Below, one piece after another: positions 1 to 32,640 of a stretch of 32,640 nucleotides of DNA (the first letter of the stretch is position 1; the number at the start of each line of letters is the position of its first letter). The notes below the pieces were generated by a model. That model did no database searches and had not been told where the DNA came from. It saw only the letters and a program-made list of their open reading frames with translations. Source of the DNA: an uncultured Gammaproteobacteria bacterium (GTDB lineage: Bacteria; Patescibacteriota; Microgenomatia; Daviesbacterales; UBA10151). The stretch lies in assembly GCA_964432475.1 (NCBI GenBank), contig CAYSNN010000003.1, positions 7,297 through 39,936 of the forward strand, written 5' to 3'. The translations under genes and the position numbers were made by a program.

Positions 1-1
1 A

Positions 2-820
2 TTTTTTGCTGCAGAGGCAATAGGATTAGCCCTTTTTATAGTGGGAAATTTAGGGATGAGAGTTCTCGGTCTTTTAGAGATAGGAAGGAGGATTGTTAAA
101 GGTAAAGTTTTTACTGAGCCTATAGAAATTATGCTTTTTGGAAGTATGATGACCGGACTTATTATACCCTTACTTTTTGTTCAAAAAGGCCTTATTTACA
201 ACAATATCCAATTCATGCAATATTTTCTTTTAATCTTTGGGTTCTATGGGGCAGTTTCTACATATCGAATCCTCAACTTTTTAAAGGGTAAAACGGCAAA
301 ATTCTTTTTAATCATTTTGATTATAGCCTTCTCCGTACCTACAGTAATAGGAAATCTGGTTGAATTTTATGGTTATGGTACAAGCCCCCTTGCAAAAATC
401 AGTAATAAGGAATTGCAGGCTTTGAGTTTTCTAAAGAAGAATTCCGATCCACAGGATATAATATTAAATATGCCATTTAACAAGGACCTTCAGAATGAAT
501 TTCCCTCTCAACCCAGACCTATTTATGCATGGTATGATACTTCCTATATATCTGCACTAACCGGCAGAAACTCTTATCTTGCCTCGGAGCATGTTACACT
601 TTTGTTTTACCCTGAAACGGATGAAAGAAAAGAAAATAAAAAAAGATTTTTTGAGCAATCGGATTTTACTTGGAATAGAGGATTTCTAAAAAGGGAAAAG
701 ATCAGCTTCATATATACTGCAAAAGCCGAGCTCAAAAAGCCACTGGATCTTTCAGGAAATGATCTGGATATATTTTTTGAAAACGACGAGGTTATTATAT
801 TAAGAGTCAAAAATTCCTAA
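2..820 (+). CDS. Polytopic membrane protein, C-terminal part only (ORF open to the 5' window edge); possibly GT-C-type with a soluble C-terminal domain
   Basis: The frame is open from nt 2 (FFAAEAIGLALFIVGNLGMRV...), so the GTG at 41 in the ORF track is probably internal. Hydrophobic helices are followed by a ~150-aa hydrophilic tail (ISNKELQALSFLKKNSDPQDIIL...YISALTGRNSYL). Stop TAA is at 818-820 and the next gene starts 3 nt later. Confidence 0.6.
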   Translation, partial: FFAAEAIGLALFIVGNLGMRVLGLLEIGRRIVKGKVFTEPIEIMLFGSMMTGLIIPLLFVQKGLIYNNIQFMQYFLLIFGFYGAVSTYRILNFLKGKTAKFFLIILIIAFSVPTVIGNLVEFYGYGTSPLAKISNKELQALSFLKKNSDPQDIILNMPFNKDLQNEFPSQPRPIYAWYDTSYISALTGRNSYLASEHVTLLFYPETDERKENKKRFFEQSDFTWNRGFLKREKISFIYTAKAELKKPLDLSGNDLDIFFENDEVIILRVKNS

Positions 821-823
821 ACC

Positions 824-2467
824 ATGTTTAAAATAGTTCAAACTCAAGTCCTGATATTAATTTTAGCTGCAGCCTTAATATTTAGGATTATAAATATTGA
901 CAGTAACCCACCCTCTATGTACGGAGACGAATTAACAATGGCACTGGATGTTAATTCAATACTCTACACAGGTTTTGACACGACAGGAAAATTCTTACCC
1001 TTAAACTTTATTATGGGAGGCGGCAGGCCTGTTGGATATGGTTATTTTTCGTTGCCTTTCATAGCAGTATTTGGGCCAGGCGCTTTAGGTATTAGGTTGT
1101 TATCTGTACTTTCCGGAATTGGAATAGTTTTACTAATTTATCTTTTAGGTAAATTACTTTTCTCAAAACAAGTAGGTTTATTTGCTGCATTACTGGTTGC
1201 TGTTTCTCCCTGGGATTTGTCTTTGAGCAGAGGCGGATTTGAGACGCATTTTGCCCTATTTTTAGCTCTTCTAGGAGTAGTGTTGTTTCTGATGGCTGAA
1301 AGAAAGCCTTGGTTTTATGTTATAGGCGCTTTAAGTTTTGGTTTAAGTATAAATACATATTCAACTTATAAGTTATCTTTACCTTTGTTAATACCTCTTT
1401 TAATGTGGTTTGCTAATTTTAAAGAGGTACTTTTAAGTATAAAGCACAGGTTTTATCTGATATTCTCAGTTTTTGTGTTGTCAATTTTTGTAATCTTACT
1501 TATGTTTCAGGCTTTCTTCGGGGCAAGCGAAACAAGATTTCTAAGTTTAAATATTTTTGCCCAAGGTGAAATCAGAGAGCAGATAATCCAAGCAATTAAT
1601 GAGCAAAGGAATTTAAGTTCAAACAGTAAAGAGTTATCAAAGCTTCTCCATAACAAATTCTGGGAATATGGATTTTTACTTCAGAAAAGTTATCTAAATA
1701 ATTTTTCTATAGACTTCTTATTTTTGACCGGCGACCGAAATCCGCGGCATAATATGGCCTCAAGCGGAAGTCTGTATCTTGCTCAAATAATTTTGTTACT
1801 TTTAGGTTTTGGACATCTATTTAAAAAGGAATATACAAAAAAAATAGTTTTTTTGGTAGGGTGGTTAGCTGTTGCACCTGTTGCCACATCGCTTTTACTT
1901 GAGACGCATGCCCTAAGGAGTTCTTTTATGCTGCCTCCTTTGACTTTGCTTTCTGCACTGGGATTATTTTATATATGGAATTTAAGAAGTATTTTAGCCA
2001 AAGGGGCTTTAGGAATTATTGCTTTAGGAATTATTATTCAATTTATAATTATTTGTGAAAATTTGTATTTTGTTTCTCCAAATAAATATTCGAGGTTTTG
2101 GTCATATCCTGCAAAAATGGCTTCCCAGATAGCAATTGACGAAAAAGAAAAATATGATTACATTTTTCTTTCTGATAGGATAGATGCTATTGAATTTGCT
2201 TATCCGGTGTATGCCCGGGTCCACCCCTTGAAAGTATTGGAACAAAACCAAAGACAGACAGAAATAAACGATAAATTATTTAGGAAATACGGAAATGTTT
2301 ATCTTGGTTCTATACCGGATAGTAGTGTTGGAAGCTTTTTAAAAAGTGTAAATGGTTCAATTCTATATATAGGTCCGGAGAGTGATTTAAAATACTTACA
2401 AGGATATGAAGTAGTTGAGGGTAAGGATAAATTAAAAGCCTTAGTGATTGAAAAATTAAAAAATTAA
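824..2467 (+). CDS. GT-C fold glycosyltransferase, GT39/ArnT/PMT_2-like (paralog A)
   Basis: 547-aa polytopic ORF. An N-terminal TM is followed by the loop NPPSMYGDELTMALDVNSILYTG..GKFLP (acidic DE motif typical of GT-C). It also has VSPWDLSLSRGG, FLFLTGDRNPRHN and ETHALRS, plus the C-terminal soluble module FWSYPAKM...YDYIFLS shared with the other paralogs. Confidence 0.8.
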   Translation: MFKIVQTQVLILILAAALIFRIINIDSNPPSMYGDELTMALDVNSILYTGFDTTGKFLPLNFIMGGGRPVGYGYFSLPFIAVFGPGALGIRLLSVLSGIGIVLLIYLLGKLLFSKQVGLFAALLVAVSPWDLSLSRGGFETHFALFLALLGVVLFLMAERKPWFYVIGALSFGLSINTYSTYKLSLPLLIPLLMWFANFKEVLLSIKHRFYLIFSVFVLSIFVILLMFQAFFGASETRFLSLNIFAQGEIREQIIQAINEQRNLSSNSKELSKLLHNKFWEYGFLLQKSYLNNFSIDFLFLTGDRNPRHNMASSGSLYLAQIILLLLGFGHLFKKEYTKKIVFLVGWLAVAPVATSLLLETHALRSSFMLPPLTLLSALGLFYIWNLRSILAKGALGIIALGIIIQFIIICENLYFVSPNKYSRFWSYPAKMASQIAIDEKEKYDYIFLSDRIDAIEFAYPVYARVHPLKVLEQNQRQTEINDKLFRKYGNVYLGSIPDSSVGSFLKSVNGSILYIGPESDLKYLQGYEVVEGKDKLKALVIEKLKN

Positions 2468-2468
2468 T

Positions 2469-3668
2469 ATGGATTATATAACGGCAAAAATCTTAAAAAA
2501 GAATAATATAATCTTTGTCGTTGTACTTTTTCTTCATCAACTTTTACAAAACTTTATACAAAGTAACCTTTCCCCAATCCATTATGCGAAAGTAGGCCTG
2601 TTTTTTTCGGAACTGCTTACTAATAGTCTGTTTATACCTCCCTGGTTATTAACTATTATAGAAATAGGAAATTTGTTTTTACTTTGGTTGATTAGTAAAA
2701 TAATTTTTCCGAAATACTCCATAATTGTCCCCATAATATATGTTATTTCACCATGGAGTAGTTACCTTTTGGTTGCAGGTTCTTTTTATATCTATATTCT
2801 TTTTTTATTGTTGCTTGGAGTTTATGGATTAATACTTTTAAAATCCAGTGAACATCTTGCTTTTAGAAGAAAAATATTGGGAAATATAGTAATAAGTGGT
2901 GCGTTACTGGTTATAGCGTATAGTTCGCTCACCCTGCTGCTTGTAATGCCTCTTTTTTTGTTGCTGCCTTATTTTAAAATAGTTTCTTTCAGGAACTTGA
3001 AACTTTCGTTTGTGATAATAACTATTTTATTTTTGCCTTTATTATTTTTGGTTCAAAGGAATACGATTGGTTTCAAAAATGTCTTAAATAATGAAATTAA
3101 AATTTTCTCTAATCCTGGTTTATTAAATATGGTTAACAGCTATAGGGGAGCAGCACAAGAAGAGGGTTTTGGCAAATTAGCTCAAATATCTGAGAATAAA
3201 TATATTGTTTATACCGAATATATATTACTAAAATATATCAAACAATTCAGCCCGAGCAGCTACTTCACTTCCGAAGAAAAACTTTTAAATTTTTCTTTTG
3301 CACCGCCAATTTTGTTAGGTTTTATAATTCCTCTTGTTTATAGTTTATATAAATTATTGAGGTCACCCCGCAGAAAACTGCTATTTTTATCTACTATTTT
3401 AGTTATTCCCGCCGTTTTGTCTGAAAGAATGGTTGATTTAAATCGCCTGATTATTTTTGCTCCAGTAATAATGATACTGATTTCTCATGGTGTAATAGAG
3501 TTACTCAAGCAAAAGAGAGAGAAAATTATATACTTTTTTTTAATGTTAACTTTGGTTTTGGTAACTCTTCAGTCTTTTGTTGTTTTGTTTGACATACAAC
3601 TTAGAGAAAAGGCAAGATTTAGCAAATATTACGAATATGAGAAAAATTATGAGGTAGGAAAACAGTGA
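2469..3668 (+). CDS. Truncated GT-C-paralog-like polytopic membrane protein; lacks the N-terminal DE loop and the C-terminal soluble module
   Basis: 399 aa, very hydrophobic. It retains ISPWSSYL (compare ISAWHI / VSPWDL), IFSNPGLLNMVNSYRGA (compare ITDDPGLVLRINENRGA in the 10429 gene) and QFSPSSYF (compare HFSPQFLF). It has no PPS..DE..DEWG loop and no WQYGY tail. It starts 1 nt after the stop of the upstream GT-C gene. Confidence 0.55.
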   Translation: MDYITAKILKKNNIIFVVVLFLHQLLQNFIQSNLSPIHYAKVGLFFSELLTNSLFIPPWLLTIIEIGNLFLLWLISKIIFPKYSIIVPIIYVISPWSSYLLVAGSFYIYILFLLLLGVYGLILLKSSEHLAFRRKILGNIVISGALLVIAYSSLTLLLVMPLFLLLPYFKIVSFRNLKLSFVIITILFLPLLFLVQRNTIGFKNVLNNEIKIFSNPGLLNMVNSYRGAAQEEGFGKLAQISENKYIVYTEYILLKYIKQFSPSSYFTSEEKLLNFSFAPPILLGFIIPLVYSLYKLLRSPRRKLLFLSTILVIPAVLSERMVDLNRLIIFAPVIMILISHGVIELLKQKREKIIYFFLMLTLVLVTLQSFVVLFDIQLREKARFSKYYEYEKNYEVGKQ

Positions 3669-5293
3669 ACAAAAAAATTCTTATTACTTTAATGCTCATA
3701 ATTACAATTTTGGGTGGATTTTTGAGATTTTATAAGAACACGGAAAATCCACCGAGTTTAAATGGAGATGAGATATCCTTTGGTTATACTGCTTACTCAA
3801 TATTAAAGACTGGTAGAGATGAATGGGGAAAGTTTTTACCGATTACTTTTCAAGCAGTCGGAGATTACAAAAATCCAGTTCCTGGATACATAATGATGAT
3901 ATCAATCAAGCTGTTTGGATTGAATGATTTTGCTGTAAGATTTCAGAATGCCTTCTTCGGGACACTGATGATTCCAATATTTTTTCTATTCTTAACCCGA
4001 GTACTAAAAGAACAATTACCAGCTTTAATTGGTTCTTTCTTTCTGTCTATTTCGGCTTGGCATATTTTTTATTCAAGAATGGAATATGAATATATTCTGG
4101 CCTCATTTTTTGTACTCCTTGGCATATGGTTTTTTATGAAAATGCTTGAAGGAGGTAAGCGTTGGGCTTTCTTTTCTGCTTTTTTCCTTATTCTTACAAT
4201 GTATACTGCTCCTGCCCCCCGTCTTTTTGTACCGTTATTTGTTATTGTGTTATTGATTTTCACTCTTTCTAAATTCAAAACAAGATGTGATAAGATAGTT
4301 ATCTTTATTACAACTTGTGTAATATTAGGGCTTCCGCTAACATATGCCACCTTATTTCAAGGTGCTGGTACCAGACTTTCAATGGTTCTAATCTCAAATG
4401 ATATAGAATTCCAACGATATGTCCTGCTGGAATCTGCCCGTTCTGTAGCTGATATCCCCTTATTAATACTTTTTTGGGTGAAGAGGTACCTAAACTATCT
4501 ACAGCCCAATTTTTTATTTATTAACGGTTTAAATGTTACAAACCCGAATACTTTTGGTTTAGGAATGCTATATATTTATGAGTTACCATTTCTAATTGTT
4601 GGAGTTTTCGAATTTATATATAGAAGGATTCCTCACAAAGCAATCTTTGTGATATGGCTTTTAACGGGGATTTTTCCTGATTCAATTACGAATAATCAAC
4701 AACATGCCGGAAGACTATTGCATATTGCCCCTGTAATTATTCTCATAATTACTTTAGGAGCAATAAAATCTTATAACTGGTTTATAAATCTTTCTAAATC
4801 CTATCTTAAAGTAATTATTGCTGGATGTTTCAGTCTTTTGGTAATTATAGTTATGATACATGCTTTTCTGACCATTGCGATTTATTTTCCTAGAGCTAAG
4901 GGTGAATCTTTCGATGAAGGGTTAAAACAGGCAGCTTTATATATACGAGACCACCAAGATAGCTATGATGAGATAATATTTGATCCACGTAGAGGAGTTG
5001 AGGGTCCGTATCTGGTGAGTAATCCATATCTCTATGTACTGTTTTACTCAAAATATGACCCCTTTACTTACCAGACAGAGCAAAAGATATCTAGTCAGGA
5101 TGCTACATACTTTTTTAAGTTTAATAAATATACCTTCAGAGAGATTGAATGGAATGAAGATCAAAGCAGAAAAGAAACATTATTTATTGGTAGCCCCTGG
5201 AGTTTCCCCAAAGATTTAAAGTCGGATGAAATATTGGAAAAGATCTATATGTCTTCCGGTTTACCAGCATATTACATAGTATCTCCAAAATGA
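3665..5293 (+). CDS. GT-C fold glycosyltransferase, GT39/ArnT/PMT_2-like (paralog B)
   Basis: GTG start overlaps the upstream stop (GTGA), with GAGG about 10 nt upstream. Motifs are NPPSLNGDEISFGYTAYSILKTGRDEWGKFLPITF, ISAWHIFYSR and YLQPNFLFINGL. The C-terminal module is FDEGLKQAALYIRDHQDSYDEIIFD...PYLYVLFYSKYDP. Confidence 0.8.
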   Translation: MNKKILITLMLIITILGGFLRFYKNTENPPSLNGDEISFGYTAYSILKTGRDEWGKFLPITFQAVGDYKNPVPGYIMMISIKLFGLNDFAVRFQNAFFGTLMIPIFFLFLTRVLKEQLPALIGSFFLSISAWHIFYSRMEYEYILASFFVLLGIWFFMKMLEGGKRWAFFSAFFLILTMYTAPAPRLFVPLFVIVLLIFTLSKFKTRCDKIVIFITTCVILGLPLTYATLFQGAGTRLSMVLISNDIEFQRYVLLESARSVADIPLLILFWVKRYLNYLQPNFLFINGLNVTNPNTFGLGMLYIYELPFLIVGVFEFIYRRIPHKAIFVIWLLTGIFPDSITNNQQHAGRLLHIAPVIILIITLGAIKSYNWFINLSKSYLKVIIAGCFSLLVIIVMIHAFLTIAIYFPRAKGESFDEGLKQAALYIRDHQDSYDEIIFDPRRGVEGPYLVSNPYLYVLFYSKYDPFTYQTEQKISSQDATYFFKFNKYTFREIEWNEDQSRKETLFIGSPWSFPKDLKSDEILEKIYMSSGLPAYYIVSPK

Positions 5294-5319
5294 TTTCAAT
5301 TTTAAATTATGCAAAAAAC

Positions 5320-5348
5320 TTGATACTCCTTTCAGTTCGTATTAAGAT
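5320..5348 (+). promoter_or_regulatory. Sigma70-like promoter candidate: TTGATA-17 nt-TAAGAT
   Basis: The -35-like TTGATA is at 5320-5325 and the -10-like TAAGAT at 5343-5348, with a 17-nt spacer. It sits in the only gap (62 nt) after a four-gene run. The -10 ends 7 nt before the ATG at 5356 and there is no SD. Confidence 0.35.
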
Positions 5349-5355
5349 TTAACCT

Positions 5356-6255
5356 ATGCCAAGAAAAATTTCAGCAGTAGTTAATACGCTTAATGAAGAG
5401 GCGAATATCGCTAGAGCAATTAAAAGCGTTAAGTGGTGTGATGAGATTCTAGTTTGTGACATGCACTCAGTTGATAAAACTGTTGAGATTGCTAAAAGTT
5501 TAGGAGCAAGAGTAGTCTTTCATGAAAAATTGGAGTTTGTAGAGCCAGCAAGAAACCTAGGTATTTCAGAAGCAAATGGTGAATGGATTTTAATCCTTGA
5601 TCCGGATGAGGAAATTCCTAACAGTTTGGCTGCTAAATTACAGCAAATTGCAGAAAGGATGCATGAAATAGATTATGTCAGATTGCCAAGAAAGAATCTG
5701 ATCTTTGGCAAGTGGATGAAGGCCTCAATGTGGTGGCCTGATTTTAATATCAGATTTTTTAGGAAAGGTAAAGTTGAGTGGACGGATAAAATTCATAGAC
5801 CCCCTCAAACCCAAGGTGTTGGGATAGATCTATCAGAAGATGAGCGATTATCGGTCATCCACCATCACTATGACTCAATTACGCAATTTCTAGAAAGAAT
5901 GAATAGGTATACTAAAATACAAGCAGAAGAGCTAGTCGAAGGTGGGTATAAATTTAATTGGGAGGACTTAATTAAAAAACCGTTGGGTGAATTTTTAGGA
6001 AGATTTTTTGCAAATAAAGGATATGCAGACGGAATACATGGGTTGGTTTTAAGCTTACTCCAATCCTTTTCATTTTTGATTGTTTATCTGCGTATCTGGG
6101 AGGCAGAAAAATTTAAACAAGAAGCTATTGATATGAAGGAACTTGAGGGTGTAAGCAAGCAGGCGAGAGAAGAGCTCCGGTATTGGTTTAAATTTATCAA
6201 TCTATCTAAAAATCCGTTTAAAAGATTTGTCCAAAAGGTGAAAGATAAAGTTTGA
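5356..6255 (+). CDS. GT2 glycosyltransferase, KdtX/WaaE-like subfamily (paralog 1 of 3)
   Basis: ISAVVNTLNEEANI (GT2 beta1), DKTVEIAKSLG and LILDPDEE (DxD-type motif). It also has the C-terminal helical region FLERMNRYTKIQAEEL and hydrophobic helices. It is preceded by a 62-nt gap with a promoter-like element. Confidence 0.8.
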   Translation: MPRKISAVVNTLNEEANIARAIKSVKWCDEILVCDMHSVDKTVEIAKSLGARVVFHEKLEFVEPARNLGISEANGEWILILDPDEEIPNSLAAKLQQIAERMHEIDYVRLPRKNLIFGKWMKASMWWPDFNIRFFRKGKVEWTDKIHRPPQTQGVGIDLSEDERLSVIHHHYDSITQFLERMNRYTKIQAEELVEGGYKFNWEDLIKKPLGEFLGRFFANKGYADGIHGLVLSLLQSFSFLIVYLRIWEAEKFKQEAIDMKELEGVSKQAREELRYWFKFINLSKNPFKRFVQKVKDKV

Positions 6256-6267
6256 GAGAAGGCAAAA

Positions 6268-7086
6268 ATGTTAAGTGTAATAGTACTTACAAAAAACGAA
6301 GAAAGCAGAATAAAAGCTTGTTTTGAGTCTGTTAAGTGGGCTGATGAGATTATATTAGTGGATAACGGGTCCTCAGATACGACTTTAGAAATAGCTAAAA
6401 AATATACAGATAAGATATTTTCATTTGAAAATCAAGATTTTGCAGCTTTCAGGAATGAAGCCTTTAAGAAAGCCTCAGGTGACTGGGTACTATACCTTGA
6501 TCCTGATGAGAGAGTATCACAAGGCCTTAGGGAGGAAATCGAGCAAATTATTAATAATGAGGAATTCGCAGCTTATGCTATTTCTAGGAAAAATATTATT
6601 TTTGGGCAGATGGTAAAATACGGGCCGTTTTGGCCGGATTGGGTTATTCGATTATTGAAAAAGAGCGATTTTGAAAATTGGGTAGGTAAAGTTCATGAAT
6701 ACCCCAAGTTTAAGGGTAAACTGGGGTTTACGAAGAATTCTTTGATACACCTAACACACCGTAACCTGGATCAAATTGTTTTAAAAAGTTTAGAGTGGTC
6801 AAAAATCGATGCAAAATTAAGAATAGATTCTCATCATCCTAAGATGTCCGGATGGAGATTTTTGAGGATTTTCCTTTCTGAAACATTCAAGCAAGGTGTA
6901 TTAAGAAAAGGTTTTCTTAACGGTACAGTGGGGATTATGGACTCCATGCTCCAGGTTTTCTACATGTACATTACCTATATTAGATTATGGGAAATGCAGC
7001 AGCCTATCTCTCTTGATAAAACTTATGATGAAATTGATAAAGCTTTAATAGAAAGTTCTTTTAGCCTAGATAGTCTAAAAAAATGA
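6268..7086 (+). CDS. GT2 glycosyltransferase, KdtX/WaaE-like subfamily (paralog 2 of 3)
   Basis: LSVIVLTKNEESRI, VDNGSSDTTLEIAKKY and LYLDPDER. It is collinear with the 5356 and 17719 products. GAGAAGG lies upstream of the ATG. Confidence 0.8.
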   Translation: MLSVIVLTKNEESRIKACFESVKWADEIILVDNGSSDTTLEIAKKYTDKIFSFENQDFAAFRNEAFKKASGDWVLYLDPDERVSQGLREEIEQIINNEEFAAYAISRKNIIFGQMVKYGPFWPDWVIRLLKKSDFENWVGKVHEYPKFKGKLGFTKNSLIHLTHRNLDQIVLKSLEWSKIDAKLRIDSHHPKMSGWRFLRIFLSETFKQGVLRKGFLNGTVGIMDSMLQVFYMYITYIRLWEMQQPISLDKTYDEIDKALIESSFSLDSLKK

Positions 7087-8156
7087 AGACTGCAATCTAC
7101 TCCCCTTATTTAGATACATTTGGTGGTGGTGAGAAGTATATGATGACTATAGCTGAAGTTTGTTGTCAGGCTGGTTATAAAGTTGATGTACTTTTGAGTA
7201 ATCATTTAAACAGTTTAGGTCCGGAGTTATTAAGAAAGCAGTTATCAGAGAGATTTAATTTAGATCTTTCAAACGTAAATTTTATTAAGGCTCCAATAGG
7301 GAAAGGATCAAATTTATTTAATAGACTCTTTTTTCTCAAAAATTATGACAGCTTTTTTTATTTAACTGATGGAAGTATTTTTATTTCAACCGCGGATAAA
7401 AATATTTTACATATTCAGACTCCCCTTGTAGGCCAACCGGCTAAAAGTATTTGGGGTAAAATCAAGCTGAAGTTTTGGAATTTAATTATCTATAATTCAC
7501 AGTTTACTAAAGCAAACTCTGATAAGAATTGGCCGCTCTCATCTGAGGTGGTTTTTCCTCCGGTTGATATTGATAAAATCAAGCCTCTGCAGAAGAAAAA
7601 TTATATACTTTCTGTGGGTAGATTTTTTGGTTACTTGAAAGATAAAAAGCATGAATTGATGATTAAAACTTTCAAAAAATTAGTTGAAACTAAAAGAATT
7701 GTCGGCTGGAGTTTAAATTTAGTTGGTTCGGCAAATAGCGGAGACGAACCATATTTAATGCAGTTGAAAAGTTTGGCAAAAGGATTACCTATAAATTTTT
7801 ATCCCAATTTAAGCTATGATGATTTAGTCAAGTTGTACGGACAATCCTCTATTTATTGGCATGCCTCAGGATTTGGGGAAAATGAGCCAACAAAAATGGA
7901 GCATTTCGGTATTGCTACTGTAGAGGCAATGGCAGCAGGTTGTGTGCCTGTTGTAATAAGGAAAGGCGGACAAATAGAAATTGTAGGTGCAGGCAGCGGT
8001 TTTTTATGGAACGATCCGGGTGAGTTTCAGGAATACACCATGAAAGTTATTTCAGATAAAGCCTTAAGAGAAAAAATTGGAAAAAAGGCAATTGAGAAAA
8101 CAAGGCTTTTTTCGAAAAAGAATTTTAAAGAAAAAATATTAGAGGTTTTAAGATGA
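7083..8156 (+). CDS. GT4 (Glycos_transf_1) glycosyltransferase, ALG11-like by motif
   Basis: ATGA overlap with the upstream gene. The N-terminal YSPYLDTFGGGEKYMMTIAEV and the EX7E region EHFGIATVEAMAAGCVPVVIRKGGQIEIV resemble ALG11-type alpha-mannosyltransferases. This comparison is from memory, not a search. Confidence 0.7.
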   Translation: MKTAIYSPYLDTFGGGEKYMMTIAEVCCQAGYKVDVLLSNHLNSLGPELLRKQLSERFNLDLSNVNFIKAPIGKGSNLFNRLFFLKNYDSFFYLTDGSIFISTADKNILHIQTPLVGQPAKSIWGKIKLKFWNLIIYNSQFTKANSDKNWPLSSEVVFPPVDIDKIKPLQKKNYILSVGRFFGYLKDKKHELMIKTFKKLVETKRIVGWSLNLVGSANSGDEPYLMQLKSLAKGLPINFYPNLSYDDLVKLYGQSSIYWHASGFGENEPTKMEHFGIATVEAMAAGCVPVVIRKGGQIEIVGAGSGFLWNDPGEFQEYTMKVISDKALREKIGKKAIEKTRLFSKKNFKEKILEVLR

Positions 8157-9625
8157 ATAATTGGTTTAAGATTGCAGTCTTTCTTTTGGTTTTTCTTTTT
8201 ACCTTTATACTAAGAGCACATAATTATGAAAAAACTCCCGGGGCTCTGCATCTGGATGAAATGCTTTATGCCTGGTCCGGGTTGTATTTAATTGAAACCG
8301 GTATTCCTGTTTCTTGGTCCACCCTGGATTACCCCCAAAGAGCGGAAATTTTTAAAGGAACAGTTGATTATAGGGGAGGAGAACCGTCAACATCTGTTAC
8401 CCTTTATAAACCTTGGTTAGATGAGCCACCTCTTTTCTCTTTGATAGTTGGATACTTTGCCCACAATTTTAAGGCTGACAGAACTGACTTTATCCCATCA
8501 TCTTATATTAGATTTCCGACTGTTATTTTTGCTGCTATAACATCTATTATGGTTTTTCTCATTACCAGGTTACTGAGCGGATATTGGACTGGAATACTTG
8601 CTATGCTCATCTACGGAACAGTACCTATCTTTGTTTTTGCTTCCCGGGTTGCTTTACCAGAAAATTTAATTGCCTTAATTTTCGTATTGATGGCTTTTTT
8701 ACTGTTAAAGTTTTATCAACACCCTCAATTTAAATATATACTGCCCATACCCTTATTGGTTGGTATTGCAGGATTATCTAAACCAACAGGTTTTTTTCTT
8801 ATATTTATAGCTATTTATATAATCTTTAAAAAAATGTATGAGGATAAACAATTTAAAAAAGCAATCTGGAAAATTTTATATGTTATTTTGGGAACAATTC
8901 CATTTATTGGGATATTTATTTCCTATGGTTTTTACTTTGACCCGGAAATCTTTTGGAGAATAACTTCTGTTCAGTCTTTTAGACCGGTAGGTTTTAAAAG
9001 TTTAGCCTGGTTTTTTGTATCACCTTCATATGGAACACATTTTGTAATTGATGGATGGTATATTTTTTGCTTGCTCTCTGCGGCATATTTTATTTTTGCT
9101 CCAAAAGAAGGGTTAAAAAGATTAATTAGCTTATTTTTTGTATTTTGGATAGGAGTTGTCATAATTAGCGGAGGAGAGGGTGATCTGCTGGCATGGTATC
9201 GCTTTCCTTCCTTCCCTTTCTTAGCAATACTGGGAACATGGGGCTTGCAACTATTGATTCAGAAATCGAATCTCTTTACATCATTTTTAGCTGTAGGGTT
9301 TCTTTTATCAAGCAGATCGTTACTGGTTAATGCCTTCAGGCCAAATATTGCTCCACTCAATTTTAGGCTGTTCTTTTCCACCTTACTTTTACCTTCAATA
9401 TTAGAATCTATTTTTGAAACCCCGCTACTTCACAAAGTAACAAAAGCAGTGATGATTTTAGTTATTTCAGTTGGAATTTATCTAAATGTTTTATATATAT
9501 ACAATGAATATGAGATTGTTTGTCAGAGCGTTGATTGTCCTCTCGTGCCAACTACGACTTTATCGACTCTTCACTTTCCTTTTTTCTGGAGATTTTTTGT
9601 TCTGGGAGAATCAAAATATAGATAA
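8153..9625 (+). CDS. GT-C fold glycosyltransferase, PMT_2-like with a long first loop
   Basis: ATGA overlap with the upstream gene. TM1 is followed by TPGALHLDEMLYAWSGLYLIETG, a long loop ending KPWLDEPPLFSLIVGYF (PPL motif of PMT_2/ArnT), and at least 10 further hydrophobic helices. It has no WQYGY tail. Confidence 0.7.
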   Translation: MNNWFKIAVFLLVFLFTFILRAHNYEKTPGALHLDEMLYAWSGLYLIETGIPVSWSTLDYPQRAEIFKGTVDYRGGEPSTSVTLYKPWLDEPPLFSLIVGYFAHNFKADRTDFIPSSYIRFPTVIFAAITSIMVFLITRLLSGYWTGILAMLIYGTVPIFVFASRVALPENLIALIFVLMAFLLLKFYQHPQFKYILPIPLLVGIAGLSKPTGFFLIFIAIYIIFKKMYEDKQFKKAIWKILYVILGTIPFIGIFISYGFYFDPEIFWRITSVQSFRPVGFKSLAWFFVSPSYGTHFVIDGWYIFCLLSAAYFIFAPKEGLKRLISLFFVFWIGVVIISGGEGDLLAWYRFPSFPFLAILGTWGLQLLIQKSNLFTSFLAVGFLLSSRSLLVNAFRPNIAPLNFRLFFSTLLLPSILESIFETPLLHKVTKAVMILVISVGIYLNVLYIYNEYEIVCQSVDCPLVPTTTLSTLHFPFFWRFFVLGESKYR

Positions 9626-10362
9626 TGGGAAATCCTAAGGTATTAATTGTTATGCCTGCATATAATGCAGAGAAAACCCTGATTGATACATATTATGAGA
9701 TTCCGAGTAAGTTCCGTCATAATATTATTGTTGTTGATGATCAAAGTAAGGATAAAACAGTCGAGATTGCCAAAAGTTTGGGAATTAAGGTTTATACTCA
9801 CACCAGTAATCTAGGATATGGGGGAAACCAAAAAACTTGCTACCAGCAAGCCCTAAAATTAAATACCGACATAGTAGTAATGCTACATCCTGATTATCAA
9901 TATGATGCTAGTCTGATTGAGGAACTTATTAGGCCGATAACGCAGGGCAGGTATGATTTTATGTTTGGTTCAAGGATTCAAAATAAAGAAGGGGCCTTGA
10001 GAGGAGGAATGCCGAAGCTTAAATATTATATTAATCGTCTAACTTGTATAATTGAAAATATATTACTAGGAGTTAATTTTACCGAACACTTTTCGGGTTT
10101 TAGGGCTTATTCCGTCAGTGTGCTTAAAAAGGTACCTTTTGAGAAGTTTTCAAATGATTTTGTCTTTGATCAGCAGATGGTGATGTCAGCGCTAAGTTGT
10201 GACTTCAGAATTGGAGAGATAGCTATTCCAACAAGATATCATGATAAAGCTTCATCTATACAATTTATAAAAGGAACAAAATTCCTTCTGCAAACTTTTT
10301 GGACAATATTTCTTTTTCAACTCCATCAATCAGGATTAATAAGAAGCAGGTTTTTTAAGTAA
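9625..10362 (+). CDS. GT2 glycosyltransferase, DPM1/GtrB-like (putative polyprenyl-phosphate sugar synthase)
   Basis: TAATG one-nt overlap with the upstream gene. Motifs are VLIVMPAYNAEKTL, VVDDQSKDKTVEIAKSLG, MLHPDYQYD, GSRI...GGMPKLKYYINRLT, HFSGFRAYS and a hydrophobic C-terminal helix. Confidence 0.7.
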   Translation: MGNPKVLIVMPAYNAEKTLIDTYYEIPSKFRHNIIVVDDQSKDKTVEIAKSLGIKVYTHTSNLGYGGNQKTCYQQALKLNTDIVVMLHPDYQYDASLIEELIRPITQGRYDFMFGSRIQNKEGALRGGMPKLKYYINRLTCIIENILLGVNFTEHFSGFRAYSVSVLKKVPFEKFSNDFVFDQQMVMSALSCDFRIGEIAIPTRYHDKASSIQFIKGTKFLLQTFWTIFLFQLHQSGLIRSRFFK

Positions 10363-10428
10363 TCTACTGATAATTTTCCGCTAATATAGCTTTTCTTATC
10401 TTAAATTGCTAACATTAATTTACAACTA

Positions 10429-12087
10429 ATGATGAAAACTACAAAATATCTAGTTTTTATACTAATAATCTTACTTGCGTTTTTTTTGAGACTTCATAAG
10501 GTAACTGAGATACCGCCATCTTTAAACTGGGATGAGGTTTCCATAGGTTATAATGCTTATTCTATTTTAAAAACAGGAAAGGATGAATGGGGTAAATTCT
10601 TCCCAATTCATTTTAAATCTTATGGGGAGTATAAGTTACCTGTTCAAATTTATTTATCAATTCCGGGAATCTACTTTTTTGGTTTGAATGAAATCGGTGT
10701 CAGAATTACACCTGTAATTTATGGAACCTTGACAGTCTTAATAATGTTTTTTTTAGGAAGGGCCCTTTTCCAAAGCTTTGTAGCCGGTCTAATATCTGCA
10801 TTTCTTCTTGCTATATCCGCCTGGCATATCCAACTGACAAGGGCTTCTTTTGAATCTTCGCTGGCTACTCTTTGGATCGTTTTGGGGATATGGTTTTTTG
10901 TTAAGGGTTTTAGAAGTCAGAAGTGGTTTGTTTTTGCAATGATACCGTTTGCATTATCTGTTTTTACTTATAATACGGCAAGGTTTTTTACTCCGCTATT
11001 TGTCATAGTAATTTTTTTGTTATATTACAAAAAGCCTGGGGGATTTAGAAAAGTATTGATACTTTCAGTAATAAGTTTTGTTATTTTGCTTTTACCGCTA
11101 ACACCGTTTTTACTTTCAGGAGAAAGGAGTGCAAGATATAAATTGGTAAGTATCACTGATGATCCGGGGTTAGTATTAAGAATAAATGAAAACAGGGGTG
11201 CCTCCAGCCTCCCCCAACCCTTACCCCGTTTGATACACAACAAAGTAAGTTATGTTAGTTTTTATTTTGCAAAAAACTACCTACTGCATTTTAGTCCACA
11301 ATTTTTATTTGTATCGGGGGCTCCACACAAGCAACATCATGTGCAAAACATGGGACAACTCTATTATTTTCAGGCACCCTTTCTGATATTAGGTTTATGG
11401 GGTCTGTTTAAATTCAAGAATAAATTTAAGGGCCTACTTTTATCATGGGTGCTTCTCGCCTTTATTCCGGTTTCTGCCACAAATGACAGTATACCTCATG
11501 CTTTAAGAACACTGATAGCAGCGCCTTTCTATCAGTTTATTTCAGCATATGGATTTTTGTGTTTTCTAAAATGGTCAAAAAGAATTCATAAAGTTATAAA
11601 TATTTCATTATCAGCAATACTAATCATTATAGTGATTAGTAGTATTAACTTTTACTTAAATCAGTATTACAATATCTATCCCAAAGTCTATTCAAGAGAT
11701 TGGCAGTATGGTTATAAGGAAGTTGTAGGGTATATAGCAGAGCATAAAGATGAATATGATCAAATTATTTTTTCAAGGCACTTCGGCGAGCCGCATATGT
11801 TTACTCTTTTCTATTTAAACTATGATCCGGCTAAATATCAAAAAGATCCTACTTTAGTAAGATTTGAAACACATGATTGGGTTAGGGTACTAAGATTCAA
11901 CAAATACTATTTTCCTGATTTAGGTGATGAAGGCACTAAGTTTGATGATGTTGTAAAAGAAAATCCGGGCAAGAGACTACTATTTATTGGAAAAATGGGT
12001 GATTTCCCAAAAGATATGCACAGGCTTTTTACTGTTGATTTTCTTGACGGTAAAAGAGCCTTTGAAGTTGTAGAAGTAAAGCCCTAG
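10429..12087 (+). CDS. GT-C fold glycosyltransferase, GT39/ArnT/PMT_2-like (paralog C)
   Basis: IPPSLNWDEVSIGYNAYSILKTGKDEWGKFFPIHFKSYGEYKLP, ISAWHIQLTR, HFSPQFLFVSG and IPHALRT. The C-terminal module is RDWQYGYKEVVGYIAEHKDEYDQIIFSRHFGEPHMFTLFYLNYDP. Its stop TAG (12085-12087) overlaps the stop of the convergent gene. Confidence 0.85.
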   Translation: MMKTTKYLVFILIILLAFFLRLHKVTEIPPSLNWDEVSIGYNAYSILKTGKDEWGKFFPIHFKSYGEYKLPVQIYLSIPGIYFFGLNEIGVRITPVIYGTLTVLIMFFLGRALFQSFVAGLISAFLLAISAWHIQLTRASFESSLATLWIVLGIWFFVKGFRSQKWFVFAMIPFALSVFTYNTARFFTPLFVIVIFLLYYKKPGGFRKVLILSVISFVILLLPLTPFLLSGERSARYKLVSITDDPGLVLRINENRGASSLPQPLPRLIHNKVSYVSFYFAKNYLLHFSPQFLFVSGAPHKQHHVQNMGQLYYFQAPFLILGLWGLFKFKNKFKGLLLSWVLLAFIPVSATNDSIPHALRTLIAAPFYQFISAYGFLCFLKWSKRIHKVINISLSAILIIIVISSINFYLNQYYNIYPKVYSRDWQYGYKEVVGYIAEHKDEYDQIIFSRHFGEPHMFTLFYLNYDPAKYQKDPTLVRFETHDWVRVLRFNKYYFPDLGDEGTKFDDVVKENPGKRLLFIGKMGDFPKDMHRLFTVDFLDGKRAFEVVEVKP

Positions 12088-13670
12088 AGCGTATAAAAGT
12101 AAAACGCAGGTTTAAAGCTGGGTAAGGTGATAGTATAAATTTTTTGAAGATTTGAATTTTGCTCAGGTGCATTAGAAACGGGTACAATATACAGATTTCC
12201 TGTTTCTAACTTTTCTTTATCCCAATTAATATTTCTGATCTGGTATTTATCAAAGTAAGCCCCTGATTTTTCCCGCCTGCTCCCCAGTAATTTATAGGGA
12301 TTTAAAATAGTATAGTAAGGGATGTACAAATGAGGAAGCCCAGAATACATATTTGCCGGGCCAAATCGGGGATCGATAATAATTTGGTTAAACTCATGAT
12401 ATTTCGGTTTAATAAAAAGCGCCATCTGTTTATAACCATATTGGAAACCTTGGGCGGAATCTTTTGGAAAGTGATAATAGAAAATTGCTAAAAAATACAA
12501 GAAAGAAACAGTTAAAACAGTTGTAAAAATAATTTTCCAACTATTTTTGGCAGATTTCCAGAATATAAGTATTCCAGCAGCGCTGATGATTGAGATAGAA
12601 ATTAAACTGACTAAGTTTCTTGATGTGCTTTGAGGGCCGGAGGTAAGTGAGGCTGTGAACGGTGACGTAATTAAGAAAATATAAATGAACCTTGAATTTT
12701 CTTGAAATAACGTCGCTACTCTGCATAGTCCAATTAGGAAGAATGGAAGGAGGGGAAATAGAAATACCCCTACCTGGAATGGATCTCCTTTAGGCAATAG
12801 AAAATAGCCGGTAAAAAATAAATAAGAAAGATTGAAATAAGATGAGTATTTATCCAGGAAAGCTTGAATAATCAAAGAGCCTTTCTGCCATATATACAAA
12901 TTAGTATCTTCCAACCTTTGTGCTAAATGAGGCTCCTTTAATAAATTTTCCGTATTTGCCCTGGTTGAAGAATGTAAATTGTTTAAAAAGTCTAAAAAGA
13001 TTGGAATAATAAGAAGAATAAATAATAATATTCCAATATAATATTCCGGTTTTTTGAAAATTGCCTTATAATTCATTACAGAGAGTAAAATGATAATAAA
13101 GGGGGTGAAAACCCACTCTGTATGATAGCCATATATAGATAAAGCAAATGAAATAAAGCTTAATAAAGGTATAAAAAGATTATTCTTTCGCAGGCCCAAG
13201 AAAAATAAATAAATTCCCAGTATAAAAAAGAATAAGGCTATATTAGACTCATAGGCCATATGAGAGGTTAGAATATGCATAGGGGAGAGTGCGAGAACAA
13301 AAGAACTAACGAGTCCCAAGTATTTGTTTTTGGATAATTCAAATACCAGTAGGCCTAAAACAAGAACTGTCAGACTGCCTAAAAAGGCAGAAGGTAATCT
13401 GGCAGCAATTTCGCCATTGCCCAAAATAATTGTAGTAGGAACAGAAAGATAAATAGCTAAAGGCGCTTTATAAGTGCTATGTGATTGAAAGGATAGAGGC
13501 AAAAAGTTATTATGCTCATCTCGAAGTGTTTTTGATACGGAATATGCATCATAGGCAATAGAAATCTCATCATTTCCCAGATTAGGGGGTATACTACTTA
13601 ATCCTACAAATCTTGTAAGTATTGTTATAATTGCAACTAAAATTACCCAGAAGAAAAAATTAAATTTCAT
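12084..13670 (-). CDS. GT-C fold glycosyltransferase, GT39/ArnT/PMT_2-like (paralog D)
   Basis: IPPNLGNDEISIAYDAYSVSKTLRDEHNNFLPLSFQSHSTYKAP and LSPMHILTSH. The C-terminal module is GFQYGYKQMALFIKPKYHEFNQIIID. I prefer the ATG at 13670 (MKFNFFFWV...), which forms an ATGA overlap with the upstream gene's stop, over the track's start at 13709. Confidence 0.8.
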   Translation of the reverse strand: MKFNFFFWVILVAIITILTRFVGLSSIPPNLGNDEISIAYDAYSVSKTLRDEHNNFLPLSFQSHSTYKAPLAIYLSVPTTIILGNGEIAARLPSAFLGSLTVLVLGLLVFELSKNKYLGLVSSFVLALSPMHILTSHMAYESNIALFFFILGIYLFFLGLRKNNLFIPLLSFISFALSIYGYHTEWVFTPFIIILLSVMNYKAIFKKPEYYIGILLFILLIIPIFLDFLNNLHSSTRANTENLLKEPHLAQRLEDTNLYIWQKGSLIIQAFLDKYSSYFNLSYLFFTGYFLLPKGDPFQVGVFLFPLLPFFLIGLCRVATLFQENSRFIYIFLITSPFTASLTSGPQSTSRNLVSLISISIISAAGILIFWKSAKNSWKIIFTTVLTVSFLYFLAIFYYHFPKDSAQGFQYGYKQMALFIKPKYHEFNQIIIDPRFGPANMYSGLPHLYIPYYTILNPYKLLGSRREKSGAYFDKYQIRNINWDKEKLETGNLYIVPVSNAPEQNSNLQKIYTITLPSFKPAFYFYTL

Positions 13671-14491
13671 ATCTTGGGACTGATATAAATAAAGAAGCTC
13701 AAGGCCCAAAAAAATAAATAGATTTTTTTATTGACACCTTGTGCTCCAACCAGTATTAAATAAAGCAGTAACGGTCCCAAAAGATAAAGTGACTGAAATT
13801 TATCGGGTGATCTATCAATTCCTGCAGTTAACATAGTTACAGAAAAAGTAGTTATAAAGAAGAATTTCAATTTATCCTTTTCTGTGAAAATTTTATATAT
13901 GCCGGTAAATAAAAGATATAAATTAGCAAGAATTAATACCTCATAAAGATTTTTTAAATTTAAGAAATCAAAAAAATTTGTAAGAGCAGCATAGATATAA
14001 ATTGTCTCGGAATAAAACAGTTGCCGAACTTTATACGGAAGAAAAAGGGCATCCTGTTGATGTTGGTTAAGATATAAATTTACTTCCGGAGAATTAAAGA
14101 TTAATTGTGAGTCCTGTAAACTAAAAGGGTATTTAATTACCTCACTTAAATAAAGGTGTCCAAAGAAGATATAAATTATCCATATAATAATGAGATATTT
14201 ATTTGGTTGCTTAATATAAAGGTAGATCAAAATCAGAGCTGCTAAAGGGAGAACTGCGAAAAGATTAGGATCCGGTTGGTAAGAGAAAATTGGCATAAGT
14301 CCCAGTGATATTAAAAGGAAATTATTAAACGTATTGTTTTTTAAAGCTAAATAGTTTTGAAAAAGCAAAATTGATAATCCTAAGGCAAGGCTATTGATTA
14401 ATGAAGTAAATAGGCTGTGGTGAGAAAAATAATTTACAAACAAGCACACTAAAGATGCGATAATAATAGTAAGTAATAGACTGCGGTGCAT
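13667..14491 (-). CDS. Truncated GT-C-paralog-like polytopic membrane protein (no DE loop, no C-terminal module)
   Basis: 274 aa and hydrophobic. LIFNSPEVNLYLNQ, LFYSETIYIYAALTNFFDFL and the following helices are collinear with the middle part of the 2469 product and of the full-length paralogs. It is translationally coupled (ATGA) to paralog D. Confidence 0.5.
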   Translation of the reverse strand: MHRSLLLTIIIASLVCLFVNYFSHHSLFTSLINSLALGLSILLFQNYLALKNNTFNNFLLISLGLMPIFSYQPDPNLFAVLPLAALILIYLYIKQPNKYLIIIWIIYIFFGHLYLSEVIKYPFSLQDSQLIFNSPEVNLYLNQHQQDALFLPYKVRQLFYSETIYIYAALTNFFDFLNLKNLYEVLILANLYLLFTGIYKIFTEKDKLKFFFITTFSVTMLTAGIDRSPDKFQSLYLLGPLLLYLILVGAQGVNKKIYLFFWALSFFIYISPKI

Positions 14492-14527
14492 GATATGATT
14501 ATATTGTTGTCTTATGCCTAAGTCTAT
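14476..14527. promoter_or_regulatory. Mirror-symmetric divergent promoter pair with overlapping -10 elements
   Basis: On + : TAGACT (14477-14482), 17 nt, TATATT (14500-14505), then ATG 14514. On - : TAGACT (complement of 14521-14526), 17 nt, TATAAT (complement of 14498-14503), then ATG at 14491. The 7-bp inverted repeat ATAGACT (14476-14482) / AGTCTAT (14521-14527) is centred on the shared -10 block. Confidence 0.4.
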
Positions 14528-16124
14528 ACCGCGATTGTTGTTTTCTGCGAGATTTTTTATGGGTTTAATATGCTTATTTTTTTTATTAACCCGTATTTAT
14601 AATCTCGATAAGATCCCACCTTCTTTATATTGGGATGAAGCCTCGATTGCATATAATGCTTATTCAATTTCTCGGACTGGTAAAGATGAATGGGGGGAAT
14701 TTTTACCGATTCATTTTAGGGCTTTTGGTGAGTTTAAGTTACCTATCTATATTTATACCACCGCAATTTTCGTAAAACTAATAGGACTGAATGAGTATGC
14801 AGTCAGGCTACCGGCAATTTTATTTTCGCTTCTAACAATAATTATTACTTTTTTCTTGGCTAAAGAGCTTTTTAAAGACAGTAAAATTGCTTTACTTAGC
14901 GCTTTTTTTCTATCCATATCTCCTTGGTGGTTTATCTTTACCAGGGTGGGATATGAGGCATCTGCGGGGTTAATGTTTTTTATGTTAGGTGTTTACCTAA
15001 TGCTTAAGGCGCTACGGAAAAGGTTCCTAGTATTATTTGCAGTTTTTGCTTTTATTTTTAGTATCTATAGTTATAATAGCTTTCGGGTACTTGTTCCGAT
15101 AACTTTATTACTTTTTCTTTTCCTGCATGCATACTCTTCTAAAAAAAGTTTTCTTCTATTCTGTGGCGCATTGATTATTTTTGTAATTAGTTTAGCTCCC
15201 ATTGCTAGACTATTAATCTTCGATGCAGGTTTTGGGAGAGTTCAATCTTTTGTTCTGCTCCCCACAATCCAACAAGTCTATGATTTATCCGGTAAACCAC
15301 GTCTGCAACTAATCTTTGACCGTAGCGGACCAACTGATTGGAGTAAAAATGTTTGGGGCATATTTAATAACTACCTGGTTCACTTTAGTCCTTCTTTTCT
15401 ACTTTTTGACGGAGATACAAACCCAAGGAATCATCCGGCAGGATCGGGCCAATTTTTTTTGCCGGATCCAGTTTTGATATTGCTGGGGATATTCATTATT
15501 AAAAGAAAGAAAAAACGATTGCTTTATCTACCGATAATGTTTGTGTTGTTAGGGCCTGTTCCTGCAGTCTTATTTAGAGAATCTCCTCATGCACTTAGGT
15601 CATTGGCGATAGTTCCTTTTCTTTGTATGGTTATGGGAGCAGGAGCAAGTGCAATTTCAGATTACTTTAAAAAATCTACAATTTTGATAATTATTGTTTA
15701 TTCTTCCTTCTTTGCGTATTTCTTCCATAATTTTATTACCCGTTATCCTGTGCAATCATCTCAGGATTGGCAGTATGGTTATAGAAGGTTATTTATAGAT
15801 TATAAAGATAGTTTTGATAATTTTGATAAAGTTATTATTTCTGATGAATACGCCCAGCCTTATATCTTTGCTTTGTATAATTTAAAATATAATCCTGAAA
15901 AATTCAAAGAGGAAGTTAAACATAATGATATTAATAATTGGGGTTTTTCCACTGTATCAGCATTTGGCAATTTTGAATTTAGAAAAATAGCCAAAAATGA
16001 TTTTGACTTAAAAAAAACTTTAATCTTTGCAAGCTCAATTGATAAATCAGATACAAAAGACTCACAGGCTCAAATTAAATTTCTTAATGGTGAAACTGCT
16101 TTTTGGGTGTACAATTTGTATTAA
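14514..16124 (+). CDS. GT-C fold glycosyltransferase, GT39/ArnT/PMT_2-like (paralog E)
   Basis: IPPSLYWDEASIAYNAYSISRTGKDEWGEFLPIHFRAFGEFKLP, ISPWWFIFTR, HFSPSFLLFDGDTNPRNH and SPHALRS. The C-terminal module is QDWQYGYRRLFIDYKDSFDNFDKVIISDEYAQPYIFALYNLKYNP. Confidence 0.85.
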   Translation: MPKSIPRLLFSARFFMGLICLFFLLTRIYNLDKIPPSLYWDEASIAYNAYSISRTGKDEWGEFLPIHFRAFGEFKLPIYIYTTAIFVKLIGLNEYAVRLPAILFSLLTIIITFFLAKELFKDSKIALLSAFFLSISPWWFIFTRVGYEASAGLMFFMLGVYLMLKALRKRFLVLFAVFAFIFSIYSYNSFRVLVPITLLLFLFLHAYSSKKSFLLFCGALIIFVISLAPIARLLIFDAGFGRVQSFVLLPTIQQVYDLSGKPRLQLIFDRSGPTDWSKNVWGIFNNYLVHFSPSFLLFDGDTNPRNHPAGSGQFFLPDPVLILLGIFIIKRKKKRLLYLPIMFVLLGPVPAVLFRESPHALRSLAIVPFLCMVMGAGASAISDYFKKSTILIIIVYSSFFAYFFHNFITRYPVQSSQDWQYGYRRLFIDYKDSFDNFDKVIISDEYAQPYIFALYNLKYNPEKFKEEVKHNDINNWGFSTVSAFGNFEFRKIAKNDFDLKKTLIFASSIDKSDTKDSQAQIKFLNGETAFWVYNLY

Positions 16125-16126
16125 AA

Positions 16127-17722
16127 ATGAAAAGATCTGTCAAAATTGCCTTTATATTAGTAATCCTGCTGGCAGCATTTTTAAGGATTTACAAGTTAGA
16201 TCAGCTTCCTCCGGGACTAAATTGGGATGAAGCTGCAGCCGGGTATAATGCCTACACAATAGCTAACTGGAGAAAAGATGAATGGGGACAATCTTTTCCA
16301 TTGGTTTTTACCTCTTTTAGAGATGATAAACATCCTGTTCATATCTATATAACTGCCATATTTGTAAAATTTCTTGGTTTATCAGATTTTACTACGAGAT
16401 TGTCCGGAGCAACGATTGGAGTACTTAGTGTAATACTAATCTTTTATCTAGCTAGGGTGCTATTTAAGAGTGATTTAGCAGCACTGTTCTCAGCGCTATT
16501 TTTAGCAGTTTCTCCGTACCATCTTCAATTTTCAAGAGGGCTTTGGGAAGTAAACTTTGCGCTTTTTTTCTTCATGTCGGGACTTCTGTTTTTTTATCTG
16601 GCATTGGAAAAGAAAGGTTGGCTAATAAATATATCATTTTTAAGCTTTGGTCTTAGTATGTTTGCTTATCATTCTTCAAAAATTGTAGTTCCGCCGATAA
16701 TCCTGCTGCTTTGCATTGTTAATTTTAAGAATCTGAAAGCATCAAAAAATTTTTACAGCGGCCTATTTATTTTTCTAATTTTTATAGTCCTTATGATTAT
16801 AGATCCAAGATTATTTGGAACAGCCAGAATGAAACAGACTCAACAAAATCAAGAAGATTTTGAAAAAACAGCCACTTATAAAGTTACAAAAAATTATAAT
16901 TTGGCCAAAGGAGAAAAATTGATTAAAAACTACTTAAGCCACTTTACTCCCCGGTATTTATTTTTAGCAGGAGATCAGAGCCCAAGGAATTCAGTTAAGA
17001 CCCGTGGAGAATTCTACAAAATTGACGCGCTTTTTATATTAATGGGACTTTTCTATTTATTAAAATTAAGATCAAAAGTTACATTGATAATATTAGCCTG
17101 GCTATTTATATCACCTATTCCTGCCAGTTTGGTTGGAGGTTCACCCAGTGCTACCAGAGCTATTTTCATGATGGGAAGTATTTATCTTATTTCAGCTTAT
17201 GGAGCAAGTAAACTGTTAGGATTAATAAAAGGAAGAGCAAAAATATTAATTGTTATTATTCTCTTAAGTTTACTTGCATACGAGACACACTCTTACCTGT
17301 ATTATTACTTTAATATATATTCAAAGAAAGAACCTACAGATTGGCAATATGGTATGAGACAAGTTGTAGAGTATGTAAAGACTCATCCCGGATATCAGAC
17401 AATTTATATGACTGAGGAGAGGTCGCAACCGTATATTTTTTTCCTGTTTTACCTGAAAGAATCCCTGCCTGATTTTATAAATACCGTGATGTATAACCGT
17501 TGGGATAGTAAGAGTTATAAATATAATACTGTTTCCTCTTTTGATAAATATTATTTCGGCGGCTGGGATACAGTTGAGAGTTATCCCACCACTAACGTAT
17601 TATATGTACTTACACCAAGTCAGTATGATGGGTTAAGACATCGGGCTCAATTTGATGTCAAAAAGATTATCCAGCTTCCTGATGGAGGCAATGCATTCTA
17701 TTTAGTAAGTGCAAGAAAATGA
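16127..17722 (+). CDS. GT-C fold glycosyltransferase, GT39/ArnT/PMT_2-like (paralog F)
   Basis: LPPGLNWDEAAAGYNAYTIANWRKDEWGQSFPLVF, VSPYHLQFSRG and HFTPRYLFLAGDQSPRN. The C-terminal module is TDWQYGMRQVVEYVKTHPGYQTIYMTEERSQPYIFFLFYL. I prefer the ATG at 16127 (MKRSVKIAF), 2 nt after the upstream stop, over the track's GTG at 16103. Confidence 0.85.
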   Translation: MKRSVKIAFILVILLAAFLRIYKLDQLPPGLNWDEAAAGYNAYTIANWRKDEWGQSFPLVFTSFRDDKHPVHIYITAIFVKFLGLSDFTTRLSGATIGVLSVILIFYLARVLFKSDLAALFSALFLAVSPYHLQFSRGLWEVNFALFFFMSGLLFFYLALEKKGWLINISFLSFGLSMFAYHSSKIVVPPIILLLCIVNFKNLKASKNFYSGLFIFLIFIVLMIIDPRLFGTARMKQTQQNQEDFEKTATYKVTKNYNLAKGEKLIKNYLSHFTPRYLFLAGDQSPRNSVKTRGEFYKIDALFILMGLFYLLKLRSKVTLIILAWLFISPIPASLVGGSPSATRAIFMMGSIYLISAYGASKLLGLIKGRAKILIVIILLSLLAYETHSYLYYYFNIYSKKEPTDWQYGMRQVVEYVKTHPGYQTIYMTEERSQPYIFFLFYLKESLPDFINTVMYNRWDSKSYKYNTVSSFDKYYFGGWDTVESYPTTNVLYVLTPSQYDGLRHRAQFDVKKIIQLPDGGNAFYLVSARK

Positions 17723-18489
17723 ATCAGAAAATATCGGTAGTGCTTGCTGTCTTTAACGAGGAAAAAAATCTTAAACAGTGTCTTGACTCTGTTTCCGATT
17801 TTGCATGGGAAATTGTAGTAGTGGACGGAGGGTCAACAGATAGAACATTGGAGATAGCAAAGCAGTTTAGATCAAAAATAATCAAAACAAGTAACCCACA
17901 GGTTTTTCATATTAACAAAAACAAAGCCATAGATGCCGCATCCGGTGATTGGGTATTACAACTAGATGCGGATGAGACTGTAACGAAGGAATTGGCAGAA
18001 GAAATAAAAGAAGTGACAGTCAGAGACTCTGAAGCTAACGGATATTGGATTCCCAGAAAAAACCTCTTTCTGGGAAAGTTTTTGACAAAAGGCGGCCAGT
18101 ATCCGGATTACACGCTCAGGCTCTATAGAAAAGGCAAAGGCAGGCTGCCTGCCAAAGACGTTCATGAGCAGGCAATTGTGGAGGGTAAGACAGATTATCT
18201 AAAAAACGATTTATTGCATCTTAAGGATAAAAGCTTCTCTATATATTTAGAGCGTTTTAACCGTTATACGGATTTACTTGTAACTCAGATGGATCAAAGC
18301 GGTATTAAAGTGAATATTTTTTCATTTATAAGTTTTATTTTATGTAAACCGTTTCTCTGGTTTATAAGGTCATACTTTAGACATAGAGGGTATGTTGATG
18401 GTTTTCCGGGATTTGTCTTTGCGCTGTTTTCGTCTCTAAGATTTCCTGTAGCTTATTTAAAATATTGGCATACGGAGAAAGGAATGTAA
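17719..18489 (+). CDS. GT2 glycosyltransferase, KdtX/WaaE-like subfamily (paralog 3 of 3)
   Basis: ATGA overlap with the upstream gene. Motifs are ISVVLAVFNEEKNL, VVDGGSTDRTLEIAKQF, LQLDADET, YLERFNRYTDLLV and C-terminal hydrophobic helices. Confidence 0.8.
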   Translation: MNQKISVVLAVFNEEKNLKQCLDSVSDFAWEIVVVDGGSTDRTLEIAKQFRSKIIKTSNPQVFHINKNKAIDAASGDWVLQLDADETVTKELAEEIKEVTVRDSEANGYWIPRKNLFLGKFLTKGGQYPDYTLRLYRKGKGRLPAKDVHEQAIVEGKTDYLKNDLLHLKDKSFSIYLERFNRYTDLLVTQMDQSGIKVNIFSFISFILCKPFLWFIRSYFRHRGYVDGFPGFVFALFSSLRFPVAYLKYWHTEKGM

Positions 18490-18493
18490 GAAG

Positions 18494-19564
18494 ATGAAAA
18501 TCGGACTAAATGTTTATCCTTTAAAATCTGCACATAGAGATAGAGGAATTGGTTACTATACGAAAAATTTATTGGGGTATTTATCTCAGGATAAATCTGT
18601 TGAGGTTGTCGAATTTACTGATATCTCTAAGTTAGAAGAAGTAGATCTTGTTCATTATCCATGGTTTGATCTTTTTGCCCCGACCCTTCCATTGAGAAAA
18701 AAATATCCCACTGTAGTGACGATACATGATGTTATGCCGCTTATTTTTGCTGATCATTATCCTGTTGGTATAAAAGGTAAAATTAATTTTTTTCGTCAAA
18801 AATTGTCTTTAAAAAATTGTAAGCATATAATTACCGATTCTGAAGTTTCGAAAAAAGATATCTACAAATACTTAAATGTTAATTTAAAAGAAATTTCATC
18901 GGTATACCTTGCCGGAAATAAGAGTTTTAAACCCCTAAGCGATACGAAGCTTCTTTATTTAAAAAGAAAGTACAATTTACCAAACAGTTTTTTATTATAT
19001 GTAGGGGATGCGAATTGGAATAAAAATCTCCCCTTCTTAATTGAAGGCTTTAGTCAAATAGTAAAAAAGGCAAAGTTTGAAGAGGTGAAACTTGTTTTAG
19101 TAGGTGGGGTATTTTTAAAAAATGTGGATAATATTGACCATCCTGAATTAGAGAGTTTGAAGCAAGTTAATAAATTGATTCACAAGCTAAATTTGGAAAA
19201 TAAGATTATTAAAGTAGGTAATATAGATCGAGATGATTTAGTAGGATTCTATAATTTAGCATCAATTTATATACAACCCTCTCTTTATGAAGGATTTGGA
19301 TTACCAATTCTTGAAGCGATGGCTTGTGGTACTCCCGTGGTTTGTTCGAACAAGGGGAGTCTGCCTGAAGTAGGAGGAGATGCGGCTCTATACTTTGATC
19401 CTACAAACCTATATCAATTTACTGCGATCATTTCAGATCTTTTACAGGATGGGTCTTTATTGAATAAGCTATCAGCATTAGGAATTAGAAGAACTGAGGA
19501 GTTTACCTGGGAAAAGGTTGTCGAGAAAACTAAACAGGTCTATAACCAGGCAATTAATATATGA
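18494..19564 (+). CDS. GT4 (Glycos_transf_1) glycosyltransferase
   Basis: The EX7E region is YEGFGLPILEAMACGTPVVCSNKGSLPEVGGDAALYFDP. The layout is a typical two-Rossmann GT-B. GGAGAAAGGAA lies upstream of the ATG. Confidence 0.8.
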   Translation: MKIGLNVYPLKSAHRDRGIGYYTKNLLGYLSQDKSVEVVEFTDISKLEEVDLVHYPWFDLFAPTLPLRKKYPTVVTIHDVMPLIFADHYPVGIKGKINFFRQKLSLKNCKHIITDSEVSKKDIYKYLNVNLKEISSVYLAGNKSFKPLSDTKLLYLKRKYNLPNSFLLYVGDANWNKNLPFLIEGFSQIVKKAKFEEVKLVLVGGVFLKNVDNIDHPELESLKQVNKLIHKLNLENKIIKVGNIDRDDLVGFYNLASIYIQPSLYEGFGLPILEAMACGTPVVCSNKGSLPEVGGDAALYFDPTNLYQFTAIISDLLQDGSLLNKLSALGIRRTEEFTWEKVVEKTKQVYNQAINI

Positions 19565-20724
19565 ACAAAAGAATATATATTAGAAACGATATAGCAAAAA
19601 TATTTTCCTTTTTTATTGTATGGAGAATTATTCTTATTATGGTTTTGTTTGCAGCGATAAATTTAATACCCTTAAGACAAACGGATAAGTTCTTAGGAGG
19701 AGGATACTTAAGTTATAATATTGCTCCGGAAGTTTTTTCCTGGGCTAATTTCGACGGTGAGCACTACTTATCGATTTCTATATTTGGGTATAAAGGTTTA
19801 GAGCAAGCTTTTTTTCCATTGTTTCCGGCACTTATTTCCTTTTTTGCAAAGCCTTTCTCTCAAGACCTCTCTTCTTCGCTTTTAAGCTCTACAATTGTTG
19901 GGATTTTAATCTCTAATATTTCTTTAGTACTGGCTCTTATCTTTCTTTTTGAGCTAATTTTGTTAGATTTTCCGAGGAAAATAGCATTGATGACAGTAAT
20001 TATACTTTTGCTTTTTCCAACCTCATTTTTTTTCGGGGCAGTTTACAATGAATCGTTGTTTTTACTCCTATCGGTTTTATCGTTTTACTTTGCAAGGAAA
20101 AACAGATGGTTTTTAAGTTCTGTTTTTGGGTGCCTCTCCTCTGTAACGAGGGTTTTTGGTATTTTACTTTTCCCCGCGCTGATAATTGAGGCTTATTACC
20201 AGAAGGTAGGGTTTTCTAAGGTTTTTTGGCTAATATTAATCCCGCTTGGATTAGGTGTATATATGACCTATCTTTACTTAACTGTTGGCGATCCAATCGC
20301 TTTTTACAGTAATCAAAGATTGGTGGGAGAACAACACCAACCGGGACTGACACTATTACCACAAGTATATTTCAGATACATCAAAATGATCTTTACGATT
20401 GATAGACTGAATCCTATTTATCAGACAATATGGCTGGAGTTTGTTACCGGGGTGATCTTTCTTGTTTTACCAATCTACGGATACTTTAAAAAGATAAGAT
20501 TATCCTACTTATTTTTTGCTTTTGCCGGATTTATGCTTCCTACTATTCAAGGAAGCTTTTCATCAACACCCCGTTATGTAATAATTTTATTTCCTTCATT
20601 TTTGGCAGCAGCTTTATGGGTTAATAATTTACCAAAAGTTTTTAAGTTGATTCTATTTCTCCTTTTCTTAGTTATACTTACTGTAGAGACGGCACTTTTT
20701 GTAAGGGGGTATTGGGTGGCATGA
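19561..20724 (+). CDS. PIG-V-like (Mannosyl_trans2 / GT76-like) GT-C membrane mannosyltransferase-family protein
   Basis: ATGA overlap with the upstream gene. WANFDGEHYLSISIFGYKGLEQAFFPLFPALI matches the W.DG..Y..IA..GY...AFFPLYP signature I associate with bacterial PIG-V-family proteins. It has about 9-10 TM helices. Confidence 0.6.
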   Translation: MNKRIYIRNDIAKIFSFFIVWRIILIMVLFAAINLIPLRQTDKFLGGGYLSYNIAPEVFSWANFDGEHYLSISIFGYKGLEQAFFPLFPALISFFAKPFSQDLSSSLLSSTIVGILISNISLVLALIFLFELILLDFPRKIALMTVIILLLFPTSFFFGAVYNESLFLLLSVLSFYFARKNRWFLSSVFGCLSSVTRVFGILLFPALIIEAYYQKVGFSKVFWLILIPLGLGVYMTYLYLTVGDPIAFYSNQRLVGEQHQPGLTLLPQVYFRYIKMIFTIDRLNPIYQTIWLEFVTGVIFLVLPIYGYFKKIRLSYLFFAFAGFMLPTIQGSFSSTPRYVIILFPSFLAAALWVNNLPKVFKLILFLLFLVILTVETALFVRGYWVA

Positions 20725-21983
20725 AAAAGAGAATCTATGGAATTGTTACAAATCCTTTATTTTCAGGTAGTGCAATAATGGTTATCGGGTCAAATGGTGT
20801 AAGTTTTCTAAATTATTTATATCATTTGGTAATGGGGAGAATGCTTGGGCCGACTGGTTACGGCGAGCTGGCAGTGATTATTTCTTTAATTGGACTTTTA
20901 GGAATTATTCCGGGAGTTTTGAATTTAGTGGTAATTAAGCATATTTCGGCTGCTAAGAACGAGGAAGAAATTACAGAATTAATAAGTTGGCTGAAAAAGA
21001 AAATTTTCCTGGCTGCTTTAGTATTTTCATTCCTAGTTTTAGTAATTTCTCCTGTTATTTCTTCTTTTCTACATATCAACGGAATAACCTATTTGATATT
21101 GGTATCAATTTCTTTTCTGTTCGGAACTTTATCGTTACTTAATAGATCAATATTACAGGGTTTATTAAAATTTAAACAAATGGTTACAAGCTTATTGATT
21201 GAAAACGTTATAAAGCTGGGAGTTAGTATATTGTTGGTGTATCTTGGTTTTCAGATCGGAGGCGCTATAGCAGGTTTTGTTATAGCTGTAATATTGGGTT
21301 GGTATATCACAAATAGATATCTTCGTTATCATAGCAAACGAGAAAACATAAAAATTGATTTTAAGCAAATATTTTCATTCACCATTCCTGTTTTAGTGCA
21401 AGCCATTGCTTTAACCTCTCTTTATTCATCTGACCTGATTTTGGTGAAGCATTTTTTTTCCTCACATGATGCCGGAATTTACGCCTCTTTGTCTACCTTG
21501 GGTAAGATAATTTTCTTTGGCTCCGGACCGATAACTGCAGTTATGTTTCCATTAGTTGCTCAAAAATCTACTAGAGGAGAAAACTATACAAAGATCTTTC
21601 TTTACAGTCTTCTTGCAACAATTCTATTGTCTGTAAGTGTTTTATTGGTATATTGGTTGTATCCGTCTCTGGCTATTAAGCTGTTATTTGGATCAAAATA
21701 TCTTGAAGCACAAAATCTTTTAGTTTGGTTTGGTATATTTATTAGTTTATTTACGCTATCTTCTTTACTTGTAAACTATGGTTTATCATTGGGTAGAACC
21801 TCCATTGTAATTCTGCCATTTATTGCAGCTATGTTACAGATTATTCTGATTATTATTTTTCATCAGAGTCTATATGTGGTCGTTTTTGCCTCGATAGTTT
21901 CAACCGCTTTACTACTGATAAGTCTCCTTATATACTCTACCTATGGAGATAAAATTGCTTTCCGTAATAGTTCCGGCGTATAA
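20721..21983 (+). CDS. Wzx/RfbX-type oligosaccharide flippase (MOP superfamily, Polysacc_synt-like)
   Basis: ATG at 20721 forms an ATGA overlap with the upstream stop, and AGGGGG lies upstream. About 420 aa with 12 or more hydrophobic helices. The N-terminus SAIMVIGSNGVSFLNYLYHLVMGRMLGPTGYGELAVIISL is typical of polysaccharide flippases. Confidence 0.7.
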   Translation: MKKRIYGIVTNPLFSGSAIMVIGSNGVSFLNYLYHLVMGRMLGPTGYGELAVIISLIGLLGIIPGVLNLVVIKHISAAKNEEEITELISWLKKKIFLAALVFSFLVLVISPVISSFLHINGITYLILVSISFLFGTLSLLNRSILQGLLKFKQMVTSLLIENVIKLGVSILLVYLGFQIGGAIAGFVIAVILGWYITNRYLRYHSKRENIKIDFKQIFSFTIPVLVQAIALTSLYSSDLILVKHFFSSHDAGIYASLSTLGKIIFFGSGPITAVMFPLVAQKSTRGENYTKIFLYSLLATILLSVSVLLVYWLYPSLAIKLLFGSKYLEAQNLLVWFGIFISLFTLSSLLVNYGLSLGRTSIVILPFIAAMLQIILIIIFHQSLYVVVFASIVSTALLLISLLIYSTYGDKIAFRNSSGV

Positions 21984-22749
21984 ACAAGAAAATACTATAG
22001 CAAGAGACTTGAAGAGGATTAAGCAGGTCTTGGATCAACTCCGTTACCCTACAGAGCTTATTTGTGTAGTGGACGGTAAAATAGATGCTACTTTTGAAAA
22101 AGCTTTAAAACTTGCTAAAAACTACTCCAACATTAAAGTTATTGGGTATGATACTAACAAAGGGAAAGGTTATGCAATACGTTTTGGGATGGCGGAAAGC
22201 CGAGGAGATGTAGTTTCTTTTATAGATGCCGGTATGGATTTAAATCCAAACGGCCTATCAATGTTACTTGAGCATTTTGAGTGGTATGACGCTGATATTA
22301 TAGTTGGGTCTAAGAGGCACCCGGTTTCTAAAGTAGATTATCCTTGGCAACGAAGAATTCTATCAGTTGGTTACCAGATATTAGTTTGGTTGATGTTCGG
22401 ACTAAAAATTAGAGATACACAGGTAGGGATGAAATTTTTTAAAAGAGAAGTGTTAGAAGGAGTGTTGCCTCGTTTGTTGGTAAAGCGGTATGCCTTTGAT
22501 ATCGAAATACTTGCTGTTGCCAATTATTTAGGCTTCACAAGAATCTTTGAAGCTCCGATAGAAATTAAATTATATTTTGGAGGAACGTCTATCATAACAA
22601 GCCAAAAGTTTTTAAGGACTGTCTCGGCTATGCTTTTAGATACCTTGGCAGTATTTTATAGGTTAAGAATATTAAATTACTATTCAGATGCAAATAAAAG
22701 AAAATGGCGATTCGATCCGGAATTAAATTTCCGTGTTAATGTTGGATAG
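21943..22749 (+). CDS. GT2 glycosyltransferase, ALG5/DPM1-like (putative polyprenyl-phosphate glucosyl/hexosyl transferase)
   Basis: LSVIVPAYKQENTI, VVDGKIDAT, GKGYAIRFG, SFIDAGMD, RDTQVGMKFFKREVLE and YAFDIEILAVANYLGF. The start lies 41 nt inside the flippase gene. Confidence 0.7.
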   Translation: MEIKLLSVIVPAYKQENTIARDLKRIKQVLDQLRYPTELICVVDGKIDATFEKALKLAKNYSNIKVIGYDTNKGKGYAIRFGMAESRGDVVSFIDAGMDLNPNGLSMLLEHFEWYDADIIVGSKRHPVSKVDYPWQRRILSVGYQILVWLMFGLKIRDTQVGMKFFKREVLEGVLPRLLVKRYAFDIEILAVANYLGFTRIFEAPIEIKLYFGGTSIITSQKFLRTVSAMLLDTLAVFYRLRILNYYSDANKRKWRFDPELNFRVNVG

Positions 22750-22769
22750 TTAATTTTACTACTCTAACG

Positions 22770-22778
22770 TGGGATAAT
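22770..22778 (+). promoter_or_regulatory. Extended -10 promoter candidate: TGgGATAAT
   Basis: TG at 22770-22771 and GATAAT at 22773-22778, in the 35-nt gap before the ATG at 22785. There are 6 nt between the -10 and the start, and no SD. Confidence 0.25.
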
Positions 22779-22784
22779 GGTTCA

Positions 22785-24311
22785 ATGTGGTTTTTGAAGA
22801 AAAAAATTTTAATCGCTTTTGCCTTCCTCTTTTTACTCACGTCCGGTTATTTCTACAATAATAAAGCATTAGATTTTAGATTTGTTGATGAGGAAGACAA
22901 TTTTGCTATAGGTAAATACCTTGCAAAAGGAGAGATGCTTTATGATGATATACTCACAAACCACCAACCGTTGACTTATATTTTTAGCGCATTTATACAT
23001 AAATTTACCAATCCTAATAGTGTTTATGTTTTAATAACAAGACATAGGCAATTTGAGATAATCTGGTCAACCGCTTGGTCGCTCCTTCTGATATTTTATT
23101 TCGGGTTGGGTGCATTTATAGCTGTTTTTATTTTTGAGCTTACAAAAATTTATCTACTAGGCAATTTATTTTTGTCTGAAGCCCAAACCATATATCCGCT
23201 ACTTATTATTACCGGGTTAGCAGTCTTCTCCTATAAAAGAAGATTAAAAAGCCTGGAGTTGATTCTTCTAGGTATATGTTTTGGGATCGTATTACTTATG
23301 CTAAGTCCGCTTTGGCCTGCGTTAACCCTTTTATTAATTTTTCTACTTTTAAAACAACGGGAAAACTTACTACACACAATGGGCTATATCTTGGTGGGTT
23401 TGTTATTACCAGTATCAATTTTATTCAAATTTACCTCTTTTCCCGGGTATTTAAATTATATATTTTCTATTAATTTAACCTATACTATCCCAAGTTACCA
23501 TAATGAGTCCTGGATTATATCAATTTCCAAAGCCTTACTTACTCCAGTTCTAGCACTTTTTTCACAAGATATCGGTCCAATGGCAATAATAATTAAGCTG
23601 CTCGGAGTCTTGTTAATAGTAAACATTGTGTTTCTGGTATTTAAAAAGCAATTGCTTTTAGCAATCAGCATTTTAATCCTGCTGGGTCTTTGTAATATCC
23701 GATTTATCTTTCCCGGCACCCAAGGATATGAAGGGTTTCATTTATTACCATGGTACGCAATGCTTGTTTTTATAGTTTCTATTTTATCAGTTGAGCTTTT
23801 TTGGAAAAGCAATATAATATTGAAGGTACTTAATCCCTTAGTAATTATTTTACTGGTTGGGTTAAGTATTAATTTTTTACAAGCAGATTTATTTCAGAAA
23901 AAAAATATGACAGATAGTTACAACATTAATTATTCAACAGTTATTAATAGAGGTGATGCGGTGAAAGTCATGAAAGAGGCAGGAGATACATTATTTGTTT
24001 CTCCTAATGCATGGATGATTTATTGGCAGGGGGATATTGACCACTTACCAAAATTGTACGGTTATTACACTTGGATGTCAGGTGTTCCGGAAATACATTC
24101 AGCTGTTTTGGATGCATTTTCTAAAAATCCACCAACTTTTTTTTACTGCGAAAACTGTAAGGGCTTAGATTTAGAAAAATTTCTAAGTGGATATATAGAA
24201 ATTAAAAATAATGGAAATTTGAGTATGTTATATGTTTTAAAGAGTAAGATTCCAAGATTGACTAAAGAACAGTTGGCTCAATTAAGTTTTTACGGTTTCA
24301 GCATAAATTAA
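22785..24311 (+). CDS. Orphan polytopic membrane protein, probable GT-C fold (PMT_2-like first loop)
   Basis: 508 aa. TM1 is followed by the acidic loop FRFVDEEDNFAIGKYLAKGEMLYDDILTNHQPLTYIF (DE-type motif plus a (K/H)xPL motif). It has about 11 helices and a C-terminal soluble region of about 130 aa. Confidence 0.5.
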   Translation: MWFLKKKILIAFAFLFLLTSGYFYNNKALDFRFVDEEDNFAIGKYLAKGEMLYDDILTNHQPLTYIFSAFIHKFTNPNSVYVLITRHRQFEIIWSTAWSLLLIFYFGLGAFIAVFIFELTKIYLLGNLFLSEAQTIYPLLIITGLAVFSYKRRLKSLELILLGICFGIVLLMLSPLWPALTLLLIFLLLKQRENLLHTMGYILVGLLLPVSILFKFTSFPGYLNYIFSINLTYTIPSYHNESWIISISKALLTPVLALFSQDIGPMAIIIKLLGVLLIVNIVFLVFKKQLLLAISILILLGLCNIRFIFPGTQGYEGFHLLPWYAMLVFIVSILSVELFWKSNIILKVLNPLVIILLVGLSINFLQADLFQKKNMTDSYNINYSTVINRGDAVKVMKEAGDTLFVSPNAWMIYWQGDIDHLPKLYGYYTWMSGVPEIHSAVLDAFSKNPPTFFYCENCKGLDLEKFLSGYIEIKNNGNLSMLYVLKSKIPRLTKEQLAQLSFYGFSIN

Positions 24312-24315
24312 GTTT

Positions 24316-25440
24316 ATGAAAATCCTTATTTTTTCTTGGAGAGGGCCAGGCCATCCTCATGCAGGAGGAGCAGAACATTCTACTTCAAAGCACGCAAAAG
24401 GGTGGATTAAAGCAGGGAATCAGGTAACATTATTTACCTCCTCTTTTCAGGGAGCAAAGTCTGAAGAGGTGATAGATGGGATGAGAATTGTCAGGAGAGG
24501 ACAACAAGTTTTTAGTGTACATCTAAGAGCGCTTGTTTGGTACTTATTTGGAAGCCATGATATTTTTGACATAGTTATTGATGAAGTTCATGGACTTCCT
24601 TTTTTCGCCCCGATTTTTGTAAGAGTGCCTAAATTGGTTTTTATCCATGAAGTTGCAAAGGAGGTTTGGAAACTGAATCCTTGGTCATTTCCATTTAATT
24701 TATTACCTGCAGTAATAGGGCCTCTACTGGAGCCGCTAATATTTAAATTTTTTTATCAAGAGATGATTTTTATGACTGTGTCCCAATCTACAAAGAATGA
24801 TTTGATAGCTTGGGGTATTCATAAAGAAAATATTACAATAGTACATAATGGTTTTGAAAATCCAAATTACAAGATAGATAAGAAAGAAACTAAAAAGACA
24901 ATTATCTATTTGGGCGCTCTTAGCAAAGATAAAGGGATTGAAGATGCCCTGGTTGCGTTTCAAAACCTAGCTGAAAGCCATAAAGATAGCCAGTTTTGGA
25001 TAGTCGGTAAAGGAGAAGGTCGCTACCTTGAATTTTTAAAGGAGAGAGTAAAATCTTTGGGAATAGAGGGGACCACAAAGTTTTTCGGATTTGTTACCGA
25101 TCGCGAAAAATATAAACTGTTATCTAAAGCCCATATTTTAATTAATCCCTCTATCAGGGAGGGTTGGGGATTTGTCGTTATCGAAGCTGCATCAGTCGGC
25201 ACACCGACTGTCGGATATAATGTGGCCGGATTAAAAGATTCCATTATAGACGGGAAAACGGGTTTGCTGTCGGAACCAAATGCGGAAAGTCTGACAGAAA
25301 AAATTAGCTACTTACTTAGCAATGAAGCAGTCTACAGAAGCTTTTGCGAAAATGGTAAGCGCTGGAGCCGAAAGTTCTCCTGGTCTGAATCTGCAAATCA
25401 GAGTTTAAAACTGTTGGAAAAAGTGTCAAAAGATACCTAA
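24316..25440 (+). CDS. GT4 (Glycos_transf_1) glycosyltransferase
   Basis: The N-terminus is WRGPGHPHAGGAEHST. The EX7E region is REGWGFVVIEAASVGTPTVGYNVAGLKDSIIDGKTGLL. Confidence 0.8.
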   Translation: MKILIFSWRGPGHPHAGGAEHSTSKHAKGWIKAGNQVTLFTSSFQGAKSEEVIDGMRIVRRGQQVFSVHLRALVWYLFGSHDIFDIVIDEVHGLPFFAPIFVRVPKLVFIHEVAKEVWKLNPWSFPFNLLPAVIGPLLEPLIFKFFYQEMIFMTVSQSTKNDLIAWGIHKENITIVHNGFENPNYKIDKKETKKTIIYLGALSKDKGIEDALVAFQNLAESHKDSQFWIVGKGEGRYLEFLKERVKSLGIEGTTKFFGFVTDREKYKLLSKAHILINPSIREGWGFVVIEAASVGTPTVGYNVAGLKDSIIDGKTGLLSEPNAESLTEKISYLLSNEAVYRSFCENGKRWSRKFSWSESANQSLKLLEKVSKDT

Positions 25441-26439
25441 CTAGCTGCGCCAATTTTTTGGAAGCATTGGGCTATCCAGTTCTACCCTATCATAAATATA
25501 TTCCTGCGGACCGAGTTGTTTTGCATATTCCCAGGTTGCTTTTATACCCTTATGTAAAGAGGTTTTGTCTTTATATCCCAAATATTTTTTTGCCTGGGTA
25601 TGATCCGCTACTGCTTCTTTTACTTCCTGCGGTCTTTCATCCAAATAGATCGGAGGAATGTTAATATCAGTGACTTGTTGAATAGTGTCGGATAGTTCAT
25701 TAACTGAATAATCCTTATCTGCACCAATATTAAAAGTCATAGTATTAAAGTTTCCGAAGCCGCATTTAAAAATTGCATCAACTACATCGTCGATAAAAGA
25801 AAAACATCTTCTTTGGTTACCATCCCCATAAATGTAATAAGGTTGTTTTTTTAGTAATGCATTCATGAAGATTGTCACTACATTTCTGTATGGATCATTC
25901 ATATTTTGTCTTGGTCCATAGCAATTATGCGGACGGGTAATAACATATTCAAATTTATGAACTTTACTTAAAATTTTTAAAGCTTCCTCCATAGCCAGTT
26001 TACTTACACCATATAAGTCTTCCGGTTCGGGTTTATCAGTTTCTTTAAATGGAGTTTGTAATGATCCATAGACTGCGATACTTGAAGTAACAATAATTCG
26101 TTTCATACCGCTATTTAGAGATGAAACTAAAGTGTTAATAAAAGTATTCCAGTTTCTTGAAGTGATATCTATCGGAGAAAACTGTGCTTTATTTTCAGCG
26201 GCATTAGCAGCTAAATGAAATACTATCCCAGGTTGTATTTTCTTTATGATTTTGTCAGTCTTTGTTACCTCTCTTAGATCGCAGAGATAAAACTTGGCTT
26301 TAGGATTAATATTAGCTTTCTTACCTCCGGAAAGATCATCAATAATACTAACTTTATGACCATTTATTATTAATCTATCTACTAGATGAGACCCTATAAA
26401 TCCGCCGCCACCGGTAACCAGTATATTTTTAGACTTCAT
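25441..26439 (-). CDS. NAD-dependent nucleotide-sugar epimerase/dehydratase (extended SDR)
   Basis: ILVTGGGGFIGSHLV (Rossmann GxxGxxG), TSSIAVYG and YGVSKLAMEE (S...YxxxK catalytic set). Its stop codon abuts the stop of the convergent GT4 gene with zero intergenic nt. Confidence 0.85.
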   Translation of the reverse strand: MKSKNILVTGGGGFIGSHLVDRLIINGHKVSIIDDLSGGKKANINPKAKFYLCDLREVTKTDKIIKKIQPGIVFHLAANAAENKAQFSPIDITSRNWNTFINTLVSSLNSGMKRIIVTSSIAVYGSLQTPFKETDKPEPEDLYGVSKLAMEEALKILSKVHKFEYVITRPHNCYGPRQNMNDPYRNVVTIFMNALLKKQPYYIYGDGNQRRCFSFIDDVVDAIFKCGFGNFNTMTFNIGADKDYSVNELSDTIQQVTDINIPPIYLDERPQEVKEAVADHTQAKKYLGYKDKTSLHKGIKATWEYAKQLGPQEYIYDRVELDSPMLPKNWRS

Positions 26440-26446
26440 GTTTTAC

Positions 26447-26455
26447 ATATTAACA
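26447..26455 (-). promoter_or_regulatory. Extended -10 promoter candidate for the epimerase gene: TGtTAATAT on the minus strand
   Basis: The reverse complement of 26447-26455 reads TGTTAATAT. It ends 7 nt upstream of the minus-strand ATG (26439-26437). There is no good -35. Confidence 0.3.
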
Positions 26456-26474
26456 TAACTCGTTATGGCGCGTA

Positions 26475-26503
26475 TTGCTTAACAGAATTTTAGCTAATAT
26501 AAT
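26475..26503 (+). promoter_or_regulatory. Near-consensus sigma70-like promoter: TTGCTT-17 nt-TATAAT
   Basis: TTGCTT is at 26475-26480 and a perfect TATAAT at 26498-26503, with an exactly 17-nt spacer. The ATG at 26513 lies 9 nt after the -10, and there is no SD. Confidence 0.45.
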
Positions 26504-26512
26504 GATATTTAA

Positions 26513-27001
26513 ATGAATTATATAGCCGGAATAATTTTACCTGTAGTTCTATTTATCTTTTTACCAAACTCATCTTTGGTTTATGCTGCTCAGGATATTG
26601 ATTTGCCATCTGTTTTCATACAACCGGGTATGACTTATTATCCAGTTAAAAGATTATTTGAAAATTTGATGGAAAAATTTCAGTTCACAGATGATACAAA
26701 GGCAAAATATTACGAAGATCTTCTTCAAATAAGATTAGCAGAGTTAAAATATATTGTTGATAAAGATTATCTTGATCAAGTGGAAAAATCTACTCAAAGA
26801 GTATCATATCAGGTAGGAATCTTAACAGATTATGTTGTAGGGAAAAAACTAAATAACAAAAAACAAAATTTAGTAAATTTATACAAAGAAGATAAAATTA
26901 TTCTAGAAAAATTAAGAGATAAATATCCTTTTAACTCCAGTTATTGGATGTTTGTTCAGCATATTATTAACTCTATTGATATAAATCAGCAAAAATTTTA
27001 A
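26513..27001 (+). CDS. Small secreted or membrane-anchored helical protein, DUF5667-like
   Basis: The N-terminal hydrophobic signal/anchor is IAGIILPVVLFIFLPNSSLVYA. It is followed by PGMTYYPVKRLFENLMEKFQFTDDTKAKYYEDLLQIRLAELK, which resembles the PGSP.Y.LKR..E.....F......A......A..RL.E signature of DUF5667 proteins (from memory). Confidence 0.5.
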   Translation: MNYIAGIILPVVLFIFLPNSSLVYAAQDIDLPSVFIQPGMTYYPVKRLFENLMEKFQFTDDTKAKYYEDLLQIRLAELKYIVDKDYLDQVEKSTQRVSYQVGILTDYVVGKKLNNKKQNLVNLYKEDKIILEKLRDKYPFNSSYWMFVQHIINSIDINQQKF

Positions 27002-27002
27002 A

Positions 27003-28919
27003 ATGATAAATAAGATTCCCCGCTCACTTCTAATATTTATTGTGATTGTCCCCTTGATCTTTTTTCTCGAATCTAAACTTCTTGCCCCTCACTTAAGATA
27101 CGGTTTTGCAGATGTGGATTGGGGATATCTGTACCAATATAAAATGTTGGGAGAGGCACCTTTTACAAAAATATATGAAGCCTGGAAAGGATCAGGTGTT
27201 TACACATACGGAGCTTATTATATGGGGATTGTTGAGCATTTTTTTCCGATTGATGGTTTTAACTTTGTAGGCATACATAAAGTCAATCACTTTTTTAAAT
27301 TTCTGTCTGCCATAACTTTATTCCCCTTGGTTTTAGCTTTTACAGGCAAAAGATTACTGTCGGCGTTAACGACTATTCTTTATTCTGTTGCTTACTCTTC
27401 AGTAGCACCTTTGTATTCGGCACAGGTTAGTGGTTATTATCTGGGAATAACAGTGATGAATTTATTTGCCGCTTATTATATTTTAATAGTAAAAAATAAT
27501 AAGACCGGGTTATTCTGGTTAATTTTTGGGGCCTTATTGTTCGTTTCAACATTATTCATTGCTACTGAAAGAATGTATCCTTTAATACCTCTGATAGTAT
27601 TGGGGGAGTTATTATGGATGCAAAATCAGAAATTTTCCGGATCAATTGTAAAATCCTCTATAATAAGGCAAATTGCACTTTTTTCTCCTGTAATATTGGT
27701 GTTTTTATTACAGTTGTTCCATGGACCTATTCAATTTGGAGGGGCAACTAGTTTTTTTGCTAATACCAAAGTGATTTTTCAGAAGATAATAGAGGGGAAC
27801 TGGCAGCTTGCGCTGAATCCTCTAATTTCCTTAGCAAGTTTATTTTTCCCAAGAGAATCCTGGGGATTGTTAGGTTCTGACAGATATGCTTTGACTGGAT
27901 TTGGGGAATATATATGGTTCTTTTTAGGACCATTTTTCCCATTCCTTATTTTTATCATCATTTTAAGCTTCCTGATCTTAAAAAAAAGGCGAAGATTTAT
28001 ATTACTGACCTCTATTTTGGCAATTACCTTAGGTATTAAAACCTATATACTGGCAAGTCACCAACTCTCAATAGCTGAAGCTTTAAGACTTTCTTTTGAT
28101 ACCATGTTCTTAAAGCCGGTGCTAATAGGTGTATTTGTCATTTCTTTAACTCTATCATTATTTATTGAATGGTTATTGAATGGTAAAAAAGAAGATTATC
28201 TCCTATATCTTTTTATAGGACCAGCTGTAGCCTTTCTTTTTATTTTTTTGACTTGGCTTCCATCAGACTACACTTTAATTGTTGCAGGAGTTCACAGATA
28301 TTTGGCAGTTGCTGCCATTGCTTCTTCTTTTTTTATTGCTGTACTCATTACGCTTTTTTATGAAAAAATTAACAAGATAAAAGAGTTGCGTCTCTTTTCC
28401 TGGCTCATTTTATTAATCATTATACCCATTATTCAACTCGATTTTTCTATTGTGGGTGCCTATTTTGATCAAGAATTGAATTATTCAGGCATGGATGGAA
28501 TTGAACAAAGCAGGATGAAAGAGAAGCTCCTATCTTATATGGGTGATTTTGACTTGAAAGAGCCTACCTTATTTTATTTTGATGAGCAAGACCGGGAAAA
28601 TGGATATCTTCATGAAACAACAATAATAGCCGGTTTTCCTACCTGGATTAAATTTAGAGGTAAAAGTATGCCACTAGATGGAATTACTCCGGAATATATA
28701 AGAAATGCAGATCTTGGTTCTGAAACGAATGTTTATTGTACAGGAGTTAATGTTGATTGTATGGGTAAACTTAGAAGTTATGTCACTTTGCAAAACGGAG
28801 AAAAAGGTATCTTATATAAGAATGTTTTTTATCCTCCCAATAGATTTTATGCCTTTAGACTGAAAGATAGAGATGTATTAGACATAAAAAGTGAAATTTT
28901 TCAAAAAATGGGTATTTAG
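27003..28919 (+). CDS. Large polytopic membrane protein with a C-terminal soluble domain; possible GT-C-like enzyme
   Basis: 638 aa and starts 1 nt after the upstream stop. TM1 is followed by the loop HLRYGFADVDWGYLYQYKMLGE (acidic DxD-like), at least 12 hydrophobic helices and about 160 aa of hydrophilic C-terminus. I recognise no confident family motif. Confidence 0.4.
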   Translation: MINKIPRSLLIFIVIVPLIFFLESKLLAPHLRYGFADVDWGYLYQYKMLGEAPFTKIYEAWKGSGVYTYGAYYMGIVEHFFPIDGFNFVGIHKVNHFFKFLSAITLFPLVLAFTGKRLLSALTTILYSVAYSSVAPLYSAQVSGYYLGITVMNLFAAYYILIVKNNKTGLFWLIFGALLFVSTLFIATERMYPLIPLIVLGELLWMQNQKFSGSIVKSSIIRQIALFSPVILVFLLQLFHGPIQFGGATSFFANTKVIFQKIIEGNWQLALNPLISLASLFFPRESWGLLGSDRYALTGFGEYIWFFLGPFFPFLIFIIILSFLILKKRRRFILLTSILAITLGIKTYILASHQLSIAEALRLSFDTMFLKPVLIGVFVISLTLSLFIEWLLNGKKEDYLLYLFIGPAVAFLFIFLTWLPSDYTLIVAGVHRYLAVAAIASSFFIAVLITLFYEKINKIKELRLFSWLILLIIIPIIQLDFSIVGAYFDQELNYSGMDGIEQSRMKEKLLSYMGDFDLKEPTLFYFDEQDRENGYLHETTIIAGFPTWIKFRGKSMPLDGITPEYIRNADLGSETNVYCTGVNVDCMGKLRSYVTLQNGEKGILYKNVFYPPNRFYAFRLKDRDVLDIKSEIFQKMGI

Positions 28920-28931
28920 ATAATTTTTTCA

Positions 28932-29825
28932 ATGATGTTAAAAGTTCTGGTCTTTGGAGGAAGCGGATTAGTAGGTTCTAGAATAAAACAACTTTTGGGG
29001 TTTAAGTATCAAATAATTGCTCCTTCTCATCTTCAGGCTGATGTTGCCGATAAAAAGGCAGTAGAACAAATTATAAAAATATCAAAACCCGATTATATTA
29101 TCTATGCGACAGGCCTTAGCAGCGTGGATGAGGCAGCACAGTATCCTAAGTTAGCTTATTTACTGAATGTCCAGGCACCTGGCTTTATTGCAAGGCTCGC
29201 TGTTTCTATTGGTGCTCCTATGCTATATTTTTCTACTGACGCAGTTTTTGATGGCTCCAAAAGTAATAGTCCTTATTTTGAAGACGATAGAACCCATCCA
29301 TTATCTGAATATGGTAATTCAAAGCTTTTAGGAGAACAGGCGGTTATGGAAGCATCTGAAAGAAATTGCATAGCTAGGATTATTATGGTGTATTCACCCG
29401 GATTTACTAAAAGAAAGAGATTTGTACAAATTGCCCTTGAGACTCTTAAAAAAGGAGAAAAGTTTTATGGTGTTTTGGATCAAGTAGTTAACCCGATATA
29501 TGTTGATGATATTGTTTATTCAGTAGACTTATTACTTGAATCCGAGAGTAACGGTATTTATCATTTAGGTGCAAGAGACTATGTTACAAATTATGAATTT
29601 ATTAAAAAATTGGCAAAGGAATTCAATCTAAATGAGAATTTGATAAAAGGAATATCTTTTGAGGAATTTTTTAGAGGGAAGACTCTAAGGACTCAATTTT
29701 GTTGGCTGGATACATCAAAATTCAGGCAGAAATTTGGCGGGAAAATACTTCACTCTGTTGATGAAGGTATCCACCTATTCAAGAAGAATTTAGATCTTTT
29801 AGAAATACCCCAAAAATACCAGTAA
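28932..29825 (+). CDS. RmlD-like NAD(P)H-dependent nucleotide-sugar 4-reductase (RmlD_sub_bind family)
   Basis: VLVFGGSGLVGSRI, STDAVFDG and YGNSKLLGEQAV (compare the YG.SKL.GE of dTDP-4-dehydrorhamnose reductases). The size (~297 aa) fits. The 3' end overlaps the convergent GT2 gene by 76 nt. Confidence 0.7.
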   Translation: MMLKVLVFGGSGLVGSRIKQLLGFKYQIIAPSHLQADVADKKAVEQIIKISKPDYIIYATGLSSVDEAAQYPKLAYLLNVQAPGFIARLAVSIGAPMLYFSTDAVFDGSKSNSPYFEDDRTHPLSEYGNSKLLGEQAVMEASERNCIARIIMVYSPGFTKRKRFVQIALETLKKGEKFYGVLDQVVNPIYVDDIVYSVDLLLESESNGIYHLGARDYVTNYEFIKKLAKEFNLNENLIKGISFEEFFRGKTLRTQFCWLDTSKFRQKFGGKILHSVDEGIHLFKKNLDLLEIPQKYQ

Positions 29826-30505
29826 ATATACTTTGGTAACCACTTTAGAAACTTAAACTTAGATTTACCTGATGATCTTTCTTTCCAGACGGAGGGAGTT
29901 TCTGTAATTTTGAAACCTAAAAAATGAGCTTTAATTAATATTTCCATGGTAAATTCCCAGCCTCCCTGTGACTCGATATTTATTTTTTTCAATATTTTCC
30001 GGTTATACATTTTAAAACCATTGGTTAAGTCTGAAGTGGGAATACCTAAAAGCACAGGTGTGGTCAATCCTGCAAATTTTGAGAGAAGAGATTTAATGAA
30101 GTTTCCTCCCAACTGCTTTCCGTCTTTACAGTAACGTGATGCGCAAACTATGTCGTACCCTGTTTTTGCTAATTCATACATTTTATTGATAGTTTTCGGT
30201 TCATCAGCAAGATCTCCCGGCATTATTACATAAAAATCACCTTTAGCTTTTTTAAATCCGGTTTTACAGGCATTAATTAAGCCGGGTTCGAAAATATTTT
30301 TTATCAGTTTGATATTCTGATATTTTCTTTTAAGCTTTCTTACAACAGGTAAAGTATTATCCTCATCGAAATCGTACACTATTAGCACTTCGTGTTTTAT
30401 ATTAATTGAACTCTCCAGATCATAAATAAATTTTTTTATATTACTACCCTCGTTATAGACAGGCGTAATAACACTTATATATATCTTGTTAAGACTTATA
30501 GGCAT
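29750..30505 (-). CDS. GT2 glycosyltransferase, DPM1/Ppm1-like (putative polyprenyl-phosphate mannose/hexose synthase)
   Basis: ISVITPVYNEGSNI, VYDFDEDNT, MPGDLAD, SDLTNGFKMYNRKIL, WEFTMEILIKAHFLGFKITETPSVWKERSSGKSKF and a hydrophobic, aromatic C-terminal helix. Confidence 0.75.
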   Translation of the reverse strand: MPISLNKIYISVITPVYNEGSNIKKFIYDLESSINIKHEVLIVYDFDEDNTLPVVRKLKRKYQNIKLIKNIFEPGLINACKTGFKKAKGDFYVIMPGDLADEPKTINKMYELAKTGYDIVCASRYCKDGKQLGGNFIKSLLSKFAGLTTPVLLGIPTSDLTNGFKMYNRKILKKINIESQGGWEFTMEILIKAHFLGFKITETPSVWKERSSGKSKFKFLKWLPKYIYWYFWGISKRSKFFLNRWIPSSTE

Positions 30506-30555
30506 AAGTTTATCTTTATAGTCTAGGGTTAATTACAAGAATTAGCAATAGTATT

Positions 30556-30583
30556 TTGAGACTACAAAATTGCAAATTATTAT
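30556..30583 (+). promoter_or_regulatory. Sigma70-like promoter candidate: TTGAGA-16 nt-TATTAT
   Basis: It lies in the 81-nt divergent gap. The -10 ends only 3 nt before the ATG at 30587, so if it is real the dehydrogenase probably initiates at M8 (30608). Confidence 0.25.
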
Positions 30584-30586
30584 GAT

Positions 30587-31954
30587 ATGATTTTGAAAAT
30601 TAAACCAATGCCAAAAAATATTTCCAAAGCTGCTTACGATTTAATTATTATTGGCGGACTTGGCCATGTTGGTCTCCCGTTGGGTTTAACTTTTGCTGAA
30701 AAGGGATTAAAGGTGTGTCTTTATGATATTAACAAAAAGACAGGAGAGATGGTTCGTAAAGGCAAAATGCCCTTTATAGAATACGGGGCACAAGAGATAC
30801 TGGAAAAAGTTTTAAAAAAACAACGATTATCAGTGTCGTTTGATATAAAAGATATTTCTAAAGCTGAATATGTGATAGTAACCCTCGGTACTCCTGTAGA
30901 CGAGCATCTTACCCCTCAAACCCGGGCTTTTTTGGAATTTTTTGTGGGTATAAAAAAACACCTAAGCCCTAATCAGATAATCATTATACGAAGCACTGTC
31001 TATCCGAATACCTGTAAACAATTACTAAGGATGTTTGAGAATGGTAAACAGTGGCATATAGCCTATTGTCCTGAACGTATAACCGAAGGGTATGCAATTT
31101 CGGAATTGAAGGAATTACCTCAAATTGTGGCAGGATTAAGTGATTATGCAGTAGAAAGGGCGTCTGCGCTTTTTAGTGTGATTGCTCCTGTAATTATCAA
31201 GACTTCCATGGGAGAAGCAGAATTAGTTAAGTTATTCTCAAATGCCTGGAGGTATATCCAATTTGCCCTGGCAAATCAGTTTTATATGATCTCCCATAAA
31301 TTTGGAGTTGACTATGAGAGGGTACGTTGGGCTATGAAAGAAGGTTATAAAAGGGCAGCCAGTCTTCCCTCAGCCGGTTTTGCAGCAGGTCCCTGTCTTT
31401 TAAAGGATACAATGCAACTGGCTGCTTTTGATACGAATAATTTTTTATTAGGACATGCAGCCATGATGATAAACGAAGGTCTTCCTAATTTTATAGTGGA
31501 AGAGTTAAAGAGAAGATATGATTTAACTCGAACTAGAGTTGGTATCTTAGGTATGACATTTAAAGCCGATATAGATGATGTCAGGGATTCACTTTCGTAT
31601 AAGCTGGGAAAAATATTAAGATTTAATGGAGCTACCGTTTACTATTCTGATGAGTTTGCTGAAAATCCAGACTTTGTTTCTAAGGAAAAATTGGTCCAGA
31701 ACTCTGATGTAATAATCGTAGCTGTTCCGCACTCAAAATATAAAGGAATGGTTATACCCGAGAATATAGAAGTGGTTGATTTATGGGGAAGTGTTAAGGG
31801 AGGGAGACGGGAAATCCCTCAGGGATATATAAGCCAGGAATATAAAACAATAAATCCATTGATTATGCCTGCAAAAGAGAAATATCCTGGAAATGTTTCA
31901 TTTCAGCATTCAGTAAAGGCAGAAAGGCCCGCTAAATTAACAGGTAATGAGTAA
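30587..31954 (+). CDS. Nucleotide-sugar dehydrogenase (UDP-glucose/GDP-mannose dehydrogenase family) with an extra C-terminal tail
   Basis: LIIIGGLGHVGLPLGLTFAEKG (NAD Rossmann), CPERITEG and AAGPCLLKDT (catalytic Cys region), then LGMTFKADIDDVRDS (C-terminal domain). The start could instead be M8 at 30608. About 50 residues follow the conserved VVDLWG end. Confidence 0.8.
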   Translation: MILKIKPMPKNISKAAYDLIIIGGLGHVGLPLGLTFAEKGLKVCLYDINKKTGEMVRKGKMPFIEYGAQEILEKVLKKQRLSVSFDIKDISKAEYVIVTLGTPVDEHLTPQTRAFLEFFVGIKKHLSPNQIIIIRSTVYPNTCKQLLRMFENGKQWHIAYCPERITEGYAISELKELPQIVAGLSDYAVERASALFSVIAPVIIKTSMGEAELVKLFSNAWRYIQFALANQFYMISHKFGVDYERVRWAMKEGYKRAASLPSAGFAAGPCLLKDTMQLAAFDTNNFLLGHAAMMINEGLPNFIVEELKRRYDLTRTRVGILGMTFKADIDDVRDSLSYKLGKILRFNGATVYYSDEFAENPDFVSKEKLVQNSDVIIVAVPHSKYKGMVIPENIEVVDLWGSVKGGRREIPQGYISQEYKTINPLIMPAKEKYPGNVSFQHSVKAERPAKLTGNE

Positions 31955-32444
31955 GGGTCACAAGAGTACAAACTGGATGAGCGATGAAGAGTACCAGTTG
32001 GTTACCAGCCTGACGCCTATTCCAACAGTCAATTTAGTTATCCTTAGGGGAGAGAAGAAAAAAAGAGAAGTATTATTAATTGTGAGAAAGACAGGATATG
32101 CAAAAGGGAGCTGGTGTATGATTGGAGGAAGGGTTTTCATAGGAGAGACTTTGGAGGATGCTATACAAAGGCATGCAATGGATTTGGCGATCAGGGTTAG
32201 AATTCTTTCGCCATTTAGTCCTAATTTTCCCTCATATATTGATGACAGAGATGACCAGGATAAAACAAAACACCCTTGCAGCATAATTTACCCGGCAGAG
32301 ATAGTGTCCGGTAAAGTACGGGCGGAGGGGGAAGAGTATAAAGGTTATAAGTGGTTTGCCTTAGATAAACTACCTAAAATTGCATACGGACAAAAGCTAC
32401 AGATCAAAAAGACTATTGAAAAATTAAATATAGAAAAAAGCTAA
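31947..32444 (+). CDS. Nudix-fold protein with a degenerate Nudix box, GDP-mannose mannosyl hydrolase (WcaH/NudD)-like
   Basis: 8-nt overlap with the dehydrogenase gene. GGRVFIGETLEDAIQRHAMDLAIRV fits GX5EX7R but replaces the RE..EE glutamates with RH..DL. It resembles my recollection of E. coli GDPMH (GGRVQKDETLEAAFERLTMAELGL). Confidence 0.6.
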   Translation: MSKGHKSTNWMSDEEYQLVTSLTPIPTVNLVILRGEKKKREVLLIVRKTGYAKGSWCMIGGRVFIGETLEDAIQRHAMDLAIRVRILSPFSPNFPSYIDDRDDQDKTKHPCSIIYPAEIVSGKVRAEGEEYKGYKWFALDKLPKIAYGQKLQIKKTIEKLNIEKS

Positions 32445-32482
32445 TTATAATTATATAGTATAGTGCATAAGTATTTAAACAT

Positions 32483-32640
32483 ATGAAAAAGAAAATTGAA
32501 AAACCATTTGTATCTGTTATGATTGCTGCTTTGAATGAAGAAAAAAATATAGGCAGGACTATCAGAGAAACCTTAAAGATCAAGAAATATAAGCTGGAAG
32601 TTTTAGTTGTGCTTGACAGTAAGACAACAGATCATACGGC
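32483..32640 (+). CDS. GT2 glycosyltransferase, N-terminal fragment (runs off the 3' window edge)
   Basis: My translation from the ATG at 32483 is MKKKIEKPFVSVMIAALNEEKNIGRTIRETLKIKKYKLEVLVVLDSKTTDHT. This is the classic GT2 beta1-alpha1-beta2 start. The frame is open to the end of the window. Confidence 0.7.
   Translation, partial: MKKKIEKPFVSVMIAALNEEKNIGRTIRETLKIKKYKLEVLVVLDSKTTDHT

Follow-up and report, generated by a model that had tools for sequence, protein, structure and literature searches.

The window analysed here (32,640 nt) comes from a groundwater bacterium with a tiny genome, a member of the Daviesbacteria in the candidate phyla radiation. It carries six full-length, collinear paralogs of a large uncharacterised GT-C glycosyltransferase subfamily (A to F, Table 1). 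Comparison with related genomes showed that the A-F array is syntenic and lineage-wide in Microgenomates, not a single-genome oddity. Judged from their sequences, A-F are ancient retained duplicates rather than recent copies, and the recurrence of the same copies across relatives suggests that they may together build a cell-surface glycan.

Six divergent paralogs with a GT-C fold

The six ORFs (528-552 aa) lie at the positions where a first-pass annotation of this DNA had placed them. Their packing is operon-like, with overlapping stops and starts; B, for example, starts before the truncated paralog upstream of it has ended. The annotated count of six holds for the full-length members, but a seventh PMT_2 gene (G) and two truncated paralogs inside positions 824-17722, and a PIG-V-like GT-C directly downstream, had been missed.

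Table 1. Genes of the array and its surroundings, with positions in the window
Feature	Position	Strand	Length (aa)	Remarks
Paralog A	824-2467	+	547	Full-length GT-C; PMT_2 43.1 bits, PMT no hit
Truncated family paralog	2469-3668	+	399	Aligned to the family profile by hhalign
Paralog B	3665-5293	+	542	Full-length GT-C; PMT_2 27.4 bits and PMT 24.3 bits, both past cut-off
GT2	5356-6255	+		Pfam Glycos_transf_2
GT2	6268-7086	+		Pfam Glycos_transf_2
GT4	7083-8156	+		Pfam Glycos_transf_1
G, seventh PMT_2 GT-C	8153-9625	+	490	PMT_2 56.7 bits
GT2, polyprenyl-phosphate-sugar synthase type	9625-10362	+		AglJ/PpgS/DPMS-like; overlaps the stop of G
Paralog C	10429-12087	+	552	Most conserved member, anchor of the array; PMT_2 28.5 bits, PMT 37.0 bits
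Paralog D	12084-13709	-	528 (likely)	Opposite strand; PMT_2 38.1 bits, PMT 25.2 bits; ORF opens with TTG at 13709, true start likely ATG at 13670
Second truncated relative (probable)	13667-14491	-	274	Aligns to TM4-TM10 of C; lacks the catalytic loop
Paralog E	14514-16124	+	536	Core orthogroup; PMT_2 48.8 bits, PMT 17.9 bits (below cut-off)
Paralog F	16103-17722	+	531 (likely)	Core orthogroup; PMT_2 52.0 bits, PMT 23.6 bits; true start likely ATG at 16127, the coordinate annotated before
GT2	17719-18489	+		Pfam GT2; after F in almost every related locus
GT4	18494-19564	+		Glycos_transf_1 114.7 bits; conserved core
PIG-V / Mannosyl_trans2-like GT-C	19561-20724	+	387	PF04188 34 bits, past cut-off; conserved core
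Wzx-type polysaccharide flippase	20712-21983	+		Polysacc_synt_3, Polysacc_synt
GT2, polyprenyl-phosphate-sugar synthase type	21943-22749	+		PDB: DPMS 5mlz 3.5e-15, GtrB 5ekp 6e-12, ArnC 2e-6

A-F aligned collinearly from end to end, and composition-corrected all-vs-all BLASTP gave pairwise identities of 26-35% (E 3e-16 to 6e-80), including 31% between A and C (E 7e-50) and 35% between B and C (E 4e-79). This similarity is therefore not compositional. The window has a GC content of 30-36% and the proteins are very hydrophobic, so the shared motifs might be thought to be compositional artefacts of AT-rich hydrophobic ORFs. The BLASTP scores, the Pfam gathering thresholds passed, a confident AF2 model of GT-C type and thousands of homologues refute this idea, to which we give practically no credence.

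At the DNA level, the 11-mer GATGAATGGGG was found at exactly four positions (3818, 10582, 14685 and 16277; 0.05 expected), and a 19-mer was common to 11698 and 15765 (0 expected), all as annotated before. The longest match among the paralogs covered only 191 nt, with 63-70% identity, and falls where the first external loop is encoded; recent gene conversion is therefore absent.

The shared motifs described earlier had been slightly overstated. D35, E36, D52, P59, Y75, R92, E142 and R360 (C numbering) are invariant in all six paralogs, and 94-100% of 370 relatives share them. Among them, D35 and E36 (96-98%) form the acidic DE motif that was expected in the loop after TM1, and D52 is conserved in 99%. 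Because these catalytic-type residues are kept throughout, none of the six paralogs looks degenerate. In contrast, DEWG is present only in B, C, E and F (DTTG in A and DEHN in D), GDxNPR only in A, E and F, and of HALR, B, D and F keep only the invariant R. The C-terminal domain and the GDxNPR motif both contain group-specific positions, and others lie beside the K69-P71 motif.

All six proteins passed the Pfam PMT_2 gathering threshold (PF13231, 26.1 bits). The AF2 model of C (pLDDT 85.6, pTM 0.86) gave 31 Foldseek matches in the PDB at E<=1e-3, and all of them were GT-C enzymes, including STT3/AglB/PglB, ArnT, Pmt4, Pmt1/2 (6p25), ALG9/12 and AftD, with TMq of 0.44-0.54 for the full-length matches. 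On this model, A-F are assigned to class A of the GT-C fold superfamily, in agreement with the fold annotated before.

The more specific label, GT39/ArnT/PMT_2, is right for PMT_2, while GT39 and ArnT hold only as superfamily resemblance. Searched against the PDB at E<=1, the family profile matched nothing but ArnT (E 3e-5, TM2-TM7) and a single STT3 chain; PMT chains were absent. ArnT (GT83) was rejected, since the NCBIfam model PRK13279 hit only E and scored 15.8 bits there, far below its cut-off of 567. For STT3/AglB/PglB (GT66), there was no Pfam STT3 hit and TIGR04154 reached 20 bits against 450; a C-terminal WWDYG domain of the STT3 type was also dismissed, since A and B do not keep the DWQYG-like string that follows the last TM, and no solved structure matched the C-terminal domain. 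The best Agl23 (TIGR03663) scores, 40.7 bits for F and 40.4 for B, stayed below the cut-off of 126. For Emb/Aft (GT53/GT85) there was no Pfam hit, and the Foldseek matches were weak (E 6e-4 to 1e-2, TMt 0.22-0.38). The profiles thus place A-F in a large uncharacterised GT-C subfamily (6,461 clusters at 50% identity, E<=1e-30) that is not bona fide GT39/PMT, ArnT or STT3; database records call such proteins 'glycosyltransferase family 39 protein'. The C-terminal soluble domain, searched alone, matched neither Pfam nor any PDB structure.

Orthogroups, conserved core and variable members

A-F fall into six separate orthogroups, and no locus has more than one clear ortholog of any of them. The orthogroup clades were supported by NJ bootstrap values of 96-100% (A 100%, E 96.5%, F 99.5%), and E was sister to F (72.5%). 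Orthologs were 40-76% identical versus 26-35% for paralogs, and the closest orthologs in other genomes reached 68-76%. Old duplicates that are retained, that hold their own orthogroups and whose orthologs are far closer than their paralogs argue for specialisation of each paralog. Both the age and the specialisation had been proposed in the first-pass annotation, and both are supported in this form.

The family ranges across Microgenomates (Daviesbacteria, Woesebacteria, Shapirobacteria), and loci from 80 species contained 1-7 members, mostly 4-7, within ±10 kb. The array had been called unusual, but within Microgenomates it is lineage-wide. The synteny looked for in related genomes was found. 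Among 58 species loci, orthologs of C were present in 57 (50-74% identical), of F in 55, of E in 51, of A in 29, of B in 13 and of D in 4, and C-E-F were always adjacent in a fixed order. The neighbouring GT2 (17719-18489) was present in 57 loci, the GT4 (18494-19564) in 52, the PIG-V-like gene in 49 and the Wzx, which lies close to the edge of the loci retrieved, in 33. The conserved core is C-E-F-GT2-GT4-PIG-V-like-Wzx-GT2, most of it in about 50-57 of the 58 loci, and A, B and D are variable add-ons. Since A, B and D are missing from many relatives, the full GT-C series is not obligatory, which is a point against the assembly line described below.

The slots of A, B, D and G, together with unclassified members, may thus be variable cassettes that diversify surface-glycan decoration between strains (for example in phage evasion or host attachment) and not parts of a fixed pathway. 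The low counts of A, B and D agree with this. In the related locus L004, B and D have orthologs of 76% and 72% identity (the latter 526 aa), the A slot is occupied by a different 613-aa member with at best 31% identity to any window paralog, and G is absent from the position of 8153-9625. Compared with this locus, G and its GT2 have the appearance of an insertion. Moreover, of the 370 family members encoded near C, 114 fit into none of the six orthogroups. We regard this reading as possible, though rather doubtful. Because the core C, E and F is nearly universal and ordered, variable cassettes explain the periphery only, and they are compatible with our main explanation.

Truncated paralogs and neighbouring enzymes

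The truncated paralog at 2469-3668 matched the family profile over C residues 76-423 (hhalign 99.8%, E 1.7e-30; 99.5% with the deep alignment). It lacks the first external loop (DE/DEWG), R92, R138 and E142, and the C-terminal soluble domain. Its homologues form 62 clusters, mostly of 382-399 aa, with their own conserved motifs, and in 12 loci an ORF of this type immediately precedes the B ortholog, the pairing with B being constant. Its sequence features suggest that it is probably a non-catalytic partner subunit. The gene at 13667-14491, only a probable family relative, matched the pooled family (hhalign 96% and 93.8%, E 4e-9 and 1.7e-7) and only weakly the single-orthogroup profiles; it has 36 homologue clusters and no Pfam match, and its type lies directly upstream of the D ortholog in 4 of 4 loci.

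With such pairs, the paralogs could be subunits of one or a few hetero-oligomers, comparable to Pmt1-Pmt2 or to EmbA-EmbB, a solved GT-C heterodimer complex. The gene number would then reflect complex composition and not reactions. The strict pairing of B and D with relatives that lack the catalytic loop, the constant C-E-F neighbourhood and the Pmt1-Pmt2 heterodimer (6p25) among the structural matches are consistent with it. However, all six paralogs keep the full catalytic-type residue set, so each is probably active by itself, and we consider the hetero-oligomer explanation quite improbable.

The GT2, GT2 and GT4 genes at 5356-8156 are, by their sequences, cytoplasmic glycosyltransferases interleaved in the array; their orthologs in L001 and L004 are 54-68% identical and keep the order. 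G is related to the A-F family (hhalign 99.7%) but belongs to a different subfamily without the C-terminal module. It forms a two-gene module with the GT2 at 9625-10362, which matched AglJ (4e-21) and PpgS (4e-15) in NCBIfam, both below cut-off, and DPMS 5mlz (3e-6) in the PDB. The GT2 at 21943-22749, with a 79% ortholog in L001, is a candidate for making the lipid-linked donor. Further downstream, the GT2 at 29750-30505 has PgfS/ArnC-like matches. No GT2 reached the curated cut-off of a named polyprenyl-phosphate glycosyltransferase model, which also counts against the assembly line. Neither the window nor the ±10 kb covered in L001 and L004 contained an initiating phosphoglycosyltransferase (WecA/WbaP type), another point against it.

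The best solved relatives of the GT2 beside F (17719-18489) are GmaR (2.9e-18) and SunS (1e-10), both protein/peptide glycosyltransferases, and protein glycosylation fits this neighbour equally well. The paralogs might therefore be several PMT-like protein O-glycosyltransferases, each for different surface proteins (S-layer, pilins, adhesins). Agreeing with this are the PMT scores of B, C, D and F past the cut-off (PF02366, 22.7 bits), Pmt4 and Pmt1/2 among the structural matches, a weak match of the flippase to an 'O-glycosylation flippase' model, and the lack of a phosphoglycosyltransferase around L001 and L004. Nevertheless, the PMT scores are marginal (24-37 bits), neither PMT_4TMC nor MIR was detected in A-F (Pfam, E<=0.01), and no PMT chain was reached by the family profile, which also speaks against bona fide GT39/PMT membership. 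No known peptide-binding module is similar to the C-terminal domain, and the ordered co-conservation with two GT4s, a PIG-V-like GT-C and a Wzx is more typical of glycan building. We judge protein O-glycosylation to be unlikely.

A putative extracytoplasmic assembly line and its known counterparts

Our preferred explanation, which we hold to be fairly probable, is an extracytoplasmic glycan assembly line that depends on polyprenyl-phosphate sugars, with A-F catalytically competent and mutually specialised. Each protein would have about 11 transmembrane helices and a cytoplasmic N-terminus. The post-TM1 catalytic loop (PPSLxWDE...DEWG...KxP...Y), E142, the HALR arginine, a long flexible loop (~231-312) and the C-terminal soluble domain of ~125 aa are predicted to face outward. 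Donors would be synthesised at the cytoplasmic face by the DPMS/GtrB/ArnC-like GT2s (21943-22749, 9625-10362 and 29750-30505), while cytoplasmic GT4 and GT2 enzymes would begin the glycan on a lipid carrier or anchor and the Wzx-type flippase would carry it outward. There, the core C, E, F and PIG-V-like enzymes with the accessory A, B, D and G would extend or decorate it, each transferring one sugar from a polyprenyl-phosphate-monosaccharide to the acceptor. The paralogs would thus represent separate steps (linkage, sugar or acceptor position) toward one cell-surface glycoconjugate, and the dedicated truncated paralogs of B and D, without catalytic residues, would probably serve as heteromeric non-catalytic subunits.

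A tentative extension, in which we place limited trust, is that the ultra-small Microgenomates (genomes of ~0.8-1 Mb) have in common an ancient, dedicated machinery for making glycan outside the cytoplasm. This would consist of an undescribed GT-C subfamily whose orthogroups, six or more, differ in function; two of them would act as obligate heteromers with GT-C-derived pseudo-enzymes lacking the catalytic loop, and the product would be a lineage-typical envelope lipoglycan or glycoprotein coat. If so, this product might be central to their attachment-dependent lifestyle.

The best analogue for the assembly line is the mycobacterial GT-C set (aftA-embC-embA-embB, AftB/C/D, MptA/B, PimE). In mycobacterial LM, LAM and AG synthesis, the GT4s PimA/B begin, the DPM1-like GT2 Ppm1 makes the donor, and GT-Cs extend the glycan outside with polyprenyl-phosphate sugars. 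The aftA-embC-embA-embB genes are characterised tandem GT-C paralogs, so the earlier description of Emb and Aft genes as dispersed was inaccurate. AftD, EmbC and AftB are among the weak structural matches of C, but A-F show no Pfam arabinosyltransferase hits, have ~540 aa versus 600-1400, and come from another phylum. The luminal ALG3/9/12/6/8/10 enzymes are also a diverged GT-C series, each adding one Dol-P-sugar unit to a flipped lipid-linked glycan, and ALG9 and ALG12 matched the C model (E 3e-5 to 6e-5). They differ in being eukaryotic, dispersed in the genome and members of other CAZy families, and there is no sign here of a pyrophosphate-linked oligosaccharide or an oligosaccharyltransferase.

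ArnT (5ezm/5f15; TMq 0.53, TMt 0.55), the undecaprenyl-phosphate-L-Ara4N:lipid A transferase, resembles A-F in its size (~550 aa) and its external C-terminal soluble domain, and the first-loop signature of A-F (DE...Y.A...G.W...K-P) is presumably of the same type as the published ArnT motif. In contrast to the single ArnT, at least six paralogs are present here, and the C-terminal domain has no solved match; CPR bacteria are not known to have lipid A. The PMTs (GT39; Pmt1/2/4 and bacterial Pmt) share the DE motif in the first external loop, and they act as dimers, to which the pairing with truncated paralogs may be comparable, but the structural alignment of Pmt1/2 to the C model spans only ~260 columns. 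GtrA/GtrB/GtrC, CsbB/YfhO, ArnC/ArnEF/ArnT and S. mutans Pgf share the logic of a GT2 synthase, a flippase and a GT-C. They have one GT-C each and decorate a pre-existing polymer, whereas here no small GtrA-type flippase was seen and 4-7 paralogs are co-conserved; G and its GT2 are a two-gene module of this three-component type.

Fold and family placement of the six paralogs

The six ORFs (A to F, see table) that the first-pass annotation proposed as full-length GT-C paralogs are all present and collinear from end to end in our alignment. Paralog pairs share 26-35% BLASTP identity, with E-values from 3e-16 (A-D) to 6e-80 (C-E). The gathering score of Pfam PMT_2 was exceeded by all six, and Pfam PMT was passed marginally by four. 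An AlphaFold2 model of C was built from a 30-sequence alignment (mean pLDDT 85.6, pTM 0.86). When this model was compared with the PDB by Foldseek, all of the 31 matches at E<=1e-3 were GT-C enzymes (STT3, AglB, PglB, ArnT, Pmt4, Pmt1/2, ALG9, ALG12, DPY19 and AftD), with TM-scores of about 0.5. On the basis of these matches the modelled GT-C fold is secure, and a close relative is absent among solved proteins. The BLASTP, Pfam and Foldseek results together exclude that the shared motifs are compositional artefacts.

The GT39/ArnT-like label assigned from the sequence holds at the superfamily level only. Among PDB sequences, the six-paralog profile matched ArnT alone (E 3e-5, over TM2-TM7). 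Against the curated models of ArnT, archaeal STT3 and Agl23 in NCBIfam, scores fell far short of the cut-offs, and Pfam detected no PMT_4TMC or MIR domain in the six proteins. The array genes are already in public genomes, where the orthologs were automatically named 'glycosyltransferase family 39 protein'; because the curated models fail and both domains are absent, this name is a superfamily label and not a demonstrated membership. It is a large subfamily: the same profile retrieved 6,461 cluster representatives (50% identity) with E<=1e-30, a number that rises to 16,755 with E<=1e-10.

The model of C suggests 11 transmembrane segments and a cytoplasmic N-terminus (residue numbers are those of C). 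The outer face would then carry the first loop (25-87), E142, a long loop with some disorder (231-312), the arginine of HALR and the C-terminal domain. A soluble alpha/beta domain, with an equivalent in the other paralogs, makes up the C-terminal ~125 residues. It was modelled alone at pLDDT 91.8, had no Pfam match, and its best PDB structural match reached only E 0.18. Since STT3 and AglB lead the Foldseek list, DWQYGY after the last transmembrane segment was considered as the counterpart of STT3 WWDYG. This was not supported: A and B lack the motif, and the isolated C-terminal domain, as given above, matches neither Pfam nor, better than E 0.18, the PDB.

The motifs listed by the first-pass annotation for every paralog were recovered in part: DEWG stands in four of the six and GDxNPR in three, but HALR fails in three, where only its arginine is invariant. 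D35, E36, D52, P59, Y75, R92, E142 and R360 do not vary among the six, and their conservation across 370 relatives is 94-100%; position 69 is always basic (K69 in C, R in A). Because these key residues are retained, all six paralogs look catalytically competent. The 11-mer gatgaatgggg, which encodes DEWG, was found at 3818, 10582, 14685 and 16277 and the 19-mer at 11698 and 15765, both nowhere else (expected counts 0.05 and 0), as had been noticed by eye. Among the paralog genes, DNA similarity peaks at only 63-70%, across 191 nt of the sequence for the first external loop, so there is no signal of recent duplication or gene conversion; both were also rejected because orthologs are much closer than paralogs. 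The longest ORF of F starts from TTG 16103, within E, and its true start is likely ATG 16127. For D, ATG 13670 is the likely start, since it immediately follows the stop codon of the minus-strand ORF upstream and fits a 526-aa ortholog in the Microgenomates locus L004.

Features of the window, with clear orthologs by best-hit classification in 80 related loci and neighbour-joining bootstrap of each orthogroup
Feature	Position	Strand	Description	Orthologs	Bootstrap
ORF	1-820	+	cut by left window edge		
A	824-2467	+	full-length GT-C	34/80	100%
Truncated ORF	2469-3668	+	399 aa		
B	3665-5293	+	full-length GT-C	13/80	100%
GT2	5356-6255	+			
GT2	6268-7086	+			
GT4	7083				
G	8153-9625	+	PMT_2		
GT2	9625-10362	+	DPMS/AglJ-like		
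C	10429-12087	+	full-length GT-C	80/80	96.5%
C-terminal domain of C	11689-12084	+			
D	12084-13709	-	full-length GT-C	4/80	100%
Truncated ORF	13667-14491	-	274 aa, probable relative		
E	14514-16124	+	full-length GT-C	57/80	96.5%
F	16103-17722	+	full-length GT-C	67/80	99.5%
GT2	17719-18489	+			
GT4	18494				
GT-C	19561-20724		PIG-V/Mannosyl_trans2-like		
Flippase	20712		Wzx-type		
GT2	21943				
Membrane protein	22785-24311	+	508 aa		
GT4	24316				
Nucleotide-sugar enzyme	25441-26439	-	GalE-like SDR		
Small protein	26513-27001	+	DUF5667		
Membrane protein	27003-28919	+	638 aa		
Nucleotide-sugar enzyme	28932-29825	+	RmlD-like reductase (189 bits vs cut-off 224)		
GT2	29750	-	PgfS/ArnC-like		
Nucleotide-sugar enzyme	30587-31954	+	dehydrogenase, above subfamily cut-off		
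NUDIX hydrolase	31947-32444	+	weak similarity to GDP-mannose mannosyl hydrolase		

Orthogroups and synteny across Microgenomates

The proposal that the paralogs are old duplicates retained side by side was borne out by related genomes. Gene order is conserved in a Microgenomates genome (L004/L008), whose orthologs (B 76%, C 73%, D 72%, E 68% and F 76% identity) are far more similar than any paralog pair; the A slot holds a different family member of 613 aa. Scanning one genome per GTDB species with a C-centred alignment returned 433 stretches that encode relatives. The 80 best loci belong to Daviesbacteria, Woesebacteria, Shapirobacteria and further Microgenomates and, in the 10 kb on either side of the C ortholog, contain 1-7 family members, mostly 4-7. 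A-C-E-F is the usual order in Woesebacteria.

A neighbour-joining tree (110 sequences, 200 bootstraps) separated all six orthogroups, with E and F as sisters (72.5%). These supported orthogroups across the class indicate that the duplications are older than the radiation of the Microgenomates class. A, B, D and G, together with 114 of 370 family members near C that fall outside all six orthogroups, look like a variable periphery around a C-E-F core.

The genes accompanying the array are as conserved as the array itself. Among 58 full-length loci, the GT2 after F was present in 57, a GT4 in 52 and a PIG-V-like GT-C in 49. A Wzx flippase and a DPMS-like GT2 come next wherever the retrieved locus extends far enough. 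In another Daviesbacteria genome, a YfhO-family GT-C of 791-828 aa flanks the array (L001 1-1159 and L002 1-1270, both minus strand), so the neighbourhood gathers yet more GT-C classes. Loci 60-73% identical to the array also occur in 'binchicken' MAG records titled 'uncultured Gammaproteobacteria bacterium' (L006, L010, L012, L013 and many others), names which look like placeholders or mislabels. The window's own proteins have their nearest database matches in metagenome-assembled genomes of Candidatus Daviesbacteria and further Microgenomates (Patescibacteria/CPR).

Additional GT-C genes and truncated relatives

The count of six full-length paralogs stands, but a seventh PMT_2 protein of another subfamily (G), a PIG-V-like GT-C and two truncated relatives, one of them probable, had been missed. 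G overlaps and is translationally coupled to the following GT2. The two form a self-contained module (8153-10362, +), which looks like an insertion into the array because it is missing at that position in the otherwise syntenic L004.

The ORF at 2469-3668 had no Pfam match. Judged by profile-profile comparison it is clearly a member of the A-F family (99.8% probability, E 1.7e-30, collinear with C residues 76-423; 99.5% through a 62-sequence alignment). It lacks the entire catalytic first loop (D35, E36, D52, K69 and Y75) and the C-terminal domain, and R92, R138 and E142 are substituted. Decay into a pseudogene was rejected, as the ORF has 62 homologue clusters of constant length (mostly 382-399 aa) with strongly conserved polar motifs of their own. 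Derivation from B was not supported either: relatedness is about equal to all orthogroups, with the top score to A. Wherever a clear B ortholog is present (12 loci), such an ORF lies immediately 5' of it on the same strand, and in the window the stop of this ORF overlaps the B start.

The ORF at 13667-14491 is probably a second, shorter relative. It matched the pooled family profile (96% and 93.8%, collinear with C residues ~141-383) and gave weak scores against single-orthogroup profiles. An ORF of this type lies immediately 5' of D in all four loci having D. In the window it is separated by 22 bp (14492-14513) from the divergent E. Promoter-like hexamers (TAGACT ... TATAAT / TATATT) occur on both strands at 14477-14526, overlapping both gene starts; the promoter and terminator scan of 1-18600 showed no enrichment over shuffles.

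The ORF at the left edge encodes the last ~270 aa of a polytopic protein of ~672 aa (73% identity to L004 588-2606). It had a weak chlor_Arch_YYY match (17 bits vs cut-off 300) and an hhalign probability of 68% to the GT-C family, and may be a further GT-C-like protein.

A possible assembly pathway and the surrounding gene content

The window (GC 30-36%) consists almost entirely of coding sequence, and 28 of its ORFs reach 150 aa or more. Glycosylation genes, including six GT2s and three GT4s, make up almost the whole content. Polytopic membrane proteins are numerous. The GT2s at 5356, 6268 and 17719 are mutual paralogs (30-35% identity); the solved enzymes closest to them are GmaR, a flagellin O-GlcNAc transferase, and SunS, a peptide S-glycosyltransferase.

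The donors of known GT-C enzymes are polyprenyl-(pyro)phosphate-linked sugars, and the enzymes act on the non-cytoplasmic face. For three cluster GT2s the closest solved relatives are polyprenyl-phosphate glycosyltransferases (21943: DPMS 3.5e-15, GtrB 6e-12, ArnC 2e-6; 9625: DPMS 3e-6; 29750: PgfS/ArnC-like), and the cluster also has GT4s and a Wzx flippase. Because the paralogs are non-redundant, co-conserved in fixed order, catalytically intact and accompanied by these genes, they are most economically read as an extracytoplasmic assembly line that proceeds step by step. Each paralog would add one defined sugar or linkage outside the membrane, the GT2s would be the donor synthases, and the cytoplasmic GT4s and the flippase would serve the same pathway. 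As PMTs and Emb proteins do in forming dimers, B and D may each act together with a truncated partner. Such an array would resemble the luminal ALG series in its stepwise sugar addition, and in its mode of working the PimE/Mpt/Emb/Aft enzymes of mycobacteria, for which Ppm1 supplies the donor and GT4s begin the glycan. Residues that are conserved inside an orthogroup and change from one orthogroup to another lie beside K69-P71, at GDxNPR in the long outer loop and in the C-terminal domain, which fits a change in substrate recognition. No initiating phosphoglycosyltransferase was found in the window or nearby in the L001 and L004 loci. The paralogs could instead be protein-glycosylation enzymes; we keep this alternative alive because the GT2 adjoining F resembles protein and peptide glycosyltransferases (GmaR 2.9e-18, SunS 1e-10). 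Our picture of the assembly line, from its donor sugars and acceptor to its product (a lipoglycan, a wall polymer or a glycoprotein) and the formation of heteromers, is inferred.

The enzyme class and its general logic are already known, tandem GT-C paralogs having a precedent in mycobacterial aftA-embCAB, and this is not a new principle. What is new is the subfamily itself with its unmatched C-terminal domain, the split into at least six conserved orthogroups within a minimal-genome lineage, and the strict pairing of two orthogroups with relatives lacking the catalytic loop. The observation is solid, and the function we infer from it. Full-text searches on GT-C glycosyltransferases and glycosylation in CPR/Patescibacteria/Microgenomates returned no paper describing or characterising these arrays.

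Candidate-phyla-radiation bacteria have lost most biosynthetic capacity. Despite this, the lineage retains a 20-30 kb block dense in membrane glycosyltransferases. The six paralogs take ~10 kb, which would be about 1% of a chromosome if the relatives' sizes (0.80-1.08 Mb), and not that of the window's own genome, serve as the denominator. To our knowledge, no experiment has yet described the surface glycans of these uncultured bacteria, and a conserved, ordered set of specialised GT-Cs offers a concrete, testable entry into CPR envelope chemistry and glycobiology. It is also a natural series of small (~540 aa) GT-Cs on one scaffold, presumably with varied specificities, for studying donor and acceptor choice. 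If true, the B and D pairings would exemplify pseudo-enzyme subunits of the GT-C class.

The nucleotide-sugar genes at the right end, with the NUDIX hydrolase, hint at donor sugars and are too generic for naming them. An Ara4N-like pathway (Ugd-like 30587, SDR 25441, ArnC-like GT2 29750) was considered and set aside, as the matches are generic and the aminotransferase and formyltransferase are absent. The two large polytopic membrane proteins at 22785 and 27003 remained without a match in Pfam and NCBIfam when thresholds were relaxed, scored at noise level against GT-C profiles in hhalign and had no homologue among the 80 related loci. The 638-aa protein is directly preceded by a small DUF5667 protein, either secreted or in the membrane.

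Follow-up and report, generated by a model that had tools for sequence, protein, structure and literature searches.

A conserved Microgenomates gene cluster in which three candidate lipid-linked-sugar synthases appear to supply about ten membrane glycosyltransferases

Overview of the locus

Almost the entire stretch of DNA analyzed here (32,640 nt, positions 7,297-39,936 of the forward strand of contig CAYSNN010000003.1, assembly GCA_964432475.1; hereafter the window) constitutes one conserved cluster, apparently for an extracytoplasmic surface glycan, in a tiny-genome Microgenomates (CPR) bacterium, with about ten membrane glycosyltransferases (GTs) apparently supplied by three candidate lipid-linked-sugar synthases. 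All coordinates below are those of the window, on its plus strand unless marked (-). The closest relatives are metagenome-assembled genomes of Microgenomates (Daviesbacteria, Woesebacteria) with at most 73% identity, in line with the CPR-type cell presumed by the initial annotation of this DNA. Every gene which that annotation had named was recovered in the ORF list at its position. It had also suggested that systematic HMM annotation and a comparison of genomic context would check its reading: using Pfam, NCBIfam, PDB and profile comparisons, we found glycan-related ORFs to account for 92% of window bases, and the gene order recurs in 80 related genomes. GT-C or GT-C-like proteins are encoded by 11 ORFs (52% of window bases), the first of them starting at 824, upstream of the previously described span (5356-30505). 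This density of GT-C and glycan genes is far beyond chance, and neighboring genes overlap or abut closely in an operon-like manner. The assembly-line logic proposed for the locus is supported at the level of families, folds and synteny.

The GT-C array

The array comprises six PMT_2/PMT paralogs (group A), one distant PMT_2 protein, one PIG-V protein and two families without a Pfam assignment. Group A is encoded at 824-2467 (Pfam PMT_2 E-value 6.5e-11, with a "GDE" motif after the first transmembrane (TM) segment, paralogous to the other five), 3665-5293 (PMT_2 and PMT both above cut-offs; phmmer E-value 1e-81 against 10429), 10429-12087 (PMT, 3.6e-9), 12084-13709 (-) (PMT_2, 2.4e-9), 14514-16124 (PMT_2, 1.2e-12, at a conserved ortholog position) and 16103-17722 (PMT_2, 1.2e-13), the last two belonging to a conserved trio with 10429. 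The distant group B protein (8153-9625) matches PMT_2 with an E-value of 4.4e-15 and carries an "LDE" motif after TM1; the stop of its gene and the start of the synthase gene at 9625 overlap. The PIG-V-family (GT76-like) enzyme anticipated at 19561 is encoded at 19561-20724, within the conserved core, and scores 34.1 bits against Mannosyl_trans2 (PF04188), above the gathering score of 22.4. Nine ORFs in total exceed Pfam cut-offs, eight for PMT_2/PMT and one for PIG-V.

Of the 11 GT-C-like ORFs, 10 carry an acidic motif after TM1, and among the GT-C paralogs the Asp-Glu pair of the first loop and a second Asp are invariant. The exception is the truncated protein at 2469-3668, which aligns to the group A profile with hhalign (probability 97.8%, E-value 1e-12) over columns 107-397 only and has neither a conserved Asp/Glu after TM1 nor the acidic first loop and C-terminal domain, so that its product may be non-catalytic. 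The paralogs share 41.6% identity over their N-terminal 60 residues vs 21% in the C-terminal domain. Because the catalytic N-terminal loop is conserved and the outer loops and C-terminal domains have diverged, these sequences fit a single chemistry exerted at different acceptor positions.

For the protein encoded at 22785-24311 (mem508), an AlphaFold model (pLDDT 94.9, pTM 0.93) was searched with Foldseek, and all of the top 11 matches were GT-Cs (among them AglB, AftA, STT3A, Pmt4, ArnT, ALG3 and EmbB), which identifies it with high confidence as a predicted GT-C fold. None of the 64 members of its family has a Pfam glycosyltransferase match, two stray single-member matches being the only ones found, and D35 is invariant within "FVDEEDNF". 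The second Pfam-orphan family is represented by mem638 (27003-28919, about 11 predicted TM segments), a probable GT-C by profile comparison: hhalign aligns it with the group A GT-C core (probability 85.6%, E-value 5.6e-6), and D39 is nearly invariant in a "GFxxDDW" motif after TM1. This family is small (166 clusters among 1.84 billion representatives). Considering whether the membrane proteins of the locus might mostly not be glycosyltransferases, we thus count eight assigned to PMT_2/PMT and one to PIG-V, with mem508 added by fold and mem638 as probable.

Upstream of mem638, and paired with it, lies a gene for a small signal-anchored DUF5667 protein (26513-27001, E-value 1.6e-9); a similar pair of a DUF5667 protein and a large membrane protein occurs in a related locus (L082). 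Two further membrane proteins could carry functions that alter the overall picture. The one at 41-820 is the C-terminal 259 residues of a multi-pass protein of about 670 residues cut by the window start, with full-length orthologs elsewhere (e.g. L003:588-2606, 672 residues); it had no match in Pfam, PDB or hhalign searches and a weak one to the NCBIfam model Chlor_Arch_YYY (E-value 0.0015), and in 28 related loci its ortholog is found beside the GT-C array. The other is an orphan with six TM segments at 13667-14491 (-), upstream of the minus-strand GT-C gene 12084, for which we retrieved just 36 homologs among 5.8 billion sequences, none of them with a Pfam domain, and no significant hhalign match to GT-C profiles.

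Candidate donor synthases

Three genes encode candidate polyprenyl-phosphate-sugar synthases: DPS1 (9625-10362), a short GT2; DPS2 (21943-22749), the conserved one, adjoining the flippase gene; and DPS3 (29750-30505 (-)), the most DPM1-like of the three. Each matches Pfam Glycos_transf_2 across nearly the full profile. The top PDB relative is in every case the Dol-P-Man synthase of P. furiosus (PfDPMS, 5mlz), with E-values of 3e-6, 3.5e-15 and 4.3e-28 for DPS1, DPS2 and DPS3 respectively; it is the sole PDB match of DPS1, is followed by GtrB and ArnC for DPS2 (GtrB E-value 6e-12) and DPS3, and aligns with residues 7-219 of DPS3. The top NCBIfam models for DPS1 are AglJ (E-value 4e-21), PpgS and Dol-P-hexose transferase. 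Since pairwise identity among the three is only 22-26%, we consider them old and probably different in specificity.

The lipid-phosphate ligands of PfDPMS are R117, R131 and S135 (PMC5526996), and their equivalents are retained or conservatively replaced in all three proteins, with the exception of S135, which is Asn in DPS1. DPS1 also retains the equivalents of D91 and Q93 ("HPDYQY"), and its C-terminal helix is aromatic. DPS2 retains K117, R131 and S135 equivalents, and DPS3 those of E12, D91, R117, G122, S135, R202 and K208, with K at 131 and W at 177 (residue roles from PMC5526996); the acceptor-loop residues of both are conserved relative to PfDPMS. The canonical DXD/"DAD" metal motif is altered throughout, to HPD in DPS1, to PGD in DPS3 and to "DAGMD" in DPS2, where the variant is kept in orthologs. 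No TM segment is predicted in any of the three, and their most hydrophobic, sub-transmembrane segments sit at interface-helix positions.

A medium-confidence AlphaFold model of DPS2 (pLDDT 76, from a shallow alignment) contains both interface helices. In a Foldseek search its top 17 matches were ArnC, GtrB and DPMS (query-normalised TM-scores 0.57-0.71), with generic GT2s trailing them in E-value by just 3-4 orders of magnitude. The three proteins are classified at the family level as DPM1/GtrB/ArnC-type GT2s, and DPS2 also by predicted fold, their activity being putative. When we asked whether they could be ordinary GT2s, all three lay nearest to polyprenyl-phosphate GTs, as expected from the donor-synthase role they had been given, and the DPS2 model had the corresponding helices; the ALG5-type label also applied to them found no specific support. 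Another GT2 previously listed as a possible donor synthase, at 32483-32640, is cut by the window end after its first 52 residues; it is a GT2 (Pfam E-value 2.8e-6 over 42 residues) of no assignable donor-synthase type.

Cytoplasmic glycosyltransferases, flippase and nucleotide-sugar genes

Three paralogous GT2s (5356-6255, with a Pfam GT2 match and a C-terminal hydrophobic helix; 6268-7086; and 17719-18489, also a Pfam GT2 and the first conserved-core gene after the GT-C trio) form a class that we call GT2x. The top PDB match of 17719 is GmaR (E-value 2.9e-18), and among solved structures it lies closest to GmaR and SunS; GT2x is a GmaR/SunS-like class separate from the lipid-sugar synthase type. 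Cytoplasmic GT4s are encoded at 7083-8156 (GT4a, Glycos_transf_1 E-value 3e-24), 18494-19564 (GT4b, 4.5e-33, in the conserved core) and 24316-25440 (GT4c, 3.4e-38). GT4a has no predicted TM segment, and its top PDB match is a WbaZ-1 fragment (E-value 2.6e-6); it is a generic GT4, and the ALG11-like label given to it found no specific support. More broadly, among the eukaryotic families said to be mirrored here (ALG5, ALG11, DPM1, PIG-V, PMT), the PIG-V match stands and by our account the remaining eukaryote-named families do not.

The flippase, placed earlier at 20721, is in frame with the ORF at 20712-21983, a Wzx/MOP-family protein (Polysacc_synt_3 E-value 9e-21, Polysacc_synt 2.6e-18) with about 10 predicted TM segments; the 3' end of its gene overlaps the start of DPS2. 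Nucleotide-sugar genes encode an NAD-dependent NDP-sugar epimerase/dehydratase (25441-26439 (-), Epimerase E-value 7e-48; GalE-like, under the equivalog cut-off), an RmlD-like dTDP-4-dehydrorhamnose reductase (28932-29825, RmlD_sub_bind E-value 1e-54; 189 bits against TIGR01214, cut-off 224), a nucleotide-sugar 6-dehydrogenase (30587-31954, TIGR03026 274.6 bits, cut-off 189.8) and a NUDIX hydrolase (31947-32444, NUDIX E-value 1e-11) weakly similar to GDP-mannose mannosyl hydrolase (NF011963 E-value 8.6e-9, under the cut-off).

Conservation of gene order

We compared gene order in 80 related loci. The order GT-C trio, GT2x, GT4b, PIG-V, Wzx, DPS2, in some cases followed by GT4c, was found across Daviesbacteria, Woesebacteria, Shapirobacteria and Blackburnbacteria, and the same order is present in GCA_040960095.1 by independent Pfam annotation. 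The most conserved GT-C across genomes is 10429 (orthologs at up to 73% identity, 80 loci); the GT2x gene 17719 is present in 72 of the 80 loci, GT4b in 63 and PIG-V in 55, the PIG-V Pfam call being independently reproduced in L082, and of the 38 loci having DPS2, 36 have Wzx immediately before it. Orthologs of 8153 occur in 11-15 loci and those of 12084 (-) in L003 and L011 only.

Proposed model and alternative readings

We consider it likely from these sequence comparisons that the cluster is a conserved Microgenomates surface-glycan locus for extracytoplasmic glycosylation from lipid-linked monosaccharide donors. The cytoplasmic GT4s and GmaR/SunS-like GT2s, present as previously described, would assemble a short glycan attached to a membrane lipid, perhaps a carrier or a glycolipid anchor; because the window holds no priming enzyme, this step, with priming by a gene outside the locus, is a guess. 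DPS1-3, as three divergent peripheral-membrane GT2s, would each load a nucleotide-sugar-derived sugar onto polyprenyl phosphate, with precursors supplied locally by the epimerase, reductase, dehydrogenase and NUDIX hydrolase. The single MOP/Wzx protein would move lipid-linked material to the outer face, and it could carry the oligosaccharide or, as has been suggested for archaeal AglR and the Citrobacter MATE flippase, the polyprenyl-phosphate-sugar itself. From the flipped donors, the roughly ten GT-Cs would lengthen the glycan and add branches to it on the outer side of the membrane, and its transfer to the final acceptor may be the task of one of these enzymes. Counting against this model are the altered metal motifs of DPS1-3, the lack of a catalytic loop in 2469, and the absence from the window of a GtrA/SMR-type flippase and of a DPM2/DPM3-like anchor.

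An ordinary Wzx/Wzy locus, in which the short GT2s would be cytoplasmic repeat-unit GTs and the GT-C-fold or unassigned membrane proteins would include Wzy and a ligase acting on diphosphate-linked oligosaccharides and not on monophosphate-linked sugars, is very improbable. Wzx is present, such loci typically contain cytoplasmic GT2/GT4 and nucleotide-sugar genes, Wzy is often invisible to Pfam (13667 (-) and 41-820 having no assigned family), and by fold mem508 comes closest to an oligosaccharyltransferase. However, Pfam and NCBIfam searches of the window detected no priming phosphoglycosyltransferase, Wzy (Wzy_C/EpsG-type polymerase), chain-length regulator or exporter, nor does the independently annotated L082 encode any within 10 kb on either side, in agreement with the initial annotation; ten GT-Cs including six PMT_2 paralogs far exceed a polymerase plus a ligase, and DPS1-3 are nearest specifically to polyprenyl-phosphate GTs and retain the lipid-phosphate ligands.

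Protein O-glycosylation, in which the PMT_2/PMT paralogs would put sugar from polyprenyl-phosphate-sugar directly on Ser/Thr of secreted proteins (S-layer protein, pilin or adhesin), as do actinobacterial Pmt and eukaryotic PMTs, with GT4, GT2 and Wzx serving a separate or auxiliary glycan, seems unlikely. Several paralogs pass Pfam PMT (PF02366) besides PMT_2, the Ppm1 and Pmt pair is the standard actinobacterial system (PMC5882110), the nearest solved relatives of GT2x, GmaR and SunS, glycosylate proteins or peptides, and Wzx weakly matches the NCBIfam "O-glycosylation flippase" model (E-value 3.4e-8). Yet the PMT_2 family is broad, and among solved structures the paralog profile matches best, though weakly (E-value 3e-5), to ArnT, a lipid-modifying GT-C. 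The window holds no candidate acceptor protein, DUF5667 possibly excepted, and the close packing of these genes in an operon that also has three GT4s, a PIG-V-type enzyme and Wzx speaks for an intermediate that is an oligo- or polysaccharide. The ArnT match would suit another arrangement, which we regard as quite unlikely, where ArnT/YfhO/GtrC-like paralogs each add one sugar to a membrane lipid or teichoic-acid-like polymer, as parallel three-component modules rather than in sequential assembly, for instance for surface variation or phage/host evasion. Classical three-component systems are decorating systems whose GT-Cs differ by serotype (PMC11127046), the paralogs number 1 to 7 per related locus, and their acceptor-side regions are the most diverged. 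Lineage-specific variation would suit such decoration better than what is observed, however: the trio 10429/14514/16103 is kept as orthologs across deep Microgenomates lineages, and its conserved coupling with GT4, GT2x, PIG-V and Wzx suggests that the GT-Cs take part in building a glycan.

Comparison with known systems

As an extracytoplasmic glycosylation locus, the cluster would be a variant of known three-component or lipomannan-type systems. In Haloferax, Dol-P-Man is handled by AglD, the Wzx-like AglR and AglS (PMC3871713), and in Citrobacter a polyprenyl phosphoribose synthase is combined with a MATE flippase and a GT-C (PMC11127046). DPS1-3 resemble human DPM1 in having no transmembrane anchor, a known type of synthase (PMC5526996).

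Gene content and layout of the locus

We listed all ORFs of at least 100 amino acids in the window and annotated them with Pfam, yielding 29 ORFs that overlapped or were separated by a few bases. PMT_2 and/or PMT (GT-C) were matched at 824, 3665, 8153, 10429, 12084(-), 14514 and 16103, PIG-V/Mannosyl_trans2 at 19561, Glycos_transf_2 at 5356, 6268, 9625, 17719, 21943, 29750(-) and in a truncated ORF at 32483, GT4 at 7083, 18494 and 24316, Polysacc_synt (Wzx/MOP) at 20712, nucleotide-sugar enzymes at 25441(-), 28932, 30587 and 31947, and DUF5667 at 26513, with zero Pfam matches for five membrane ORFs of the window. GT-C and GT-C-like ORFs made up 52% of the window bases, and all glycan-related ORFs 92%. 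The gene coordinates of the initial annotation agreed with this ORF list. The genes it had named for a proposed extracytoplasmic glycan assembly line at 5356-30505 were all present, but the extent was drawn too short, the GT-C array starting upstream (at 824 or earlier) and passing the window end.

Scans for promoters and terminators returned about as many hits as shuffled sequence would, or close to it, and did not define operon boundaries, and no tRNA or Rfam element was found in the window. A horizontal island was also considered and was unsupported, the GC content being even (0.30-0.36) and the locus syntenic across the clade. Three ORFs of the mechanical list, at 12084-13709(-), 16103-17722 and 20712-21983, were given TTG starts. 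Alignment with the paralogs suggests that translation really begins at internal ATGs lying a few codons further on (20721 in the case of Wzx), which would do away with most apparent gene overlaps. The RmlD-like ORF and the convergent ORF at 29750-30505(-) overlapped by 76 bases at their 3' ends (29750-29825), the Pfam match of the former stopping ~25 residues short of its stop codon. The NUDIX protein (31947-32444) weakly resembled GDP-mannose mannosyl hydrolase and the NDP-sugar dehydrogenase (30587-31954) scored highest against UDP-ManNAc dehydrogenase, both below the equivalog cut-offs; these similarities hint at mannose and aminosugar-uronate chemistry.

Conservation of the locus in related genomes

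We searched one genome per species using a four-sequence alignment of the GT-C paralogs as a query, yielding 160 relatives, the best 80 of which came from Microgenomates MAGs (Daviesbacteria, Woesebacteria, Shapirobacteria, Blackburnbacteria and “Microgenomatus”) with up to 73% identity. Complete chromosomes among the related records measured 0.80-1.08 Mb. All ORFs of these best 80 of 160 loci were then compared with the window proteins. The conserved core order was a trio of GT-Cs (orthologs of 10429, 14514 and 16103), a GT2 of the class termed GT2x (5356, 6268 and 17719 in the window), the GT4 at 18494, PIG-V (19561), Wzx, the candidate polyprenyl-phosphate-sugar synthase DPS2 (21943-22749) and the GT4 at 24316. 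The whole core, from the last GT-C through DPS2, was present in order in at least 31 of the 80 loci, a lower bound because the locus flanks end there, and Wzx immediately preceded DPS2 in 36 of the 38 loci bearing it. Most loci had 3-6 full-length paralogs within 21 kb. An upstream module of two GT2x genes and the GT4 at 7083 was found in 30 loci, and a second candidate synthase, DPS1 (9625-10362), lay within the GT-C array in 15-28. The core order recurred in the independently annotated genome GCA_040960095.1, where it read DUF5667, PMT, PMT_2, PMT_2, GT2, GT4, Mannosyl_trans2, Polysacc_synt, GT2, GT4 and epimerases.

Dozens of MAG records from binchicken and SRP co-assemblies (loci L002, L005-L009 and many more) were titled “uncultured Gammaproteobacteria” or “Pseudomonadales” and carried the Microgenomates locus at 50-73% identity with an identical gene order. 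We treated the “uncultured Gammaproteobacteria” titles as unreliable because genes and order match those of named Daviesbacteria and Woesebacteria; titles of both kinds look like a placeholder or wrong taxonomy.

Two classes of GT2 and the candidate synthases

We compared the window proteins all against all, which separated the GT2s into two classes. The GT2x proteins were close paralogs (E 1e-38 to 1e-42), and DPS1, DPS2 and a third candidate synthase, DPS3 (29750-30505(-)), were mutually distant (22-26% identity). The latter three covered PF00535 from profile position 1 or 2 to 166 or 167 of 168, and GT2x only its N-terminal half to three-quarters (positions 1-101 up to 1-147). In a PDB sequence search, the top solved relative of DPS1, DPS2 and DPS3 was the Dol-P-Man synthase of P. 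furiosus (PfDPMS; E 3e-6, 3.5e-15 and 4.3e-28, respectively), followed for DPS2 and DPS3 by GtrB and ArnC. In NCBIfam they came closest to AglJ, PpgS, Dol-P-hexose transferase, PgfS and ArnC, with no score reaching an equivalog cut-off. As a control, GT2x 17719 retrieved first GmaR (E 2.9e-18) and then SunS, which are protein or peptide glycosyltransferases. GT2x were ruled out as lipid-sugar synthases, their profile coverage and best relatives being unlike those of the synthase class. They carry “DPDE/DADE” where DXD is expected and a conserved C-terminal hydrophobic helix (“G-x-x-DG-x-x-G ... Y-x-x-x-W-E”); their closest solved protein, GmaR, is a flagellin O-GlcNAc transferase.

In PfDPMS, the metal is bound by Asp91 and Gln93, the Dol-P phosphate is held by Arg117, Arg131 and Ser135, the acceptor loop includes Arg202 and Lys208, and the isoprenoid is clamped by two interface helices (PMC5526996). 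We read the equivalent residues off HMMER alignments to this enzyme. DPS3 retains E12, D91, R117, G122, S135, R202 and K208, with Lys at 131 and Trp at 177; DPS2 has K117, R131 and S135; and DPS1 retains D91, Q93 and R117, with Lys at 131 and Asn at 135. By these alignments, the lipid-phosphate and acceptor-loop residues are fully conserved in DPS3 and partially in DPS1. Of the canonical DXD (“DAD..Q”) metal and diphosphate motif, the first Asp is absent in DPS1 (“HPDYQY”, D91 and Q93 kept) and DPS3 (“PGDLAD”, D91 only), and DPS2 has the variant “DAGMDLNP”, of which DAGMD is kept in orthologs.

The AlphaFold model of DPS2, built from a shallow alignment (pLDDT 76, pTM 0.76), has helices at 135-152 and 220-243, the sites expected for the interface helices. 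In a Foldseek search of the PDB, its top 17 matches were ArnC, GtrB and DPMS (E 1e-15 to 1.7e-12), with generic GT2s from about 4e-12. A hydropathy scan placed the hydrophobicity maximum at the first interface-helix site in DPS2 and DPS3 and at the second in DPS1, at sub-TM strength in all three, and predicted no TM helix in any of them; their C-termini are aromatic-rich helices. The two amphipathic interface helices are thus predicted to be present in the synthase candidates, in agreement with the polyprenyl-phosphate binding that the initial annotation had proposed. Its distinction of these proteins from ordinary GT2s is likewise borne out, the closest relatives being polyprenyl-phosphate glycosyltransferases in the PDB search for all three and in Foldseek for DPS2, and it is plausible that DPS1-3 are DPM1-type polyprenyl-phosphate-sugar synthases. 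More specific labels were not supported: DPS2, called ALG5-like, had generic DPMS, GtrB and ArnC matches in the NCBIfam and PDB searches, and the protein at 7083, said to have ALG11-like motifs, matched generic GT4 models and no ALG11_N, with WbaZ-1 as its best PDB match.

TM anchors consist of two helices in GtrB and ArnC, four in PfDPMS and one in yeast DPM1. Human DPM1 is TM-less and depends on DPM3 (PMC5526996), and it is this type that DPS1-3 resemble. We found no DPM2/3-like small gene in the window.

GT-C enzymes

GT-C glycosyltransferases are polytopic, with 7-13 helices. The hydropathy scan predicted 6-11 hydrophobic segments in all 11 GT-C candidates of the window, the GT2s and GT4s not being polytopic. 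PMT_2 or PMT scored above gathering in 8 ORFs and PIG-V in 1. Six of these proteins (824, 3665, 10429, 12084(-), 14514 and 16103) are paralogs with 29-36% identity, and the loop that follows TM1 has an invariant Asp-Glu pair (D35-E36) and a second invariant Asp (D52) in all of them. The top solved match of their profile was ArnT (E 3e-5). Identity was highest in the N-terminal 60 residues (41.6%) and lowest in an outer loop (18.5%) and the C-terminal domain (21%), a pattern from which we infer a common donor chemistry and diverged acceptor recognition. The protein at 8153 is a distant PMT_2 member with “LDE” in its first loop. The PIG-V-like enzyme reported at 19561 truly matched PF04188 and has the acidic first-loop motif “FDGEHY”. 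PDB sequence searches with either of these two proteins gave no match.

The protein at 2469 aligned to the paralog core (hhalign probability 97.8%) without the acidic first loop and the C-terminal domain. Its gene (2469-3668) is kept in four related loci despite the missing catalytic first loop and C-terminal domain, and it may encode a non-catalytic partner of an adjoining GT-C.

Two further membrane proteins belong to families outside Pfam. The 22785-24311 gene product has about 100 family members, which are CPR proteins labelled “hypothetical”. Pfam glycosyltransferase families matched 0 of 64 aligned members, with two stray single-member hits only, and D35 of its “FVDEEDNF” motif is invariant in the 64 sequences. 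Its AlphaFold model (pLDDT 94.9) is a helical bundle with a small C-terminal alpha/beta domain, and its top 11 PDB matches by Foldseek were all GT-Cs (AglB, AftA, STT3A, Pmt4, ArnT, ALG3, Pmt1 and EmbB). The gene sits between DPS2 and the GT4 at 24316, and its closest homolog (68-69% identity) is on the same contig as locus L011. In L002, L004, L009, L010 and most other relatives this GT4 directly follows DPS2, so the gene seems to have been inserted into the core in a particular lineage. The second orphan, the 638-aa protein at 27003-28919, is from a family so rare that 1.84 billion representatives include 166 clusters of it. By hhalign it aligned with the paralogs over their PMT_2 core (probability 85.6%), and it has a nearly invariant Asp after TM1 (“GFxxDDW”); from these alignments it is a probable GT-C. 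Taken with the PMT_2/PMT and PIG-V matches, the fold of the 22785-24311 protein and the hhalign matches of the 638-aa and 2469 proteins identify most of the membrane proteins as glycosyltransferases, as the initial annotation had held. From what is established for the superfamily, these GT-Cs would use a polyprenyl-(di)phosphate-linked donor at the outer face.

Other membrane-associated genes accompany the array. A small, signal-anchored DUF5667 protein repeatedly adjoins a large GT-C-like membrane protein, its partner in the window being the 638-aa orphan (26513-28919), which it could assist as a subunit or serve as a substrate. In GCA_040960095.1 (490-978; 17778-20190), a DUF5667 gene lies beside a weakly GT87-like protein, and a pair of 164-aa and 635-aa proteins with no Pfam matches resembles this pairing. 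Inside the plus-strand array, two genes on the minus strand (12084-14491) form a unit in which an orphan 6-TM protein precedes a GT-C paralog; elsewhere this unit was seen only in L003 and L011. The orphan 6-TM protein (13667-14491(-)) had 36 homologs among 5.8 billion sequences. For it and for the truncated ORF at 41-820, there was no significant match in relaxed Pfam/NCBIfam searches, in hhalign comparisons with three GT-C profiles or in a profile search of the PDB.

Proposed working of the locus

Family membership, fold and synteny are shown by the comparisons above, and the steps that most likely follow from them are these. Cytoplasmic GT4 and GT2x enzymes would begin a glycan on a membrane lipid, with the primer encoded outside the locus. 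DPS1-3 would charge polyprenyl phosphate with sugars, a different one for each enzyme. The MOP protein, encoded by a gene that overlaps DPS2, would take lipid-linked material outward, and the GT-Cs would lengthen and branch the glycan and possibly hand it over to a final acceptor. There are precedents for monophosphate-linked sugars as the cargo of MOP-superfamily proteins: in Haloferax, AglR works alongside AglD and AglS (PMC3871713), and Citrobacter youngae has a MATE flippase (PMC11127046).

In its fullest form, the proposal makes a single Microgenomates locus the bacterial counterpart of the ER/archaeal lipid-linked-oligosaccharide pathway, in which a glycan that GT4 and GT2 enzymes begin on the cytoplasmic side and MOP flips is extended stepwise outside by a GT-C series with three different polyprenyl-phosphate-sugars and moved en bloc by an oligosaccharyltransferase- or ligase-like GT-C. 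We consider this full version unlikely. The candidate for en bloc transfer is the 22785-24311 protein, whose best fold match is archaeal AglB. If the full version is true, ultra-small bacteria would possess an assembly line of the ALG-like “inside then outside” kind, with new GT-C families.

The main rival to lipid-linked assembly is protein O-glycosylation by the paralogs, which are PMT-like by family. Decoration by parallel three-component modules is less likely: the locus looks like assembly, not decoration, because cytoplasmic GT4 and GT2 steps are included. An ordinary Wzx/Wzy locus is also less likely. The Wzx flippase is present (Polysacc_synt and Polysacc_synt_3 at 20712), but no window ORF had a Pfam/NCBIfam match to an initiating phosphoglycosyltransferase (WecA/MraY-type or WbaP-type), and the same searches detected no Wzy polymerase, chain-length regulator or exporter in the window, although Wzy proteins are often missed and 13667-14491(-) and 41-820 are membrane ORFs of no assigned family. 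Neither a phosphoglycosyltransferase nor Wzy was found within 10 kb on either side of the locus in GCA_040960095.1, and the primer gene could be elsewhere in the genome. The initial annotation's view that this is not a classical O-antigen or capsule locus is in line with these results.

Our literature searches turned up no account of the locus, nor any of GT-C arrays in CPR bacteria. Glycans go unmentioned in a 2024 review of Patescibacteria biology, and a paper on Saccharibacteria reports genes for Dol-P-Man synthase and GT87 in another context. What distinguishes the locus is that one conserved cluster combines three synthases, all TM-less, with a single MOP flippase and about ten GT-Cs, two of whose families are Pfam orphans. 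Of these two GT-C families new to Pfam, one now has a confident GT-C model. To our knowledge, the question of which flippase moves Dol-P-Man is not settled, and the locus, with its naturally compact complement of synthases, GT-Cs and a lone MOP flippase, could be used to ask which flippase moves polyprenyl-phosphate-sugars. The cluster exceeds 32 kb, extends beyond both window ends and would take up at least about 3% of a ~1 Mb genome. A surface glycan appears central to Microgenomates biology because the cluster is a large share of the genome and is conserved across deep lineages; the glycan may have a role in host attachment or phage evasion.

Comparison with known systems

Three-component systems (GtrB-GtrA-GtrC, ArnC-ArnE/F-ArnT and that of C. 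youngae) likewise bring together a GT2 polyprenyl-phosphate glycosyltransferase, a flippase and a GT-C. As in the C. youngae system, composed of a polyprenyl phosphoribose synthase, a MATE flippase and a GT136 enzyme (PMC11127046), the flippase is of the MOP/MATE superfamily and not of the GtrA/SMR type. The present locus differs in that a single cluster holds three synthases and about ten GT-Cs for its one flippase, in that the synthases lack the TM helices found at the C-terminus of GtrB and ArnC, and in its host, a monoderm-type CPR bacterium and no lipopolysaccharide producer.

Actinobacterial lipomannan, lipoarabinomannan and arabinogalactan assembly (Ppm1; the GT4s PimA and PimB'; the GT-Cs PimE, MptA/B/C, Emb and Aft) follows the same logic of cytoplasmic GT4 and then serial extracytoplasmic GT-C steps, with a TM-less Ppm1/DPM1-type synthase as feeder and many paralogous GT-Cs. 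However, the GT-Cs of the window are of PMT_2, PIG-V and orphan families, with no GT87, GT53 or Aft Pfam match, phosphatidylinositol synthase and DPA pathway genes are absent, and the genes form one operon-like locus whereas those of mycobacteria are scattered.

The AglD-AglR-AglS system and AglJ/Agl cluster of Haloferax volcanii likewise combine a GT2 that makes Dol-P-hexose with AglR, which is Wzx-like, of the MOP superfamily and implicated in Dol-P-mannose flipping, and with an outward-facing Dol-P-Man mannosyltransferase (PMC3871713). Nucleotide-sugar dehydrogenase genes in the cluster and AglJ as the top NCBIfam match of DPS1 are further likenesses, but matches are far under the equivalog cut-offs (AglJ 75.6 bits vs 325), an AglB/STT3 oligosaccharyltransferase was not identified here by sequence, and the host is a bacterium.

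The overall logic is also that of the ER dolichol pathway (ALG GT4s, RFT1, DPM1/ALG5, luminal ALG3/6/8/9/10/12, PIG-V and PMT), with cytoplasmic GT4s, a MOP-superfamily protein, TM-less DPM1-type synthases and multiple far-side GT-Cs, although there were zero ALG-specific family matches (ALG11_N, ALG3, ALG6/8 and others). The resemblance to dolichol-based and lipomannan assembly drawn by the initial annotation does not extend to membership of the ALG, Emb/Aft and GT87 families, but holds for the overall logic and for the PMT_2/PMT and PIG-V enzymes.

Follow-up and report, generated by a model that had tools for sequence, protein, structure and literature searches.

An undescribed C-terminal alpha/beta module shared by six GT-C glycosyltransferase paralogs of a Daviesbacteria genome

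Six genes in the window, by which we mean the whole 32,640-nucleotide stretch of DNA analysed here, encode GT-C glycosyltransferases that end in the same soluble module. This module is a new domain family in an already known architecture, the outer alpha/beta cap at the C-terminus of GT-C enzymes. We consider it probable that this C-terminal alpha/beta domain, extracytoplasmic and integral to a PMT_2/GT39 subfamily of GT-Cs, caps the active site and aids acceptor selection. The source is a groundwater bacterium with a tiny genome, Candidatus Daviesbacteria, whose own genome measures 1.08 Mb. The window is a dense glycan-synthesis cluster of 33% GC, in which six collinear ORFs code for polytopic proteins of 536-552 aa. 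Genes for GT2 and GT4 enzymes, a Wzx-like flippase, and sugar-nucleotide enzymes are neighbors in this cluster. The GT-C genes, and the catalytic body of the P0001 protein, are the following:

10429-12087, plus strand: P0001 GT-C gene, 552-aa product
10429..11688, plus strand: P0001 GT-C transmembrane catalytic body, 11 TM helices with D35-E36 in outer loop 1, Pfam PMT and PMT_2
12084-13709, minus strand: P0002 GT-C gene
14514-16124, plus strand: P0003 GT-C gene
16103/16127-17722, plus strand: P0004 GT-C gene
824-2467, plus strand: P0005 GT-C gene
3665-5293, plus strand: P0006 GT-C gene

All six paralogs are GT-Cs of the GT39/PMT_2 type. Their N-terminal ~230 residues score above threshold for both Pfam PMT_2 and PMT, with PMT_2 scores of 27-52 bits in 6/6 against a cut-off of 26.1. 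The acidic catalytic residues of the first outer loop after TM1 are D35-E36, and both are invariant in the six window paralogs and in 150 aligned sequences. When a sequence profile of full-length P0001 was run against the PDB, it reached ArnT (5EZM) only across residues 68-221 (E 3e-5), and NCBIfam gave weak matches on the full proteins, confined to the N-terminal body. Foldseek matched the full-length structural model to STT3A/B, AglB, PglB, ArnT, and Pmt4 at E 4e-9 to 3e-6, so the P0001 body has a GT-C fold; AftA and AftB were also among the matches. Like PMT1/2/4 (GT39), the paralogs match Pfam PMT, have the invariant loop-1 D-E pair, and have 11 TM helices in a 7+4 arrangement. Unlike PMT1/2/4, which carry MIR in the TM7-TM8 loop and have no C-terminal domain, the proteins here have an 86-aa loop without MIR, and Pfam found no MIR domain in any of the six.

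The original prediction held that all six full-length paralogs share a C-terminal soluble module, and this is borne out. By hydropathy (n=6), the last TM helix lies at about residue 400-420 in each paralog and is followed by a soluble tail of 128-140 aa. The tails are 21-34% identical when aligned, with pairwise BLASTP E-values down to 5e-12. We then built an external HMM from 143 outside representative tails only and scored the six window tails with it at Z=1e6. The resulting E-values, 2e-40 to 8e-6, place the similarity of the six tails far beyond chance. The copies of the module are:

11689..12084, plus strand: module of P0001 (residues 421-552), after TM11, external profile E 2e-40
12087..12473, minus strand: module of P0002, external profile E 5e-24
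15738..16121, plus strand: module of P0003, external profile E 2e-35
17300..17719, plus strand: module of P0004, external profile E 3e-31
2081..2464, plus strand: module of P0005, the most divergent copy, external profile E 8e-6 over positions 8-108 only
4898..5290, plus strand: module of P0006, SFDEGL in place of WQYGY, external profile E 1e-31

Positions 11698-12084 open with the codon of D424, the first residue of DWQYGY, and close with the final codon of P0001. Every sequence string quoted in the original prediction is present in the six translations. The gene at 3665 (P0006) had been singled out as the more divergent one; this is true of the WQYGY motif only, and overall it is the 824 gene (P0005) that diverges most. 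The P0005 tail lacks the QPYIF and FYxKYDP motifs.

Motif conservation was counted over 147 family members. Four motifs stand out, in P0001 numbering:

11701..11718, plus strand: W425-Q426-Y427-G428-Y429-K430, the most conserved motif (W 82%, Q 76%, Y 82%, G 84%, K 78%)
11788..11829, plus strand: E454-P467, the aromatic helix-turn motif (Q/E)P(Y/H)(I/M)F.LFY..YDP
11896..11913, plus strand: F490-x-K492-Y493-x-F495 strand motif (F495 85%, K492 74%)
12049..12063, plus strand: G541-x-x-A544-F545, start of the last strand (G 74%, A 67%, F 65%)

WQYGYK lies at the outer boundary of the membrane, 5 residues past TM11. Within the aromatic helix-turn, P455 (73%), L460 (79%), and P467 (88%) are conserved, position 458 is aromatic in 93%, and F461/Y462 are aromatic in 93-94%. 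The F490-F495 motif falls in the strands at 477-480 and 485-490 and the stretch that follows them. Y413, Y443, I446, and L518 are further positions shared across the 147 members. In the alignment of the six window tails, just one column is invariant, an alanine (A544 in P0001). The strongest motifs, WQYGYK, QPYIF, and FYxKYDP, are common to the paralogs, with the P0005 and P0006 departures given above; this points to a common core function and speaks against a role specific to each paralog alone.

The tail is predicted to fold as a compact domain. AlphaFold2 was run on the full-length protein with a 150-sequence alignment (pLDDT 90.8, pTM 0.90) and on the tail only, with an alignment of 143 tails translated from the window and 52 genome loci (pLDDT 96.2, pTM 0.89). 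Both gave the same secondary structure. In the full-length model, TM11 is the helix 388-420 and the module starts directly after it. The module then proceeds as a helix, a strand, two helices, a beta-hairpin, a helix, and three strands: helices at 429-442, 455-462, 467-471, and 505-511, the first strand at 445-448, the hairpin at 477-480/485-490 (477-481/484-490 in the tail-only model), and the final strands at 517-521, 532-537, and 543-550. The tail-only model classes it as alpha/beta, with 5 helices and 6 strands. Thus two runs on different alignments reproduce the order that had been proposed from the letters, namely, motif, helix, strand, aromatic helix, and a beta-rich end. The whole-chain pTM of 0.90 implies that the tail is confidently packed against the membrane domain and indicates a fixed orientation there.

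The full-length model also has 11 TM helices, 7+4 as in PMT, with outer loop 4 (TM7-TM8) of 86 residues. Lysine and arginine are concentrated at the N-terminus and in short alternate inner loops (GFRSQ, KKPGG, FKNKF, KRIH); the other short loops are not rich in them. Since there are 11 TM helices, the N-terminus is inside, and the inner loops are K/R-rich, the tail is extracytoplasmic and shares its side of the membrane with outer loop 1, which bears D35-E36. The predicted extracytoplasmic location therefore stands, and nothing placed the tail in the cytoplasm. The charge of the tail itself is uninformative because it is near neutral (20 K+R versus 23 D+E). The module thus occupies the place of a GT-C cap domain, immediately following the final TM helix outside the membrane.

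Is this a described domain? Searches with the six tails in Pfam at E<=10, and with 37 diverse tails at E<=1, returned no more than noise below threshold. DUF5049 was rejected as an identity for the tail, as it scored 16.5 bits against a cut-off of 28.7 and covered 23 residues. NCBIfam had no match in the tail, and PDB sequence profiles searched from 6 and from 37 tails gave nothing meaningful. Foldseek with the tail alone found no relative among the best 50 PDB matches (best E 0.19, TM <= 0.40) and no match in BFVD. The original prediction had suspected a module outside the known domain families, and no hit in Pfam, NCBIfam, PDB profiles, or Foldseek against PDB and BFVD speaks against it. A literature search returned no relevant work joining Patescibacteria or Microgenomates with GT-Cs or mannosyltransferases. 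The suggestion that the module is singular holds for the sequence family, which is undescribed, but not for the architecture, because a C-terminal outer alpha/beta domain over the catalytic site recurs in GT-Cs (PMC10265970). The module is useful and well defined, and it will not surprise GT-C specialists.

The closest parallels are in position. ArnT, a GT-C of the PMT_2 clan, has its periplasmic domain (Arnt_C, PF18583; PDB 5EZM/5F15) above the active site; like the module, this is a soluble alpha/beta domain of ~100-130 residues that comes straight after the final TM helix, outside the membrane. ArnT differs in having 13 TM helices rather than 11, and the tails lack a sequence match to PF18583: Arnt_C (gathering score 26.5 bits) matched none of the 37 diverse tails at E<=1, and PF18583 matched nothing in six frames of the whole 1.08-Mb genome at E<=1. 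Foldseek did not pair the isolated tail with 5EZM or 5F15. The C-terminal core of STT3/PglB/AglB is likewise placed behind the final TM helix on the outer face and has an aromatic W-x-Y-G near the start of the domain. In these oligosaccharyltransferases, the WWD motif binds the acceptor peptide (PMC10859629). Where STT3/PglB/AglB have WWDYG plus a DK/MI motif (the +2 Ser/Thr pocket), however, the module reads D-W-Q-Y-G-Y-K, with a single Trp and a Gln at the position of the Asp, and we recognised no DK/MI motif in the tail. STT3-related Pfam models had no match in the tails at E<=1. The module (~130 aa) is also much smaller than the STT3/PglB/AglB C-terminal core, and catalytic loop 1 of P0001 carries the PMT-type D-E pair, unlike these enzymes. 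The resemblance of W-Q-Y-G to WWDYG is no more than a lead; it lacks the Asp, and homology finds support in neither sequence nor fold searches. AftA and AftB, GT-Cs that build wall glycan from a polyprenyl-phosphate sugar, also have a periplasmic C-terminal domain over the catalytic site, an alpha5beta5 sandwich (PDB 8IF8, 9DLH) (PMC10265970). AftA differs from the module family in its 13 TM helices and in a metal site between the transmembrane and C-terminal domains that is not evident here, and the tail alone was unmatched. Every membership test that we ran for the ArnT, PglB, and AftA families came out negative.

One could still argue that the tail is a very divergent ArnT_C domain or STT3/PglB/AglB central core with WWDYG, and so not evolutionarily new. 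The shared post-TM position and alpha/beta class favor this idea, as do the likeness of W-Q-Y-G to W-D-Y-G and the best full-length Foldseek matches, in which STT3, AglB, and PglB (E 4e-9 to 1e-7) outranked ArnT (E 5e-7). The isolated tail speaks against it. No GT-C chain appeared among its best 50 Foldseek matches, all at E >= 0.19, and to this are added the absence of an Arnt_C or STT3 Pfam match at E<=1 and of PF18583 genome-wide, the empty PDB profile, the Gln where WWD has Asp, and the unrecognised DK/MI motif. We therefore regard a divergent known domain as unlikely.

The genome offers an internal comparison. Candidate-phyla-radiation bacteria have tiny genomes, yet this one holds 27 PMT_2-type GT-C matches, 22 of them above the cut-off, and seven carry the module, a single one on contig C1 in addition to those of the window. 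Twelve other GT-Cs end in different soluble tails, 105-175 aa long, in the place that the module takes. One of the 12 is a TPR domain (TPR_1 E 1e-30) on a sibling PMT_2 GT-C of contig C95; the other 11 have no Pfam match. These tails stayed apart from the module through six rounds of an iterated HMM search of the genome and the loci. Aligning the module family profile to them with hhalign gave probabilities of at most 21%, most targets being single sequences and hence shallow profiles. Given these 12 enzymes with other soluble tails, the outer C-terminus looks like a slot accepting alternative soluble domains, and the WQYGY module is the commonest domain in that slot of this genome's GT-Cs. 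TMTC1-4 and other PMT_2 + TPR enzymes similarly have a PMT_2-type body with an acceptor-binding module at the outer C-terminus. The C95 sibling has this TMTC-type architecture; the module described here is compact alpha/beta and not TPR.

What might the module do? [quoted passage not shown] By analogy, the module would act like the periplasmic domains of ArnT, PglB, AglB, and AftA and would cap the active-site cavity at the outer membrane boundary. Its WQYGYK/QPYIF/FYxKYDP core would dock onto the membrane body and outer loops, adjoining the donor site for the polyprenyl-phosphate sugar, and the variable surface of the tail, along with the TM7-TM8 loop, would help each paralog pick its own acceptor, for which we propose a growing surface glycan or glycoprotein. 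We infer the contact of the tail with the active site, and any binding of substrate by it, from these parallels. Because Foldseek gives no link for the tail, the analogy to ArnT, PglB, AglB, and the Aft enzymes is one of position and secondary-structure class only.

Sequence divergence among the paralogs has the form that such a role would predict. When paralogs are compared, the tail (identity 0.23-0.28) and outer loop 4, TM7-TM8 (0.22-0.28), are the least similar regions, yet orthologs share high identity in both, 0.47-0.71 in the tail and 0.47-0.80 in the TM7-TM8 loop. Catalytic loop 1 is conserved in either comparison, with an identity of 0.43-0.57 among paralogs and 0.67-0.83 among orthologs. 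A tail and loop that diverge between paralogs yet are conserved among orthologs are what is expected if a common core docks the domain on the enzyme and its surface, along with the loop, is tuned to the substrate of each paralog. This pattern and the sibling TPR in the same position give circumstantial support to the acceptor-recognition role suggested in the original prediction, and the neighborhood of GT2, GT4, flippase, and sugar-nucleotide genes also fits a cap domain. The same divergence could, however, just be relaxed constraint on soluble surfaces. The best-conserved residues are common to all paralogs and therefore cannot encode a paralog-specific choice of acceptor.

That last point gives some weight to a purely structural or oligomerisation domain, one that stabilises the membrane body or a dimer interface with no substrate contact. 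The strongest motifs are paralog-wide and rich in aromatic and aliphatic residues of the buried type, and the C-terminal domain of AftA contributes to its dimer interface (PMC10265970). Yet among orthologs the tail is at least as conserved (0.47-0.71) as the TM segments, which is above what is usual for a passive stabiliser, and the sibling enzyme has a binding module, TPR, at the same position. A structural role alone thus seems doubtful to us. A bolder reading is that the module is a new fold that evolved in Microgenomates as the acceptor-selecting subunit of a GT-C family that radiated, with the membrane-proximal WQYGYK a functional counterpart of WWDYG, convergent or anciently homologous, and that the enzymes glycosylate surface proteins. 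If so, they would bind peptide acceptors such as S-layer proteins or pilins rather than extend polysaccharides; we rate this as quite improbable.

We give little credence to a tail that holds a polymer acceptor or anchors the enzyme to wall glycan at a distance from the active site, as the CBM-like C-terminal domain of EmbC does. The domain is rich in conserved aromatics (W425, Y427, Y429, Y443, F458, F461, Y462, Y465, F490, Y493, and F495), and its genes sit in a large cluster with GT2, GT4, Wzx-like flippase, and sugar-nucleotide enzymes, both of which would suit such an anchor. But the EmbC-type CBM is a beta-sandwich of lectin-like fold and the module is alpha/beta; no CBM or lectin fold was among the Foldseek matches of the tail, and the most conserved motif abuts the membrane with no projection away from it. 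A cytoplasmic and regulatory tail is barely credible, as we found no point to support it, the confident model has 11 TM helices with K/R in alternate short loops and at the N-terminus, and the 7+4 layout is that of PMT, whose C-terminus is luminal in the Pmt1-Pmt2 structure.

The module marks a tractable subfamily in which to study how GT-Cs choose acceptors. Its six to thirteen natural paralogs, alike in the core and variable at the surface, form a ready series for specificity swaps, and the module bears on the composition of the surface glycan or glycoprotein coat of uncultured, episymbiont-like bacteria.

The family is large. A profile of the six tails matched 2,429 clusters (50% identity) at E<=1e-3 and 855 at E<=1e-10; an unannotated, well-folded family of >2,400 clusters is a candidate addition to Pfam/InterPro. 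In 329 of 338 hits, no more than 10 residues separate the end of the module from the C-terminus of the protein. We retrieved 52 genome loci with the single P0001 tail as query. They contain 160 module hits, 1-6 per 16 kb, with at least two in 45 of the 52 loci, and the named ones come from Daviesbacteria, Woesebacteria, Shapirobacteria, Levybacteria, Curtissbacteria, Gottesmanbacteria, Chisholmbacteria, Beckwithbacteria, and Microgenomatus. The proposed HMM survey for a module detached from GT-C found none in these assembled loci (0 of 160); every copy is C-terminal to a GT-C ORF. Short module ORFs in the loci were discarded as detached copies, since each is cut by a locus edge, and so were short hits in the representative library, which start inside the last TM helix or at an internal Met and are fragments. 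Three short hits (P0258, P0283, and P0277) have unrelated N-termini and look chimeric.

The module subfamily is largely confined to the Microgenomates class of Patescibacteria. In a sample of this class, the module was found at E<=1e-5 in 253 of 301 genomes (~84%), each of which has 1-13 matches, and one family within the sample has it in 0 of 15 genomes. A phylum-wide sample had it in 19 of 24 genomes of the same class versus 11 of 376 from other classes, the latter mostly weak. An apparent in-frame TGA in three related genomes is in fact the ordinary stop codon.

GT-C enzymes make up roughly 4% of G000, the 1.08-Mb Daviesbacteria genome in which the window occupies C3:7297-39936. A six-frame search of this genome returned 27 PMT_2 matches, the Pfam family of the GT-C membrane body, 22 of them above the Pfam cut-off. 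Only 7 of the 27 carry the WQYGY module. Within the window, the seventh PMT_2/PMT GT-C of the cluster lacks it and has only about 39 residues past its last TM helix:

8153-9625, + strand, GT-C of 490 aa without the module

Eleven further PMT_2-type GT-Cs of G000, on contigs C1, C6, C8, C12, C19, and C30, have soluble C-terminal tails of 105 to 145 aa that belong to other sequence families. Three examples are as follows:

C1:38551-38985, - strand, PMT_2-type GT-C with a tail of another family
C6:6060-6515, - strand, PMT_2-type GT-C with a tail of another family
C12:10365-10775, + strand, PMT_2-type GT-C with a tail of another family

None of the eleven has a Pfam match, and neither an iterated HMM search nor hhalign, in which most targets were single sequences, linked them to the WQYGY module. 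The eleven tails and the module may share a common fold. On contig C95, the outer C terminus of a PMT_2 GT-C carries four TPR repeats (TPR_1, E = 1e-30), an architecture resembling that of TMTC proteins, here in a bacterium of the candidate phyla radiation:

C95:1154-1606, + strand, PMT_2 GT-C with TPR repeats (ORF of 545 aa)

Directly 3′ of the ortholog of P0001, the window paralog at 10429-12087, seven Daviesbacteria-type genomes encode a GT-C of about 460 aa (at about 8400-9800 in each of the related loci L002, L003, L006, L008, L012, L013, and L015). Its tail matches only the first 85 or so module positions and seems to be a conserved half-length form of the module. The corresponding place in the window is taken by the inverted P0002 gene. 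One family member, the metagenomic protein P0250 (667 aa), has an extra stretch of about 120 residues, rich in Cys and charged residues, C-terminal to the module.

In the class-level genome sample, the module was absent from one family of the class, f10, but present in nearly all the others. The search of f10 covered 15 genomes, the majority with a completeness of 100%, and all 15 lacked the module. This distribution suggests that the module was lost specifically in the f10 lineage.

For four sizeable ORFs of the window cluster, Pfam returned nothing at a threshold as lenient as E ≤ 1:

2469-3668, + strand, ORF of 399 aa
13667-14491, - strand, ORF of 274 aa
22785-24311, + strand, ORF of 508 aa
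27003-28919, + strand, ORF of 638 aa

Many related loci with this Microgenomates-type gene array, from binchicken assemblies, have record titles reading "uncultured Gammaproteobacteria" or "Pseudomonadales" (L003, L006 to L008, L010 to L012, and others). The taxonomy that they give appears to be either a placeholder or an error.
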